Shown: positions 1 to 64,000 of the stretch, piece after piece
Layout of the letters: every line of letters starts with the position of its first letter
Position numbering within the stretch: position 1 is the stretch's first letter
Source: an uncultured Alphaproteobacteria bacterium
Lineage (GTDB): Bacteria > Pseudomonadota > Alphaproteobacteria > RF32 > CAG-239
Reading direction: 5' to 3'
NCBI GenBank assembly: GCA_934277435.1
Contig: CAKQUE010000001.1
Coordinates: forward strand, 65,652 to 129,651
Length of the DNA stretch: 64,000 bases
Translations under genes and position numbers: made by a program
The notes under the pieces: model-generated
What the model saw: the letters and a program-made list of their open reading frames with translations, nothing else
Told to the model about the DNA's origin: nothing
Database searches by the model: none

Positions 1-399
1 GCGCTGAGAGAGCGCAACAATGATATGGCAGTATTTGTTAACAAATATACAGCCGGCAGCGAATTTTTTGAATATATGGACGGACTTGCAAACGGCGTTT
101 ATTTTATGGCTTTGCGCGGCAAAGAAGAAGATCCGGAATTTGCTGAAACTTTAGTAAAATTACGCTTAAACGGCTTTGACGCTGACGGACTTTCGCTCTA
201 TGGCTATTCGGCGGTTAATTTATGGAAAAGCTTGGCTAATGCCGCAAAATCTTTTGACTACAATAAAGTTTCTAATCAAGCAGCAAAGGGTGTAAAAACC
301 GAATTTGGCAGCCAAATGTTTCATAACGGCGCCCCTAGCACCAACGAATCTTATGCCATTTACCGCTACGAAGACGGTAATATGAATAAAGTATATTGA
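1..399 (+). CDS. C-terminal part of a periplasmic substrate-binding protein of a branched-chain amino acid (LivJ/LivK-type) ABC transporter; frame is open to the window edge so the gene starts upstream of position 1
   Basis: Open frame runs from position 1 with no stop. The C-terminal sequence pattern (YGYSAVNLWKSLANAAKSFD...AAKGVKTEFGSQMF) resembles LivK-family binding protein C-termini. Confidence 0.5.
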   Translation, partial: ALRERNNDMAVFVNKYTAGSEFFEYMDGLANGVYFMALRGKEEDPEFAETLVKLRLNGFDADGLSLYGYSAVNLWKSLANAAKSFDYNKVSNQAAKGVKTEFGSQMFHNGAPSTNESYAIYRYEDGNMNKVY

Positions 400-402
400 C
401 CG

Positions 403-1056
403 TTAATAAGGCTGTAAGTCCACCCAAATATTGGCATAAGTATCTTCTTTTATTATTTGATTACACCTGTCAGCAATTTCCGCGAGAGAAATATTTTGGT
501 CTTTTGACTTATCATACAGATATACGGGAGATGTTCCATTTACATTAGTGGATTCCGAATCTTTCACCCACATAACAGCATTATTTACTTCAGAGTTTTT
601 CTTTGACACGGCAATAAGATTTTGGCAAAAATCCTTTCCCGACGGAGAAAAAGAAGACCCCGTTATAACCCTATAGGAAACAGCCATAACCATTCTAAAA
701 CTCTTGCCTCTGGTTCCATCTCCTTTGTCCAACGTCCATAAACCATAATGCAAACTGACATAAATTCCATCTTTAGTCGAAATTCTTTGATATTCATAAC
801 TTGTACCTTCCGGAATATCCCCCATTGCGTATAAAACCGGAGTAAGGTCATCCCAGGTTGTTGATTTTGAATCCAGATTAGGCTTTAATTTTATGGAAGC
901 CGCAATAATTTCTTCAAGCATCTGCCTTTGACTGTTGGAACGCCATTTCAACATCGCTTTTGAATATCCGGCAATTCCACCGACAGACAACACGGCAATT
1001 ATAGCAAGCACCCCCAGCATCTCTATCATTGAACGGCCATATTGATTATTTTTCAT
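403..1056 (-). CDS. Type IV pilin-like protein with a prepilin-type N-terminal cleavage/methylation domain (pilin paralog 1), 217 aa from ATG at 1056
   Basis: N-terminus MKNNQYG|RSMIEMLGVLAIIAVLSVGGIAGY has the class III signal (G at -1, E at +5, hydrophobic helix) typical of T4 pilins and pseudopilins. RBS AAGGGGAAG lies upstream of the ATG at 1056; the ORF-track start at 1122 is an upstream extension. Two Cys are present in the C-terminal half. Confidence 0.6.
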   Translation of the reverse strand: MKNNQYGRSMIEMLGVLAIIAVLSVGGIAGYSKAMLKWRSNSQRQMLEEIIAASIKLKPNLDSKSTTWDDLTPVLYAMGDIPEGTSYEYQRISTKDGIYVSLHYGLWTLDKGDGTRGKSFRMVMAVSYRVITGSSFSPSGKDFCQNLIAVSKKNSEVNNAVMWVKDSESTNVNGTSPVYLYDKSKDQNISLAEIADRCNQIIKEDTYANIWVDLQPY

Positions 1057-1260
1057 AACAACTTCCCCTTTTTTCAATTTAACAACAAAAAAACCGCCGA
1101 AAAAGCGGCCGGAAGTTGACAACTACTTTACACAAGATAGCGTAGCATATTAGCTAATAGCATATTTTGCTACCTTCCGGCCAGTTGAGCCAGAAGTTAT
1201 GCTAGTTTAGTGTCCGCTATTGCAGACATGTGTAAAAGAGGTTGTCACGCCCCAGACAGA
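1057..1260 (-). promoter_or_regulatory. Structured 5' leader of pilin paralog 1: long-range closing helix, internal hairpins, and a GC hairpin plus U7 tract (intrinsic-terminator-like) immediately before the RBS, with an alternative antiterminator pairing
   Basis: On the minus-strand RNA, CCGGCCGC-UUUUUCG-GCGG is followed by UUUUUUU and ends about 25 nt before the ATG. A 9-nt segment (plus 1174-1182) is perfectly complementary to the 5' half of this hairpin (plus 1107-1115). A closing helix pairs plus 1241-1246 with 1116-1122 and flanking bases. The homologous leader at 19727-19921 supports a functional element. Confidence 0.4.
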
Positions 1261-1508
1261 CTATCGCCTATCCATCTAAAAGATTAACGGCTACAACGTA
1301 AAAAGTAAAGAAGAAAATAGCATCTCTTGTTTTGTTATTGATTTTACATTTTTTCCATAATCTTCTTGCTTTTAGAGAATAAGTGTGATATACAGCACCT
1401 GAAATTAAGTTGGTTTTTATGTATGAGCGCTTGCGCCACCGTAGTAAAAACCTTGTATTTATCCGCTTTGCCCATCAAAGCTTTAGAGAAAATGAAAGGA
1501 ATTACATC

Positions 1509-1964
1509 ATGAGACATGGTGATGGACACAGAAAATTTAGTATGCCGAAAAGCCAAAGAAGAGCTTTGTTTTCTAATTTGACAAGTTCTTTGTTGGAACA
1601 CGAACAAATTACAATTACTTTGACAAGAGCCAAAGAATTGAGAACTTTTGCTGATAACATGATTACTTTTGCTAAAAAAGGTGATTTGAACAGCCGTCGT
1701 ATTGCTGCAGGTTTCTTGCGCAATAATGAAGTAGTTTCTAAACTGTTCTCTACTTTGGCAGAACGTTATAAAGAACGCAACGGCGGTTATACCCGCGTGT
1801 TGAAAGCTGGTTTCCGCTATGGCGACTGCGCTCCGATGGCTATCATTGAATTGGTTGACCGCGATGTAAACGCTAAAGGCGCTAAAGACTTGGCTCGCGT
1901 TGCTGCAGAAAAAGCTGCTGCTGCTGAAGCTGAAAAAGCTGAAAACGCTGCTTCTGCCGAATAA
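1509..1964 (+). CDS. rplQ: 50S ribosomal protein L17
   Basis: Strong similarity to L17 throughout ([24 protein letters not shown]...[24 protein letters not shown]). ATG at 1509 is preceded by AAAGGAA. The ORF-track start at 1410 is an artefactual N-terminal extension. The Ala/Glu-rich C-terminal tail is lineage-specific. Confidence 0.9.
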
Positions 1965-1982
1965 GATTCAGTAGATACAAAT

Positions 1983-2014
1983 TAAAAAACGGGGCAATTT
2001 GCTCCGTTTTTTGT
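1983..2014. terminator. Bidirectional rho-independent terminator between convergent rplQ and the histidine kinase gene
   Basis: AAAAAACGGGGCAATTTGCTCCGTTTTTTG: 7-bp stem with one wobble, A-tract on one side and T-tract on the other. Confidence 0.5.
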
Positions 2015-2028
2015 TGTCTTCACACCTA

Positions 2029-3687
2029 TTATTTTGCGATTATCGGTATTGATATAATAAATTCCGTTCCTTTACCGACTTTGCTTTTTACGCTAATGCG
2101 TCCATGCATTTTTTCGATTAAATCACTGACAATAGCCAACCCCAAACCAGAACTACGCACATTATCATTTGCCGAATAAAAAGGTTCAAAAATATGCTTG
2201 ATTTTTTCGGGTGTTATGCCAATTCCGGTATCTTTTATGCTAATTTTGATATTTTTGCGATTATTGCTTGTTGTTAAAATAAGCTCACCGCCATCGGGCA
2301 TCGCCTTGATAGCATTTTGCGCCAAATTTAGAATAATCATCTTAAAATCGGCTTCATTGCCATTAAAAGTTAAATTTTCCGTCAGCTGAGTTTTTATGGC
2401 AATGCCATGACGTTTAGCGTCATAATCAATCATCAGCAGCATATCGTTAATTGCGTCAGACACATCAATTTCTACATTTTCATTATCGGAATACTGGGCT
2501 AAGCGCAACAATCTTTCTGGAGTTTTTATGGTTTCAACCAGCTGATTATACGCCATTTGCAAATATTTTTTTTGGTCATCGGTATCTGGAACATTGGCAT
2601 AATAGTTGGAGAGAATCCCCTCAAAAATCATTCTGATTGCACCAAGATTGTTTTTCATCTCATGCGCAATAGAAGTTGAAAGAAAAGCCAAAGATGAAAC
2701 CTTTTGCTGATGTGAAAAACGTACATCGTTACTTAAATCGTGCAACGCCTCCACAATATAAATATCCTCTTCATTTTGCCCCCAACGCAACTTGGTTGCA
2801 TTCAAATACAAAGGAACTTTACCAACTTCATGAATAGTATGAAAATGCTCTGGTATATTGGCAGAATTGAGCAAAAGTTCCTTGACCGGACAAGCATATT
2901 GCCGCTGCGGACAGCCATCGCAATGAGTATTATACGCTTTGTAGCATTTTTGCCCAACGCAAGTTTTTTTTAGTTTCAGCATAGAGTGGAAAGCGCTGTT
3001 TGCCATAATAACATTATAATTTTTATCAATCACTCTTATCCCATCTGGAATGGCATCTATCAACCTTTGCAAAAAAATCTCTCGAGCCTTTGTTTCTTCA
3101 ATATTGTATTCCGTGTTATCCAGCATTTTGTTAAAAGTTGAGTACAAAATATCAAACTCATCTTGAAAACGTCCGCTTTCCACCATTATTCGGCTCGAAA
3201 ATATACCAAGCGAAACTTTGCGGCTGATTTCAATAAGCTTTTCAATTGGACGAATAACCCAGTAATCCAACATAAATATCAACAGAAAAATGAACAACAC
3301 CACAATAAAAAGGCTAACGCCTAAAATTTGCGCGCCGACAATAATTGCTTCTTTATTATTGTTATAATTTTTTTGCAGCTCTGCATTAAGACGCTGTTCT
3401 TTAGACAGTTCCTTTTGTGTTAAATCAATACCTTGCGACACTCTATTGCCACGATAGCGCAAAGAAATTTTTGGATTATTTTCATAAATTTCTGCCAATT
3501 GTTTTTGTAAAGAAATATTATCATACAGCAAATCAACCACATATTGGTTTCGCAAATACAAAGAATTTTGCCGATCTTGCAAGTTGCGTCCATAAAGGTT
3601 AATGAAAATGGCAAAGAACAGTCCGGTTATCAAAAAAAGGAAAACCAAAATACTGTATAATATCTTTTTATTAAGACTGATAAACAT
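2029..3687 (-). CDS. Membrane-bound PAS-domain sensor histidine kinase (orphan; no response regulator adjacent)
   Basis: N-terminal TM segments, a PAS-like region, an H-box (IAHEMKNNL), and HATPase_c motifs (DTGIGI...GLGL). A Cys cluster CDGCPQRQYACP sits in the sensor region. Confidence 0.8.
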   Translation of the reverse strand: MFISLNKKILYSILVFLFLITGLFFAIFINLYGRNLQDRQNSLYLRNQYVVDLLYDNISLQKQLAEIYENNPKISLRYRGNRVSQGIDLTQKELSKEQRLNAELQKNYNNNKEAIIVGAQILGVSLFIVVLFIFLLIFMLDYWVIRPIEKLIEISRKVSLGIFSSRIMVESGRFQDEFDILYSTFNKMLDNTEYNIEETKAREIFLQRLIDAIPDGIRVIDKNYNVIMANSAFHSMLKLKKTCVGQKCYKAYNTHCDGCPQRQYACPVKELLLNSANIPEHFHTIHEVGKVPLYLNATKLRWGQNEEDIYIVEALHDLSNDVRFSHQQKVSSLAFLSTSIAHEMKNNLGAIRMIFEGILSNYYANVPDTDDQKKYLQMAYNQLVETIKTPERLLRLAQYSDNENVEIDVSDAINDMLLMIDYDAKRHGIAIKTQLTENLTFNGNEADFKMIILNLAQNAIKAMPDGGELILTTSNNRKNIKISIKDTGIGITPEKIKHIFEPFYSANDNVRSSGLGLAIVSDLIEKMHGRISVKSKVGKGTEFIISIPIIAK

Positions 3688-3689
3688 TT

Positions 3690-4406
3690 TTAACCCATCT
3701 GATTAACAAAATCCGCTTCTGTTTGCAGCAATAAATACGGATTGCAAAGTTTTTCTAAACCAAGTGTATTTCCAACCGGAGGCTGGTTGTTTTGCCGGCA
3801 TTGTTCTAAAAACTGCAGATATTTTTTAATTTGCGGTTGATTTTGGTTGGCAATCAAATAACCGAACGCTGACTTTGTATATTCATGCCCCGGATAAAAA
3901 CGCACATCATTTGGCAAGCTCTTAACTTTTTGCAAACTTTGCCACATTTGCTGCGGCGTCCCCTCAAACAACCCACCAATGCATAAATTAAAAAGCACGT
4001 CGCCGGTAAAAATTGCTTTGTCTTTAGAAAAATACCACAGCAGATGTCCGTTAGTATGTCCTGACGCCAATATGGCCGCAGTTTCTGAATTTCCAAGTTT
4101 AAATAAATCACCGTCATTCAGCGCAATATCTAATCCGCTTATTAAATTTTCTTCAATTTTTGAACCTACGACTTTGGCGTTAAAGCGCTTCTTCAAAGCC
4201 AAATTAGCATTGGTATGATCTTCATGATGATGCGTTGTTAAAATATATGATGGTATAATATCCTGTTTTTGGCAAAATTCAACAATCGGCTTTTCTTCGG
4301 CGGCATCAACTATAGCACTGACTTTAGTTTCGCTGTCTATCAAAACATAAGCATAATTATCCATAAAACCGGCATTACACAAAATCGGATAAATTTCTAA
4401 ACTCAT
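3690..4406 (-). CDS. gloB: Hydroxyacylglutathione hydrolase (glyoxalase II), MBL fold
   Basis: THHHEDH metal-binding motif, length 238 aa, and typical GloB layout. Confidence 0.75.
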   Translation of the reverse strand: MSLEIYPILCNAGFMDNYAYVLIDSETKVSAIVDAAEEKPIVEFCQKQDIIPSYILTTHHHEDHTNANLALKKRFNAKVVGSKIEENLISGLDIALNDGDLFKLGNSETAAILASGHTNGHLLWYFSKDKAIFTGDVLFNLCIGGLFEGTPQQMWQSLQKVKSLPNDVRFYPGHEYTKSAFGYLIANQNQPQIKKYLQFLEQCRQNNQPPVGNTLGLEKLCNPYLLLQTEADFVNQMG

Positions 4407-5284
4407 TTTATATTCTCCAATTCCGGTTTATAATCCACATTTTGCATTTTATAATAAGAAAAAGTATAGTCAATCATACCGGCTATATTTTTAAGATTAC
4501 TGTCGGCAATCATTACGGCGGCAACTTGCGGACCATATAAAGGACGCTCTATTCTTCGAGCATCAGACCGCGAAGTCCATAGATATTTATAACTTATTCC
4601 GGTGTTCATTTTCAAAACTTGGTCGGCAATGCTTTCTTCAAGCGTTCCATACATTTTGTAGCGATAGTCAGCCTCGGCGTCGTCCAAAGGCTTTAACCCT
4701 TGGTTATTATACCAAATCTCACGCAAATATAGAGAATTAGCTTGCATAGCCAAGCGAGAAGTTCCCCAATTGCTATAAATTCCGGCGGTTGAAATTAGCA
4801 ATGACGCCGGAACCGCATCAACTTTTTCCAATAGCTGTTTAAGCAATAAGTCTGTACGCTTTTGGCCTTTTAAGCGAGTAAAAGCGTCATATTTTTCCGC
4901 CAATTTTTCTAACTTTTCCAATTCTGATTTTGTAAGATTGCTACTTTTTTGCTGAAATTCCAATATTTGCGCACGCTCACGCAAAACATCTTCGTTGACT
5001 TTTAGCACCAGAGGAATCATTATCCGAATAAAGGTACGATGTTTATCGTCGCTGTCGGCAACATCATTCCAATCTGTCGGCAAGCGTAAAAAATAAATGC
5101 GCGGAAATTTGCTTTTTATCTGAGAAAAATCGTCAAAGTCATACTGCTTAAAAAGTTCTTCCGCTTCTTTAGTCGTTGCCGATTTAACATATAAAGCGCC
5201 GCCTTTTTTCTCCGCAATCAGCCGAGCGTCTGCAGTAAACGCCGCACAGCAAAAACATAACAGAGTTAAAAAGCGTAAAAACAT
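4403..5284 (-). CDS. Secreted protein with a C-terminal glucosaminidase-like (Bax/FlgJ-type) domain
   Basis: N-terminal signal peptide (MFLRFLTLLCFCCAAFTADA). The C-terminal region LISTAGIYSNWGTSRLAMQANSLYL...DSNLKNIAGMIDYTF resembles mannosyl-glycoprotein endo-beta-N-acetylglucosaminidase domains. Confidence 0.45.
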   Translation of the reverse strand: MFLRFLTLLCFCCAAFTADARLIAEKKGGALYVKSATTKEAEELFKQYDFDDFSQIKSKFPRIYFLRLPTDWNDVADSDDKHRTFIRIMIPLVLKVNEDVLRERAQILEFQQKSSNLTKSELEKLEKLAEKYDAFTRLKGQKRTDLLLKQLLEKVDAVPASLLISTAGIYSNWGTSRLAMQANSLYLREIWYNNQGLKPLDDAEADYRYKMYGTLEESIADQVLKMNTGISYKYLWTSRSDARRIERPLYGPQVAAVMIADSNLKNIAGMIDYTFSYYKMQNVDYKPELENIK

Positions 5285-5285
5285 T

Positions 5286-5813
5286 TTATTCCTTTATCTT
5301 TATTTCTTTTAGGGTTGGAACATAGCGATTAAAACAGCTTGCTATCACATTGTTCAAAGTGTTTTGAGCATAGGGGCAGCCGACGCAATGGCCTGTGAAT
5401 TGCAGTTCCAAACAATTATTTACATAAGATATTATTTTTATATCTCCCTTATCTCGGTTCAGCGTTGGACGGATAAAAGAATCCGCCAAAGCTTCTAGCA
5501 ATTCTAAACCAGCAGGGACTTGAGTTGTTTGCAAAACCTGATATCCGCTATCGTTCAGATAATCATCAATTTCTGCCAAAACAAGAGCTTGCACATCTTC
5601 TTTAACAGCAGAATCCGTAAAGCGCACACCAATTAAAACATCGGTCAGTAAACACTGTTCCACTCCGTCTATAGCTAAAATATTGGCGACAATCTGAGGC
5701 TGTTCCATTTTTTGTGAGGTAAAAATTTCGGCCGAATTTGGCTTTACCAAGGGTTTGGGCAAATAAAAATTAATTAACTTTTTGGGTTGTAAATCTTCTA
5801 TTTTAATCAGCAT
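5286..5813 (-). CDS. NifU/Nfu-family Fe-S cluster scaffold protein
   Basis: C-terminal NifU-like domain with a CxxC motif (FTGHCVGCPYAQ) plus an Nfu N-terminal-like domain. Confidence 0.55.
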   Translation of the reverse strand: MLIKIEDLQPKKLINFYLPKPLVKPNSAEIFTSQKMEQPQIVANILAIDGVEQCLLTDVLIGVRFTDSAVKEDVQALVLAEIDDYLNDSGYQVLQTTQVPAGLELLEALADSFIRPTLNRDKGDIKIISYVNNCLELQFTGHCVGCPYAQNTLNNVIASCFNRYVPTLKEIKIKE

Positions 5814-6885
5814 GATTTTCCTGTAATTTGTTTTGAATATTCAATACGGCAACCAGAGCTCGCTCTAAATAATAATTTTGAACAATCAAATGATTTGCTC
5901 CAGTTAACCCGCCCAATTTGCCGTTACGGATATACAGCGGTTTAAATTCAGCTGTTTTCTGCAAAGAAGAAATCAGATAAGTCCATTCGGTATAAACATT
6001 GTTCCGCACAATCACAGCTTTAAAATCAACACCGGCTGCCAAAGCTATCTGCCAAGCGCCAAAAGCAAATCCACGGGCTTTATAAAACACATCATCAGAT
6101 TTTGTATCCAAAATTTGTGAAGAATGTTCTATAATCTGACTATCATTTTTTTGCACATAAAAACGCAAAGATTTTGCCAAATGACTTAAATAGGAATTAA
6201 ATTCTTGTTCTTCTAAAACCAACGGTTCATCATTAATTTTCAACAGTTCCCGACGTGCTTTGCGGTATTGAGCGTTAGAAGACGGCGCCAAACCAAACGT
6301 TCCTTTACGGGACATAATCCATATATTTGGCGGATACCGCAGCAATTCATCAGCTTTTTTTATACGTTCTGTTTGCGCCGGAGTCAGCCGTCTAAAGTTT
6401 TTGACGGTTGTCGATGCTCCACGCACGGCCGACATAATGCCTATTTGAAAATTGGGCATATTATCCAAAATGTAGGCCGGAAAAACAAACGGCAAATTCG
6501 GAGTCCACATTTTGGCGTCGATTTCACGGTTGATTAAAAACGCCATAGCATTAAGCGTTTCGGACTTTTCACTTTTTTCTTTTGGCAGCTGATATACTTG
6601 GCGGATACTCATATTTTCTACCAACAAACTGCCGATTATATAGTAAAAAAACAAAAAACAGAACAAGCAGCTTAAAACAAGTTTCCACGAATCCGAAAGC
6701 TTGCGGCTGATTTTTTTAGCATAGCGGAAAACTTTTTTGAATTTGAATGCTTTTATTTTTTTTAGCATATTTCTGGAATATTCTGCCACCTTTGATAGTA
6801 CATCGCCAAATTTCAGCTGTTTAACCCAAACCTGAAAATTTTTGATTTTTTCTTTTAGTAAAGCGATGATTTTAGCTTTGTCCAT
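5803..6885 (-). CDS. Membrane-anchored hypothetical protein (possibly DUF2333-like)
   Basis: 360-aa ORF with consistent codon usage, one N-terminal TM segment (LVLSCLFCFLFFYYIIGSLLV), and short overlaps with neighbouring genes on the same strand. Confidence 0.4.
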   Translation of the reverse strand: MDKAKIIALLKEKIKNFQVWVKQLKFGDVLSKVAEYSRNMLKKIKAFKFKKVFRYAKKISRKLSDSWKLVLSCLFCFLFFYYIIGSLLVENMSIRQVYQLPKEKSEKSETLNAMAFLINREIDAKMWTPNLPFVFPAYILDNMPNFQIGIMSAVRGASTTVKNFRRLTPAQTERIKKADELLRYPPNIWIMSRKGTFGLAPSSNAQYRKARRELLKINDEPLVLEEQEFNSYLSHLAKSLRFYVQKNDSQIIEHSSQILDTKSDDVFYKARGFAFGAWQIALAAGVDFKAVIVRNNVYTEWTYLISSLQKTAEFKPLYIRNGKLGGLTGANHLIVQNYYLERALVAVLNIQNKLQENHAD

Positions 6886-8456
6886 TATTTTTTCCTCCGG
6901 ATAAGGCGAAGAATCTCATAAATATCTATCACTCTGAATATTCTAGCCAAGATAAAGAAAAATGCAAGCGCAAAGATACCCAAACCGCATAAGCTCAAAA
7001 ACAGAAGCCACTTAGAACCATATATCCAATTTGGATACAAAACCGACAATTCGCAGCGGCAAGCATAAATAGCAGCTCCGGTTAGCAAGGAAACCGCAAT
7101 AATGCGGCATATTTTACCCAAAAGCGGACGCGAAAATTGCCAATATCCACGTTTTTTTAGCCCAATCACATACTGCAGCAAAGAAACAAAAGCGGCAATA
7201 GTGGTGGCGCAGGCAATTCCAACGTGCCCATAGTCACGCATCAACAGCAATATAAACGCCAAGTTTGTAAAAAACACTACAGCGCTATATTTTACCGGCG
7301 TAACCGTATCACCACGGGCAAAAAAGTTTGGCATCAGCGCTTTAGTCAGCACATAACAAGGCAGACCAATCGAATAAGCAATGACCGCGTACGCTGTTTT
7401 TACAGCATCGGCCGGCAAAAATTTACCATGCTGGAACAAAAGACGAACAATAGGTTCTGCCAAAACAATCAGCAAAACCGCAGCCGGCAGCGACAACAGA
7501 AAACCGTATTCAACCGCCTTATCCTGAGTGTTTCTTGCCTCATCTATTTGATTTTCTTTTAGATATTTAGAAAGAATCGGCAACAAAGCCACACTGATTG
7601 CGGCCCCGATAACGCCTAGAGGCAGCTGCTGTAAACGGTTTGCATAATAGAGCCAAGAAATAGCTCCGGTGCCGACAAGCGAAACCAAAATCGTATCTAC
7701 CGCCATATTAATTTGATAGATACCAGCGCCAACCACCCCAGGAGCAATACGCTTGAACAAAGTTTTAATTTCGGGATTACGCAGAATCTTCACAATGTGC
7801 AAATACGGATTTATTTTTATATCTATACGGTGCAGAAAATAGCGCAGCCAAAAGACTTCGAGCAAACCGGCAGTGGTTATGCCAAGAGCAAAACCATGGG
7901 CAGGAGTTGGAGTAAACGGCACAAATAAAAACACCGAAAAAATCATCATCATATTCAAAATAATCGGCGCGGTAGCCGGAGCGGCAAATTTTTCAAACGA
8001 ATTTAAGATTCCACCCTGAAAAGAAACTAATGAAATCAAAAGCAAAAACGGAAAAGTTATGCGGCAAAGCTGGGTAGCCAAAACTAATTTTTCGGGCTCG
8101 CTGCGAAACCCGGGAGCTAAAACATCGACCACATAAGGCATAAAAATTTCAAACATTAAAACAAAAAAGCCAACAAACAACACTAAAACCGAAATTGCCT
8201 GCGCGGCAAAAAATACGGAGCGTTTTTTGCCATCTGACACCAGTTTTTGAGAAAACAATGGCACAAACGCGCTGGTGAAAGCCCCTTCGGCAAATAGGCT
8301 ACGGAACAAATTTGGCAGTTTGAACGCCACAACAAAAGCATCGGAAATTGCTCCGGCGCCTAAAAAATTTGCTAAAACCATATCACGCAGAAAACCGGTT
8401 ATTCTGCTGACCAAAGTTAACCCGCCAAAAGTGGCGACTGATTTAAATAATGACAT
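6885..8456 (-). CDS. murJ: Lipid II flippase MurJ (MviN)
   Basis: 523 aa, polytopic, with the conserved MurJ N-terminus (LTLVSRITGFLRDMVLANFLGAG..SDAFVVAFKLPNLFR). Confidence 0.85.
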   Translation of the reverse strand: MSLFKSVATFGGLTLVSRITGFLRDMVLANFLGAGAISDAFVVAFKLPNLFRSLFAEGAFTSAFVPLFSQKLVSDGKKRSVFFAAQAISVLVLFVGFFVLMFEIFMPYVVDVLAPGFRSEPEKLVLATQLCRITFPFLLLISLVSFQGGILNSFEKFAAPATAPIILNMMMIFSVFLFVPFTPTPAHGFALGITTAGLLEVFWLRYFLHRIDIKINPYLHIVKILRNPEIKTLFKRIAPGVVGAGIYQINMAVDTILVSLVGTGAISWLYYANRLQQLPLGVIGAAISVALLPILSKYLKENQIDEARNTQDKAVEYGFLLSLPAAVLLIVLAEPIVRLLFQHGKFLPADAVKTAYAVIAYSIGLPCYVLTKALMPNFFARGDTVTPVKYSAVVFFTNLAFILLLMRDYGHVGIACATTIAAFVSLLQYVIGLKKRGYWQFSRPLLGKICRIIAVSLLTGAAIYACRCELSVLYPNWIYGSKWLLFLSLCGLGIFALAFFFILARIFRVIDIYEILRLIRRKK

Positions 8457-8857
8457 TATTTTACCTTATTTTTTTATCTTTATTACAAAATAGCGTCTTT
8501 AAGTCAGATTGTATAATAAAAAAAATTATTGATAACAACTAAATATCAATATGAGTTGCCGCTGGCAACAAACATTAACCATTGCCATCAGCATTAGCAC
8601 TCATCATAACAATTTGATTATGCAGAACTTTTTATTCTAGAAGAGGGTAAGAATAACGACCGTTATTTTTACCCATTTAAACAGAGAATTTTGAATGTTA
8701 CAGAAATATGAAGAAAATGCTGAAAACTTAAATAGTTATTGCATATTGGCGAAAAATCGGATACCCTATTTATAGTAGTTTTTTGTGTATAAAAATAACG
8801 ACCGTTTTTTAGGACATAAAAAGCTAAGAAGAAAATATTTTTTAAGGAGGCTTTACG

Positions 8858-10867
8858 ATGAATAAGATGAAGCAAATAGCGGCTTTGACGGCTATGCTGG
8901 TTGGCGTGATTATGTATGCGTCGCCGGCAAAATCTGCAGTCTGTTTTTTGCCTGATGATGACGGCAGTTGCGGCGGCGGAGATATAGAAATTTCGGACGG
9001 TAGCGGTAGCGATGACGATAAACCGGTAAAAGAATGCAGCGGTTTTACGGTTAGTGCCACAAATTATGACAAGATGAAAGATTGTTTTAATTTTACATAT
9101 TGCACAAAATCAAAAACAAAAGAAGTAGTCTATAAAAAAGGGGGTAAAAAAAGCAATACCCACTGGTATCCTAATTGGAACGCTTGCTGCACAGGTGGAA
9201 CAGCCTATGATTTGAGAGAAGGTAAGTGTTGTCCGGCTGGCGGCTGTGTACACGACGAATGTGACGCCCCGAAAGTATGGAGCAGCATTTTGGGTAACTG
9301 CGTATGTCCGGCTGACAGAGAAGAAAATACAACTAGTAATACGTGTTGTCCTGTTGGCGAACACGCAGATGGTGCGATTTGCTGCCCAGAGAAAAAACAT
9401 AATGACGGCGGCAAGTGTGTGTGTGATGCCAATTATATTCCTGACGGAAACGGTGGTTGTAAAATACCAAGTGTATCCGAAGCTTGTGAAAAAATTAACT
9501 CTGCGTATGTTGCGTTTACTTCCAATGATGACTGCCACAATATTTGTCCGGAAGGTAAAGCGCCTAAATTTATGACGACTGTTGCAAATGGCGCATGCGC
9601 AATTTGCCAACAAACAACCATAAACATTAACATAAATGAAGATGTTGAGATGATTGATGGCACTTCCGGTTTGCAACATGCTAAAATTAAATCATTAAAC
9701 CGCTATGCAGGGTTTACCACAAGTGTTGAGAATGGCTATAATTACAGTGAATTAGCTAAACATAGCAGATGTTCAAGAAATGATAATGATTACAAGGTAG
9801 ATCTTGAAATTATCGGAAAAACATCTGACAGCGGTGTTAGAGATTATAATGCTCCATCGGTATCACCTATAACAACTGCTTCCATGGCTCCTGTTTCTTA
9901 TCCGTTATCAATATATGGAAAAACCTCACAACCTGAATGGGCTTTGTATTGGACCAAAACATTAGCTACGGAAAATGGCAAAAAAGCAGATGCAGAAACA
10001 GGAGGTGGCGTATTCAAAGTTGCAGGAAAAGCTATCTACGGTTTTCCGATGGCGGATACGAACAACTTAATTTCCGGTTTTAGCAAATTAAAGGATTTGG
10101 TTGTACAACCAGGAAAACCATCTGATAATCCATACATTTTGAAATTTACACATAATTTATCTGATTCTGTAAAAAAATGTCGTGAGATTAACGAATTCTA
10201 CGTTTCTGAAAGTGAATCTTGTTATCCAAATAAGACTAAAATGGATGCAGTAGGTCGAGATGGACAGTGCTATGCTTGTAATTCTTGTACTATTAAATCC
10301 GATTGTAAAACTGGTTATACTTTCATTCCAGATTCACCAGCTCATACCGACTACAATGGTAGAAAATGCGGTACGTGTAGTAAAACATATTATATTGATA
10401 TTACGCCGTTTATTGTAAATATAGATAACAATTGCGCAGTAAATGCTAATGTTGATTTAAGCACAGATTCTTCGGCTAAAAATGACCGCTTTATCATAGA
10501 TAATGAAGTTGAGTTGTTTGGAGATGTAAATGTATATATTCGCGAAGGGAAGAAATATGCTCAACTCTCTAACAAATCATTTCTATTAAAAAATGTAACT
10601 GACATTTGGTATGCAGCTGATTATCCAGAAATATATAATGAAAAATTTTGTGAATTGTATAAAAATCGTTATCCGGGAGTATTAGGTAACGGGGTAGATG
10701 GAAAGTTTTATGATTGTGTCGGTGTTGACGACTCTACATCTATTTATATACGCGCAAAAAATAAACGCTATGACTTTGGAACAAATAATTGCGTAACCTT
10801 GTATATAGGTAATGATAATCGAACTATTTGTTATAGAACCAGCAAATTTTCTTGTTCACTATACTAA
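8858..10867 (+). CDS. Large secreted cysteine-rich repeat protein (candidate surface or host-interaction protein)
   Basis: Strong RBS AAGGAGG. Signal peptide MNKMKQIAALTAMLVGVIMYASPAKSA. The N-terminal ~220 aa are packed with Cys, including four or five degenerate CC-[PT]-x-G...G-K/N-C-V units. Acidic Gly/Ser/Asp linker. Own terminator downstream. Confidence 0.7.
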   Translation: MNKMKQIAALTAMLVGVIMYASPAKSAVCFLPDDDGSCGGGDIEISDGSGSDDDKPVKECSGFTVSATNYDKMKDCFNFTYCTKSKTKEVVYKKGGKKSNTHWYPNWNACCTGGTAYDLREGKCCPAGGCVHDECDAPKVWSSILGNCVCPADREENTTSNTCCPVGEHADGAICCPEKKHNDGGKCVCDANYIPDGNGGCKIPSVSEACEKINSAYVAFTSNDDCHNICPEGKAPKFMTTVANGACAICQQTTINININEDVEMIDGTSGLQHAKIKSLNRYAGFTTSVENGYNYSELAKHSRCSRNDNDYKVDLEIIGKTSDSGVRDYNAPSVSPITTASMAPVSYPLSIYGKTSQPEWALYWTKTLATENGKKADAETGGGVFKVAGKAIYGFPMADTNNLISGFSKLKDLVVQPGKPSDNPYILKFTHNLSDSVKKCREINEFYVSESESCYPNKTKMDAVGRDGQCYACNSCTIKSDCKTGYTFIPDSPAHTDYNGRKCGTCSKTYYIDITPFIVNIDNNCAVNANVDLSTDSSAKNDRFIIDNEVELFGDVNVYIREGKKYAQLSNKSFLLKNVTDIWYAADYPEIYNEKFCELYKNRYPGVLGNGVDGKFYDCVGVDDSTSIYIRAKNKRYDFGTNNCVTLYIGNDNRTICYRTSKFSCSLY

Positions 10868-10933
10868 AGCTTTAAATTTTCCTAAGGAGGTGATTTAGAC
10901 ACATAAAAATTAAATCGTAAAGCCTAAAAATCA

Positions 10934-10975
10934 AACCGCAGTTCTCCCCCAAGTTTACTGCGGTTTTTGTTTGCT
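10934..10975 (+). terminator. Rho-independent terminator of the cysteine-rich protein gene
   Basis: AAACCGCAGT...ACTGCGGTTTTTGTTTG: 9-bp stem plus T-tract. Confidence 0.5.
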
Positions 10976-11078
10976 TTTAGATAGTTGCGAAAAATTGGGA
11001 TTGTCTAAATTATTGCACTTGACAAAACAAAATAAATATGCAAGAATAGACAAAAGATTAGAAAATAAGGATTGAAAA

Positions 11079-11429
11079 ATGTCTAATGAACCTAAAAAAG
11101 AAACAACCTTGCGCAGAAGTTTTGCAATGCAAAATCCTGTGGTGTTGGCGCATAATGAAACGGTTGCCGTAATGAGCAAACCGCTTGCCGATGCTTATTT
11201 TAACGGGGAAGTGACTAAGTTTGAAGGTAAAGTTATCGATGCTGGCAATGATGCTGTGAATGTGCAAACTCCTAGCAAAATGGCTATGTATGCAGTCGAA
11301 AACGGCGGTTACATCAGTTTTGCTTCTGGCTTAAATGAAGCGGTTGGAGTTAATGTGCAAAAAATCCGCCGGTTGAATGCAGATATCCATGTTGCCGCGC
11401 TGAGCAGCCGTTCTAATTCTTATTCTTAA
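11079..11429 (+). CDS. Hypothetical small protein (116 aa), monocistronic
   Basis: RBS GGATTGAAAAATG. The ORF is bounded by terminators on both sides. No recognisable family. Confidence 0.45.
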   Translation: MSNEPKKETTLRRSFAMQNPVVLAHNETVAVMSKPLADAYFNGEVTKFEGKVIDAGNDAVNVQTPSKMAMYAVENGGYISFASGLNEAVGVNVQKIRRLNADIHVAALSSRSNSYS

Positions 11430-11451
11430 TAAATATGCTTTCCTCCTTGTA

Positions 11452-11492
11452 AAAAAAATTACCCTGTTACCAATGAACAGGGATTTTTTATA
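11452..11492. terminator. Bidirectional terminator between convergent genes
   Basis: A8-tract, then CCCTGTT...AACAGGG stem, then ATTTTTTAT. Confidence 0.5.
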
Positions 11493-11510
11493 TTCAATTA
11501 TCAGAAAAAA

Positions 11511-12446
11511 CTATAAATCACATTGTCCGCTGATTTCATGGTCTAAACGCTTTTCGTGCAAACCATACGGGTCTTGGTGGACAATTATCTGCGCCTGAGG
11601 AAATTCCGCCAAAATCTTGGCTTCAACCTTGTCTGAAATATCATGGCTCTCTGACAAGGTTAAATTTCCATCCAGCTCCAGATGTATTTCAATAAACATC
11701 CGCAAGCCGGATACACGGGTGCGAAAATCGTGATAGCCTTTTATCTCTGGCACTTCATACACCAGCGCAATGATTTTGCTTTTTATATCGTCATCAACCT
11801 CGTGGTCGGTAATTTCTTCTAGGGCTTTTATAGCAATATGCGCGGCATTCCACAATAAATAACCAGAAATAAAAACCGCGGTCAGACTATCAAACCACTG
11901 CCACCCCAAATATTTGACCACCAAAAGAGAAACAATAATCGCACCATTGGTCAGTAAATCAACCGTGTAATGCGCGCTATCGGCTTCAATCGCTTGCGAA
12001 TTGGTCTTTTTTACCACCGCCGCTTGAAAAGAAATGAGCGCAACCGTCAACACAATGCTAATCCCCATAATCCACAAACCAGCCGTTGTTTGTTTGATTG
12101 GCGTCGGATTAATAAAACGATTTATACCGTCATATAAAATGAATCCACCAGAACCGGCAATAAACGCCGCCTGAATCAAGGCACTGAGAGATTCCGCCTT
12201 GCCATAACCATAACGATGCTGTTTGGTCAGTGGCTTATTAGAAAATCTAACCGCCATCCAAGAAATACTTGACGACAACACATCGGTCAAACTGTCTATC
12301 ATTGACGACAAAACAGAAAGTGAACCGGTGGCAATAGCGGCGGCTCCTTTTATCAGGCTTAATGTGACCGAAACGCCAATGCTGGCGCTAGCCGCCAAGG
12401 TTTTTAGTTTATTTATTTTTTTTATGTTCAAATCAGAGCTGCTCAA
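11511..12446 (-). CDS. Cation diffusion facilitator family divalent metal efflux transporter
   Basis: Six-TM N-terminal domain plus a C-terminal cytoplasmic domain; typical CDF signature region around SLTDVLSSSISWMAVRFSNKP. Confidence 0.75.
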   Translation of the reverse strand: MSSSDLNIKKINKLKTLAASASIGVSVTLSLIKGAAAIATGSLSVLSSMIDSLTDVLSSSISWMAVRFSNKPLTKQHRYGYGKAESLSALIQAAFIAGSGGFILYDGINRFINPTPIKQTTAGLWIMGISIVLTVALISFQAAVVKKTNSQAIEADSAHYTVDLLTNGAIIVSLLVVKYLGWQWFDSLTAVFISGYLLWNAAHIAIKALEEITDHEVDDDIKSKIIALVYEVPEIKGYHDFRTRVSGLRMFIEIHLELDGNLTLSESHDISDKVEAKILAEFPQAQIIVHQDPYGLHEKRLDHEISGQCDL

Positions 12447-15400
12447 GAATTTTCTCCAAATGCTGCATGTCTATTTCCAATGGTTTGCCGCTAAAATATT
12501 TTGCCGCAAGCTTAATGTGCGAACCGGTATTATTTTCATCAAAATTCAGCACTGCATAAGCTTTGCCGTTTTCTTTATATAATGACAAAATCGCGTGGTC
12601 ACCGTTTTCAATATATAATTTTTTGGTTTTAATCGGTTTAGATTGTAAACTATCTTTAGATACTTTGATTGGTGTGTTCAAGGCATTTTTCATCAAAATC
12701 ACCAATTTTTCTTGCTCCGGAACATAATTGCTTGGTGAATACAAGCGGCCGTAACGCAAATCCCATAGTTTGCTATATGTCCATTTGGACTCATCTAAAT
12801 CCATATCCACAAAATCGCCGCTGATTTCCCAAACTTGAAACTGATTTTCAAATTTTATATACGCCGCGCGAGAACCTCGCCCCAAATCTATATTTATATC
12901 GCCCAAATCAAAACGCTGTATAACGTTTTCATCTTGTTTAAATTCAACTTCTATGGCCTTGGAATCCTTATCCTCAAGCGGCAGCAGATTAAACATACCC
13001 AGATTTTGCGCCTTATTGGTTTTGCGCTCAAAAAATCTGGCCTCGGCAACAGTGGTCAACAAACGGCGTATTCGTTCTTGATAAACCGGCATATCTTTTT
13101 GCCCTTCCAAAACCCAAAGCCCGTCTTTTTTCACAAAATCCAACTCGGCAGAATTTGATTTTAAACAAATATTATTGATATTGTTCAAATTATTTTCTAC
13201 CGCCGGAAAAGCAAGTTTGCCCTCATAAGCATCTACGCTGCTGCGGTTGGCAAAATAAACCGAAAGCAGAGCCACTGCAAAAATAAACAGACAAATTCCA
13301 GAAAGCTTTTGCAATCGCTTATCCAGCTTAAACATTTTTTCTGAAGCAGGTCTAGAATCATTCAGCCAGTGTTTAGCCTTTACGCCCAACAAAACCACCG
13401 CCAACAAAAATGGTATCAGCAACAAATTAAACAAACTAATTCTGGTATCTATTCTTTTGATATCTTCAAAAGCCTGTTCGCGGATATCGCTCAACTGCTG
13501 GCGTAAATCATTCAGCTGATTTCTAACTTTGGAAATTGCTGCCAATTCATCGGCCGTAAAGTTTTCGCGCTCTTCAAAATCTTTTTTGTTCCAGACTTCC
13601 TGCATGGCAGCCTTAGCTCTATCCATCTCAGCAAAAATAGCATTTTCCTGCTGCGTAAATTTCAAAGAATTTAGGCGGCGCATGGTTTCAATACCTTTAA
13701 ACGGGTGGTCTTGCGCCGTTTTGCCTCGCAATTCCAAAAGGGCTGTGTCGCCGGTCAAATAATCTAGCGCGTTCAAAACAAAATTAGCGTTATCAAAATT
13801 ATCAATAATGTATTCATTTTCTAAAAATGACCTTTTTGTTCCCCAAAATGTGTCATAAATAAAATCGGTGTCCGCAATCGCGATAATATCAAATTTATTG
13901 TTCGGCTCCTGTCCGATAATTTCCGCCGCCAAAATTTTTGGATTGTTATCCGGCTCAAAATTTTGCAAAATATCTTGCGGGTGCAAGCCGTCTATAACTA
14001 CCGACACCGGCATAATTTCTGAAATCGGACTGGCTTTTAACAATGGTTCAAACCTAATTTTGCCAGCTTTCAAATCTTCTAGTTTTGGCATAATCACCGA
14101 ACTTGAAGCCATCAAAATTTCGTTTAGATTTTTGGTTACAGGGTGTTTGTAGTTGATATCATCTGACTTGATGCGAAACTGAATTATGTCCTGTGAAAAA
14201 GTCGGATTGGTTTTGTAGTTAGCCGTCGCATCAACCGTGATGGAGTTTTGCAAATCGGCAACAACATAGTCTTTATAAAATTTAATATGCCAAAAATCTT
14301 CCAGTTCTCCCAAATCTGAACCTTCTAAGCGGTGGTTTTCCATTGAATACAAGCGAGAAGCTTCATTTGCCGGATCTAAAAACAGCATAATTTTGCCGCC
14401 TTTGCGCGAATAATCCTTTATGGCCTGCACAAATTCCGGTTTATATGGTTTGGGGTAGAAAAGCACCAAAACATCAAAATTATAGTTAAAATCTTCGGGA
14501 CGGACAATATTAATAATTTCATAATTTTCTCGCCATAAATCGACAATTTTCCACGGCTGTCCCAAAAATGTTCCGTCGGCGCTGTTAGTGCCAAACAACG
14601 GAAGTCCGGTCAAAACACCGATTGTTTTCTTTTTATGGTGTAAATCTCGGATTTTGGAAATTAAATCTTGTTCAAGCTTGCCTTGTCGCTCTTGTGCAAA
14701 AAACGGAATAACCTGTTTATTTTGCAAAGTATCTTCCAAAGTCAAACCAAACAAAGCGTTTTGATTTAAATCAATCAAAGGAATCGGCTGTAAACCGTTG
14801 GCCAAAGCAATGTCTTCTTCTTCACTCAAAAATTTTGGGTGATAAATCTTGAAATCAAAATTGCCGTTAGAAACATCTTTGCACTTTTTCAACAGCAAAC
14901 GCACATTGTCAAAAATTGTCCGCAATGAAGAATTGCGCTGTTCCAAAACCGGAGAAAAATACAGCTTGGCTAAAACCGGCTCCGGTAAATTCTGCAATAT
15001 CTGCTTAGAACTTTCTGTTAAAGTAAATATTTTCTTTTCGGTAGCGTCATATTGAATGTTACGGGTTAAGCCGTTTGCCAAAATATTAACGCCCAAAAAG
15101 GCAAACAACAACATGCTCCACGCAAAAATATAGTAGCCGCGGTTATTAGACTTCAACCAACCGGAAGTACCGGCAGTTTTAAAGTTGACAATCAAAATGG
15201 TAGTAAAGTTAAAAAAGAAAATTATAGTCGCAAAAAAGATAATATCCCGCAACTCAACCAACCCCAAACTAAGCGTGTCAAAATGGCTTAAAAAGCTGAA
15301 CGAGGCTATAACATCAATAATCGAATCCGGCAAAAACAGGCGGAAAAAGGACAATATATATTCAATTCCGCTCCAAAAAAACAGCAAATTGGCAATCACC

Positions 15401-15900
15401 GCCAACACTAGCGCTATGACCTGATTCTTGGTTAAAGCCGACATGGTTTCGGAAATAGCCAGCATACAGCCGGCAAGAACAAAACTAGCCAGATATCCCA
15501 ACGCAATTACACTGTTATCCGGCTCTCCTAAAATATTAACCGTTATCCAAAACGGAAACGTTAAAAACAAGGCCAAACCACAAAATAGCCAAGCGGCAAA
15601 AAACTTACCGCAAACCAAGGAGCGAATCGAAACCGGCATAGTCACCAACTGGACAATCGTTTTGTTACGAAATTCTTCCGCCCATAAACGCATAGAAATT
15701 CCGGGGATAAACAAAAGATACAACCATGGCTGAAAAGCAAACATTGACTGTAAATCCGCTTGTCCGCGGTTAAAAAAACCACCAAAATATAGTGCAAATG
15801 AAGAATTTAGCAGCAAAAAGCTCAGCAAATACACATAAGCCAGCGGAGAAACAAAATATCGAAACAACTCATTTTTACAAACAATCCAAAGTTTTTTCAT
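12433..15900 (-). CDS. Fused ABC-2 type permease (GldF-like) / GldG-like auxiliary domain / DUF4340-like C-terminal domain, 1155 aa
   Basis: The N-terminal ~250 aa are a polytopic ABC-2 permease. The middle region carries a periplasmic GldG-like domain followed by a TM anchor. The gene is immediately downstream of its ABC ATPase gene, with a 12-nt gap. Confidence 0.65.
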   Translation of the reverse strand: MKKLWIVCKNELFRYFVSPLAYVYLLSFLLLNSSFALYFGGFFNRGQADLQSMFAFQPWLYLLFIPGISMRLWAEEFRNKTIVQLVTMPVSIRSLVCGKFFAAWLFCGLALFLTFPFWITVNILGEPDNSVIALGYLASFVLAGCMLAISETMSALTKNQVIALVLAVIANLLFFWSGIEYILSFFRLFLPDSIIDVIASFSFLSHFDTLSLGLVELRDIIFFATIIFFFNFTTILIVNFKTAGTSGWLKSNNRGYYIFAWSMLLFAFLGVNILANGLTRNIQYDATEKKIFTLTESSKQILQNLPEPVLAKLYFSPVLEQRNSSLRTIFDNVRLLLKKCKDVSNGNFDFKIYHPKFLSEEEDIALANGLQPIPLIDLNQNALFGLTLEDTLQNKQVIPFFAQERQGKLEQDLISKIRDLHHKKKTIGVLTGLPLFGTNSADGTFLGQPWKIVDLWRENYEIINIVRPEDFNYNFDVLVLFYPKPYKPEFVQAIKDYSRKGGKIMLFLDPANEASRLYSMENHRLEGSDLGELEDFWHIKFYKDYVVADLQNSITVDATANYKTNPTFSQDIIQFRIKSDDINYKHPVTKNLNEILMASSSVIMPKLEDLKAGKIRFEPLLKASPISEIMPVSVVIDGLHPQDILQNFEPDNNPKILAAEIIGQEPNNKFDIIAIADTDFIYDTFWGTKRSFLENEYIIDNFDNANFVLNALDYLTGDTALLELRGKTAQDHPFKGIETMRRLNSLKFTQQENAIFAEMDRAKAAMQEVWNKKDFEERENFTADELAAISKVRNQLNDLRQQLSDIREQAFEDIKRIDTRISLFNLLLIPFLLAVVLLGVKAKHWLNDSRPASEKMFKLDKRLQKLSGICLFIFAVALLSVYFANRSSVDAYEGKLAFPAVENNLNNINNICLKSNSAELDFVKKDGLWVLEGQKDMPVYQERIRRLLTTVAEARFFERKTNKAQNLGMFNLLPLEDKDSKAIEVEFKQDENVIQRFDLGDINIDLGRGSRAAYIKFENQFQVWEISGDFVDMDLDESKWTYSKLWDLRYGRLYSPSNYVPEQEKLVILMKNALNTPIKVSKDSLQSKPIKTKKLYIENGDHAILSLYKENGKAYAVLNFDENNTGSHIKLAAKYFSGKPLEIDMQHLEKILEQL

Positions 15901-15912
15901 TTTTACTTCTCC

Positions 15913-16635
15913 TTAATGCGCGGTTAATTTACGAAACGCGTCGGCTAAATTATCCGTTCCGGCTTTTTGCAAAATATCAGTCAGAGTGCCGTCAGCTTTA
16001 ATTTTACCTTTATCCAGCAAAATAATACGGTTACAGATGGTTTCGGCCTCTTCCAGCAAATGGGTAGAGATAATAATTGTTTTATCCTTAGCCATGCTGA
16101 CAATTAACTTACGAATATAATCCTTTTGATTTGGATCCAAACCGTCTGTCGGTTCGTCTAAAAGCAACAACGGCGGGTTATTCAAAATACTTTGCGCAAA
16201 ACCTACTCGCCGCTGATAGCCTTTGGAAAGAGTTTCTATTTTTTGGTTAATGATTTCTTTGATATTGGCAATTTCTATAACTTCATTAACGCGTTTTGTG
16301 TCAACACCTCGCAGCTCTGCCATATAGTGTAAAAACATTTTTACGCTGATATCCGGATAAAGCGGCGAACCTTCTGGCAAAAAGCCTATATTTTCTTTGG
16401 CAAACAGCGGATTTTCTATAATATTTTTGCCCATAACCTCAATATTGCCGGAAGTTGGAGCTAAATAGCCGGCAATCATATTCATTAAAGTTGATTTACC
16501 GGCGCCGTTTGGCCCCAAAAGAGCGATAATTTCACCGCATTTGGTGCTAAATGACAAATCATCTGAAGCCTTTATAATTCCATACATTTTGCAAAGATGA
16601 GATATTTTTAGAGTTGTATTTTTATTTTTCAACAT
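15913..16635 (-). CDS. ABC transporter ATP-binding protein (GldA-like partner of the downstream permease)
   Basis: Walker A GPNGAGKST, signature LSKGYQRR, Walker B LLLLDEPT. Confidence 0.85.
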   Translation of the reverse strand: MLKNKNTTLKISHLCKMYGIIKASDDLSFSTKCGEIIALLGPNGAGKSTLMNMIAGYLAPTSGNIEVMGKNIIENPLFAKENIGFLPEGSPLYPDISVKMFLHYMAELRGVDTKRVNEVIEIANIKEIINQKIETLSKGYQRRVGFAQSILNNPPLLLLDEPTDGLDPNQKDYIRKLIVSMAKDKTIIISTHLLEEAETICNRIILLDKGKIKADGTLTDILQKAGTDNLADAFRKLTAH

Positions 16636-17722
16636 AAACTTCTCCTCCGGTCATAGGCTCATAAGCACCTGTTGTTGCGGGATAGGTTATCGGCAAAGCA
16701 TAGAGCCGGCGCGCCGTGTTAAACGCCGTAGAAACCGCGCCGATTTGATTTAGTTCCGAATTTAAATCTGTTATCAAATTCAAGGCTTGATTTTTGAACA
16801 CATGTTTCAAAAAACGCATCAGCGATGGATTTTTTGTTCCCTCGCCTGCCACATATATTTCCATTGGCTGCTGCGGCAAAAAATCCTGCGCCGCCTGATA
16901 TATTGCCTGCGCAATAAAAGCAGTGGCAGTGGCTGTTCCATCTTCTAATGATAAACCTTCAAGATGTTCTTTTTTATCGCTAAAACAGAGGATATCCAAA
17001 GATTTTGGCGGCTGTTTACGCAAAAATTTATGGTGCAGTAAGCTTTCAACAATCTGTGTGTGTATTTTGCCGGTAATTGCCAAACGGCCGTTATAATCGG
17101 TTTGCATATTAGCATGACGGAAAGTCCAATCTTCTATCATCGCCAGCCCCGGGGCACAATCAAACGCCAATAATTCTCCTGACACCCCTAAATAAACTAA
17201 ACTGCTGACTGTTTCTAGGTCTATAAACAAAGCCGGTCGCTCTATATTTTGCCCAATGGCGTTAAAAAACGCCGGTGTCAAAGGAGATGCCTGTCCGCCC
17301 GAAAGCAAATCCGCCTTATGGAAGTGCGTAACCACGCGCCGTCCTAGCTTGCGGCTCAATTCATGTCCTTGTTCAAGCTGATAAGAACATTTATCGGCAG
17401 GATCATTGCAAATTGTCAAACTGTCAACGCCTATTTCATCAAATTCCTCTGCCGAACAAAAATCATTTACAGCTTCAAGATAAAAATCTGTCATCTCTTG
17501 CTGCAGCTGTTGAATCTGTTTATTTTCTTGCAAAAAAGACAAATCGCAAATTCGCCTGCCAATAACAGAACGAATCTCCATGGCCAACGGTTCTGGATAA
17601 GGAACAACCGCCGTTTTTATTATTTCATTAATATCTATGCCGTCGGTTTTAACCAAAGCTAATTCAATCGAGTTGAGCGAAGCTCCGCCAAAAGCACCTA
17701 AAACAGTCATATTTTTTATCAT
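16622..17722 (-). CDS. anmK: Anhydro-N-acetylmuramic acid kinase
   Basis: 366 aa; N-terminal GAFGGASLNSIELALV and overall AnmK-like layout; sits in a murein-recycling context. Confidence 0.75.
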   Translation of the reverse strand: MIKNMTVLGAFGGASLNSIELALVKTDGIDINEIIKTAVVPYPEPLAMEIRSVIGRRICDLSFLQENKQIQQLQQEMTDFYLEAVNDFCSAEEFDEIGVDSLTICNDPADKCSYQLEQGHELSRKLGRRVVTHFHKADLLSGGQASPLTPAFFNAIGQNIERPALFIDLETVSSLVYLGVSGELLAFDCAPGLAMIEDWTFRHANMQTDYNGRLAITGKIHTQIVESLLHHKFLRKQPPKSLDILCFSDKKEHLEGLSLEDGTATATAFIAQAIYQAAQDFLPQQPMEIYVAGEGTKNPSLMRFLKHVFKNQALNLITDLNSELNQIGAVSTAFNTARRLYALPITYPATTGAYEPMTGGEVYVEK

Positions 17723-17800
17723 CTGTATTCATCTCTTTTGTTGCAATGCTAAAATAATATGTTAATATGCGTTAAAATTTAGTATAAAGGACAAAAAACG

Positions 17801-19051
17801 ATGAATAAGTTTAAATCAGAATTTTTAAATATTATGCACGAACGCGGTTTTTATAACCAATGCACCAATGAAGAGGGGTTTGACGCTTATCTTTATGAAT
17901 GTGAAAGCAAAGGTAAACCAGCAGTCGGCTATTTAGGTTCTGATCCGACCGGCGACAGCCTGCACGTTGGGCATATTGTGCCATTGATGATGATGCGCTG
18001 GTTTCAAAAATGCGGACACAAGCCTTTGACTTTGGTCGGCGGCGCTACTGCTCGTATCGGCGATCCGTCCGGAAAGGACAAACTCCGCCCGTTTTTAGAT
18101 GAAGCAACCTTGGCGCACAATATTGAAGGACTGAAAAAATCTTTCCGCAAATTTTTGAAATTCGGCGATGGTGAAAATGACGCCGTAATGGTTGATAACT
18201 GGGATTGGTTTAAAGATATAAATTATCTGGCTTTTTTGCGAGATATCGGCACCTGCTATTCGGTTAACCGTATGTTGACAATGGATAGTGTGAAAAGCCG
18301 TTTGGAACGCGAACAACCAATGTCTTTTTTGGAATTTAACTATATGCTGCTGCAAGGTTACGATTTTTGCCAATTGCTGCAAAAATATAACTGCCGCGCG
18401 CAAATCGCCGGCGCCGACCAATGGGGCAACATAACCTCCGGCACAGAACTTGGACGCCGCCGCTATGATACCGAATTGTTTGGCTTTACCAGCCCGATTT
18501 TGACAGACTCATCAGGCAAAAAAATGGGCAAATCCGAAGGCAACGCGGTTTGGATTAATGATGAAAAGTTGCCGGCGTACGATTATTATCAATATTTCCG
18601 CAACATTGGCGACGCTGAAGTCGGCAAATGTTTGCGCGTGTTCACAGACCTGCCGATGGACGAAGTCTGCCGTTTGGAACAATTGAAAGACAAAGAAATT
18701 AACGAAGCCAAAAAAATTCTGGCATTTGAAGCTACCAAAATTTGCCGCGGCTTAGACGAAGCCCAAAAAGCGCAAGAAACTGCGGTTAAAGCTTTTGAGC
18801 AAGGCGTGGCCGGCGGAGAATTACCAACTCTTAACGCTGATTTGAACAGCGGTATCGGAGTTTTGGACGCCTTTTTGCAAATAGGTTTTGTGGCCAGCAA
18901 AGGCGAAGCCCGCCGCCTGATTAAACAATCCGGCTTAAAGATTAACGACAAACCAGTAACTGATGAAAATTATGTCATTACTTCTGCCGACATTGTTGAC
19001 GGAGCTGTCAAAATCTCTCAAGGCAAAAAGAAGTTTGGCTTAATTAAATAA
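17801..19051 (+). CDS. tyrS: Tyrosine--tRNA ligase
   Basis: HIGH-type motif (LHVGHIVP), KMSKS-type motif (KMGKS), C-terminal S4-like domain; 416 aa. Confidence 0.9.
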   Translation: MNKFKSEFLNIMHERGFYNQCTNEEGFDAYLYECESKGKPAVGYLGSDPTGDSLHVGHIVPLMMMRWFQKCGHKPLTLVGGATARIGDPSGKDKLRPFLDEATLAHNIEGLKKSFRKFLKFGDGENDAVMVDNWDWFKDINYLAFLRDIGTCYSVNRMLTMDSVKSRLEREQPMSFLEFNYMLLQGYDFCQLLQKYNCRAQIAGADQWGNITSGTELGRRRYDTELFGFTSPILTDSSGKKMGKSEGNAVWINDEKLPAYDYYQYFRNIGDAEVGKCLRVFTDLPMDEVCRLEQLKDKEINEAKKILAFEATKICRGLDEAQKAQETAVKAFEQGVAGGELPTLNADLNSGIGVLDAFLQIGFVASKGEARRLIKQSGLKINDKPVTDENYVITSADIVDGAVKISQGKKKFGLIK

Positions 19052-19069
19052 TTTGTTACAAATGAAACT

Positions 19070-19102
19070 CCACACCGTTCTGAAGAGAACGGTGTTTTGT
19101 TA
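19070..19102. terminator. Bidirectional terminator between tyrS (+) and pilin paralog 2 (-)
   Basis: ACACCGTTCT-GAAG-AGAACGGTGT followed by TTTGTT, with an A-rich 5' flank. Confidence 0.5.
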
Positions 19103-19108
19103 TAAATA

Positions 19109-19726
19109 TTAGAAGTTCAAAATCAACGAACAATAGCGCAAATCTTCATCATCTATACATGATTTGCATATTTGATTTATTTCTGTAAGTTTCAAATCAC
19201 GTAAACACTCGGTATTTTCATCACCGCAATATGCATTGCCATAATAATAACTTGAGGGAAATTGCCAACGATAAAAACGAACCATGTATAAAACATCGCT
19301 TAGCGGCTGAGCAAAATCTCGAAGCATTGCTTCACAAAATTTGCCTGCGGCTTTGCCATTGCCTTTTCCTTGAATTATTTCCAGTTGAAAATGCCCCGAA
19401 CGAGTGAATATTCCAACTTGATTTCCCCAAGTATCCCTTAAATCTTGAACACTAACTCTAGACCATGTTTCCGGAACTAAATTCATAGCCTTAACCGTTT
19501 CAACTAAGGGATACTGCGTTCCCTCTTTATTTATATTGTTAAATTCATCTATATGTTCAACTAAACCCGCCACAAACATCGAATATTCGCCGACAGTCTT
19601 ATTTATCCGCCACATTTCCATAGCTTTTGAATATCCCGCAATACCACCGACAGACAACACTCCAATAATAGCAAGTACCCCAAGCATTTCTATCATTGAT
19701 CGACCTTGTTGATTTTTAATTTTCAT
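19109..19726 (-). CDS. Type IV pilin-like protein with a prepilin-type N-terminal cleavage/methylation domain (pilin paralog 2), 205 aa from ATG at 19726
   Basis: N-terminus MKIKNQQG|RSMIEMLGVLAIIGVLSVGGIAGYSKAM is nearly identical to paralog 1 over the class III signal; the C-terminal domain is diverged and Cys-rich. RBS AAGGAG upstream of the ATG at 19726. Confidence 0.6.
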   Translation of the reverse strand: MKIKNQQGRSMIEMLGVLAIIGVLSVGGIAGYSKAMEMWRINKTVGEYSMFVAGLVEHIDEFNNINKEGTQYPLVETVKAMNLVPETWSRVSVQDLRDTWGNQVGIFTRSGHFQLEIIQGKGNGKAAGKFCEAMLRDFAQPLSDVLYMVRFYRWQFPSSYYYGNAYCGDENTECLRDLKLTEINQICKSCIDDEDLRYCSLILNF

Positions 19727-19921
19727 ACATCTGAACTCCTTAAACACCAAAAACAAAACCCGCTTTTAGGCGGGCGGATGTTCAGAAACCGTGTATACGC
19801 AAACGGCTCGGCTTATTCAGCTCATAGCCTTATTTAGCCGACATCCGTCCAGCGGAAATCGGCATATAAAAATTTAAGTCGTTTATGCATAACGACTGCG
19901 TATACAAAAAGGGTTTCTGAC
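19727..19921 (-). promoter_or_regulatory. Structured 5' leader of pilin paralog 2, homologous to the leader at 1057-1260, with a terminator-like hairpin plus U-tract abutting the RBS
   Basis: Minus-strand RNA: the closing helix UCAGAAACC/GUAUACGCA pairs with UGCGUAUAC/GGUUUCUGA (plus 19783-19801 with 19897-19920). It contains internal hairpins and a GCUAUGAGCUGAAUAAGCC block homologous to paralog 1. A terminal CCCGC-CUAAAA-GCGGG hairpin is followed by UUUUGUUUUUG. The alternative pairing GACGGAUGU/ACAUCCGCC overlaps the 5' strand of the terminator. Confidence 0.4.
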
Positions 19922-20007
19922 GCCCTAAAAATGCCACTGCATTCTCAAAATCATGTTATCGATAAAAAAATTTTTTGTAAAGACAATTTTATTAAATCAT
20001 TCAAAAA

Positions 20008-20056
20008 TAATGACAACAAAAATATCCCCTCAAAAATGTTTGACGGGGATATATAT
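20008..20056 (-). terminator. Rho-independent terminator of trxA
   Basis: Minus strand: ATATATCCCCGTCAAACATTTTTGAGGGGATAT followed by TTTTGTTGTCATTATTTTT. Confidence 0.45.
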
Positions 20057-20072
20057 TTGGAATTTTTATGGA

Positions 20073-20390
20073 TTATTTATAAGATTCTATCCAAGAAGAA
20101 ATTGTTGATTGTGTGTTTAATCCAACTTTAGTGTCAACTTGTTTGCCGTCTTTAAACAAAAACATGGTTGGAATACTGCGAATCCCAAATTGACTTGCTG
20201 TTTCAGGCGAATCATCAACGTTCATTTTATAAATTTTTACATCATTTCCCATTTCTTCATCAATAGCTTCCAAAATAGGCCCCAGCTGACGGCATGGTCC
20301 ACACCATTCTGCCCAAAAATCAACCAAAACAAGTCCTTTGGAATTTAAAACATTTTCAGAAAACTGATTATCAGTTAACGGTTGCGTCAT
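20073..20390 (-). CDS. trxA: Thioredoxin
   Basis: WCGPC active site, 105 aa, located downstream of addA. Confidence 0.9.
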   Translation of the reverse strand: MTQPLTDNQFSENVLNSKGLVLVDFWAEWCGPCRQLGPILEAIDEEMGNDVKIYKMNVDDSPETASQFGIRSIPTMFLFKDGKQVDTKVGLNTQSTISSWIESYK

Positions 20391-20483
20391 AATTTTTCTC
20401 CTCTAACATAAAAAATGATAATTTCTATATAGTCTTATTTTTGCTAATATTAAAGTCTATTAACAAATAAGACAACAAAATTT

Positions 20484-23400
20484 TCAGCCAACTCTCATTA
20501 ATCTGGTTTCATTAGTCCACAAAATATAGGTTTCAACCGGCTTACCGCTGTATATTTTTTGCACCAGCTTAGCGTAAGTGTTTAGCTGATTTACATAAGC
20601 CGGCGGTGTTTCGGCCAAATTTTTAGCTGCCGGACGATTGGTTTTGAAATCAACTACCATAATTTTATGAGGTAAAATAATCAATCTATCCAGTTGGGCA
20701 GAAATAATTTTTCCCTCAACTTCACCGACAATCGGAACTTCAGCCCGAGAATTTTCACCAAAAATCTCCGAAAATTCAGCTTGTTCGAACAAATTCAATA
20801 CTTCGTTTTTTATTTGTTCTTTTTGTGATAACGAAAAATCTGTAGCGTTTTTAGCCAAATATTCATCAATAATTGCTCCCGTATCGTTACTATTTTGCGA
20901 TAAAAACTGCAATAATTTATGTATTAAGGTTCCGCGGCGATAATAATTTCCACTTTCCGCCAATGGAGAAGTCGAATCCACATCTTCCTCTTCATCAAAG
21001 CGCGATGGCGTATATGGCTTGGCCAATAAGGACTCGCTTTCAGCCGCACTAGACACCCAATCTTCCAGCGGCGGCATCCTATCTTTGCCGGATAAAGATT
21101 GCTTTTGTTTTTTAGCAATTACTTCCGGTTCGATAATTTCATAATTTTTACCGTTTTCAACCCCGTTTGTTTTCAATGTTTGTTCGCATAATTTATACCA
21201 AGAATTGCTATCAGCGCCCTTGTTGCCGCAAAAACCGCAGATATACAACCGGTCTTCGGCTCTGGTCAAGGCCACATACAAAAGCCGCCGGTATTCTTCT
21301 AGAGTTTTACGGCTGTTTTCTTCTTTTACGCTCGCACACATATTGTCATAATAAGTCTTGTTAAGCGGATAATAAGCTATATCATTATCCCAAAGCAGCG
21401 CCTGTTCGTTTTTAATATTTTTCATACGCACCGTATCGGGTAAAAAGACTACCGGAGCCTGCAAACCTTTTGAACCATGCACAGTCATCAATCGCACCGC
21501 ATCGGCGTCTTTTTGTTCTGTTTCGCGTTTGACTTCAACTTCTGTCCGACCTATCCAATCAATAAAACCTTGCAAACTTGGAATATGCTCTTGTTCATAA
21601 GAAATAGTCAAATTGATAAACTCGTCTAAAGCGTCTTCAACCTCTATTCCCATGCGTTCAGTAAATTTATGGCGGCCGTCCATTGTGGTCAGAACATAAT
21701 TAAACAGCTCATACGGACGAACATAATCAATTTTATCCGATAAAATTTTCAAAGAATTATATGCTTCTGAATATTCCGGAAAATCGCCCAATCTTGACCA
21801 TAACGGGGCTTTACCGCGGTTATAACAAAGTTTCAATAAATCGTCATCGTCCAAACCAAATATCGGAGATTTCAACACTTCTGCCAAAGCTAAATCGTCA
21901 TTATTCAGTAGCAGAAACTTGCCTAAAGAAATTAAATCCTGCACGGCGATTTGCTCACCCAACTTTAATTTATCCGCACCGCTGATATTAACGCCGTTAT
22001 TTTTGCAGGCGCGGATAAACTCATTCACAAAACTGCTTCTAGTTTGCACCAAAACCATTATATCTCGATAGTGCAGATGTTTAACCTCTACTAACTCTTT
22101 GATTTTATCGGTTATGGCTTTTGCTAAAAGATTTTTAACCGACACTTCACGGCTCATTTCAATCGGTGGAAATTGATTATATTCTTTATCTTTTTTCTCC
22201 GCCACCAACAACGGCCAAATTTCCACCTTTCCAAATTCTCCGGCGCGAAAAGGAATATGATTTACGGTTTCATCAACAGCAGTCACACCTTTTGAATTTT
22301 CCGGATTGCTAAAAAGCATATTCACCGTATTGAGCACAGCGGCAGAAGACCGGAAAGACACCGATAAATTGATTTTTTGGAAATCTGCCGCAGCTTTTTG
22401 AGCAAAATAAACTGACATATCATCAAATTTGTCAGGATCAGCCCCTTGAAAGCTATAAATTGACTGTTTTCGGTCACCAACCGCGAATACCGTGCGTTTT
22501 TTTTCGCTGCTGCCAGCGCCGGCAAAAAATTCCGTACTCAAAGACTTTACTATTTCCCATTGGTTTGGCGAGGTGTCTTGAGCCTCGTCAATCAAAATAT
22601 GGTCTATACCGCCGTCCAATTTAAACAAAACCCACGAAGCAACAGAATCATCTGCCAGCAAGTTACGCGTCAATAAAATTAAATCTTCATAATCCAAACG
22701 CGAGTGCTTATTTTTAAAATCTTGATATCGGTTGTTTAGTTCTCGCGCTATTGCCAATACTGAAGATGTGGCTTGATACAATCTGATTTTACAAAGTTTT
22801 TCTTCATTTTTCAATACGCGTTCCGCTTCTGATTGCAAACGCTCCGCCACATGCGAATCGGCGGCGCACGAATTTTTATCCGCCTGTTTTTTTGGTAAAC
22901 AACCTTCTTTGGTTAAAAATAAACTTTTATATTTGTTGTAGTCCTCATAGCCTAAACGCCCCTGCAGCAGCAAACGCTCAAATTCTTCCGCCCGCTCGGC
23001 GTCTTTTTTTCCACCTTGCAAAAGGGCCGCGATGTTAGCCCGCAAATCAGCAATATTTATTTTTGCCATAAACTCGTCTATTGCTGTTTTTTCTGTTTCA
23101 TCGGCAAAAATTCCTAATTTTTGAGCAAGAGCTTTATCAAAATCTGTTTTATCTTTATAATTTTTCAGCATATCGGCAATTTTGGTTTTATTGCTTGTTA
23201 TATCCTTCATTACCTTAGGAAAAGAATTCTCCGTTAAATTTTCGGTCAGATATTGCATCGCTTTTTTGACTGGGCTTTCTTTTCCGTATTCTATCTGCTC
23301 TAACAGGTCTTTTTGAATTTGTGCTAAGGCGTCTTCCGCGCTTTCATCGTCCAAAATATCAAAATACGGTGAAATTCCGGCTTCTAACGGAAAGCGTTTT

Positions 23401-23843
23401 AGGACTTCTTGGCAAAAGCTATGTATGGTCTGAATCTTTATGCCTCCTGGGGTATCAAGTAATATGGCAAAAAGAGTCCGCGCCCGACGCTTATATTTTT
23501 TCAAAATATCCGTATTTTTTATTTCATCGCCCAAGAGTTCGAACAAACTCTTTTCCAAATCTTCTTCACCCCAAACGGCCCAATCGCTCAAACGCTCGGA
23601 AATACGCGTATTCATTTCAACGGCGGCAGCTTTAGTGTAGGTAAGGCACAAAATTCGCTGCGGATTAACGCCATTTAGCAGCAAACGTAAAACTCTATCC
23701 GACAAAACTTTTGTTTTTCCGGTTCCGGCAGAAGCTTCAACCCACACTGATTTATCCGGATTAGCGGCGGCTCGTTGCTGTGATGTAGCTAAATTACCTC
23801 TTTCTTTGCGTAAATTTATAAATTCTTCTTTAGTTTTCATCAA
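20484..23843 (-). CDS. addA: Double-strand break repair helicase AddA (UvrD-like helicase plus C-terminal PD-(D/E)xK nuclease)
   Basis: N-terminal Walker A SAGTGKT, UvrD/Rep helicase motifs, ~1119 aa; overlaps the upstream addB in a characteristic operon. Confidence 0.85.
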   Translation of the reverse strand: MMKTKEEFINLRKERGNLATSQQRAAANPDKSVWVEASAGTGKTKVLSDRVLRLLLNGVNPQRILCLTYTKAAAVEMNTRISERLSDWAVWGEEDLEKSLFELLGDEIKNTDILKKYKRRARTLFAILLDTPGGIKIQTIHSFCQEVLKRFPLEAGISPYFDILDDESAEDALAQIQKDLLEQIEYGKESPVKKAMQYLTENLTENSFPKVMKDITSNKTKIADMLKNYKDKTDFDKALAQKLGIFADETEKTAIDEFMAKINIADLRANIAALLQGGKKDAERAEEFERLLLQGRLGYEDYNKYKSLFLTKEGCLPKKQADKNSCAADSHVAERLQSEAERVLKNEEKLCKIRLYQATSSVLAIARELNNRYQDFKNKHSRLDYEDLILLTRNLLADDSVASWVLFKLDGGIDHILIDEAQDTSPNQWEIVKSLSTEFFAGAGSSEKKRTVFAVGDRKQSIYSFQGADPDKFDDMSVYFAQKAAADFQKINLSVSFRSSAAVLNTVNMLFSNPENSKGVTAVDETVNHIPFRAGEFGKVEIWPLLVAEKKDKEYNQFPPIEMSREVSVKNLLAKAITDKIKELVEVKHLHYRDIMVLVQTRSSFVNEFIRACKNNGVNISGADKLKLGEQIAVQDLISLGKFLLLNNDDLALAEVLKSPIFGLDDDDLLKLCYNRGKAPLWSRLGDFPEYSEAYNSLKILSDKIDYVRPYELFNYVLTTMDGRHKFTERMGIEVEDALDEFINLTISYEQEHIPSLQGFIDWIGRTEVEVKRETEQKDADAVRLMTVHGSKGLQAPVVFLPDTVRMKNIKNEQALLWDNDIAYYPLNKTYYDNMCASVKEENSRKTLEEYRRLLYVALTRAEDRLYICGFCGNKGADSNSWYKLCEQTLKTNGVENGKNYEIIEPEVIAKKQKQSLSGKDRMPPLEDWVSSAAESESLLAKPYTPSRFDEEEDVDSTSPLAESGNYYRRGTLIHKLLQFLSQNSNDTGAIIDEYLAKNATDFSLSQKEQIKNEVLNLFEQAEFSEIFGENSRAEVPIVGEVEGKIISAQLDRLIILPHKIMVVDFKTNRPAAKNLAETPPAYVNQLNTYAKLVQKIYSGKPVETYILWTNETRLMRVG

Positions 23844-26730
23844 AATCTTCCTTTACAGACCATTCTAAAAATCGTGATAAATGGTCATAATCCGTATAAC
23901 TTGGGGCGTTGTGCGGAATTGGTTTAGCCAAATACGGAGTTGTAACACAATCATAGCTGCTAATCCATGTTTGCAGATACTGCATTGTTTTTTCTAAACC
24001 GCTGCTGCTTTGTTCTTCATTGCAAACAATTTCTTTTTCGCCCAGTTTCCAATAACGCAAAGACTCTACTTTTTTGGCTGGTATGTCAGGAAAGCCACCA
24101 TGTTCGGCAATCAATCCCTCTATCGGCAGCTGCGGAGCCACACCGGTTTCAACTTCTTTTACATTGCGGACACGGCCTGTTTTGTAGTCTAAAATATTAA
24201 GTCTGCCGTCCTTAGTTTCATCTATACGATCAGCTTTGGCTGTAATGGTAAATTTTCCGCCGCTGGAATCAAAACAAAGACTCCCCTCTATCTCATTATG
24301 CACAAAAGCAACCTCTGAGCGATAATTTTTTTCTATCGCTGTCAGCCAATTTATGGTTTTAACAAATCTAGGCCACCAAAAAGCTTTTATATCAGCACTG
24401 ATATTTTGCGCCGCAAATTCATGTTCGCCGATTTTTAACAGTTGTTCTTCGGCATCTGCCGGATAAGCACCGGTGTTATATTTGTTATTAAATTTTTCAA
24501 TAACCGCATGAACAATATTTCCGTAATCACGGAAAGCCAAATTCTCATCAAGATTCTGCAACGGATATAGTCCCAATATGTATTTAGCATATATGCTATA
24601 CGGATCACGCATCAGCATTTCAAAGTTTACGGCCGAAAGTTTGCGCGGACGCATTGCCACCGGCGGACATGGCCGAGGAGATAGTATTTTTTTCAAAACA
24701 GCAGCCCGTTCCCAATATTTAGCCCATAAAGCATATTTACCATCTTGCAGATAAGCATATTTTTCTTTATTTTCACCAAAATTCGCAGCCAGCACTGTTT
24801 CTAAACGCAGCCACCAACGAGATTTATTGGTTGGTGTTCCGTCAACCCGCTCGGCTCTGGTTAAATAAACATCTTTTGCATTAAGTAAATGGGCAAAATC
24901 AGCAGCCATAACTCCGATAGAACGTTCCGGAAGCGGAAAACCAAAGTCCTTTTTCATTGGACGCGACATCCACATATCTGCCGACGGCAATTTTGGCCAC
25001 ACGCCTTCATTGGCTTCTCCGATTATTGTAACATCAAACTGCGTCAACCGCGCCTCTATTGGTCCCAATATTTTTATTCTCGGGTGCATACCGAATCGAA
25101 CACGTACATTTTGTTCCATCAACATACATTCCAACAGCGGCAAATAATCCCGCGCATTGATATTTTCCAGTAACTCGCTTTTTTGCAAAAGTTCATTTAC
25201 AAATTTGGCCGCCGCAGTACCGGAATCATTTTTCCAGATAATTTTTTCGCCGGTCTTAATATCTGTATCAGCCAAACGCTCTGCTGTTTTTATGTGGCAG
25301 ATAAACAACTCCTTAAAATTAACAACCGGCTGCGAATATAGTTCTGCTAAAGGCTGCAAGCACTCTTTTATCTTTGAAACAAAATCAGTCTGCTGAGCAG
25401 ATAAATTTTCTTTTTTACGCCAGCTTAGCTCCAAACTACGAACATTTTGATTAAAAACACTGGATTTTTGCCCACAGGAAGTAAACGGATGCTTTAATAA
25501 AGATAGCAAACTAACCTGTGAAAAATCATTTTCCAAAACATTTATAAGCAAACGCAAATAAACGCCAATCGGAGTCAAACTCAATGGTTGCCCCGCCGAA
25601 TCGTCGGCAACAATGTTCCATCTTTTTAATTCGGAAACAACACGACGAGCTAAATTTCTATCCATTGTAACCAAAGCCGCGGTTTTTGCAGGAGTTTCCA
25701 AAGTTTGGCGCATCAACAAAGCAATCGCCTGCGCTTCTTGTCGGATATCGCTGCAACTTATAAGTTTTAAGCCGGAAAATGCTTCATCCGGCAGCTGATA
25801 AGATGAAAGTTTCCGCCATTCTGCCGAACTGGCCGCCGGACGCATAATTTCTGAAACCAAACGCTCGCGCGGAGTAAAAGCATTGTTGGGCAGACAACAA
25901 ATATCTGCGCGGTTTAGATTTAAATAATCCAATAATTCTTTAAGCTCAAACTGCGGATGATTTTCATCAATTTGTTCCCACGCAGAATCCTCTAAATAAT
26001 TATCCAAGCCATAAAGCCAAACTTCTCCATTTGGTAACTCTGCCACGGTTTTAAGCAATTTCTTCAGCAAAGGAAACGCCGCTGTTGAACCAGCCACTAC
26101 TATTTTTTGCGTAGTTTGGCTTTGACGCCATATCTCTATTTCGGTTTGCAAAAGCTGATTGCGGCGAAAAGAACTGTCGACAACACCGCGTTCTTGTAAT
26201 ATTTGCGGCCAAAACTCGGTAATAATTGCCAATAATTTCAAACTTTCTTGCCAATGTGCGGCATATTCGGTTGGCACAATTTCATTTAGACGAGAAAAAT
26301 CCAAATTTTCATTATACGCTAAATCCATCAAATCCGCCAAATTTTCCGCCAAGGCATAGGCCTGAGCTAAAGACAACCGTCCCAATCCCAATTCGGCAGG
26401 TTTTTGCATAATCAATCTGGTAAAAATCAAAACTCTTTTGGTTTTAGAAATTTCAGGTTGCAAATTTTTTATCACATCATGATTGCCTGTTAAAAAAACT
26501 TCATCTTCTTCAACATCGGCTATCGGCAAAATTTGCGGCAATATCGTTGGTTCTAAACCGCGCAGACGCACAAAAGCATCTGACAAACTTTGGCAGGCGC
26601 GGCGATTTGGCAATAAAAACAAAACCTTTGCCAATTCTTCCGGCGCAGCTTCATAACTTTTCAAAAAATGCCCAGCTAAAACATCAACAAACGAATCGCT
26701 TGCATTGATGCTATAAATTTTTGCAGCCAT
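23830..26730 (-). CDS. addB: Double-strand break repair protein AddB (alphaproteobacterial type)
   Basis: 966 aa, upstream of and overlapping addA, C-terminal nuclease-like region. Confidence 0.75.
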   Translation of the reverse strand: MAAKIYSINASDSFVDVLAGHFLKSYEAAPEELAKVLFLLPNRRACQSLSDAFVRLRGLEPTILPQILPIADVEEDEVFLTGNHDVIKNLQPEISKTKRVLIFTRLIMQKPAELGLGRLSLAQAYALAENLADLMDLAYNENLDFSRLNEIVPTEYAAHWQESLKLLAIITEFWPQILQERGVVDSSFRRNQLLQTEIEIWRQSQTTQKIVVAGSTAAFPLLKKLLKTVAELPNGEVWLYGLDNYLEDSAWEQIDENHPQFELKELLDYLNLNRADICCLPNNAFTPRERLVSEIMRPAASSAEWRKLSSYQLPDEAFSGLKLISCSDIRQEAQAIALLMRQTLETPAKTAALVTMDRNLARRVVSELKRWNIVADDSAGQPLSLTPIGVYLRLLINVLENDFSQVSLLSLLKHPFTSCGQKSSVFNQNVRSLELSWRKKENLSAQQTDFVSKIKECLQPLAELYSQPVVNFKELFICHIKTAERLADTDIKTGEKIIWKNDSGTAAAKFVNELLQKSELLENINARDYLPLLECMLMEQNVRVRFGMHPRIKILGPIEARLTQFDVTIIGEANEGVWPKLPSADMWMSRPMKKDFGFPLPERSIGVMAADFAHLLNAKDVYLTRAERVDGTPTNKSRWWLRLETVLAANFGENKEKYAYLQDGKYALWAKYWERAAVLKKILSPRPCPPVAMRPRKLSAVNFEMLMRDPYSIYAKYILGLYPLQNLDENLAFRDYGNIVHAVIEKFNNKYNTGAYPADAEEQLLKIGEHEFAAQNISADIKAFWWPRFVKTINWLTAIEKNYRSEVAFVHNEIEGSLCFDSSGGKFTITAKADRIDETKDGRLNILDYKTGRVRNVKEVETGVAPQLPIEGLIAEHGGFPDIPAKKVESLRYWKLGEKEIVCNEEQSSSGLEKTMQYLQTWISSYDCVTTPYLAKPIPHNAPSYTDYDHLSRFLEWSVKEDFDEN

Positions 26731-26739
26731 TTTATTTCC

Positions 26740-27330
26740 TTATAAATTGTTCAAAAAATCCTTGAGTTTTTCCACAGCCCGACCACGGTGAGAAATCTTA
26801 TTTTTTTCTTCTTGACTCATTTGAGCAAAACTACAGGTAAAACCTTCTGGAACAAACAGCGGATCATAGCCGAATCCGCCGACACCCATTTTATGAAAAG
26901 CGATTTTTCCATCTACTTGACCAGCAAAAATTTTATACTGTCCATCTGGCCAAGCCAATGAAATAACGCAAGAAAAATGCGCATTACGACTTTTATTCGG
27001 ACTTTTTTCCATTTCCGCCAATAATTTTTCCATACCTTTATCAAAATCACGATTTGGAGCGTATCTGGCGGAATACACTCCCGGCGCGCCGTTCAACGCG
27101 TCAACACAAAGCCCAGAATCGTCGGCCAAGCAAGGCTTGTTTACCAATTTTGCAATAGTTCTGGATTTTAATAGAGAATTTTCCTCAAAAGTTTCTCCGG
27201 TTTCTTCCACATCAGGCAAATTCATATCCAACGCCGATTTAACCTTTATACCGTAAGGAGCGAGCAGCTTTTTTATTTCTTTTATTTTCCCCTCATTATG
27301 GCTGGCAAACACTATTTCTTCAAGTTTCAT
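26740..27330 (-). CDS. rdgB: Non-canonical purine NTP pyrophosphatase (dITP/XTP pyrophosphatase, RdgB/Ham1 family)
   Basis: 196 aa; N-terminal EIVFASHNEGKIKE; characteristic FGYDPLF motif. Confidence 0.85.
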   Translation of the reverse strand: MKLEEIVFASHNEGKIKEIKKLLAPYGIKVKSALDMNLPDVEETGETFEENSLLKSRTIAKLVNKPCLADDSGLCVDALNGAPGVYSARYAPNRDFDKGMEKLLAEMEKSPNKSRNAHFSCVISLAWPDGQYKIFAGQVDGKIAFHKMGVGGFGYDPLFVPEGFTCSFAQMSQEEKNKISHRGRAVEKLKDFLNNL

Positions 27331-27341
27331 ATTTATAACTC

Positions 27342-28052
27342 CTATCCGTTAATCGCTTTTTTCTGAGCCATTATCAGTTGATGAATGCCTTGTTTAGCCA
27401 AGCGAAATAATTCGTTGAACTCGTTTTCACTAAACACAGCCCCTTCTGCCGTGGCTTGAATTTCCACAATTTTTCCGCTTTCCATCAACACAAAATTTGT
27501 ATCAGCGTCTGCGTGCGAATCTTCTTCATAGTTCAAATCCAATATCGGCGCTCCGTTGCAAATACCGCAAGAAACGGCGGCCACGTACTCACGAATCGGA
27601 TTACGGGGCAATATTCCGTCTTTTACCATTTTTTGCATAGCCAGATAAAGAGCAACAAATCCACCAGTGATTGACGCCGTTCTGGTTCCGCCGTCGGCCT
27701 GCAAAACATCGCAGTCAACCTGCACACACATTTCAGGCATTTCTGTTAAATCCACAGCCGCCCGCAAAGAACGCCCGATAAGGCGTTGAATTTCAGCCGT
27801 ACGGCCGCCCACGCCTTTAGTTTCTCGATTTACTCTGGTTTGGGTTGCCCTTGGCAGCAAGGAATATTCTGCCGTTATCCAGCCTTTGTTTCCGCCTTTG
27901 AGCCAAGCTGGAATTTCCGGACTAACACTGGCCGTACACAAAACGTGCGTGTTTCCGCATTTTATTAAGCACGAACCTTCGGCATATAAATTTACATTAG
28001 GAATAATCTCTATTTTCCGCAAATCTTCGGCTGTTCTTCCGTCTTTTCGCAT
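27342..28052 (-). CDS. rph: Ribonuclease PH
   Basis: 236 aa; high similarity throughout (RKDGRTAEDLR..., LQADGGTRTASITG). Confidence 0.9.
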   Translation of the reverse strand: MRKDGRTAEDLRKIEIIPNVNLYAEGSCLIKCGNTHVLCTASVSPEIPAWLKGGNKGWITAEYSLLPRATQTRVNRETKGVGGRTAEIQRLIGRSLRAAVDLTEMPEMCVQVDCDVLQADGGTRTASITGGFVALYLAMQKMVKDGILPRNPIREYVAAVSCGICNGAPILDLNYEEDSHADADTNFVLMESGKIVEIQATAEGAVFSENEFNELFRLAKQGIHQLIMAQKKAING

Positions 28053-28053
28053 T

Positions 28054-28641
28054 TTAATCCTCTTTTTTTATTGTTTTTCTTTGTTGCTGAAAAAAATGAT
28101 GCACCGCAGAAGCCACTCTTTTTACGGTATTTTCAACCTTTTCATCACGCGTTTCAACCACTATATCGGCTTCTGAATAATATGGATATTCTTCTGTTAT
28201 ATATTCCTGCAGCTTGTGTTTTACCGTAGCATTATCACCGAGTAAAAACGGTCGTCTGGTCCGTCCGGCTGTACGATGATACAAAGTGTCTATATCAGCT
28301 TTCAACCAAATGGTAACCGCGTGTTCTTTAGCCAATTCCCGAGTTTGAGCCGCCACAAAAGAGCCACCGCCCGAGGCTAAAACACATGGCGTACCTTGCA
28401 AAAGGCGCTTCATAACTCTTTCTTCACCGGCACGATATTCTTTTTCACCAAAACATTTCAAGACATCTACCAATGACAATCCTGCGGCCTTTTCAATTTC
28501 TTGATCTCCGTCGACAAATGGCAATGACAACCTGCGCGCCAATCTTTTTCCCACACTGGTTTTGCCACTTCCCATTAATCCAACCAACAAAATTATTTTA
28601 TCTATTTTTGACATTTTCTTAAATTTTCTTTGTTCAAACAT
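28054..28641 (-). CDS. aroK: Shikimate kinase
   Basis: P-loop GLMGSGKTSVGKRLA and DGDQEIEKAAG motif; the true start may be the internal MSKID at 28614. Confidence 0.75.
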   Translation of the reverse strand: MFEQRKFKKMSKIDKIILLVGLMGSGKTSVGKRLARRLSLPFVDGDQEIEKAAGLSLVDVLKCFGEKEYRAGEERVMKRLLQGTPCVLASGGGSFVAAQTRELAKEHAVTIWLKADIDTLYHRTAGRTRRPFLLGDNATVKHKLQEYITEEYPYYSEADIVVETRDEKVENTVKRVASAVHHFFQQQRKTIKKED

Positions 28642-28719
28642 TTGCTTTCTATTGACCTAATAATATAACCTTGCTACTATTATTCAATCTTTTTTTAATT
28701 TGTTACAAGGAAGAATTTT

Positions 28720-28881
28720 ATGAAAAGACAATCTGCTTATAATCAGGGCGGCAACCTGAGAATTGTATTTTATGCTTTAGGATTGGTTATTTTAGCCGGC
28801 GTTGGTTTTTTGATGGTACATGACATACAAGTTCCGACAGAACACACAACTCAAGAGATTTCGATTAACCTAGAAAATTAA
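28720..28881 (+). CDS. Candidate small membrane protein (53 aa), not in the ORF track
   Basis: RBS CAAGGAAG 7 nt upstream of the ATG at 28720. The product MKRQSAYNQGGNLRIVFYALGLVILAGVGFLMVHDIQVPTEHTTQEISINLEN has one clear TM helix. It ends 7 nt before xerD. Confidence 0.3.
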   Translation: MKRQSAYNQGGNLRIVFYALGLVILAGVGFLMVHDIQVPTEHTTQEISINLEN

Positions 28882-28887
28882 ACTTTT

Positions 28888-29805
28888 ATGCTGAGCCGTT
28901 ACGTAGATAGTTTTCTAGACGCCGAATCCGCAGAAAAGGGAGCGGCGCTGACTACTATTTCGTCTTACAAAAGCGATTTACAGCAGTTTTTTAGCTTTTC
29001 CGGAGCTATTGCTCCTCAAGATTTGACTGAAGAACGAATCGAAAAATTTTTACAATATTTGCAAACTTCCGGCTACGCGCCAAAGAGTATGGCTCGAAAA
29101 CTATCTACCTTAAAAGACTTTTGCCGTTTTTTATATTCCGAAAAAGTTATCAGCACTAATCCGGCAGCCTATATTCTAACACCAAAACAAGAAAAGCCTT
29201 TACCTAAATTTTTATCTGTAAAAGAGATAGAACAACTTATAGACACGGCTTTTACAAAAAAAGATTATCGGTATTGGCGTATCGGAGTGATGATTGAGCT
29301 GATGTATGCTACTGGACTGAGAGTTTCTGAGCTGGTAGGATTGCCGGAAAACGCCATAAACTATGGCAAAAGGCTGGTAACTTTGGTGGGCAAAGGAAAT
29401 AAAGAACGTATTGTTCCGATTGCCGGACGCGTTATCACAGCTTTGCAAGAATATCTGCCTCTACGGGATGAATTTATCAAAAAAAACTCCTCCTCAACTT
29501 GGCTTTTTCCATCATTAACCTCGGTTTCAGGACATTTGACAAGAGATGCCTTTTATAAGGATTTAAAAAAATTGGCAGCCGACTGTGGAATTTATCCATC
29601 TCGAATTTCGCCGCACGTTTTACGCCACTCTTTTGCCACCCACCTTCTAAATAACAACGCCGATTTACGCTCTGTGCAAAAAATGCTAGGACACGAAAAC
29701 ATAACAACCACAGAAATTTATACCCACATCATACCACAAAAGCTTGGCGATGTTGTGCGCAGCAAACACCCTTTGGCACATTTTAAGGAAAAAGCCGATG
29801 ACTAA
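28888..29805 (+). CDS. xerD: Tyrosine site-specific recombinase XerD-like (chromosome dimer resolution)
   Basis: 305 aa; catalytic R..HxxR..Y region (HVLRHSFATHLL...LGHENITTTEIYTH); phage-integrase N-terminal SAM-like domain. Confidence 0.8.
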   Translation: MLSRYVDSFLDAESAEKGAALTTISSYKSDLQQFFSFSGAIAPQDLTEERIEKFLQYLQTSGYAPKSMARKLSTLKDFCRFLYSEKVISTNPAAYILTPKQEKPLPKFLSVKEIEQLIDTAFTKKDYRYWRIGVMIELMYATGLRVSELVGLPENAINYGKRLVTLVGKGNKERIVPIAGRVITALQEYLPLRDEFIKKNSSSTWLFPSLTSVSGHLTRDAFYKDLKKLAADCGIYPSRISPHVLRHSFATHLLNNNADLRSVQKMLGHENITTTEIYTHIIPQKLGDVVRSKHPLAHFKEKADD

Positions 29806-30319
29806 AAAGATACAAATAAAAGAAGAGCATACCTTAGAAGATTTGACCAGTGTTTCTAAAACTATTTTACCTTTAGCTAAACAGCTTTTGGGAGCAAAGG
29901 GTTTGATGGAGATTGAAATTTTATCCGGTTGGACTTCTATTGTCGGAGAAGATTTGGCTCAATATTCTCTTCCGCAGAAAATTTCTTTCCGCAAAAACGA
30001 ACGCAGCGACGGAACACTTGAACTTTTAGTCCTAAGCGGTGCTTTTGCCATGGAAATCAAACAACGCGAACCGCAAATTTTGGATAAAATCAACACCTAT
30101 TTTGGTTATAAAGCCGTTTCAAAATTGAAAATAGTTCAAAACAGCTGTCCCGAAAATTTTTTAATAGATAAAAAACCCATTGATAATATGAAAAAAAATC
30201 TTGTATCTAAAGAAGAACAAAACTATATTACGGAAATAGTTAAGGATATAGATAATAGCGATTTGCGCCAAAAATTAGAAAATTTGGGCAAGGCCGTGTT
30301 TAGCAGCAAAAAAAATTAG
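29798..30319 (+). CDS. DUF721 (DciA-like) domain protein
   Basis: ATG at 29798 overlaps the xerD stop. The pattern GWTSIVGEDLAQYSLPQKISF...GTLELLVLSGAFAMEIKQREPQILDKIN matches DUF721-type proteins. Confidence 0.45.
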   Translation: MTKKIQIKEEHTLEDLTSVSKTILPLAKQLLGAKGLMEIEILSGWTSIVGEDLAQYSLPQKISFRKNERSDGTLELLVLSGAFAMEIKQREPQILDKINTYFGYKAVSKLKIVQNSCPENFLIDKKPIDNMKKNLVSKEEQNYITEIVKDIDNSDLRQKLENLGKAVFSSKKN

Positions 30320-30329
30320 GAGATACATT

Positions 30330-31073
30330 TTGGATAATATAATTAAAAATTTAAGCAAATTGACAACCTTTGTGGTCGCTTTTTTTGTTGCCGCTTATTT
30401 TTATTTTACTTACAAGGGATTTATGATTGATGAAAACGGGCAGATTGTTTTGCGTACGCAAATTGCAGCTGCTGCCGAAAAACACGGAATAGCTACCGTA
30501 TTGCCAGACAATCTCCATCTAAATGCTTCAGAAAAATATGCCGAAGGCTCTCTTGGCGCTCCGCTTACTTTATATGAGTTTTCATCTTTGGGCTGCCCGC
30601 ATTGCGCAGATTTCCATTTAGACGTTATTCCCGAGCTTAAAAAAGAATATGTTGAAAAAGGGCTTTTGCGCATTATCTTTGTAAACTTTCCTTTAGATAA
30701 AAAATCAATGGAAGCAGCCATGGTATTGCAATGCGCCTCCGTAGACAATTATCAAGGATTACTATCTCGCTTATTTGACAAGCAAAGATTTTGGTATCTG
30801 TCCAGCAATACTGACCAACTGCATAACTATGCCGCAGAATTTGGAATTAGTTACAGCGAAGCCGAAACATGCCTTCATAATGATGCTATGGCGCAGTCAA
30901 TTATATCTGATCGCCAGCAAGGGCTTAAACAGCTTGGCATGACAGGCACCCCGGCTCTTTTATTCAGTGGCCGCGATGGAAATGAAATAATTTATTCTGC
31001 CGCAAGTTTTAGCTCGCTCAAAAAATATCTTAATGACAGATTAACACGTTTAGGAGTAAAATCTGTTCAATGA
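30330..31073 (+). CDS. Membrane-anchored DsbA-family thiol:disulfide oxidoreductase
   Basis: CPHC active site; N-terminal TM anchor; thioredoxin fold length. Confidence 0.75.
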   Translation: MDNIIKNLSKLTTFVVAFFVAAYFYFTYKGFMIDENGQIVLRTQIAAAAEKHGIATVLPDNLHLNASEKYAEGSLGAPLTLYEFSSLGCPHCADFHLDVIPELKKEYVEKGLLRIIFVNFPLDKKSMEAAMVLQCASVDNYQGLLSRLFDKQRFWYLSSNTDQLHNYAAEFGISYSEAETCLHNDAMAQSIISDRQQGLKQLGMTGTPALLFSGRDGNEIIYSAASFSSLKKYLNDRLTRLGVKSVQ

Positions 31074-31384
31074 GAAAAACACCTAAAGACATTGAATTGA
31101 TGGAAGAAAGAATCCAAAACCTCAAGAAGACACATTCTGAAAATAATAAAAAAGAGCAGGGTTCTTCGTTTAGAGATTCTATTGCCAATGCCTTTAGAAT
31201 AGGCACTGAATTTATTGCTGCGGTTTTTGTAGGAATATGCATTGGATACGCTTTAGATAAATTTTTCGGGACTAAAGTTGTTTTTCTACTTGTATTTTCT
31301 GTATTTGGGTGTATGGCTGGTATGTTGAATGTTTATCGCTCAGCTCAAGAGATAGATAAAAATATTCAGAAGGGAAAAGATTGA
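31070..31384 (+). CDS. atpI: AtpZ/AtpI-family F0F1 ATP synthase accessory protein
   Basis: Small two-TM protein encoded immediately upstream of, and overlapping, atpB, as in alphaproteobacterial F0 operons. Confidence 0.55.
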   Translation: MRKTPKDIELMEERIQNLKKTHSENNKKEQGSSFRDSIANAFRIGTEFIAAVFVGICIGYALDKFFGTKVVFLLVFSVFGCMAGMLNVYRSAQEIDKNIQKGKD

Positions 31385-32109
31385 TGTCAAGTCCAGTAGA
31401 ACAATTTGAAATAAAAAAGATAATTCCGCTAGAATTTAACGGTATTGATTTATCGTTTACAAATTCTTCTTTATGTATGATGATAACTATTGCCGTTATC
31501 TTGCTCAGTATGGGCTTTTGCCTCAGAAAAAGAGATGTTGTGCCGACAATGGCTCAAACAATTCCAGAGGCTGTGTATGAATTTATTTTGAGCATTATGG
31601 GGGAAACATTAGGCAAAAACGGTATAAAATACTTTTCATTTGTTTTTGCTCTCTTTACCTTTATTGCCGGCGGTAATATCCTTGGACTTTTCCCATATAG
31701 CTTTACATTTACATCGCATATTGCGGCCGTTGGCGCGCTCTCTATTTTTTGCTTGTTGCTAAATATTTTCTTTGGCATAAGAAAACGAGGCTGGCATTAT
31801 TTGCGGACTTTTTTTCCGGAAGGTGTACCGCTAGCTATGGCCCCGCTGATTATTCCGCTTGAAACCATATCACTTTTATCTAAACCGTTCAGCCTGACTA
31901 TCCGTTTGGCCGTAAATATGTCTGTTGGACACATTATACTTAAAGTTTTGGGCGGTTTTATCATTACCATGCAAATTTTTGGCTTTGTGCCATTAGTGGC
32001 TGACATGGGAATCATTATGTTTGAACTATTCGTTACGCTGTTGCAAGCTTATATATACACAACATTGAGCTGCGTATATTTAAACATGGCAATCAGCAGC
32101 GAACATTAA
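31381..32109 (+). CDS. atpB: F0F1 ATP synthase subunit a
   Basis: 242 aa polytopic; conserved region LSLTIRLAVNMSVGHIIL with Arg-containing helix 4. Confidence 0.9.
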   Translation: MMSSPVEQFEIKKIIPLEFNGIDLSFTNSSLCMMITIAVILLSMGFCLRKRDVVPTMAQTIPEAVYEFILSIMGETLGKNGIKYFSFVFALFTFIAGGNILGLFPYSFTFTSHIAAVGALSIFCLLLNIFFGIRKRGWHYLRTFFPEGVPLAMAPLIIPLETISLLSKPFSLTIRLAVNMSVGHIILKVLGGFIITMQIFGFVPLVADMGIIMFELFVTLLQAYIYTTLSCVYLNMAISSEH

Positions 32110-32139
32110 TTTTGTTGACTAAATAGAAAGGAACTTAAA

Positions 32140-32376
32140 ATGGAAAACGAAATCTTACAAAACAAAACTTTGGCTTATATCGGTGCTGGTATCTGTGCTT
32201 TGGCTATGACTGTTGCCGCTTGGGGCTTGACAAAATTGTGGGTTGCTTTGATTGAAACTGTTGGCCGCAATCCTCAAGTAAAGAAAGACGTTACATTGTT
32301 TGGCTTTATCGGTATGGGTTCTATCGAAGCTATTGCTTTGTATATTCTGGTTATCGCCATCTTGATGATTATCTAA
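32140..32376 (+). CDS. atpE: F0F1 ATP synthase subunit c
   Basis: 78-aa hairpin proteolipid with the conserved carboxylate helix (GMGSIEAIALY). Confidence 0.9.
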   Translation: MENEILQNKTLAYIGAGICALAMTVAAWGLTKLWVALIETVGRNPQVKKDVTLFGFIGMGSIEAIALYILVIAILMII

Positions 32377-32410
32377 CAGACATAAATTCCTTTTATTGTG
32401 AGGGGAACAA

Positions 32411-32893
32411 ATGCCTCAATTAGATTTATCAACTTATGCCTCTCAGGCTTTTTGGATGGTTTTGTGCTTTTCTCTGCTCTGGCTTCTGCTTTCTATTTTT
32501 ATCACTCCAAAAATAGCAGATGTTCTGGAGCAGCGGAAACGCAAAATAGACGATTATATTCGTAAAGCCGAGAAATTAAACCAACAGGCTAAGGCTTCGT
32601 TGGAAAAATATGAGCAAACTTTAAATGAAGCCAAAGCAAAAGCCGCGGCTGATATTGCAGCAAATCAAAAAGAATCTGCAGCATTTTTGGCTGAAGAAGA
32701 AAGATTATTGAATGAGCGCTTAAACAAGCAAATTGCCGATAGCGAATTTAAATTAGCAAAAGAAAAAAAAGAAACTATGCAGCAAATTCAAAATCTTTCG
32801 CAGAATTTGGCCTTTGATATTGTGCAAAAGTTAGGTTTTGCAGAAATTACGGAAAATGATGTAGAAGCTGTTGCTGCTCAAAAAGGAAACTAA
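32411..32893 (+). CDS. F0F1 ATP synthase subunit b' (second b-type subunit)
   Basis: N-terminal TM, long charged coiled-coil; its position before atpF matches alphaproteobacterial operons. Confidence 0.7.
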   Translation: MPQLDLSTYASQAFWMVLCFSLLWLLLSIFITPKIADVLEQRKRKIDDYIRKAEKLNQQAKASLEKYEQTLNEAKAKAAADIAANQKESAAFLAEEERLLNERLNKQIADSEFKLAKEKKETMQQIQNLSQNLAFDIVQKLGFAEITENDVEAVAAQKGN

Positions 32894-32896
32894 TAA

Positions 32897-33553
32897 ATGG
32901 CAAATGAAATTATTGACAATTCTTTGAGCGAAGATTCAATCAATGTGTTAGCAAATGACAATGATTTGATTGATGCAACTCAGAATGCCATAATAAACGC
33001 GGCAGAAAACGTTTCAGAAGTGTTTGAAAAACCGAATCAAGATTTGGCTCATAACATTACTGATGTCCCTTTTTATGCAGATGTTGAATTTTGGGTAGGT
33101 ATGGCTTTTATACTTACGGTTGTGGTGTTAGCCAAACCTGCGTATAAATTCTTTAAAGCAGCTATGCACAAAAAAGTAGACAGTGTAAAAAGCCAAATTG
33201 ACGATGCCGTAAAGCTTCGTGATGACGCACAGGACTTATTGGCGCAATATGAACGGAAATTTTCAACAACGGAAGATGAAGTTGCCGAAATTGTAAAACA
33301 GGCAGAGAAGAATATAGCTAATCAAAAGAAAAATGATTTGGTAATATTGAAAGAAAACACAGCGGTTAAAGAAAAAGAAATTAAGCGCCGTATTGCTACT
33401 TCGACTGAAAACGCTTTAGCGGAAATTAATCAATCTGTAGCATATTCTGCTATTAATCTTGCAAAAAAAGCCATTAAAACTCATATTAATAAAGTAAACA
33501 AGAGCATGCTGATTGATAATGCTATTGAAAGCTTAGATAAATTTATTAAATAG
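32897..33553 (+). CDS. atpF: F0F1 ATP synthase subunit b (with N-terminal extension)
   Basis: TM helix followed by a long coiled-coil; last gene of the F0 operon; terminator follows. Confidence 0.7.
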   Translation: MANEIIDNSLSEDSINVLANDNDLIDATQNAIINAAENVSEVFEKPNQDLAHNITDVPFYADVEFWVGMAFILTVVVLAKPAYKFFKAAMHKKVDSVKSQIDDAVKLRDDAQDLLAQYERKFSTTEDEVAEIVKQAEKNIANQKKNDLVILKENTAVKEKEIKRRIATSTENALAEINQSVAYSAINLAKKAIKTHINKVNKSMLIDNAIESLDKFIK

Positions 33554-33571
33554 TTTACAAACATTAAAATG

Positions 33572-33608
33572 AACTCCACAGACGTAAGCCAGTGGAGTTT
33601 ATTTTTTT
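33572..33608. terminator. Terminator of the F0 atp operon (convergent with fba)
   Basis: AACTCCACAGACGTAAGCCAGTGGAGTT followed by TATTTTTTT. Confidence 0.55.
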
Positions 33609-33771
33609 GCATATATTTGAATTTAGTTTGTAAAAATAATGTATTATTTCCATCATTTTTAACGCAAGAAACTAGGATATACCCTAGAATATGTCTGCAG
33701 CAAGGATGCGAAAGCCAAATGCTTTTGCAAATTCTTTACGCACCCATGCCAAGCAGACATATTCTTATATT

Positions 33772-34821
33772 CTAAAGTTCGCCGGCAGCGTATCTTTGTG
33801 CCATATCAGACAATTTGATAGCTTTGATTTGGTCGGCATGACCAGCTGCACCAAAAGCAATATAACGAGCTTCGCAAACTTTTTGCATTTCTTCAATAGC
33901 AGGTTTCAAATATTTACGAGGGTCAAATTCTTTTGGATTTTCAGCAAATACACGGCGGATAGCACCAGTAATAGCCATACGGGAATCAGTGTCTACGTTT
34001 ACTTTGCGAACGCCGGATTTAATACCGCGAACAATTTCTTCTACCGGAACGCCATAAGTTTGAGGAATAGCACCGCCATAAGCATTGATTAAATCTTGCA
34101 ATTCTTGCGGAACTGAAGAAGAACCATGCATTACCAAGTGAGTGTTAGGCAATTTGGCATGAATTTTTTCAATAACATCAATAGCCAAAATATCGCCATC
34201 CGGTTTGCGAGTGAATTTATAAGCACCGTGAGAAGTACCAACAGCCACAGCCAAAGCATCCAAGTGTGTCAAAGCCACAAATTCGGCAGCTTCATCAGGG
34301 TCTGTTACCAAACGTTTTCTATCCAAAGTACCTTCAGCGCCGTGACCATCTTCTTTATCGGCCTTACCAGTTTCCAAAGAGCCGATAACGCCCAACTCGC
34401 CTTCAACAGAAGCGCCGACAGCGTGCGCACGGGCAACAACTTCTTGAGTTACGCGAACGTTATATTCAAATGAAGCCGGTGTTTTGCCGTCAGCTTCCAA
34501 AGAGCCATCCATCATAACAGAGCTATAACCGTTTACAATGGCGGATTGGCAAATATTTACGGAAGCACCGTGATCTTGGTGCAAGCAAATAGGCAATTCT
34601 GGAAACATTTCAATACCGGCCATTACCATGTGGCGAATCATCGGGTCGCCGGCAAATTTACGAGCGCCGGTAGATGTTTGCAAAATAACCGGAGCATTTA
34701 CTTTTTTAGCAGCTTGCAATACAGCTAAAATTTGTTCCATATCGTTTACGTTGAAAGCCGGAACACCATAACCGTGTTCTGCCGCATGGTCAAGAATTTG
34801 ACGCATAGATACTAAAGGCAT
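33772..34821 (-). CDS. fba: Class II fructose-bisphosphate aldolase
   Basis: 349 aa; N-terminus [27 protein letters not shown]-type and the HGSS metal-binding motif. Confidence 0.85.
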
Positions 34822-34894
34822 ATTTTTTCTCCTTAAAAAGTTAAGTTTTATAACTGCCTAAAATATATGCAATTTCTATTTTTTTGCAAGCATT

Positions 34895-36643
34895 TTATTT
34901 GTTGTCGCGTTGTTCAAAATTTTGCAGGAGGTAAAATTTATAATAAGCTCCTTTGCGGGCTAAAAGTTCATCATGCGACCCCTGTTCCACAATTTTACCT
35001 TTATCCATAACCACCAACGAATCCATTTCTTTCAAGGTGGAAAGTCGATGGGCAATAGCAATAACCGTTTTGCCTTTCATTAACTTTTTCAAAGACTTCT
35101 GTATATAATTTTCACTTTGACTATCCAGTGCTGAGGTTGCTTCATCCAAAATGAGAATCGGTGCGTTTTTCAAAATAGCCCGCGCGATGGCAATTCTTTG
35201 GCGTTCTCCTCCCGAAAGCAGCACACCTCGTTCTCCGACTTTACTGTCATAACCCTCAGGAAGTTGTTTTATAAATTCATCAGCAAACGCTTGCTTTGCC
35301 GCAGACTCTACCTCCGCGTCTGTTGCATCTAAACGCCCATAGCGGATATTTTCGCGAATCGTACGGTTAAACAATGTTGTGTCTTGGGGAATCACCGCAA
35401 TTTGCGCCCGCAAACTTTCTTGGCGAACTTTGGAAATATCTTCACCTCCAACCACAATTTTTCCACCGCAAACATCAAAATAACGCACCAACAACTTAAT
35501 CAATGTAGATTTACCACTGCCGGAATGCCCAACCAGCCCGATTTTTTGCCCAGATTTAATTTTTAGTGAAAACTTGTTGAACAAATTTTCTTTTGACGGG
35601 TAGCAAAAATCTATATTTTCAAAGCAAATCGAGCGATTACGCATTTTTATATTATGCGCATCAGGCAAATCTTGAACCAAACACGGCTGAAAAATCAAAT
35701 TCAGCCCGTCTTTAACTTGTCCGTAAGATTGCGAAAACTCACTCACAAAAAAGCCTATATTTATAACATCAAACATTACACCGTTTAACAACGAAGTAGC
35801 CATAACCACATCGGCAAAACTGATTTTTTGCAGATACCAATAATAAAAAACCGCCAAGCACGAGGCCATATAGGTTAAAGCAAAACATAGTTTTCCTTCA
35901 AAATCAAACCACGCGTCTTTTGTACGTTCGGTTTGTTCAGCTTTTACTGCTGTTTTCAGTACATTGTAAAAATGTTTTTTCTCGTACAAATAATTGGCAA
36001 AACTTTTAACCAAATCCGAATTGGTAACCGTATCTATAAAAACGCCGTCTGTTTCTGCTCCAAATCTGGCTCGCTTTTCGGCAAATGAACCTATTCTTTT
36101 GCGAATATAGATCATAAGCAGCATGAAAATCATATTCAATAAAAAGATTATCAGCCCTAATTCCAAATTAGAGTAACATATCAAAAACATAGTAATAAAC
36201 AGTCCGCCTACAGGGCGAATAACACCAAACACTATTTGTCCATAGATGTCTTTAATTCCAGAAACAATATTTTTGGTTTTTGACGCAATTTTACCGGCCA
36301 TTTCTTCATTAAAAAAACGAATCGAATGATGGTGAACCACAACAAAAATATCTTTATAAACCAGACTGCAAAAATAGGGCATAAATTTGCCGGCCGTGTA
36401 GCGCCAAATGTACGAAGCAAGCCCTTCCAACACAAACATTGCCGCCAATAAACCGATAAATAATAAAATCTGAGATAAAATAGCTTCGTCTTGCGTATAT
36501 TTTGGTAAATATCCAATAACTTGCGACATAGCATAAATTTGCCCGCGTTCAGCAATAATGCGGACAATAAGCGCCGTCAAAATAATCGACGCCATTAATT
36601 TTGTTTTGCGTAAATAATTGAATATAAAGCCAAGTACGCTCAT
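34895..36643 (-). CDS. ABC exporter, fused permease and ATP-binding protein (MsbA-like)
   Basis: Six-TM N-terminal domain; Walker A GHSGSGKST, signature LSGGERQR, Walker B ILILDEATS. Confidence 0.8.
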   Translation of the reverse strand: MSVLGFIFNYLRKTKLMASIILTALIVRIIAERGQIYAMSQVIGYLPKYTQDEAILSQILLFIGLLAAMFVLEGLASYIWRYTAGKFMPYFCSLVYKDIFVVVHHHSIRFFNEEMAGKIASKTKNIVSGIKDIYGQIVFGVIRPVGGLFITMFLICYSNLELGLIIFLLNMIFMLLMIYIRKRIGSFAEKRARFGAETDGVFIDTVTNSDLVKSFANYLYEKKHFYNVLKTAVKAEQTERTKDAWFDFEGKLCFALTYMASCLAVFYYWYLQKISFADVVMATSLLNGVMFDVINIGFFVSEFSQSYGQVKDGLNLIFQPCLVQDLPDAHNIKMRNRSICFENIDFCYPSKENLFNKFSLKIKSGQKIGLVGHSGSGKSTLIKLLVRYFDVCGGKIVVGGEDISKVRQESLRAQIAVIPQDTTLFNRTIRENIRYGRLDATDAEVESAAKQAFADEFIKQLPEGYDSKVGERGVLLSGGERQRIAIARAILKNAPILILDEATSALDSQSENYIQKSLKKLMKGKTVIAIAHRLSTLKEMDSLVVMDKGKIVEQGSHDELLARKGAYYKFYLLQNFEQRDNK

Positions 36644-37590
36644 TCCAATTCCTTACGGCGTTTTTTTAGCTTTGAAAGTTTTTCACTGACATTGCCGGTA
36701 TCACGTCCTGTTTTGGCCAAACGGTCATACATACGGCTGATTTCTTTTTCCAAATAAGCTGTTTCTATTTCATTACGCAAAACGGTCCGTTCCTGATAAG
36801 TGCCAGATGTGTTGATTTGGTGCATTTTTTCAATACAATCTTCTACTTCAAAATTGTAACTCAGTTTCTGTTTAATAAAATAAGGAAGCTCATACACCAG
36901 CTGACGCGCATTGGCGTATGCTTCCTGCCCATCGGCACACTTTATGTAGCGTTTTTTCAAAAGGCGAAAAGCAATTTCAAGTTCTTCATTATTATCCACC
37001 ACAATAAACGGCACTGGATTAGCAAAACCCTCTTGGGCAATATATTTCAAAAACTCCAGCAAGTGATGGAAAAAGCCGTTAATATTGTAAATAATAAATG
37101 GTTTCATCGGCAGCATGCCGTCCTGCATAGCCACACAATCATAGGCTAATTCATCCAAAGTTCCAACTCCACCCGGAGCGAATACAACAAAATCAGACTC
37201 CAAAAGTTTTTGCTTACGTTCTTCCAAAGTTTTAGCAACAACTATATCCATTTTGTTAATCAACTCATCGTCATTTGGATATAAATCAAAATATTTTTTG
37301 GTGGTAATACCTTGGATTGGAGAGCCTTCCAGCTTACATTGGCGCTTATTCCAGCCGTCTAATACACCTTTGGCAACTGCGCCCATGATACCACTGTTAG
37401 ACAAGCCAAAATCCAGCTTGAATTCCATTTTTACAATTTTTTTGCCCAAATTATATGCTTCTTGCGCATAAGCAGTATCATTACCAGAACGCGAACCACC
37501 GGCCACAAACACACGAATGCCATCTTCTTTATTAGCCTCTTTAAAGCTCTGAATTACTTTTTCTTCTACATCGCACACATTATCAACCAT
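36640..37590 (-). CDS. LOG-family (TIGR00730 Rossmann-fold) protein with a ~120-aa C-terminal extension
   Basis: GGGxGxMG-type and PGGxGTxxE motifs (FVAGGSRSGN...IMGAV; FAPGGVGTLDEL); 316 aa is longer than typical LOG proteins. Confidence 0.55.
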   Translation of the reverse strand: MVDNVCDVEEKVIQSFKEANKEDGIRVFVAGGSRSGNDTAYAQEAYNLGKKIVKMEFKLDFGLSNSGIMGAVAKGVLDGWNKRQCKLEGSPIQGITTKKYFDLYPNDDELINKMDIVVAKTLEERKQKLLESDFVVFAPGGVGTLDELAYDCVAMQDGMLPMKPFIIYNINGFFHHLLEFLKYIAQEGFANPVPFIVVDNNEELEIAFRLLKKRYIKCADGQEAYANARQLVYELPYFIKQKLSYNFEVEDCIEKMHQINTSGTYQERTVLRNEIETAYLEKEISRMYDRLAKTGRDTGNVSEKLSKLKKRRKELE

Positions 37591-37593
37591 ATT

Positions 37594-38718
37594 CTATAAC
37601 TCCTCAATATCACCTTTAGCCTGATTAGCATAAAATTCTGCGGCAAATTCTTGGAGCTTATCATTTTTAATAGCAGCGCGCAGCCCCTGCATCAAGCGTT
37701 CATAATAACGAACATTATGCCATGTAAGCAGCATAATCCCTAAAACTTCATTACATTTTTGCAAATGGTGAATGTAGGCGCGGCTATAATGAGAACATAA
37801 TGGACAATCGCAACCTTCTTCCAGCGGGCGAGAATCTTCGCGGTGACGAGCATTACGGATATTTATCGGTCCATATTTGGTAAAGGCCTGTGCTGTACGT
37901 CCGGAGCGTGTCGGCATAACACAATCAAACATATCAACGCCGCGCAAAACCGCACCGACAATATCATCAGGACGACCAACACCCATTAAATAGCGAGGCT
38001 TATCTTCCGGCAGCATATCCGGCGCATAATCAAGAACTTCAAACATTTTTTCTTGCCCCTCACCGATAGCCAATCCCCCGATTGCATAGCCGTCAAAACC
38101 AATTTCTCGTAAAGCTTTAGCGGATTCCTCTCGCAAATCTTTATAAACATTACCTTGTTGAATACCAAAAATTCCATAGCCTTCACGATCAACAAACGCT
38201 TCTTTGCTGCGTTTTGCCCAACGCATAGACATTCGCATGGATTTGGCGCAAGTTTCATAGGTAGAAGGATATGGCGTACACTCGTCAAGGCACATGGTAA
38301 TATTAGAATCCAATTTATGTTGAATCTTCATGGACTCTTCCGGACTCAAAAAGAATTTTTTTCCATCAACATGTGAACGGAACGTAACCCCTTCTTCGGT
38401 TAATTTGCGCAAACCGCTTAAACTCATAACTTGAAAACCGCCGGAATCGGTCAAGATAGGCTTATTCCAATTCATAAATTTGTGCAAACCACCCATTTTT
38501 TCTACCAAATCTGCCCCTGGACGCAGCATCAAATGATAGGTATTGCCAAGTAAAATCTCCGCGCCGGTCGCCGCTACGCTTTCCGGCATCATAGCCTTAA
38601 CCGTTCCACAAGTTCCCACCGGCATAAATGCTGGCGTATTTACGACACCATGTTTGGTGATTAAACGTCCTAAACGGCTTTTGCCAACTTTTTTATCAAT
38701 TTCAAATTTAAGTCCCAT
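37594..38718 (-). CDS. tgt: Queuine tRNA-ribosyltransferase
   Basis: 374 aa; zinc site CxCxxC...H ([17 protein letters not shown]); catalytic LMLRPGADL / GGL motifs. Confidence 0.9.
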
Positions 38719-38729
38719 GTCATATCCTA

Positions 38730-39884
38730 TTATTTAACTTTTGAACGCGCCGGAATAGGCAACCCAATTCCTTTTTGTAAATTATTTATATTTACGTAAC
38801 CTGTTTCGCCATTGTCAATCATTATTTTAAACCACTTTTTGTTAGGCATATAGCCCACCACCCGAACAGTCTGCCCTTTTATACCATCGGCCAAAACATC
38901 ATAACGGCTATCCGGTCCATAATATATTTTAACACCTTCTTTAAGATGATATAGAGAGCTATCATCGTCTTTGGCGCTGTCAACTTTTATAACTCTGGCT
39001 TCAATCTGGTCATCTGCCACTTTCACTCCACCGATAATCATCTCGGTATAATAGCCTGACTTTTGGTGTTGAGGCAATTTTACTATTCCGATTTTATCTA
39101 AAGAAAACAATGAAAAAACTATACCGACAGCACAAACAAAAACCGGAAGAATCATTTGTCTGGTTCTTAGTTCTGCCGCCGACCATTTTGGCAAAACCAC
39201 GGATTTTTGCGGATGATAATCCAAAATATCAATATACGTTTTCAAAAGTTCATAAGCCCGACTGTCTTTGACAACTTGTAAAAACGCCTGCTTGGCATAT
39301 AACCAAGCCATATCCTTGCGGCCAATATTGTCATAAGCGACAGAATTATGAATCAATAATTTCAGATTATCCTCATCTTCCGCACTCGCTGCCTGTAAAT
39401 TATATTTTATGGCTTTGATATTTTCCTTAAAAGGCTTAATACCCCACCAACCTCTGAGCCAATTGGATATAGAAGTGGTCAAAACCATATCTTTGGCTTC
39501 GTAATAATTACAGATATCTTTGGTGTTTTTTATTTTATAACCGTTTAAACCGGCATAAACTCTACGCTGCTTTAAAACTCTTAGCGCCGCATCTTCTTTA
39601 CCTTGTTGGTTTTTATAAACCTTCAATGCCTCCATATCCGGAAAATCTTTTTCTTCATAAACTAATGACAACAAATCATACTTCAGACGTTTTTTTTGGT
39701 CTTTTAATAAATTATAGGCCACTGATATTTTTTGAAAAACTTCCACAGCGTTGGGATCATCATTATGGTCAGGATGCCAAAACTTAGCTCTGTCATAGTA
39801 TTGCTGCTTAATTAAAGACAAAGGCGCATTTGGGGTTACTTCCAAAACTCGATAATATCCCATACCATCGTAATTATAACTCAC
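38730..39884 (-). CDS. J-domain membrane protein with a C-terminal SH3-like domain
   Basis: N-terminal DnaJ domain with HPD (YYRVLEV...FWHPDHN), a central TM segment ([18 protein letters not shown]), and an SH3b-like C-terminal region. Confidence 0.55.
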
Positions 39885-40677
39885 TTTCCGTCTCCTTTAT
39901 CCATAATTTTCGGGCTATGTTAACCACATCTTCCGCCGCCTCAGAATTAGGATATCTATTCAGCAACAAAACATGGTTGCGAATAGCGTCCCTAACCTTT
40001 GTATCACGGCGGACAATCCCCAAAAGCTTTGGCGTTGCCGTCATATATTGCTCGCAAGCACGACGCAGCGTATCATATGTACGCAGACCTTCTTCATAAG
40101 AATTAGCATAGTTTATGACTATTTGCAAACTCTTATATGAAAGATTATAGGCATTTTTCTGAATAAAATCATAGGTTGACACCAAATTTGACGGATCACT
40201 GGTACAAACCAAGATAATATCAGACAAAGGCAACAGGTTGTATAAAATTTTTTCGGAAAAAGGTAAGTCGACCACAACCTTATTGTAATTTTGCGCCAAC
40301 AATGAAAGTTCTTCACGCAAAATCTGCAGTCGGCCTATTGGCACATCTTCAAGCAAATCGCTACCTGATTGACCGCTAATGACATCAAATTTCTTTTTAT
40401 TAATCGGAGTAATAGTCTGATTAAGCGTAATTTTGCCTTCTATAACCTGATTTAGATAATTTTTATATGGTATATCTAACTGGAAATCAGTGTTCAGCAA
40501 ACCATTATTCGCATCAAATAATAAAACACTATCCCGCAGCAAGTTGAGTGCATGCGCCAACGTAACAGACAGCCACGTTTTCCCCATGCTGCCCAAACCG
40601 GAAGTTACGCCGATAATGTGTGAAGGCGGCGTCAAAAACAAATTCTTGTCAATTTTTATATTATCTCTATTTATCAT
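39874..40677 (-). CDS. MinD/ParA-like P-loop protein with a degenerate deviant Walker A motif
   Basis: GVTSGLGSMGKTWLSVTLAHAL replaces the canonical KGGxGKTT; the signature Lys is absent. 267 aa; overlaps the downstream J-domain gene by 11 nt. Confidence 0.45.
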   Translation of the reverse strand: MINRDNIKIDKNLFLTPPSHIIGVTSGLGSMGKTWLSVTLAHALNLLRDSVLLFDANNGLLNTDFQLDIPYKNYLNQVIEGKITLNQTITPINKKKFDVISGQSGSDLLEDVPIGRLQILREELSLLAQNYNKVVVDLPFSEKILYNLLPLSDIILVCTSDPSNLVSTYDFIQKNAYNLSYKSLQIVINYANSYEEGLRTYDTLRRACEQYMTATPKLLGIVRRDTKVRDAIRNHVLLLNRYPNSEAAEDVVNIARKLWIKETESEL

Positions 40678-40796
40678 CTTGTACTTTTCAGATTTTATTA
40701 TTATGATAGTGGCAAATTTCTATTTTTTATGCAATGAGTTAAAATCTTTTTAACACAATTTATTTATATTTAAGCATAATTATATGAGGAGCTATA

Positions 40797-41774
40797 ATGA
40801 AAAAATTTTTAACTATGATGGTTTTTATCTGTTCGGCTTTTATCCAAAGTGCCGAAGCTCAGCATATGATAAAAGAAGAAAATTATTTGACTAAAGATTT
40901 AATTTACGGCGGCGTTCCGGATTATCCTCCTTTTTCGGAATATACACTGATTACAAACACTATGAATCCGAAATTGATTTATGAGAGCGCGTTTTTAAAA
41001 CCTGTACAGAAAATAGCCGCAAAACATAAATTTAAAATTAAGATGACTAGCTCGATAAATGTTCCTACGCTTGAGCAAAATATCTTAAATATTCGAAGCG
41101 GAGATATCCAATTATTTTTTGGCGCCTATGCAAATACAAAACTTTTTACCGGTATAGAATTGATTTATCCGGCGTCGGTTTCCAATCCAATCCATGTTAT
41201 AACCTTGCCGGAAACACAAGAAAAAATAAAAAGCACCAAAGATTTGGTGGCTATGAAGGGAATTGTCTGCAAATCTGAATATTTCAGTGATTTTGTCTTG
41301 AGAAAAATTAAGCCTTTGAATATAACTTATGTTGAAACACCTTATAAGGCTTATGAAGCCTTGTTTACCGGAGAAGCCGATTATATTTTAGGCAGTATGT
41401 ATTATAACCGAATTATGGCCAGTCGCTATGGTATTGAACAATATTTAGCTTTTTCAACCAAGCCTTTGTTCAAAATTCCTACATTTGTCGCACTTTCTAA
41501 ATTGATGCCGCAAATGTCTTTGTATGAAAAAGATTTGAGTTCAGAATTTTCTAAGCCAGAATTTGGAAACGAGGTCAAAAAAGAAATACTGCGCATTGTT
41601 GAAAATGAAATTACCAAAAATCAGGGTATTGTACCGCCTGCTTTTGCTAAAAAAACAGAACAAGAAACTGCTTTACCGGTTGTAGACCTTCCGGGTGAAA
41701 AAGACAATGGCGGAAAAATTGTTGAACAGAAAACAGAAGAAAAGTCTTTTGACGAAGTTCTTGACGGTATTTAA
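40797..41774 (+). CDS. Periplasmic solute-binding-protein-like protein (orphan)
   Basis: Signal peptide MKKFLTMMVFICSAFIQSAEA; size and composition like family-3 substrate-binding proteins; no transporter genes adjacent. Confidence 0.35.
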   Translation: MKKFLTMMVFICSAFIQSAEAQHMIKEENYLTKDLIYGGVPDYPPFSEYTLITNTMNPKLIYESAFLKPVQKIAAKHKFKIKMTSSINVPTLEQNILNIRSGDIQLFFGAYANTKLFTGIELIYPASVSNPIHVITLPETQEKIKSTKDLVAMKGIVCKSEYFSDFVLRKIKPLNITYVETPYKAYEALFTGEADYILGSMYYNRIMASRYGIEQYLAFSTKPLFKIPTFVALSKLMPQMSLYEKDLSSEFSKPEFGNEVKKEILRIVENEITKNQGIVPPAFAKKTEQETALPVVDLPGEKDNGGKIVEQKTEEKSFDEVLDGI

Positions 41775-41786
41775 GGAGTGATATAA

Positions 41787-42452
41787 ATGGTTCTTTTGGT
41801 TCATAACAGCGTTTTGCCTCATTGCCGGAAAATCAGAATTCTGATGTCCGAAAAGAAAATGCTGTTTGTTTTAAAAGAAGAAAATCCATGGATGCTTTCT
41901 AAGGATATAATGAAAATAAATCCAGCAGGCGAACTACCAGTTTTTATTTATGACGGCAATATTATTTCTGGAAATTATGCTATTACAGAATTTTTGGAAG
42001 AAACTTATACTCAAAACCGCTTAATCAACGGTAACAACAAAGAACGCGCTGAAGTCAGACGCTTAATTGATTGGTTTGATAATAAATTTAACCGCGAAGT
42101 TTATCAATATATCGCCGGAGAAAAAATATATAAAAGGTTTGCACTTAAACAACCCCCTGAATCTCGGCGCATTAAAGCTGGAATCAACAACTTGCGTTTC
42201 CACTTGGAATACATTGACTGGATAACAGAAAGAAACAACTATTTGGCCGGCAATAACTTTTCATTGGCAGATATTAGCGCCGCCGCGCAACTTTCTATTA
42301 TTGATTATTTGGGCGATGTACCTTGGGAAGATTATAAAAATGCCAAACTTTGGTATTCTAAAATAAAATCTCGTCCAAGTTTCAAAGATATATTAAACGA
42401 CAGATTCAAGGGAATCTATCCATCAACTCATTATAATGACTTGGATTTTTAG
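41787..42452 (+). CDS. Glutathione S-transferase family protein
   Basis: N-terminal thioredoxin-like GST domain (ELPVFIYDGNIISGNYAITEFLEE) followed by a C-terminal helical domain. Confidence 0.65.
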   Translation: MVLLVHNSVLPHCRKIRILMSEKKMLFVLKEENPWMLSKDIMKINPAGELPVFIYDGNIISGNYAITEFLEETYTQNRLINGNNKERAEVRRLIDWFDNKFNREVYQYIAGEKIYKRFALKQPPESRRIKAGINNLRFHLEYIDWITERNNYLAGNNFSLADISAAAQLSIIDYLGDVPWEDYKNAKLWYSKIKSRPSFKDILNDRFKGIYPSTHYNDLDF

Positions 42453-42912
42453 CATGAGATATATACTGTTTTTAGTTACTGTTTTTTTAAGTTCTTGCTC
42501 TTCTTGGGGAGGGAAAGGACAAATTATATATCACTGGGAAAGAGAACGCACCGGTGTGCAAAAATTTTCTCGCGATCACTCCGAATGTCTGAAACAAGCA
42601 GAAGGTTGGTTTCATTGGCCGGATATCAGCAGTTGGTTTTATTCTGAAGAATACCGCTACAATATTGTTGTAGACTGGCATAAATCTAAAGGCATTTGGG
42701 CCAGTTATGTTCCTTATCGCGGAGCTTCTCCTTTATTGGTAAATTCAATTAGAGATTCTGCGGATTCCAACCCGCGTGAATACCGTCTTTGCATGGAAGC
42801 GAAAGGTTATTGGCATAGGACCTATGATATTCCGACAGTTACAAACGTTTTTGTATACAATCCGCAAAAAGGTACCGATTACGTGCCTTTGGAAGATGTT
42901 TACAGCAAATAA
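42436..42912 (+). CDS. Hypothetical lipoprotein
   Basis: Lipobox LSSC after a signal peptide; 158 aa. Confidence 0.45.
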   Translation: MTWIFSMRYILFLVTVFLSSCSSWGGKGQIIYHWERERTGVQKFSRDHSECLKQAEGWFHWPDISSWFYSEEYRYNIVVDWHKSKGIWASYVPYRGASPLLVNSIRDSADSNPREYRLCMEAKGYWHRTYDIPTVTNVFVYNPQKGTDYVPLEDVYSK

Positions 42913-44294
42913 CCGCCACCGCTAGCTTTATAATAAGCCACCAAATTTTGAAAAATTTGCGCGCGGCTTTCTATGCTGCTGTTTTGAGCATTAAGTCGAT
43001 TTTGTTCAAAAGTTGCATAATCGGAAAATTCTATTAAGCCATTACGATATCTTTCTGCGGCAGAGTTTACAACGTTGTTCATTCTAAATAGTGCGGCATT
43101 TTTTGACTTGTTACTTTTTATTTCATTTTGAACGGAGGTCATGGCGTTTTTTAGTTCTGACACCGCAGATAAAACAACTTTTTTATATTGCGCCAAAGCC
43201 TCGGCTTTAACCTGCCGCTGCTTTTCAACCTGATTCTGCAATCGGTTCCAATCTAAAAGCGGTAAAGTCACTAAAGGCTTGTAACTGTAGCCCTGACTTT
43301 TGGAATTAAATAAGCTATTGCCGCCGCTGGCCGCATAACCCCATAAAGCCGAAACACTGACATCTGGATATAAATCTGCCACCGCCGCGCCGATTAAAGC
43401 ATTTTGGGCTATCACATTTTGTTCTGCAGCAGCCACGTCCGGACGACTGCGAATTACATACGCCGGCAAATCATACATAGCCGAGGTGTTAAATTCGTAA
43501 ACATTCATAAAAATCGGCGAGCGTTTTTTAACATCTAAAGGCAATTGCGATGGCAAAACTCCGGCTAAAACACTTAAAGCATTTTTATATTGTTCAATTT
43601 GGCTTTCTAATGCTGGAATTTGCGCATTCGTATTATCCAACAAATATTCAGCCTGATTATAAGCAATATCATCGGCCAAACCGCTTTGATATTTTGCGTG
43701 TACGGTATTAAAAATATCTTTTTGCAAAGCAAGATTTTGTTTGGCTATCCGTAATTTTTCGGCAGCTAGCTTCAAATTTATATAATTAACTGCCAGCTCG
43801 GCTGTCACTATGGCTTTTACGTTGCTAAGAGAATACTCTTCTGCTTTTACCATCGCTAAAGCGGCTTCATCTTGCCGACGTCCTTTACCCCATAAATCCA
43901 GCTCCCACGACGCATCAAAACCGGCAGAATAATATTGGCTATCCGCAGCCGCGCCGATATTTTTACTCACTTTTTGATAATTATATCCGCCTTGAGCACC
44001 GATTTGCGGTAAAAAAGCCGTTTGAGTTATTCTTAGTTCGGCTCTAGCTTGCTTTAATCTAGTCACGGCCAGTTCAATATCCGTATTATTTTTTAATCCC
44101 AATTCTATCAAGCGGTTTAACTGTTCGTCACCAAACAAAGCATACCAATTTTTCGGTATTTGATGTTTTTTTTGTAACTGTAATTCTTGTTTTATTACCA
44201 CATCGCTATAGGTTTCCGTTTTTTTATAATTTGGTCCGACAGTACAAGATACAGCTATTATTAAAGAAAGAAAAACAACAGATTTTTTAAGCAT
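42900..44294 (-). CDS. RND efflux outer-membrane factor lipoprotein (NodT/OprM family)
   Basis: The start at 44294 has RBS AAGGAG. Lipobox AVSC; two TolC-like repeat halves. The ORF-track start at 44351 is a TTG. Confidence 0.8.
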
Positions 44295-47200
44295 TGCTAT
44301 CTCCTTTTGCCTTTGAGGCGAAATATTCTTTAACATGTTCAAAAAAAGCAAATAGAGGCGGAATAAAAATAATTCCGATTAATGTTGCCGCTATCATTCC
44401 ATAAAACACCGACGAACCAATGGCTATTTGCGAACTTGCACCGGCACCGGTGGCCACAATCATTGGGAATACACCCAAAATAAAAGTGAATGCCGTCATC
44501 AAAACAGCTCTATACCGCTCCTCGGCCCCTCGACGCGCTGCTTCAGTAATGCTTAAACCCTGCTCACGATACATTTTTGTAAACTCTACAATCAATATAG
44601 CGTTTTTTGCCGCAAGGCCAATCAGCATAATCAGCCCCAACTGCGCATAAATACTCAATGACTGTCCCATAAGCCATAATCCGACCAGCGCGCCTAAAAT
44701 CGCAAATATTGTGGAAAATATAACCGATAGTGCCAAAAGCCAACTTTCGTACAAAGCGACTAAAAACAAATAGCAAAACACCACCGCCAAACTAATAAGA
44801 ATTACCGCCAAGCCTCTTGTTTCCACTTCTTGCAAACTCAATCCAGTCCACCATATATCATATTCTTTCGGCAGTACTTTTTCTAAGTTTTCTAATTCGG
44901 ACAAAGCTGTTCCGCTGCTGATGCCGTCTTTTGACATAGCTGTCACCGCGGCTGCCGTATATTGATTAAATCGATAAATTGTCTTTGGCGAAAGCTCTGT
45001 TTTTATATCGGCGAAACTATTTACTCTAATTAATTTTCCATCGCTGGAACGGGCATATAATTTACCAATATCCGACAACTGCTTACGATAAGAATAATCA
45101 GCCTGCACAATTACCTTGTTAACCTGACCGCTTAAAGTGATATTATTGATATAGCAAGAACCAAGATTGTTTTGCAAGGTGGCAAACAATGAAGAAACCG
45201 GAACTTTATAGTACTCTGATTTTTTTCTATCAATATCTAAATATATGTGCGGAGTTTGCGCCGTAAATGTACTGAACGCATAGTCAAAATATCCGCTTTT
45301 GTTCACCGATTGCAAATAGCTCATTAGCTGAGCATATAGTTCTTGCGGCGGAGTATTGCCGTTCATTGTGACAAATTCCAGCGAAATACCATTGCTTTGT
45401 CCCACCCCAGGGATTGCGGGAGGAGCAAAAAAATTAATAGTAGCTTTTTTATTACCCATAAATAGCTGCCGTAGTTCTTTGCTTATACCCTCTATGGAAA
45501 GATTTTTAGCGCTGCGTTCTGACCAATTATCCAATCCGATAACCCCTAAAGCCACATTTTCGCCGCTGCCACCCAACATACTGTATCCAGCAACAGAAAT
45601 AAAATATTTAACTCCTTTTGTCTTAAGAATTTTATCATTCATTTCACTCAGCACTTGATTTGTTTCATTTATGCTAGCCGTATCTTGAAGCTGGACATTA
45701 GCAAAAATTATGCCTTGGTCTTCTTCCGGTAAAAATGAGGTTGGAGTATACACAAAACCGCAAATGATAAACATTATAACCGCAGTCACCAACAGTAACA
45801 TCGTTTTTAGGTGTTCTGACAAATACACAACCGCCCGCAAATAGTGCTTTTTACTTTTATCTAACACTTTATCAAACCAAGCAAAAAAGCCGCGCGGTTC
45901 AGAATTTTCATCTCCTTGCAAAAAAATTGCACACAAAGCCGGACTCAGTGTTAGCGCATTAATAGCCGAAAAAGTAACCGCTGTAGCTATAGTTACTGCA
46001 AATTGCTGATATATTTTGCCGGTAATACCCGCCATTAAGCCAACAGGAATAAAAATAGCCAGCAAAACAAATGTTGTTGCCACAATCGCACTGCCGATTT
46101 CTTGCATGGCTGTGATTGCCGCCGTTTTAGCGTCTTGCTTTTGTGTCAGGATTAGATATTGCACGCGTTCAACCACGATAATTGCATCATCAACCACCAA
46201 ACCAATAGCCAGAATCATAGCAAAAAGAGTTAAAATATTAATATTAAATCCCAACAAATAAACAACAATAAATGTCGCTATCAAAGAAACCGGAATAGTA
46301 AACAATGGTATTAAAGTTGTTTTTATTTTTTGCAAAAAAACATACGTCACCAACACAACCAGCAAAAAAGTGATTATCAGCGTATCAATAATACTTTGTA
46401 TTGACGCACGCACATAATCGGTTGAATCGTATGCAACCTCCAAATCCATATCTTCGGGCATAACTTCCGATAAATCGGCAATTTTTTTGCGCAGATTCTT
46501 TACAATTTGCAAAGAGTTGGAATTTGGCAGCTGATTAATAGCCATAATCAAAGCCGGTGCATTGTTATAACCTGATTTAATATTATAAGTATCTGCTCCT
46601 AGTTCTATTTTTGCCACATCTTTTAAATATATCTGCGCTCCGTCAACTGATGAGGCGACAACAATATTTTCAAAATCACGCACGCTGTTAAGCAAGCCTT
46701 TGGCAGTTAAAGACAAAACTATTTTATTATCTTTGGCACTCGGCGCCGAACCAATACTACCCACAGATGCCTGCACATTTTGACTTTTTACGGCATTCAT
46801 CACATCTGTGCTGTTTAAGCCCAAAGCATTCAGCTTGTCCAAGTTCAGCCAAATACGCATACTATATTGCGGACCAAAAATTTGCACCTCGCCTACGCCT
46901 TTAACTCGGGATAAAGCATTTTTAATATTGGTATAAGCATAGTTGCTCAAAAATAAATCATTATAAGTATGGTTTGGGGAGCGTAAAACCAACAAAGCTA
47001 AAATATTTGGATTTTGCGTTTTGACACTAACGCCATATTGGTTAACTTCATCGGGCAATTCCGCGGTTACTTGCTGCAGCCGATTTTGCACTTTTACTTG
47101 CGCTATATCGGCATCGGTTCCAACATCGAAAGTAACTGTTAAATTATATGAACCGTTGTCATCTGAAGATGATGACATATAAAGCATATTTTCAACGCCG

Positions 47201-47412
47201 TTAATTTCATTTTCTATTGGAACCGCCACAGTATCGACCAAAACTTTTGCTCCCGCACCTGAATAGGTTGTAGAAACTACAATTTGCGGCGGAGTAATTT
47301 CGGGATATTGCGCCACCGGCAAAACCGCTAATGACAATAATCCCAAAATAATCAGCACAATAGAAAGCACTATTGCAAAACGCGGACGATTAATGAAAAA
47401 CGCCGAAAACAT
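44287..47412 (-). CDS. RND multidrug efflux permease (AcrB/HAE1 family)
   Basis: 1041 aa, 12 TM segments, two large periplasmic loops, conserved AcrB-like N-terminus ([20 protein letters not shown]). Confidence 0.9.
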
Positions 47413-47415
47413 AGC

Positions 47416-48552
47416 TTATTTCTCCTCTTTCTGAACATTTTTAATTTTTACTTTTTGGCCAATTAAACTTGGTTCTATTTCTTGAGTTATAAGCCATGTG
47501 TTTGTTTTAAAAGTATTCTTAACCACAAAGTCATTACCTTTTTCGGCCTCTACATCTACTGGAAGCTGCGCCACTGTATTGTCTTGTACCACATACACAA
47601 AATAGCCGTTATCTTTCAATTGAACCAAATCTTTTGAAATTAACGCCGCATTTTTATAGGTATGCTCCAACAAAACTTTTACATAAGCGTTTGGAATGAG
47701 TACACGCTGCGGATTTTCAAACTCAGCATAGACAGCTAAAGAATTTGAAGCTTTATCCAAAACATTTTCCGTATAAATTATCTGACCTTTATACGGATAG
47801 TCTTGCCCATTTGAAAGCTGCAACTTCACCGCATCGGCAAAAAGATTTTTATATTGCAGAAACTCTTTATCTGTTACCGAAAAAATTACACGCGCCGGAT
47901 TATATTGCACTATACGAACCAGATTACTTGTAGATGGAGAAATAAAATTACCAACCGAAGCATTTATATTGCCCAAAACACCGTCAAACGGCGCGGTAAT
48001 CTTGGTATATCCCAAATTTATACCGGCGGTTTCTAAATTAGCTTCGGCTTGTTTTAAATTGGCTTGCGCCGTAAGATAAGCCGTTTTTGCGTTGTCGAGT
48101 TCTGTTTGCGACACAGCTTTTTTTCCGGCTTTAAGCAAACGTTGGTATTGGCTTTCGGCATTATTTAAATCTGCTGCACCTGATAAAACAGCGGCATACG
48201 CCGAATCCAAAGCAGCCTTATATTCTTCTTGACGCAGCATTATAACAGTGTCGCCTTTTTTAACCTGCTGCCCGCTGTCAACCGGAATTTCAGCAATATA
48301 TCCGCTCAAATACGGTACCAAATAAACACTGTTGACCGCCACAACACTACCAATAAAACTCTGGGCAACCATTATGTTTTCTGGCGGCAGCTGCGTAGCC
48401 TGCACCTCAATTTCTTTTTCTTTAAAATTTTGCAAAGCCGGCTGTTTTTTATGATTATACAACAGCCAGCCTCCGCCGATAATTACTAGTAATAAAAAGA
48501 TAATCAGCCAATTTTTGAAAGTGTCTTTTTTCATATTATCTCCAATCTGCAA
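47416..48552 (-). CDS. RND efflux periplasmic adaptor (membrane fusion protein)
   Basis: Signal anchor, coiled-coil hairpin, lipoyl and beta-barrel regions; operon order adaptor-pump-OMF. Confidence 0.8.
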   Translation of the reverse strand: MQIGDNMKKDTFKNWLIIFLLLVIIGGGWLLYNHKKQPALQNFKEKEIEVQATQLPPENIMVAQSFIGSVVAVNSVYLVPYLSGYIAEIPVDSGQQVKKGDTVIMLRQEEYKAALDSAYAAVLSGAADLNNAESQYQRLLKAGKKAVSQTELDNAKTAYLTAQANLKQAEANLETAGINLGYTKITAPFDGVLGNINASVGNFISPSTSNLVRIVQYNPARVIFSVTDKEFLQYKNLFADAVKLQLSNGQDYPYKGQIIYTENVLDKASNSLAVYAEFENPQRVLIPNAYVKVLLEHTYKNAALISKDLVQLKDNGYFVYVVQDNTVAQLPVDVEAEKGNDFVVKNTFKTNTWLITQEIEPSLIGQKVKIKNVQKEEK

Positions 48553-48605
48553 ATAGTTAGATAGACTCTAGATATATGGCAAAAAGCACTTTTCAAGTAA
48601 TGATG

Positions 48606-49490
48606 TTATTGCAAAACCTCGATGGCTTTAGAAATTTTGCGGATAGAGTTAAGTTCTATTTGGCGGACACGTTCTTTAGAAATATTATAAGTTTGGCTTA
48701 AATCTTCCAAAGTTATATTTTCCTCACTCATGCGCCGTTTGAACAAAATATCTTTTTCGCGCGGATTTAGTACCGTTATAGCCTGATTAAACAAGCGGCG
48801 GCGATAATTCATAGTTTCTTTGTAAGCATAGCGCTCTTCTTGTGTCGGCTTACCGTCAGAAATAAAATCCATCCATTCTGACGTATGGTCTGAGTCACTA
48901 TCTATGGGTGAATTAAGCGAACCATCATGGGCTTTTAGACGAGTGTTCATCTCGGTGACTTCTTGCACGCTGACATCTAACGACTGTGCTATATTTTTTA
49001 AAATGTCGGAAGAAAGCTCTCTGTCATCGACTAAATTCAAACTATTTTTAATTTTACGCAAATTGAAAAACAATTTTTTCTGCGCCGCAGTTGTCCCCAA
49101 TTTAACTAAAGACCACGAATTTAAAATATATTTTTGCACCGAAGCTTTTATCCACCACAAAGCATAAGTAGAAAACCTAAAACCTTTATCCGGCTCAAAC
49201 TTATCTACTGCATATAAAAGCCCCATATTTCCTTCTGATATCATTTCACTGACCGGCAATCCATATCCCTTATAACGTGAAACGACCTTAACAACCAAAC
49301 GCAAATGCGAGGTAATAAGCTGATAGGCAACATCTTTATTGCCGGTTTCTTTATACTTCATCGCTAATTTATATTCTTCTTCCTGCGTTAGAATCGGATA
49401 TTTGCGAATATTTTGCAAGTATCGGGCCAAATTTATTTCCGGAGAAAAATCAATTCCGGTAAGTGCTGTTAAATTTTCCATATCTATCAC
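48606..49490 (-). CDS. rpoH: RNA polymerase sigma-32 (heat shock sigma factor)
   Basis: Sigma-70 regions 2 and 4 and the RpoH box QKKLFFNLRK. Confidence 0.85.
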   Translation of the reverse strand: MIDMENLTALTGIDFSPEINLARYLQNIRKYPILTQEEEYKLAMKYKETGNKDVAYQLITSHLRLVVKVVSRYKGYGLPVSEMISEGNMGLLYAVDKFEPDKGFRFSTYALWWIKASVQKYILNSWSLVKLGTTAAQKKLFFNLRKIKNSLNLVDDRELSSDILKNIAQSLDVSVQEVTEMNTRLKAHDGSLNSPIDSDSDHTSEWMDFISDGKPTQEERYAYKETMNYRRRLFNQAITVLNPREKDILFKRRMSEENITLEDLSQTYNISKERVRQIELNSIRKISKAIEVLQ

Positions 49491-49586
49491 TTCCCCTGTT
49501 AGTTGTTTTTGAGTATGATATATGCGAAAAAAACAGCAGACAACCTATACTTTAGTTTTATTTTTTTAGTAAATATCAACTAAAGA

Positions 49587-64000: not shown

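Follow-up and report, generated by a model that had tools for sequence, protein, structure and literature searches.

Dispersed type IVb-like prepilin genes behind a conserved structured leader RNA in an uncultured gut alphaproteobacterium

What are two pilin-like genes doing outside any pilus operon? The question is raised by genes A and B of the 64,000-nucleotide stretch analysed here (the window), for which the sequence-only reading had given coordinates that proved exact:

403-1056, minus strand: gene A, type IVb-like prepilin of 217 aa with a 7-residue leader (MKNNQYG), mature N-terminus RSMIEML... and 2 Cys
19109-19726, minus strand: gene B, type IVb-like prepilin of 205 aa with leader MKIKNQQG and 6 Cys

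The claimed lengths and cysteine counts held as well; on strand, which is minus for both, that reading was silent. The two proteins do share an almost identical prepilin signal and N-terminal helix: Gly is followed by RSMIEMLGVLAII[A/G]VLSVGGIAGYSKAM, with 28 of 29 residues the same (MKNNQYG and then RSMIEMLGVLAIIAVLSVGGIAG in A, MKIKNQQG and then RSMIEML... in B), and a six-frame motif scan of the 64-kb window found this motif in these two genes only. Both carry a class III signal, with a short basic leader ending in Gly-1, Glu at +5 and then ~20 hydrophobic residues; Gly-1, Glu+5 and the helix show no variation among 56 and 58 homologues. Overall they are diverged paralogs, as proposed (36% identity across 148 aa, E = 7e-21, BLASTP). 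The shared 29 N-terminal codons show 9 synonymous differences and 1 non-synonymous one, suggesting that the N-terminal identity is maintained by selection on the protein, and with that many synonymous differences recent gene conversion was rejected as its source. After Gly-1 come 210 (A) and 197 (B) residues, the first being Arg in both; to our knowledge, no processed pilin with Arg at +1 has been reported. Both cysteines of A (C144 and C198) and four of the six in B are invariant among homologues. The window also holds a DsbA-like gene (30330-31073), which is consistent with disulfide-bonded periplasmic proteins.

In AF2 models of A and B, a long N-terminal alpha-helix packs against an antiparallel beta-sheet and the globular domains reach pLDDT >90. 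The best-matching PDB folds are the type IVb pilins TcpA, CofA, PilS, TcpB and CofB, the first three being the top chains for both models. Mature length (~180-200 aa in type IVb pilins) and the non-Phe +1 residue fit this class too; two of its other hallmarks are absent, namely a long leader (~13-30 aa, against 7-8 residues here) and a position within a pilus biogenesis operon. Elsewhere in the family, 71 of 112 paralogs have over 30 open codons ahead of Gly-1. TcpA of Vibrio cholerae and CofA of ETEC CFA/III, whose leaders have ~25-30 residues, are only 10-13% identical to A and B, which unlike them have Arg at +1, lie outside a pilus operon, belong to a set of dozens of paralogs and follow an RNA leader. 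Searching solved structures with family sequence profiles gave only a weak N-terminal match to a Geobacter pilin. The description of the proteins as unusually long stands against type IVa pilins and falls against type IVb, where ~200 aa is normal. Fold, size and the non-Phe +1 residue also make type IVb a better fit than the minor pilin, pseudopilin or competence pilin suggested earlier. Neither GspG nor ComG models are matched (TIGR01710 GspG gives 12.5 bits against 88.85, while PRK10506 and PRK10574 match the N-terminus only), and the proteins do not qualify as T2SS pseudopilins (GspG-K), with no GspG/H/I/J/K HMM passed and no gsp genes in the window. Altogether, A and B are real pilin-like genes, a reading upheld by the class III signal, the predicted fold and, as described below, relatives inside a pilus operon.

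Each gene is solitary amid housekeeping genes and outside any pil or gsp operon, in agreement with the initial claim: the neighbours of A are a convergent Peripla_BP gene and divergent rplQ, those of B are trxA and convergent tyrS. The stated lack of pilus or T2SS genes nearby extends to the whole 64 kb, where Pfam searches of 50 large ORFs, and phmmer with E. coli Gsp/Hof proteins and a type IVb operon as queries, found no pilB/C/D/M-Q, gsp, tad or secretin gene. By GspO phmmer and a G.GD[VI]K motif scan, no A24 prepilin peptidase was found in the window or around family genes in ~1.3 Mb of genome contigs and ~1 Mb of metagenome contigs; the motif scan picked up PlsY only. Nor did the window, or the ~1.3 Mb surrounding 134 family genes in related MAGs, yield a long T2SSE ATPase, a T2SSF platform protein or a secretin. 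When E. coli GspC-O, HofB/C and PpdD were searched against the window and 79 genome loci (tblastn, phmmer), only a single 317-aa T2SSE ATPase was recovered. Its identification as VirB11 was rejected, since the nearest NCBIfam models are PilT/PilU, ComGA, GspE and PilB (113-90 bits) and VirB11 scores 44. No platform protein or peptidase was found in its contexts in related MAGs. The window's own species has a 321-aa T2SSE gene ~9.4 kb to the left of the window, the sole machinery gene seen there. A type IVb operon was seen in a sister clade only, where 15 metagenome loci encode a TcpQ-like protein, a secretin, PAP_PilO, a 554-aa T2SSE ATPase, a T2SSF platform protein, pilins and a 320-aa T2SSE ATPase, this last 56-61% identical. 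An orthologue of this small ATPase is kept at ~80-94% identity across MAGs related to the one with locus L025. The operon resembles R64 pil and tcp in its TcpQ, secretin, PAP_PilO, T2SSE and T2SSF genes; no recognisable prepilin peptidase was found in it. Its pilins bear Gly followed by RSMVEMLGVLAIIGVLSVGGIAGYSKAM, the same N-terminus as the family of A and B.

How might such isolated genes be controlled? Each is preceded by a conserved folded leader of ~200 nt with a three-way junction, a competing hairpin, an intrinsic terminator and an anti-Shine-Dalgarno strand, and this RNA is found almost exclusively 5' of family genes. The elements around A (class 1 leader) and B (class 2 leader) are:

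1061-1068, minus strand: Shine-Dalgarno region of A (GGGGAAGU), in which GGAAGUUG exactly complements the P1 3' strand CAACUUCC
1084-1110, minus strand: leader A, intrinsic-terminator-like hairpin GGCCGCUUUUUCGGCGG and U-run
1107-1183, minus strand: leader A, three-way junction of P1, P2 and P3 (RNAalifold; 110.5 bits with model R1)
1172-1197, minus strand: leader A, hairpin H4 (-15.3 kcal/mol, z -4.1)
1211-1273, minus strand: leader A, upstream hairpins H1 (1273-1254), H2 (1253-1238) and H3 (1228-1211), conserved in 19 class 1 leaders
19072-19095, no strand assigned: palindromic hairpin between convergent tyrS and B, T-run on the plus strand only
19749-19775, minus strand: leader B, intrinsic-terminator-like hairpin GCCCGCCUAAAAGCGGGU and U-run
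19775-19851, minus strand: leader B, three-way junction (50.9 bits with model R1, E = 2e-7)
19837-19863, minus strand: leader B, hairpin H4 (GCCGAUUUCCG / CGGAUGUCGGC), competing with P1 and P2 (-16.0 kcal/mol, z -3.7)
19877-19943, minus strand: leader B, upstream hairpins H1 (19943-19930), H2 (19926-19910) and H3 (19897-19877)
19953-19981, minus strand: promoter-like TTTACA-17-TAACAT directly upstream of leader B, a consensus match only

The pairs of the leader RNA are preserved via compensatory changes, which affect 13 of the 24 pairs of the leader A junction (RNAalifold). Model R1 was built from class 1 leaders alone and still scores the class 2 leader of B; among the upstream hairpins of leader A, H2 was predicted by RNAalifold, and H1 and H3 were read from the alignment by eye. 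The 3' arm of H4 in leader A is the 5' strand of P1, so that H4 and P1 are mutually exclusive, and the duplex of the P1 3' strand with the Shine-Dalgarno region of A is computed at -12.0 kcal/mol (shuffles, -4.2 +/- 1.9). As a whole, the leader has the look of an on/off switch. Since P1 and the terminator stem abut without overlapping, a simple terminator/antiterminator model was rejected. These structures also alter the earlier description of both genes as bounded by terminators. On the upstream side, the hairpin and T-run (1110-1092 for A, 19775-19758 for B) lie on the gene's own strand, ~32-36 nt before the start codon, and form the 3' end of the leader RNA instead of the end of a neighbouring gene. 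Downstream of A the scan detected no terminator, and downstream of B lies the hairpin shared with tyrS. A known riboswitch was rejected, since across the window and 8 related loci every Rfam family stays below its gathering score.

Although A and B are indeed paralogs, speaking of two greatly understated their number, since one related MAG holds at least 33 copies. The family has thousands of members in gut metagenomes, from uncultured gut Alphaproteobacteria, and 126 of 134 copies, A and B included, form one similarity cluster. We favour, with a probability of roughly 0.55, the reading that A and B are two alternative, separately switched subunits of a type IVb pilus whose machine is encoded elsewhere in the genome. 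They would be made as prepilins with a class III signal, which a prepilin peptidase may cut after Gly-1 to leave Arg+1. The invariant N-terminal helix, the same as in the operon-encoded major pilins of the sister clade, would then feed the protein to the type IVb pilus machine, and the diverged globular domains would give fibres different surfaces for adhesion or antigenicity; the suggestion that they are variable adhesins is plausible. Each gene would be its own transcription unit behind its ~200-nt structured leader, in which H4 competes with P1, the intrinsic terminator comes next and the P1 3' strand could mask the ribosome-binding site. By default, short terminated transcripts and/or blocked translation may result, and a signal that flips the switch would leave only some paralogs expressed at once. 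In favour of this reading, B narrowly passes TIGR02532 (16.6 against 16.3; A has 11.2). Counted against it are the Pfam N_methyl scores of A and B (17.1 and 18.7 bits, both below the threshold of 21.2) and the lack of any match of either protein to Pfam Bundlin (PF05307) or PilS (PF08805) at E<=1. So are Arg at +1, the lack of a peptidase, long ATPase, platform protein and secretin in the window and around family genes of related MAGs, the sighting of the type IVb operon in a sister clade alone, the weak anti-Shine-Dalgarno complementarity of class 2, that of gene B (-7.2 against -5.6 kcal/mol cross-class), and the abutment of P1 on the terminator, by which the switch does not obviously control termination.

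A second reading, which we consider doubtful, is that these class III signal proteins use the pilin N-terminus for membrane insertion or export only and stay unpolymerised, as a repertoire of periplasmic or surface binding modules. Sulfolobus bindosome proteins and the dispersed prepilin-like proteins of Planctomycetes and Verrucomicrobia are analogues. It is favoured by the dozens of dispersed copies unlinked to machinery, by biogenesis genes lying near 0 of 134 copies in related MAGs and by globular domains that have no sequence match to solved pilins.

The family also includes a PilS/Bundlin-like subfamily (6 of 134 copies) with the same N-terminus, four members of which pass both Pfam PilS and Bundlin, the PilS score reaching 63 bits against a gathering score of 22. 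In this the family is like Bundlin (BfpA) and the PilS of R64 and of the Salmonella Typhi thin pilus; unlike these, A and B themselves match neither HMM and a peptidase was not seen in the sister-clade operon. Similarity between A/B and the subfamily ends at about residue 80 (hhalign). As this subfamily is distinct and is the one in the operon, and as the N-terminal helix is common to all copies, A and B might instead be minor pilins, low-abundance initiator or tip subunits for a PilS/Bundlin-like major subunit, rather than alternative majors. We regard this as quite unlikely: the known type IVb minor pilins TcpB and CofB are operon-encoded, much larger and multi-domain (PDB chain lengths), more than 30 minor pilins per genome would be without known precedent, and the PilS-like paralog of the L094 lineage is itself dispersed and bears the same leader RNA. 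Finally, the genes could be decaying relics of a pilus system since lost, or repeats that are translated but have no current function. This would fit the failure to find machinery in the window's lineage and the repeat insertions present in the leader-coding region of many paralogs, but is very improbable given intact ORFs, invariant cysteines, the codon differences within the shared helix, the compensatory changes in the leader RNA, conserved synteny around the two genes and the recurrence of the same proteins in many samples (59 and 94 members at >=90% identity). In a pattern scan, viral contigs contained no match, gene B had none among 72,556 plasmids (tblastn), and a literature search on RF32, gut Alphaproteobacteria and pilins returned nothing relevant.

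The alternative-subunit reading can be set beside known systems of pilin variation. Like the Neisseria pilE/pilS cassettes and the R64 PilV shufflon, the family joins a constant N-terminal module to many alternative C-terminal domains; unlike in those systems, the variants are whole genes, each with a start codon and a leader to itself. Neither a recombinase nor a shufflon was seen adjoining A and B, and their synonymous differences in the shared region speak against recent recombination between the two. As to control, Clostridioides difficile pilA1 has a c-di-GMP-II riboswitch upstream and so is likewise a type IV pilin gene under a structured leader ending in a terminator; in contrast to it, no c-di-GMP riboswitch reaches the Rfam threshold in the leaders of A and B. 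Another resemblance is to sRNA-Xcc1 (Rfam RF02221), an integron-borne Xanthomonas sRNA upstream of symE (bioRxiv 10.1101/2025.06.18.660453) that is multicopy in Xylella (PMC12189769). The alignment of both leaders spans all 87 positions of the model, from P1 through two inner hairpins to a 3' tail, and both RNAs are multicopy and directly upstream of a small gene. With 27.9 (A) and 31.4 bits (B) against a gathering score of 53, membership is not demonstrated and the resemblance is weak (E = 0.007 and 0.001 in 381-nt searches; 3.7e-4 for B in a 141-nt search), and no leader in the 8 related loci reached the threshold. The leaders of A and B differ further in host lineage, in downstream genes and in an additional ~100 nt of conserved 5' structure, including the competing H4. 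Going further, we tentatively raise the possibility that the leader represents a new RNA switch class that senses a ligand or protein and controls more than 30 type IVb pilin variants one by one. It might thereby provide a programmable or stochastic one-of-many fibre repertoire, in which antigenic or adhesin variation would proceed via RNA switching and not DNA recombination, with a non-canonical Arg+1 signal and leader peptides whose removal would make in-frame repeat insertions tolerable.

Type IVb pili are known chiefly as colonisation factors of enteric pathogens (TCP, BFP, CFA/III) and as thin pili of R64-type plasmids. The present case places a pilin of this kind in an uncultured commensal lineage that is common in the guts of humans and animals and whose small genomes hold dozens of scattered genes for it, each preceded by a conserved RNA whose two folds exclude each other. 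Human gut samples with this organism include ones from the Hadza and from Nepal. Should the reading be correct, adhesive or antigenic fibre variation in a gut commensal becomes testable, as does the acceptance of Arg+1 by a prepilin peptidase, and the leaders would represent a new class of structured RNA, of which several thousand instances are likely and which could also account for the role of the poorly understood sRNA-Xcc1 family. Annotation is affected as well, through N-terminal gene calls and assembly breaks: public calls for the family often have spurious-looking or very long N-terminal extensions, and assemblies tend to break at its genes.

The system to which the pilin-like genes A and B belong is real and unexpectedly rich; its key functional steps (cleavage, assembly and switching) are inferred. 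Both ORFs have the coordinates and cysteine counts that a sequence-only reading had given them, and both lie on the minus strand (a slash marks predicted prepilin cleavage; SD, Shine-Dalgarno):

Gene A, 403-1056, minus strand: 217 aa, starting MKNNQYG/RSMIEMLGVLAIIAVLSVGGIAGYSKAM, two Cys
Leader of gene A, 1078-1290, minus strand: hairpins H1-H3, hairpin H4, three-way junction, intrinsic terminator, anti-SD strand
Gene B, 19109-19726, minus strand: 205 aa, starting MKIKNQQG/RSMIEMLGVLAIIGVLSVGGIAGYSKAM, six Cys
Leader of gene B, 19743-19945, minus strand: hairpins H1-H3, hairpin H4, three-way junction, intrinsic terminator, anti-SD strand

The two proteins are 36% identical over 148 aa (BLASTP, E = 7e-21), a likeness that fades past about residue 90. 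The 29 codons common to both genes differ by nine synonymous changes and one non-synonymous change, indicating that identity is maintained at the protein level. Gly-1 (the last leader residue before predicted cleavage), Glu+5 and the N-terminal helix are invariant in 56 and 58 diverse homologues of A and B, as are the Cys pairs of the globular part. HMMs give the N-terminal domain marginal support: neither protein reaches the Pfam N_methyl threshold, and TIGR02532 is barely passed by B. AlphaFold2 models built from the homologue alignments show, for both A and B, an alpha/beta domain carrying an N-terminal helix of 47 residues, and they predict the globular domains with confidence (mean pLDDT 84 and 83; past residue 40, mostly above 90); by sequence, these domains found no match among solved structures. 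The earlier suggestion of unusual length holds for the sizes themselves, about 200 aa, but not for their oddity, since a length in this range and a +1 residue other than Phe characterise type IVb pilins. The pseudopilin and competence-type pilin options were rejected on curated family HMM results, neither protein matching these models.

A type IVb affiliation is suggested by relatives. The neighbour protein of one paralog has precomputed Pfam matches to Bundlin and PilS and the N-terminus GRSMIEML, as in the A/B family. It belongs to a PilS/Bundlin-like subfamily of six members, four of which pass both HMMs. In a scan of metagenome contigs with this subfamily, 15 of the 79 loci carry part or whole of a type IVb pilus operon, with the full set on a single strand in 12-13. 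The operon genes of this sister clade are:

Gene 1: 314-aa protein
Gene 2: TcpQ-like protein
Gene 3: secretin
Gene 4: PAP_PilO
Gene 5: 512-aa coiled-coil protein
Gene 6: T2SSE ATPase, 554 aa
Gene 7: T2SSF platform protein
Gene 8: pilin-like protein without a cleavage site
Gene 9: one to three PilS/Bundlin pilins, starting G/RSMVEMLGVLAIIGVLSVGGIAGYSKAM
Gene 10: T2SSE ATPase, 320 aa
Complete operon in human-gut metagenome contigs: L150:342-11833; also L131-L133, L140, L147, L151, L155, L156, L162, L164, L171, L172 (L-numbers are fetched loci)

The operon pilins carry the same unusual Arg+1 signal as A and B, and their G/RSMVEMLGVLAIIGVLSVGGIAGYSKAM start shows that this signal belongs to a genuine type IVb pilus system of the group. 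No A24 peptidase was found within +-10 kb of the operon. A and B would appear to function as type IVb pilins do, sharing homology with them in the N-terminus and, judging from the predicted fold, in the body as well. Neither protein matches the Bundlin/PilS HMMs or lies in a pilus operon, so we place them outside any named family, as a new type IVb-like pilin variant that has strongly expanded. The searchable literature yielded no published description of this pilin family or its leader RNA.

What had been taken for a pair of paralogs proved to be two members of a very large family. Two word-indexed searches returned at least 7,940 and at least 6,718 matches, and HMMER, run through all 1.84 billion representatives (50% identity), gave 5,682 at E<=1e-3, 4,060 at 1e-10 and 494 at 1e-30; at least 596 matches lie in one-genome-per-species contigs. 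The MAG CAKQRZ01 holds at least 33 distinct paralogs and three others at least 23, 18 and 16, all lower bounds. Among the matches listed, family genes are very often the first or last of their contig; the shared 5' sequence therefore probably breaks assemblies, which suggests that MAG copy numbers are underestimates. Across 79 fetched loci of related MAGs we counted 134 family genes, and one similarity cluster, to which A and B also belong, takes in 126 of them. Mature proteins are uniform in size (mean 207 aa), with a modal Cys count of six. A six-frame scan found no third copy in the window. tRNA genes often adjoin family genes (L007:1395-1468, L013:10714-10801, L029:3626-3709, L035:2610-2697, L048:14294-14366).

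In the relatives, not the window, more than 30 open codons lie upstream of Gly-1 in 71 of 112 family genes and more than 60 in 56, at a genomic G+C content of ~39%. A conserved MFKGIEFFKGKSRG, with a strong SD, marks the start of these extensions, which consist of recurring modules matching palindromic DNA repeats, read in frame as, for example, LLRRxTPRND or NLVNKFALLL. One gene reads MYNNFEKGRS-[35 aa]-GRSMIEML, where the doubled GRS resembles a target-site duplication. Insertions of this kind would be tolerated in a leader peptide destined for removal, which indirectly supports cleavage. Long open frames (60-200 codons) precede Gly-1 in most related-MAG paralogs (L041:9851-10007, L020:7670-8503, L015:9695-10645 and others), and these repeat-built frames account for the erratic N-termini of the family in public gene calls.

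Each gene has a hairpin and U-run on its own strand ~32-36 nt ahead of the start codon. These had been read as terminators bounding the genes; on the upstream side they are instead part of each gene's own leader RNA. The stretch 5' of the terminator hairpin is conserved before paralogs in other MAGs and falls into two sequence classes, class 1 including gene A and class 2 gene B. RNAalifold folds it into a three-way junction (helices P1, P2 and P3) followed directly by the terminator, with 13 of 24 class 1 junction pairs compensatory. A covariance model built from class 1 only recovers class 2 leaders with scores of 48-62 bits, apart from a weaker one at 35.6. The model matches 46 times in 1.3 Mb, exactly twice in the window, and 43 of the matches are followed, 35-508 nt downstream and on the same strand, by the Gly-1 codon of a family gene. 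In a 44-sequence alignment to the model, pairing holds in 96.8% of cells and both sides have changed in 19 of 24 pairs, although the alignment was fitted to the model and many covariation counts stem from the two-class split; none of 500 shuffles equalled these figures, and slid controls pair at 26-43%. The leader outspans the model, reaching ~200-215 nt with three further conserved hairpins (H1-H3) 5' of the junction. It is absent from the operon-encoded sister-clade pilins and present on dispersed copies, including a PilS-like one. Both window leaders align over the full Rfam sRNA-Xcc1 model, but their scores of 27.9 and 31.4 bits fall short of its gathering score, 53: a weak resemblance rather than membership.

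The 3' arm of H4 is the 5' strand of P1 plus the first bases of P2, so that H4 and P1 are mutually exclusive, as is characteristic of a switch. Every one of the 39 leaders examined is predicted to form H4 (10-16 bp, -11 to -22 kcal/mol, mean z -4.7); the hairpin covaries in class 1 and is retained in class 2 despite an entirely different sequence. The P1 3' strand that this releases has complementarity to the region where the ribosome binds. Class 1 leaders pair CAACUUCC with GGAAGUUG, at -10.4 kcal/mol for own duplexes against -4.2+-1.9 for shuffled and -7.0 for cross-class ones; the complementarity is weaker in class 2. With H4 formed, the P1 3' strand would mask the SD; with the junction formed, the SD would be left free. 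The terminator may contribute attenuation.

As the sequence-only reading had noticed, biogenesis genes are not nearby: the 64-kb window holds no pilus, T2SS or Tad genes. The window's own species has a 321-aa T2SSE gene whose start lies ~9.4 kb to the left of base 1 (L180:14225-14417). It lies downstream of a peptidase M29 gene, and its N-terminus is only ~45% identical to the small ATPases found in relatives of the MAG that carries locus L025, which makes it an uncertain orthologue. Among those relatives the small ATPase orthologue is ~80-94% conserved, is 56-61% identical to the operon copy and sits apart from any operon. The long ATPase, platform protein, secretin and A24 peptidase are absent from the ~1.3 Mb analysed around family genes of related MAGs.

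The window (38.8% G+C) reads as an ordinary alphaproteobacterial chromosome, with rplQ, murJ, tyrS, addAB, F0 ATP synthase genes, acrAB-tolC-like genes, tgt and dnaE; exact-sequence matches of its proteins are Alphaproteobacteria MAG entries, the samples being human, ruminant and other guts. Gene A is flanked by a convergent gene for a periplasmic-binding protein and by divergent rplQ, gene B by trxA and convergent tyrS, an arrangement seen again in six independent contigs. In most bacteria rplQ follows rpoA; here rplQ (L17; 1410-1964, plus strand) is solitary, as in L180. Four ORFs (348, 667, 163 and 493 aa) lead up to a VirD4/TraG-type coupling protein gene (55766-57988, plus strand), the 348-, 667- and 493-aa ones with no match in Pfam or NCBIfam and the 163-aa one with none in Pfam, the one database searched for it. 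The whole stretch (50613-57988, plus strand) could be a remnant or novel type IV secretion/conjugation module. Finally, a 1155-aa protein (12433-15900, minus strand) fuses an ABC-2 membrane domain, DUF7088, ABC_transp_aux (GldG-like) and DUF4340; its gene adjoins an ABC ATPase gene (15913-16635, minus strand), and it is an unusual single-polypeptide form of a system usually divided among several genes.

Follow-up and report, generated by a model that had tools for sequence, protein, structure and literature searches.

Why should a hairpin followed by a run of U residues stand directly in front of a pilin-like gene in an alphaproteobacterial chromosome, at a place where there is no upstream gene for it to terminate? 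The DNA analysed is a stretch of 64,000 nucleotides (the window), the context of which is chromosomal, with genes for L17, TrxA, AddAB and TyrS. Pilin-like gene 1 is on the minus strand (CDS 403-1056, with its ATG at 1056-1054, taken from the list of open reading frames and the translation), and the prepilin-type N-terminus of its product yields weak matches to N_methyl and IV_pilin_GFxxxE. The gene for L17 (rplQ) occupies 1509-1964 on the opposite strand. The preliminary description of the region had held that the hairpin and U-tract are not the terminator of an upstream gene. We agree, because the leader has a promoter-like site ahead of it and no co-directional gene upstream. We consider it fairly likely that the minus strand from 1057 to approximately 1276 is transcribed as the 5′ leader of pilin-like gene 1 (a predicted transcript, termed leader 1), and that it belongs to a family of structured leaders of about 215 nt which probably act in cis as two-state RNA switches, affecting both transcription and translation.

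The promoter-like region lies at 1281-1309 (minus strand), with a -35 hexamer TTTACT at 1309-1304, a 17-nt spacer and a -10 hexamer TAATCT at 1286-1281. On alignment these match in position the CTTTAC-N17-TAAAAT-like hexamers of homologous leaders. The -10 of leader 1 is the weaker and was not scored by a simple promoter scan, while the equivalent site of the second leader in the window was scored. The predicted start of transcription is at about 1274-1276, at the hairpin P0, and with its 5′ end there the leader is slightly longer than the segment originally delimited. No promoter-like site with normal spacing was found between the U-tract and the ATG.

The 5′ arm of leader 1 contains three hairpins and two sequence boxes, all coordinates being on the minus strand. 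P0 (1254-1273; GGAUAGGC-GAUA-GUCUGUCU) forms the 5′ terminus. Nearly all listed homologues fold this hairpin, and its pairs covary (GAAAGCGC/GCGCUUUU and GGUAUGG/CCAUACU are examples); RNAalifold predicts it with compensatory changes. The next hairpin is H2 (1238-1253), having the stem GGGG/CCUC and a loop that comprises box a1 (UGACAA, 1247-1242); stem variants are GGGG/CCUC, AGGG/CCCU and GAGG/CCUC. Box b1 (UUUUACACA, 1229-1237) is the 5′ strand of a hypervariable long-range helix. It is followed by H3 (1211-1228; UGUCUG-CAAUAG-CGGACA), which is present and covarying in homologues (AGUCGUU/AACGACU and GCGUC/GACGU, for example). Strand A (CUUCUGGCU, 1188-1196) is a partner of strand B, with which it forms the anti-P1, or anti-antiterminator, hairpin; in leader 1 this A:B hairpin has 9 bp, two of which are G.U.

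The downstream module is a three-way junction (1107-1182, minus strand) that matches our covariance model with 93.0 bits. Its P1 helix is made from strand B (GGCCGGAAG, 1182-1174) and strand C (CUUCCGGCC, 1115-1107), the two strands for which an exact complementarity over 9 nt had been claimed; coordinates and sequences are as described. P2 (1173-1142) has the internal loop AAAUAU/UAAUA. P3 (1141-1122) contains box b′ (UGUGUAAAG, 1134-1126) as its 'loop', and the junction strand J3/1 carries box a′ (UUGUCA, 1122-1117). Two blocks of sequence that had been quoted as shared with the second leader correspond to an arm of P2 and to strand C plus the terminator.

Strand C takes part in more than P1. 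Its last four nucleotides are the first four of a terminator-like hairpin found by a consensus scan (GGCCGCU-UUUUC-GGCGGUU, 1110-1092), directly 3′ of which is a U-rich tract (1091-1081). The hairpin is weak in leader 1 (seven pairs, three of them G.U; -8.7 kcal/mol), and it lies, with the U-tract, some 35 nt ahead of the start codon of the pilin gene. Among the 17 leaders of the first round the terminator hairpin begins at position 6 of strand C without exception, and P1 shares 4 nt with it in every copy. The sequence AACUUCC (1111-1117), made up of the last 2 nt of J3/1 and the 5′ half of strand C, is perfectly complementary to the Shine-Dalgarno region GGAAGUU (1066-1060) of pilin-like gene 1, and the duplex has a predicted energy of -9.5 kcal/mol. 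The ribosome-binding site repeats the sequence of strand B. A G+C-rich hairpin with a U-tract between promoter and start codon, an antiterminator and a competing anti-antiterminator are thus all present, as expected of an attenuator.

A 9-nt complementarity is weak evidence on its own. Perfect inverted repeats of 9 nt or longer were present in 5.3% of 300 dinucleotide-preserving shuffles of the 204-nt stretch, so the match alone is not significant. It is the covariation in homologues that puts it beyond chance, and we therefore turn to these.

Exactly two copies are found in the window by the covariance model, and the next-best match has 16.9 bits. The second, leader 2 (19749-19981, minus strand), lies upstream of pilin-like gene 2 (19109-19726) and matches with 96.6 bits. 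Since both leaders are full-length matches of one covariance model (E ~1e-20), the homology asserted earlier is borne out. In leader 2 the promoter is at 19981-19953 (promoter scan), followed by P0 (19946-19927), a1 (19920-19914), b1 (19906-19896), H3 (19897-19877), strand A (19863-19853), strand B (19850-19842), b′ (19802-19792), a′ (19788-19782), strand C (19780-19772), the terminator (19775-19758, terminator scan) and the U-tract (19757-19749), all on the minus strand. Leader 2 belongs to the second of two leader types, type B.

Conservation extends far past these two paralogues. The covariance model gave 24 matches in 80 pilin-anchored loci from metagenome-assembled genomes (MAGs) of gut Alphaproteobacteria, and a sequence pattern applied irrespective of the downstream gene matched at least 120 metagenome stretches. 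At least 89 distinct leader copies were recovered, several per genome; many of their sequences are closely related, so that counts among them are not of independent events. Excluded were chance matches to the pattern that lacked P1 or P2 pairing (such as L140 and L141), and L121, which has no clear terminator. The pattern used to retrieve part of the data set fixes some positions; strand B, the 5′ strand of P2, the 3′ strand of P3, A, a1 and b1 lie outside it. In more than 100 copies the element is found at a fixed short distance upstream of a co-oriented open reading frame that has no promoter of its own. About half of the copies precede genes other than pilins, encoding lipoproteins, glycosyltransferases and DNA methylases. 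We note that many of the MAG contigs end 50-290 nt upstream of pilin genes, and that the N-terminal coding region of the pilins is almost invariant.

In plain MAFFT alignments the inner part of P2, and P3, were not in register between the two leader types, and RNAalifold applied to these alignments missed the long-range helix PK2. Anchor-based parsing and covariance-model alignment were therefore used.

Every helix covaries in the 86-89 distinct copies: A:B, P1, P2, P3, the terminator and the two long-range helices. In the 86 leaders P1 is 93.8% canonical, compared with 31-42% when the partner strand is slid, and A:B is 84.6% canonical, with compensatory changes, compared with 25-48%. The corresponding values are 98.3% for the outer part of P2, 90.1% for its inner part, 96.3% for P3 and 97.2% for the terminator, again with compensatory changes. 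Slid controls over all helices gave 4-55%, and double changes are numerous in every helix. All 17 first-round leaders form P1 with 8-10 bp and fold the A:B hairpin with 10-13 bp (-12.6 to -20.7 kcal/mol). In the model-fitted alignment pairing in the junction structure (P1, P2 and P3, with the inner pairs of the terminator) reaches 96%, compared with 77% for shuffles, and compensatory changes are seen in 22 of 27 pairs; none of 500 shuffles was as high. Type-B leaders frequently have an A.C mismatch at the three distal positions of P1 (33 of the 86 leaders at position 3), and their P1 then amounts to 6 bp plus 2 bp. P2 is flanked by A-rich loops (AAAUAW and DAAUA) that are conserved and unpaired.

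Strand B can thus pair either locally with A or with C, the four 3′ bases of which form the 5′ arm of the terminator, just as had been proposed. All three strands co-evolve in the homologues, and on this account we regard the three-strand switch as real: two mutually exclusive sets of helices are both maintained by compensatory evolution. The preliminary description had staked its case on a structural alignment of the two leaders and on conservation in relatives, and both were found. It had not included the full element of about 215 nt, the two long-range helices, the anti-Shine-Dalgarno sequence in the 5′ half of strand C, the occurrence before genes other than pilins, the lack of a leader peptide or the distant likeness to RNAs of the sRNA-Xcc1 and phage c4 type.

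The long-range helices connect the 5′ arm to the junction module. PK1 is formed between the loop of H2 (a1) and J3/1 (a′). It has 6-8 bp in 79 of 83 leaders, mismatched partners mostly giving 2-5 bp, and is found independently by RNAalifold, with both sides changed in 8-12 of 17 sequences. PK2 pairs b1 with b′ in the 'loop' of P3. Runs of 8-16 bp are present in 79 of 83 leaders, compared with mostly 4-6 bp for mismatched partners. PK2 is hypervariable, with 69 distinct loop sequences in 89 leaders, and wherever a contig has two copies the b1:b′ sequence differs between them. On steric grounds P3 and PK2 would be mutually exclusive.

Complementarity between the anti-Shine-Dalgarno sequence and the ribosome-binding site tracks leader type. 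The exact 7-mer match is present in 21 of 30 type-A leaders, and in type-B leaders of non-pilin genes the Shine-Dalgarno sequence is the matching GGAUGU(U). The mean duplex energy is -8.3 kcal/mol within a type, compared with -4.5 kcal/mol with the anti-Shine-Dalgarno sequence of the other type.

From these elements we propose the following scheme. The OFF fold would be the thermodynamic default, and probably the co-transcriptional default also. In it the 5′ arm of the leader would pair with the downstream module through a1:a′ and b1:b′, and strand A with B and the start of P2. Strand C would be left free; its four 3′ bases could nucleate the terminator hairpin that is followed by the U-tract, and transcription would therefore stop about 35 nt before the ATG. 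The AACUUCC in the 5′ part of C would be able to pair with GGAAGUU, so any read-through mRNA would be translationally masked. In the ON fold B:C (P1), P2 and P3 would close the three-way junction. P1 would then take four bases from the 5′ arm of the terminator and sequester the anti-Shine-Dalgarno sequence; with the arm depleted and the anti-Shine-Dalgarno hidden, both read-through and translation would be allowed. A leader peptide would play no part. Termination and masking are thus both predictions of the scheme.

Calculated energies fit this assignment of the default. The fold of minimum energy is the OFF fold, and that of the full leader pairs AACUUCC with the Shine-Dalgarno sequence. When P1 is imposed, the energy rises by 14.5 kcal/mol for leader 1 and by 22.1 kcal/mol for leader 2, and the fold z-scores of the two window leaders are -4.5 and -5.4. 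Given an OFF fold so much more stable, the ON fold might rarely be formed without help. Switching ON would presumably require a protein or RNA factor that blocks pairing of the 5′ arm.

At gathering thresholds no Rfam family matches anywhere in the window, and ARAGORN finds no tRNA or tmRNA in it. Below threshold the only matching family is sRNA-Xcc1 (RF02221), which gives full-length alignments with both window leaders and with 12 of 20 metagenomic copies. Leader 1 scores 27.9 bits (1099-1182), leader 2 scores 31.4 bits (19764-19850) and other copies of the family reach 27-39 bits; as the gathering threshold is 53 bits the leaders are not members of sRNA-Xcc1 by the Rfam criterion. Genuine phage members score 58.7-86.6 bits. 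In the reciprocal direction the model of the gut leaders matches bona fide sRNA-Xcc1 sites with 17.7-30 bits. Other sub-threshold matches (Hrs13, isrK, PyrG leader, snoRNAs) are one-off, driven by the terminator or at chance level, and do not recur in the homologues.

The likeness to sRNA-Xcc1 extends to the architecture. Both have a 9-bp P1, a P2 with an AAUA-type internal loop, a P3 of the GCCGU/ACGGU type, and a J3/1 of 6-7 nt (a′) and a P3 loop (b′) that are complementary to upstream boxes a1 and b1. In the phage members as in the gut leaders a1 is a hairpin loop and b1 the sequence immediately after it, and the element lies upstream of a gene in the same orientation. In 22 of 24 loci the phage members have a further pair of boxes, a2/b2, which lies downstream and is merged with the ribosome-binding site of the next gene. 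On the 3′ side of the gut leaders, by contrast, no complement of b′ or a′ exceeds in length those given by mismatched controls. The gut leaders have in turn the extra strand A, a terminator overlapping P1, the anti-Shine-Dalgarno sequence in strand C, P0 and H3, and their b helix is longer (8-16 bp, compared with 6-8 nt). The genetic context also differs, with chromosomal pilin, lipoprotein, glycosyltransferase and methylase genes for the gut leaders rather than mobile elements; sRNA-Xcc1 is associated with antirepressor-like genes of prophages or with the integron symE cassettes known from the literature.

A comparison with the c4 RNA of phages P1 and P7 is similar. C4 (RF01695) and c4-a1b1 (RF03163) models give no match in the window even at E<=10, and both are detected in control phage loci. 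As in c4, the structured RNA would share a transcript with the gene under its control, and two short specificity elements (a′ and b′) are complementary to boxes in the same transcript and diverge between variants. The c4 RNA of phage P1 reportedly blocks translation of icd/ant at a2/b2, with Rho-dependent termination as a secondary effect. Unlike c4, the gut leaders lack a2/b2, and their proposed output is an intrinsic terminator and direct pairing with the Shine-Dalgarno sequence. The module is probably a distant, hitherto unrecognised relative of the sRNA-Xcc1 or phage P1 c4 type of antisense RNA that has kept the upstream a1/b1 boxes, with the terminator and direct anti-Shine-Dalgarno standing where the target boxes a2/b2 would be.

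With classical attenuators and riboswitch platforms the leaders share mutually exclusive helices that have a strand in common, and an intrinsic terminator just upstream of the regulated reading frame. They differ in having no leader peptide, known aptamer, or RAT-like or T-box-like Rfam signature, and in possessing PK1 and the hypervariable PK2, further long-range helices that lock the anti-antiterminator arm. The gut leaders could plausibly control transcription and translation alike. An ops/RfaH-like element was rejected on inspection by eye (the likeness of GGTAGC to ops is just 6 nt and is missing in type B), as was a CsrA site (GGA in the A:B loop in type B only); a T-box was rejected on the lack of an Rfam match.

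What might operate the switch leads to a further possibility. ON transcripts, exposing a′ and b′ in the manner of a c4-type antisense RNA, could bind a1 and b1 of nascent transcripts from the same locus, thereby preventing the cis lock and propagating the ON state. The b helix would then be a private specificity element, each surface gene switching independently and bistably. The sequence of b1:b′ varies in the manner expected, being unlike in paired copies of one contig; the loss of PK1 and PK2 would be expected to bring the energies of the two folds much nearer to each other; the phage relatives are antisense RNAs with specificity boxes; and the classes of gene resemble contingency loci. Hypervariability is nevertheless also expected where each strand has a single partner, and it would equally insulate paralogous leaders against mispairing. 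This purely inferential reading is improbable in our estimation, as is the heritable, locus-by-locus bistability from a domesticated phage c4-type antisense RNA, an RNA equivalent of phase variation, to which it would lead.

The junction and pseudoknots could alternatively form a pocket for a small molecule, perhaps a signalling nucleotide, the binding of which would stabilise one of the folds and in this way set the level of termination. A junction with pseudoknots, an expression platform with a terminator overlapping P1, conserved unpaired A-rich loops next to P2, the absence of a leader peptide and the many copies before surface-related genes are all in keeping with a riboswitch. There is a functional analogy in the c-di-GMP-II riboswitch upstream of pilA1 in Clostridioides difficile, which is a 5′ leader of a type IV pilin gene with a conditional terminator, and that class has many copies upstream of genes for surface proteins. 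The analogy is functional only, as the gut leaders have no Rfam match to it in sequence or structure. Nor is there a match to any known riboswitch class in Rfam, E-value scans giving only sRNA-Xcc1 and chance-level hits. Moreover the AAUA loops and junction are found also in the phage sRNA-Xcc1 RNAs, where target boxes point to RNA-RNA pairing and not to the sensing of a ligand, and the downstream genes have no common metabolic theme. We consider ligand control unlikely.

It is likewise unlikely that the terminated transcript of about 190 nt is itself the product, a stand-alone sRNA using AACUUCC as a seed against GGAAGUU sites in trans, with the proximity of the pilin gene incidental or the pilin expressed by leakage only. 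The element does have its own promoter-like site and terminator, and the OFF product has the layout typical of an sRNA. The similar sRNA-Xcc1, annotated as a stand-alone sRNA that acts in trans, was detected as an 88-nt sRNA in Xanthomonas, and many genes that bear the leader have the same Shine-Dalgarno sequence. Against this are the fixed short distance from more than 100 co-oriented, promoterless reading frames, the complementarity of the Shine-Dalgarno sequence to the C strand of the same molecule, and the selection acting on P1, the competitor of the terminator, which makes sense only with regulated read-through. A role in trans could exist alongside that in cis.

We regard it as very improbable that the element is a repeat at the level of DNA with no RNA function, be it a mobile element, a site of recombination or just a 5′ end common to a family of duplicated genes. 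Its multiple copies, the positions of contig ends and the near-invariant pilin N-terminal coding region would be consistent with this. Compensatory changes, however, preserve the helices as sequences diverge, most clearly in PK2, and unrelated genes follow the element in fixed orientation and at fixed distance. Conserved G.U pairs are abundant (in 43-65 of 86 leaders at several positions, for example), and each would become an A.C mismatch on the opposite strand or in DNA; this places the structure on the RNA strand, and it is not a DNA palindrome. Least probable is trp-type attenuation, in which a ribosome translating a short leader peptide over strand A would determine which of A:B and B:C is formed: although A:B, B:C and C:terminator formally correspond to the classical 1:2, 2:3 and 3:4 layout, a survey of 83 leaders effectively refutes it, since ATG reading frames of at least 8 codons crossing strand A are present in only 26, none with an SD-like motif, and close relatives of leader 2 lack the ATG that it has in its H3 loop.

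If the leaders are cis-acting two-state switches, they would constitute a large undescribed family of regulatory RNA, with at least 89 distinct copies and several per genome. It would govern the variable surface repertoire of a little-known group of uncultured gut Alphaproteobacteria: an expanded family of pilin-like proteins, lipoproteins, capsule and glycosyl transferases, and DNA methylases. An antisense module of c4/sRNA-Xcc1 type, an intrinsic-terminator attenuator and masking of the Shine-Dalgarno sequence, which are usually separate, would be combined here and tied to one another through PK1 and PK2, the latter evolving as a determinant of specificity would. Such a cis lock, opened by removal of the 5′ arm, could be a template for orthogonal synthetic riboregulators. 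Were feedback specific to each locus also to operate, it would amount to RNA-based phase variation evolved from a phage immunity module. The comparison bears on the phage RNAs too. The gene directly downstream of phage sRNA-Xcc1 members is antirepressor-like, and C4, isrK and c4-a1b1 adjoin sRNA-Xcc1 in the same prophage regions. The present analysis suggests that the published 'trans-acting' sRNA-Xcc1 family is a c4-like regulator of the gene directly downstream.

The pilin-like gene at 403-1056 on the minus strand (gene 1; product start MKNNQYGRSMIEMLGVLAII, with weak prepilin N-methyl matches) is preceded by a structured RNA leader, here termed leader 1. The preliminary description had drawn attention to a perfect 9-nt complementarity in this leader, and the sequences are present as claimed within 1280 to 1057 of the minus strand: strand C (1115-1107, CUUCCGGCC) is the perfect complement of strand B (1182-1174, GGCCGGAAG). 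B had also been proposed to form a local hairpin, and its partner is strand A (1196-1188, CUUCUGGCU), a near-copy of C. The 3′ end of C forms the 5′ arm of a terminator-like hairpin (GGCCGCU/GGCGGUU, 1110-1092, followed by U7) that was recovered by the consensus scan as well. A -35/-10 pair at 1309-1304 and 1286-1281 on the minus strand lines up with the promoters seen in homologous leaders. About 35 nt separate the U-tract from the pilin ATG, and no normally spaced promoter fits between them. As had been pointed out, the L17 gene (rplQ, 1509-1964, plus strand) lies on the opposite strand, and there is no same-strand gene upstream of leader 1. Rfam at the gathering score gave no match in the whole window, and no tRNA was found there. 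A 9-nt perfect inverted repeat was present in 5.3% of dinucleotide-preserving shuffles of the 204-nt stretch; it is therefore not rare on its own, and the case must rest on comparative evidence.

Pilin-like gene 2 (19109-19726, minus strand) carries the same leader, in agreement with the earlier proposal of a homologous copy. A covariance model of the junction and terminator (R1) detects two copies, and only two, in the window (96.6 and 93.0 bits); its next match there, at 16.9 bits, is the palindromic P1 (the B:C helix) on the other strand. The two pilins share 36% identity across 148 aligned residues, and their N-terminal helices are nearly identical. With both as queries, a search limited to one genome per species gave more than 572 relatives, all in MAGs labelled as uncultured gut Alphaproteobacteria or in evidently mis-binned gut MAGs, and many lying 50-290 nt from a contig end. 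We kept 80 loci plus the window, containing 102 pilin N-termini with the almost invariant sequence GRSM(I/V)EMLGVLAIIGVLSVG(G/A)IAGYSKAM. An obviously homologous leader, from promoter through ATG, precedes 17 of the 102; by sequence these first-round leaders divide into type A, which resembles leader 1, and type B, which resembles leader 2. A degenerate search pattern drawn from the P2-P3-J3/1 part only gave two matches in the window where none was expected, 16 in the loci (five new to the first-round set) and at least 120 stretches in metagenome contigs, mainly from human-gut and rumen samples. Across the 80 pilin-anchored loci R1 detected 24 copies, among them more divergent ones that scored 31-68 bits. 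Parsing and filtering left 89 distinct leaders, and base pairs were counted in an 86-row manual, anchor-based alignment of these, in which the covariance model was not used.

The switch helices A:B (the anti-P1 hairpin), P1, P2, P3 and the terminator are all maintained by compensatory change in the 86 leaders, which bears out the suggested three-strand switch. Canonical pairs account for 84.6% of A:B (25-48% when the partner is slid), 93.8% of P1 (31-42%), 98.3% of outer P2 (17-39%), 96.3% of P3 (12-41%) and 97.2% of the terminator (30-55%); the value for inner P2 is 90.1%. Each helix has changes on both sides in many sequences. In P1, for example, 59 leaders have C-G and 20 have U-A at position 4, and at position 8 there are 57 with U-A and 29 with A-U; neither position shows a mismatch. 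An alignment fitted to the model, and biased towards it where the anchor-based one is independent of it, has 96.0% paired cells compared with 77.3% in shuffles (27-44% for slid partners), and compensatory change in 22 of 27 pairs; its covariation score of 0.547 (0.247 when shuffled) was reached in 0 of 500 shuffles. In all 17 first-round leaders the terminator hairpin begins at position 6 of strand C, so that 4 nt are common to terminator and P1, and all have an A:B hairpin of 10-13 bp (-12.6 to -20.7 kcal/mol) that also takes in the first 3-6 nt of P2. The analysis confirms the original observation; it supports the attenuator interpretation and extends it.

The complete leader is about 215 nt long, beginning with hairpin P0 followed by H2 and H3, all of which covary. 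The loop of H2 (a1) is complementary to a′ in J3/1, the pair being UGACAA/UUGUCA in leader 1 and co-changing in the family to UCAGAAA/UUUCUGA, UCGUAG/UUACGA, UGGUAG/UUACCA, UAGUAA/UUACUA and others. This helix runs for 6-8 bp in 79 of 83 leaders, compared with mostly 2-5 bp for mismatched partners, and is predicted by RNAalifold from an unguided alignment with both sides changed in 8-12 of 17 sequences. A second segment (b1), directly 3′ of H2, is complementary to nearly the whole P3 'loop' (b′): UUUUACACA/UGUGUAAAG in leader 1 and UGUAUACGCAG/UUGCGUAUACA in leader 2. The b1:b′ helix runs for 8-16 bp in 79 of 83 leaders, compared with typically 4-6 bp for mismatched partners, and is hypervariable, with 69 distinct loop sequences in 89 leaders; on every contig with two leader copies the P3 loop sequences differ. 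Lastly, the segment AACUUCC, made up of the final two bases of J3/1 and the 5′ half of C, is the complement of GGAAGUU in the ribosome-binding region. This exact anti-Shine-Dalgarno (anti-SD)/SD 7-mer is present in 21 of 30 type-A leaders, and type-B leaders of non-pilin genes have a matching GGAUGU(U). Duplexes of type A are more stable with their own type (-8.3 against -4.5 kcal/mol cross-type); for type B the values are only -6.2 and -5.4 kcal/mol. We note that RNAalifold also pairs GGG of the H2 5′ strand (1250-1253) with UCC of strand C (1111-1113) on the minus strand, lengthening the H2-loop/J3/1 helix and offering another possible partner for the anti-SD segment; these columns are invariant, so covariation cannot test the pairing.

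The RNAfold minimum-energy structure of both window leaders contains the two long-range helices, H3, A:B and the terminator (the OFF fold), adding an anti-SD/SD helix when the ribosome-binding site is included; the fold z-scores are -4.5 and -5.4. With the U-tract already transcribed, the energy penalty for enforcing P1 is 14.5 kcal/mol for leader 1 and 22.1 kcal/mol for leader 2, which makes OFF the default. The timing of synthesis points the same way: a1, b1 and A are the first segments to appear, and b′ precedes the 3′ strand of P3. On steric grounds a 5-bp P3 should be incompatible with a loop held in a 9-16-bp helix to another strand, making P3 with P1 and b1:b′ with A:B two alternative folds. 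Both are under selection. A cis-acting two-state leader seems the most likely mechanism, and one we consider rather probable. By default, transcription would end about 35 nt short of the start codon, with the ribosome-binding site masked. Were the 5′ arm kept from pairing, the leader would switch to the ON fold, a P1/P2/P3 three-way junction in which P1 would disrupt four of the terminator's seven or eight pairs and sequester the anti-SD. Here we infer actual termination, the control of translation and the trigger. The near-invariant sequences of P0, H2 and H3 suggest that the 5′ arm may carry a protein site.

Three other readings, that the leader is a small-molecule riboswitch, a mainly trans-acting sRNA or a self-specific RNA feedback switch, are each unlikely, and equally so. 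That it is a DNA repeat is very improbable, because conserved G.U pairs are frequent in the 86 leaders and place the structure on this RNA strand rather than in a DNA palindrome. Attenuation by a leader peptide is the least credible, no conserved leader peptide having been found in the leaders.

The sole recurrent Rfam match in e-value mode was sRNA-Xcc1 (RF02221), scoring 27.9 and 31.4 bits over its full length on the window leaders against a gathering score of 53; 12 of 20 metagenomic copies matched at 27-39 bits, all full length and all below 53. A pattern from the Rfam consensus, designed to recover genuine members, matched 31 viral-contig stretches, and a gathering-level scan of 14 of these found sRNA-Xcc1 in 13, at 58.7-86.6 bits (an example, with flanks, is 1373-1456 on the minus strand of viral contig L201). 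R1 scored 17.7-30 bits on genuine sites, so the resemblance is reciprocal but weak. The published view of sRNA-Xcc1 is of a trans-acting sRNA upstream of a symE or ORF6N gene, and the literature searched on the family contained no statement of a double-box design. In the phage loci J3/1 (UUUUGAG) is complementary to an upstream hairpin loop (CUCAAAA), and the P3 loop (e.g. CUUUCGA) to an upstream 7-mer; a second box pair lies downstream, its 7-mer fused to the ribosome-binding-site GGA of an antirepressor-like gene with an ORF6N/KilA-N-like or Rha-like N-terminus. This layout is present in 22 of 24 distinct phage loci, with 11 or more 7-mer specificities. We take it to be the a1 b1 - c4 - a2 b2 arrangement of the phage P1/P7 c4 antisense RNA. 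In two phage loci the Rfam families C4, isrK and c4-a1b1 adjoin sRNA-Xcc1 directly upstream on the same strand (L201:1596-1794 and L208:2440-2625, minus strand), giving two tandem antisense modules before the antirepressor-like gene. The double-box layout of the phage loci suggests that sRNA-Xcc1, described as 'trans-acting', is instead encoded in cis and regulates the next gene as an antisense RNA.

The gut leaders retain a1/b1 and the junction but lack a2/b2, have a terminator where phage loci have the a2 hairpin, have gained strand A, and use strand C to address the ribosome-binding site directly. Score, a2/b2 boxes and context set them outside sRNA-Xcc1, and they have no Rfam match to C4. 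They work like a derivative of the c4/sRNA-Xcc1 design grafted onto an intrinsic-terminator attenuator, and by analogy such an ancestry suggests that an RNA partner might be the ON trigger of the two-state leader.

The leader element is not pilin-specific. A pilin N-terminus lies within 900 nt in 75 of the 139 pattern matches listed; the remaining 60 listed include some pilin variants, pilins with long inserted leader peptides and chance matches, and most precede other genes. These encode many small lipoproteins (with a lipobox and no Pfam match), a Stealth/GT8 protein, a group-1 glycosyltransferase, a sulfatase-family protein, an EcoRI-type adenine methylase and an N6 DNA methylase. In the 80 loci, only about one pilin gene in four is preceded by the leader; other pilin genes there have a plain promoter.

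H3 of leader 2 (19877-19897, minus strand; AGUCGUU-AUGCAUA-AACGACU then UAAAUUUUUA) scored as terminator-like, and phage sRNA-Xcc1 loci have a hairpin plus U7 in a comparable position, between b1 box and junction. At the 3′ end of leader 2 (ATGTATGAAA, 19721-19730, minus strand) the first ATG, used by relatives as the start of MYKNFE..., opens a four-codon frame (MYEN*), and the pilin 2 frame begins at the second ATG (19726).

Uncultured gut Alphaproteobacteria show a huge expansion of the pilin-like family. The first ~30 mature residues are almost invariant and the C-terminal domains divergent, in the window genes and the pilin-anchored loci (L001-L080). The contig ends close upstream of pilin genes point to assemblies having broken at multi-copy sequence. 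Many paralogues have REP-like hairpin repeats (e.g. ggacactccgatcaagtcggagtgtgac, cgggcttgacccgaatatcc) upstream of the GRSM codon, in the region from the start codon to the prepilin cleavage motif (e.g. L004:2715-3010, L037:150-293, L038, L059, L062); these repeats seem to be read in frame, giving a long cleavable leader peptide such as MDTPIKSECDSLCAGRSM. The usual place of rplQ is after rpoA at the operon end; here it stands alone beside the divergent pilin-like gene. The C-terminal tail of its product is rich in Ala and Glu, and the protein also has a match, below the model cut-off, to the NCBIfam 'sunset domain variant' model. The gene order addB-addA-trxA is found at 20073-26730 (minus strand), with an alpha-type AddA (TIGR02784, 1085 bits); together these support the view that the window comes from an alphaproteobacterium. 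The overall G+C content of the window is 38.8%.

Follow-up and report, generated by a model that had tools for sequence, protein, structure and literature searches.

The 5′ leader of a pilin-like gene on the minus strand of the window (the whole stretch of DNA that was analysed, 64 kb in length) is a member of an undescribed multi-copy family of RNAs of ~175-200 nt in uncultured gut Alphaproteobacteria. Its members combine two sets of helices, formed on the strand of the gene, with a terminator and a tightly coupled ORF. We consider it likely, with a probability of roughly three in four, that this RNA is a two-state switch in the leader of the pilin-like mRNA, which attenuates transcription and, in many copies of the family, also masks translation. 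Terminator/antiterminator leader RNAs are a known kind of regulator; the new element is an undescribed family of them, present in many copies before genes for surface and secreted proteins. Literature searches, run both by topic and with sequence strings, turned up no account of the leader RNA.

Parts of the leader RNA in the window

An earlier note, made from the sequence alone, had proposed a structured, cis-acting leader with terminator and antiterminator folds upstream of the pilin-like gene. All of the elements that it named were located on the minus strand, in the interval that runs from the stop codon of trxA (20073) to the ATG of the pilin-like gene (19726, Table 1). The 199-nt leader stretch has a minimum free energy of -72.5 kcal/mol, compared to -51.0 ± 4.2 kcal/mol for shuffled sequences (z = -5.06; 0 of 200 shuffles were as good) and this, together with helices that are conserved and covary in relatives and an ORF just downstream, supports the cis-acting structured leader. 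The closing helix (UCAGAAACC with GGUUUCUGA, continued by GUAUACGC with GCGUAUAC) and the inner hairpins are present as described. The terminator hairpin is followed by UUUGUUUUUGG, with UUUGUUUUUG as the U-tract that qualifies it as an intrinsic terminator. The distance of ~20 nt to the ribosome-binding site (RBS) AAGGAG had been overestimated for both parts of the terminator, as the hairpin ends 17 nt and the U-tract ~5 nt before it. The extent of the leader is also revised: the RNA continues 5′ of the interval given (19727-19921), where a 5′-terminal hairpin (P0) and a promoter-like sequence were found. From the position of the -10 element, transcription is predicted to start ~7 nt past it, at the base of P0.

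Table 1. Features of the two leader copies in the window. R1 is a covariance model trained on type A sequences alone.
Feature	Position	Strand	Details
Promoter-like TTTACA-N17-TAACAT	19953..19981	-	-35, 19981-19976; -10, 19958-19953; 9/12 consensus matches
P0, 5′-terminal hairpin UGAGAAUGC-AGUG-GCAUUUUUA	19926..19947	-	
Leader RNA proper, type A	19750..19925	-	GGGCGU to terminator U-tract; R1, 183.4 bits, E = 2e-44
P1 5′ strand UCAGAAACC	19912..19920	-	partner 19790-19782; 3 pairs with two-sided changes in 34-53 of 86 sequences
P2 5′ strand GUAUACGC	19898..19905	-	partner 19800-19793; compensatory changes in 8/8 modelled pairs
P3 hairpin AGUCGUU-AUGCAUA-AACGACU	19877..19897	-	97% of cells paired; two-sided changes in 6/6 pairs
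P4 long hairpin, fold I: GCCGAU-U-UCCG / loop CUGGA / CGGA-U-GUCGGC	19837..19863	-	97.1% paired; 7 pairs two-sided
Switching strand M GGACGGAUGUCGGCU	19836..19850	-	P4 3′ strand in fold I; pairs D2 (P5) and D1 (P4′) in fold II
P5b hairpin GGCU-AUG-AGCU	19819..19829	-	89.5% paired; 4/4 pairs covary
D2, AGCCGA	19808..19813	-	pairs UCGGCU (P5, fold II); 97.1% paired; two-sided changes in 5/6 pairs
P2 3′ strand GCGUAUAC	19793..19800	-	covariation
P1 3′ strand GGUUUCUGA	19782..19790	-	covariation
D1, ACAUCCGCCC	19772..19781	-	fold I: free or with 5′ GGGCGU; fold II: with GGACGGAUGU (P4′)
Intrinsic terminator GCCCGC-CUAAAA-GCGGGU and U-tract	19747..19775	-	hairpin 19775-19758; also found by terminator scan; helix 98.8% paired, 5 pairs changed on both sides
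Pilin-like gene downstream	19109..19741	-	RBS AAGGAG 19741-19736; ATG 19726; 205 aa; prepilin motif G|RSMIEMLGVLAIIGVLSV
Second copy, type B	1084..1252	-	upstream of paralogous pilin-like gene (ATG 1056); R1, 66.9 bits, E = 2e-15

Within the leader, the U strand of P4 reads GCCGAUUUCCG, and P5b is flanked by a conserved A-rich internal loop (AAAUAAG / GAAUA). The segment GGACGGAUGU (19850-19841) is complementary to D1 except for one A × C mismatch, and the D1 duplex has a free energy of -13.2 kcal/mol. When paired in P4′, D1 occupies four of the six positions of the terminator 5′ strand. The protein encoded downstream matches the Pfam family N_methyl with E = 0.0013 and 18.7 bits, below the 21.2-bit cut-off.

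The earlier note had also pointed to a second region (1057-1260), which does contain a true paralogue of the leader, upstream of a paralogous pilin-like gene. Searching the 64-kb window with R1, with the filters off, returned these two copies and no further match. The second copy, termed type B, has the layout of type A with other helix sequences (GACAAC/GUUGUC, UUACACA/UGUGUAA, GUCUGC/GCGGAC and GGCCGGAAG/CUUCCGGCC), a comparable fold score (z = -5.10) and its own promoter-like site (TTTACT-N17-TAATCT, 1309-1281). Both copies are single-gene units amid the housekeeping genes trxA, tyrS, rplQ and murJ and a histidine kinase, the leader being located between trxA and tyrS and near rplQ.

Covariation and the two mutually exclusive folds

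The earlier note had suggested that homologues be aligned and examined for compensatory changes. In our alignment (A6; 90 matches aligned to the model, comprising 86 distinct sequences), 37 of the 48 pairs of fold I are changed on both sides, compared to 14-21 when the partners are slid by 1-3 columns. Over the 86 distinct sequences, standard pairs are formed in 95.4% of the fold I cells (34-44% in the slid controls) and the covariation score is 0.482 (0.04-0.07), values reached by 0 of 500 shuffles; as many of the aligned sequences are related, there were fewer independent events than the cell counts suggest. Despite this kinship, a listing of the variants in the relatives contains many distinct compensated states. 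The non-standard cells discriminate between the strands and between RNA and DNA: G·U and U·G combinations together number 558, while A·C and C·A number 51 (an ~11-fold excess). This bias identifies an RNA structure on the minus strand and excludes both a DNA-level inverted repeat and a transcript of the opposite strand.

The helices of the alternative fold are maintained as well. P5 forms in 97.1% of the cells, with two-sided changes in 5 of its 6 pairs, and P4′ in 97.8%, with compensatory changes (columns 193-384, CG in 66 and UA in 11 sequences; columns 197-378, UA in 67 and AU in 15). The mutually exclusive terminator and antiterminator folds that had been proposed are thus upheld. Changes in the switching strand M are matched in the upstream and downstream partners alike (loci L138, L100/L128 and L068). 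In the usual case, UGCCGAU (upstream), GUCGGCU (M) and AGCCGAG (downstream) face each other; the three strands read CGCCGAU, GUCGGCG and CGCCGAG in L138 and CACCGAU, GUCGGUG and CAUCGAG in L100 and L128. Type B has at least six differing compensated versions of P5, and its P4′ occurs as CUGGAAG:CUUCCAG and as CCGGAAG:CUUCCGG. A third alternative pairing, Palt, joins GCCGU with ACGGU (ACUAU with AUAGU in type B) and competes with the inner end of P1. Of the general features of a riboswitch, two are present in silico, namely a covarying 5′-leader domain and an exclusive terminator/antiterminator platform.

We then compared the energies of the two folds. Fold I reaches -71.4 kcal/mol, compared to -47.9 kcal/mol for a fully nested fold II in which P1 and P2 are melted. 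This nested form, considered as the 'on' state, was rejected: it costs ~23 kcal/mol over fold I and is not a plausible equilibrium partner. The size of the gap implies that switching needs either kinetic control or a pseudoknot form that keeps P1 and P2. If P1-P3 are kept and only P4 is swapped for P5 and P4′, the two states are about equal at the stage when the 3′ strand of the terminator has yet to be transcribed (~-50.2 vs. ~-51.5 kcal/mol, pseudoknot penalty excluded). We favour such a pseudoknot, in which P1 and P2 persist, as the putative 'on' state. P2, the most variable helix, is 6-13 bp long over the family, and the unpaired linker from GAGCCG to the P2 3′ strand measures 3 nt where P2 has 7-8 bp and 6-8 nt where it has 10-13 bp. 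Such scaling is expected if the linker spans the P2 helix, as it would in the pseudoknot form, to which it lends indirect support.

The mechanism that we propose would operate during transcription, and both this and the direction of the switch are inferred. Transcription from the leader's own promoter would first produce the protective 5′ hairpin P0. In fold I (off, the default), P4 would form, followed by P2 and P1, with P3, and D1 would stay free; free D1 would allow the terminator hairpin to form, so that transcription would stop before the gene, and in many family members it would also mask the RBS. In fold II (on), M would leave its upstream partner in P4 and pair with AGCCGA (P5) and with D1 (P4′), and the resulting core would remove four of the six terminator pairs and, in many copies, free the RBS. 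The trigger would act by favouring this core. The start of transcription, its premature termination and the read-through are predictions of this model.

The earlier note had taken the long closing helix for the closure of an aptamer-like domain. The helix itself is real, but it is variable in sequence and length, and it looks more like a clamp of the 'off' state than like a ligand pocket. Since the stretches that are invariant and mostly unpaired are found within and next to the fold II core while P1 and P2 are free to vary, we infer that the core may be the sensor, with P1 and P2 serving only as the clamp. For the trigger, a small molecule and a protein or other factor carry similar weight. 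As both switch states are defined comparatively, they provide precise mutants and probing targets for the search for this trigger, and the leader is open to study in vitro although the host organisms cannot be grown.

A family of leaders upstream of exported-protein genes

The pilin-like protein belongs to a very large family of uncultured gut Alphaproteobacteria, with more than 7900 homologues. In species-representative genomes the family was confirmed at 581 places, and a single assembly often has many of them. The RNA was found upstream in 35 of 80 fetched pilin-like loci, in two subtypes, A (resembling the type A window copy) and B (resembling the second copy). Independently of any gene, a scan of metagenome contigs with a DNA pattern for the RNA core yielded at least 120 stretches and at least 125 matches, in assemblies of gut Alphaproteobacteria. 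The recovery of the family by these two routes, from the protein family and from a gene-free DNA pattern, is one of the grounds on which we count the structure as real.

The promoter-like sequence is shared by relatives: of 80 distinct relatives, 48 have TTTAC[AT]-N16-18-TAnnnT upstream, and the -10 element mostly ends 27-30 nt before the GGG of the RNA. A hairpin of the P0 type fills the interval in nearly all of these 80, with stems that are unrelated in sequence and loops mostly of 4 nt (GAUA in 17, AAUA in 10, UUCG in 7 and GAGA in 5). At the other end, a terminator was recognised in 96 of the matches listed, and in 91 of these 96 an ORF (ATG start, at least 40 codons) starts 7-32 nt past the U-tract. 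Copies without an ORF behind them also occur (L082, L153, L182 and L104).

The leader had been described as that of a pilin gene. It does precede such a gene in the window, but the family is not pilin-specific: among the matches listed, a pilin-like gene lies downstream in 12 of 125, and the gene-independent scan thereby refutes a pilin-specific regulator. The shared property is export. Among the 62 distinct N-termini encoded behind the matches listed, 24 are lipoprotein-like, 24 have a signal peptide and 8 are pilin-like, so that 56 of 62 are of exported proteins. By Pfam, the downstream products include autotransporters (PF03797, E = 1e-52), a beta-barrel protein of the outer membrane and a lipoprotein with a PEGA domain; an EcoRI-type methylase is among the few non-exported products. 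Hence, the same elaborate RNA stands before many surface-protein genes in uncultured gut Alphaproteobacteria, and this placement suggests that it is probably central to the control of what these bacteria present to host, phage and neighbours.

We also looked at the RBS in relation to D1, to which it is complementary in many relatives. In type A, a D1 with ACAUCC is combined with the RBS GGAUGU(U) in 24 of 70 copies, and 12 of 15 type B copies combine ACUUCC with GGAAGU(U); the latter RBS is also present in three copies left unclassified by the D1 pattern, two of which align as type B. The combinations are never crossed between the types. This tracking of D1 by the RBS suggests that D1 probably masks the RBS too in those copies (-12.9 kcal/mol). 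In the window copy, AAGGAG pairs weakly with D1 (-4.9 kcal/mol), and this points to termination as the relevant level of control there; translational masking in this copy is doubtful on these energies.

Relation to known RNA classes and competing explanations

The earlier note recognised no known class in the leader, and this agrees with the covariance-model scan that it had proposed: Rfam 15 gave 0 matches at the gathering score over the whole 64-kb window. The c-di-GMP-I/II, T-box, ROSE and other known leader classes are absent from 19650-20100 even at E <= 10. Hits to PyrR, PyrG-leader and similar families at E <= 10 were set aside, as they lie on the trxA terminator region and far below threshold. 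At E <= 10, only one family both coincides with the RNA and is hit again in relatives, namely sRNA-Xcc1 (RF02221), which scores 31.4 bits on the window copy and 27.1-40.2 bits across 11 relatives (best E = 5e-4). The earlier note had named a match to an annotated sRNA as evidence against its own reading; the 27-40 bits obtained here stay under the gathering score of 53. The match always runs from M to D1, and the three helices of RF02221 coincide with P4′, P5/P5b and Palt.

In a reciprocal test, a core model (R2) built from leader sequences was run against three loci that carry bona fide sRNA-Xcc1 (69-73 bits with Rfam). R2 located each Xcc1 element at its exact coordinates, with 32.1 bits (E = 3e-7) for L203, 18.9 bits (E = 1e-3) for L202 and two matches of 21.7 and 21.9 bits (E = 2e-4) for L201. 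The two RNAs share a three-way core with the junction UUUxUxAAC, in which the closing stem of sRNA-Xcc1 corresponds to P4′, its A-rich-loop hairpin (AAUA on both sides) with an inner hairpin to P5/P5b, and its second hairpin (GCCGU...ACGGU) to Palt. The two annotated sRNA-Xcc1 loci (L202 and L203) also sit ~40-50 nt before a gene on the same strand. The leader, however, adds a 5′ domain of ~80 nt (P0, the 5′ strands of P1/P2, P3 and the P4 5′ strand) that competes with the core, and the core is followed by a terminator of its own. While sRNA-Xcc1 stands alone with ~88 nt, the leader core is, by sequence, embedded in ~200 nt, and the promoter and the 5′ domain, both conserved, lie ~100 nt upstream of it. 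Their settings differ as well. sRNA-Xcc1 is carried by integron cassettes, transposons and plasmids, often before symE, and the leader is chromosomal, dispersed among housekeeping genes, and precedes exported-protein genes; BLAST against plasmids and a pattern search of viral contigs gave no match to it. In view of the sub-threshold score, the extra 5′ domain, the leader's own terminator and its chromosomal location, we regard the leader core as a distant relative of sRNA-Xcc1 and not as a member of that family.

sRNA-Xcc1 was published as a stand-alone, trans-acting sRNA of 88 nt whose mechanism was left unexplained (PMC2996969), and integron cassettes carry it ahead of symE (bioRxiv 10.1101/2025.06.18.660453). 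With its position upstream of symE and 40-50 nt before same-strand genes, a cis role for sRNA-Xcc1 deserves testing, and the leader offers such a cis-regulatory role for an RNA of integrons, plasmids and genomic islands that has had no explained mechanism since 2010. A broader reading, which we put forward tentatively and as the less probable outcome, is that the core serves as the sensor in a new class of riboswitch or riboregulator governing much of the exported surface proteome of an uncultured human-gut lineage, with the widespread Xcc1 elements of Proteobacteria likewise being cis-acting sensors and not trans-acting sRNAs. The proteome under such a class may comprise autotransporters, pilin-like proteins, outer-membrane proteins and lipoproteins, with many leaders per genome, and its signal may be a second messenger or a read-out of the state of the envelope or of secretion.

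Among known regulators, c-di-GMP-I (GEMM) riboswitches are multi-copy leaders of pilus and surface genes. With these and other terminating riboswitches, the leader has in common a structured 5′ leader, a terminator/antiterminator arrangement, many copies per genome and pilin and surface genes as targets; with PyrR, T-box and similar attenuators, it shares mutually exclusive terminator and antiterminator helices. It differs from the riboswitches in that it has no Rfam riboswitch match at E <= 10 and that its outer helix is the most variable part and the alternative-fold core the most conserved.

Some other forms of leader control were considered and rejected. Leader-peptide attenuation could have used a short ORF in P4 (AUG CCG AUU ... 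UAA), but the start codon varies within the family: in relatives, ACG, ACA or GUG stands in place of the AUG of AUGCCGAUU..., the changes in L138 and L100 keep the pairing and lose the start, and type B has no such leader ORF. An RNA thermometer is at odds with a fold I (-71 kcal/mol) that is too stable to melt physiologically, and the Rfam scans returned no ROSE or thermometer family. For CsrA-type control through GGA, the P4 loop is often UGGA but varies (GAGC, GGGC, AGGC and GUGC), and the type B loop has no GGA.

Four further explanations were weighed against the two-state switch. The closest is an attenuator that depends on a protein or another factor instead of a metabolite, in which an RNA-binding protein would stabilise the Xcc1-like core and permit read-through. 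Long invariant single-stranded stretches (AAUAAGG and AAUAAGCCGAGCCGU) would fit recognition by a protein, and the regulated genes share export and not a metabolic pathway, which is unusual for metabolite riboswitches; multi-copy control of surface and pilus genes is, however, also known from second-messenger riboswitches. We rate this explanation as a serious possibility that falls short of even odds, and it is a variant of the two-state switch from which it differs in the trigger alone. The leader could instead be an independent gene for a trans-acting small RNA like sRNA-Xcc1, with the terminator as its 3′ end and the pilin-like gene placed there by chance or expressed by background read-through. 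The reciprocal matches of the core, the detection of sRNA-Xcc1 as an 88-nt RNA (PMC2996969), the orphan copies that lack an ORF and a default fold with a strong terminator, from which a ~200-nt transcript would accumulate, are in line with this. It is nevertheless unlikely, as the same-strand ORF begins so close to the U-tract in 91 of the 96 copies listed that there is no room for a separate promoter, the RBS covaries with D1, and the bona fide Xcc1 elements that were fetched themselves precede same-strand genes; moreover, action in trans would be compatible with a role in cis.

Still less probable is a constitutive 5′ UTR that would stabilise the mRNA or set a fixed level of termination without any regulated switch. 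Stabilising 5′ stem-loops are known and P0 resembles them, and fold I is very stable, but a constitutive UTR leaves unexplained why P5 and P4′ are kept compensated to match P4 and why the RBS tracks D1. Least probable by far is an element acting at the level of DNA, such as the repeats of an invertible segment, a miniature transposon or a recombination site. The arms of the long inverted repeat P1/P2 do vary in concert, a promoter that is likely invertible, flanked by a perfect ~23-bp inverted repeat, is present at other paralogues in related genomes, and sRNA-Xcc1 is found in integron cassettes. Against this stand the excess of G·U over A·C described above, the lack of plasmid and viral-contig matches, the bulges, the stems that differ in sequence between copies, the GNRA and UUCG tetraloops of P0 and an orientation that is fixed relative to promoter, terminator and gene.

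Divergent and orphan copies of the leader RNA, and a short ORF inside P4

We observed a third subtype of the leader RNA, which is more divergent, scoring 31-44 bits with R1, the covariance model built from type A leader sequences. At ~210-250 nt it is longer overall, and the part of R1 that contains P4 (the long hairpin of fold I) and P5 (the fold II helix) has no alignment with its middle region. ACUUCC, the type B form of segment D1, is retained ahead of the terminator. At four further loci no ORF follows the leader copy. Three of these, L082, L153 and L182, have a tandem arrangement, the orphan lying ~270 nt upstream of a second leader copy, which has its own promoter and a lipoprotein gene next downstream. 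As to the short ORF inside P4, its start codon is missing in relatives through changes that keep the base pairing, and hence it is probably not translated.

Locations of the features described in the text
Feature	Location	Strand	Sequence or basis
Third-subtype leader RNA	L024:2219-2467	+	
Third-subtype leader RNA	L146:5582-5794	-	
Third-subtype leader RNA	L136:11858-12074	+	
Orphan leader RNA	L082:762-933	-	
Orphan leader RNA	L153:156-327	+	
Orphan leader RNA	L182:3174-3346	+	
Orphan leader RNA	L104:32-204	+	
Short ORF inside P4	window 19863-19828	-	AUG CCG AUU UCC GCU GGA CGG AUG UCG GCU AAA UAA
trxA terminator	window 20010-20045	-	AUCCCCGUCAAACAUUUUUGAGGGGAU + U-tract
669-aa ORF	window 8858-10864	+	
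Inverted-repeat segment	L016:2190-2420		perfect ~23 bp repeats
Extended pilin-like homologues	L005:2300-2504; L011, L021, L032 and many others		alignment A2
Bona fide sRNA-Xcc1	L202:1182-1272		
Bona fide sRNA-Xcc1	L203:1198-1280		

Pilin-like paralogues and their extensions

The leader RNA is absent from other pilin-like paralogues, all outside the window (L016, L004, L011, L015, L030, L032, L034, L036, L041, L043 and L060). In these, a segment of ~110 bp lies between perfect inverted repeats (GTGTGTAAAAAAAACGACCGTT ... AACGGTCGTTTTTTTTACACAC) and is immediately followed by AGGAGGAATAAGATG. The segment looks like an invertible promoter, which would imply phase variation of the leader-less paralogues.

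Many pilin-like homologues carry an extension of 60-200 aa ahead of the prepilin site G|RSMIEML (columns 1-200 of protein alignment A2), composed of in-frame palindromic repeats such as GGATTGCTTCGTCGTTACACTCCTCGCAATGACG, translated as LLRRYTPRND. Across the 80 retrieved loci of the pilin-like family (L001-L080) there are 38 occurrences of CTCGCAATGAC, spread over 32 loci; the window has none.

Database matches and sRNA-Xcc1 elements

The 669-aa ORF had no Pfam match at E <= 0.001. Weak, spurious Rfam matches to the PyrG leader, PyrR and URE2 IRES are sited on the trxA terminator and have no relation to the leader RNA.

In L202 and L203, the bona fide sRNA-Xcc1 element (RF02221), a distant relative of the fold II core, has a same-strand CDS 40-50 nt downstream, and in L202 a U-rich tract follows the closing stem. 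The two strands of the closing stem look like a ribosome-binding site and the sequence complementary to it (GGGAG/CUCCC), a resemblance suggesting that these elements regulate in cis.
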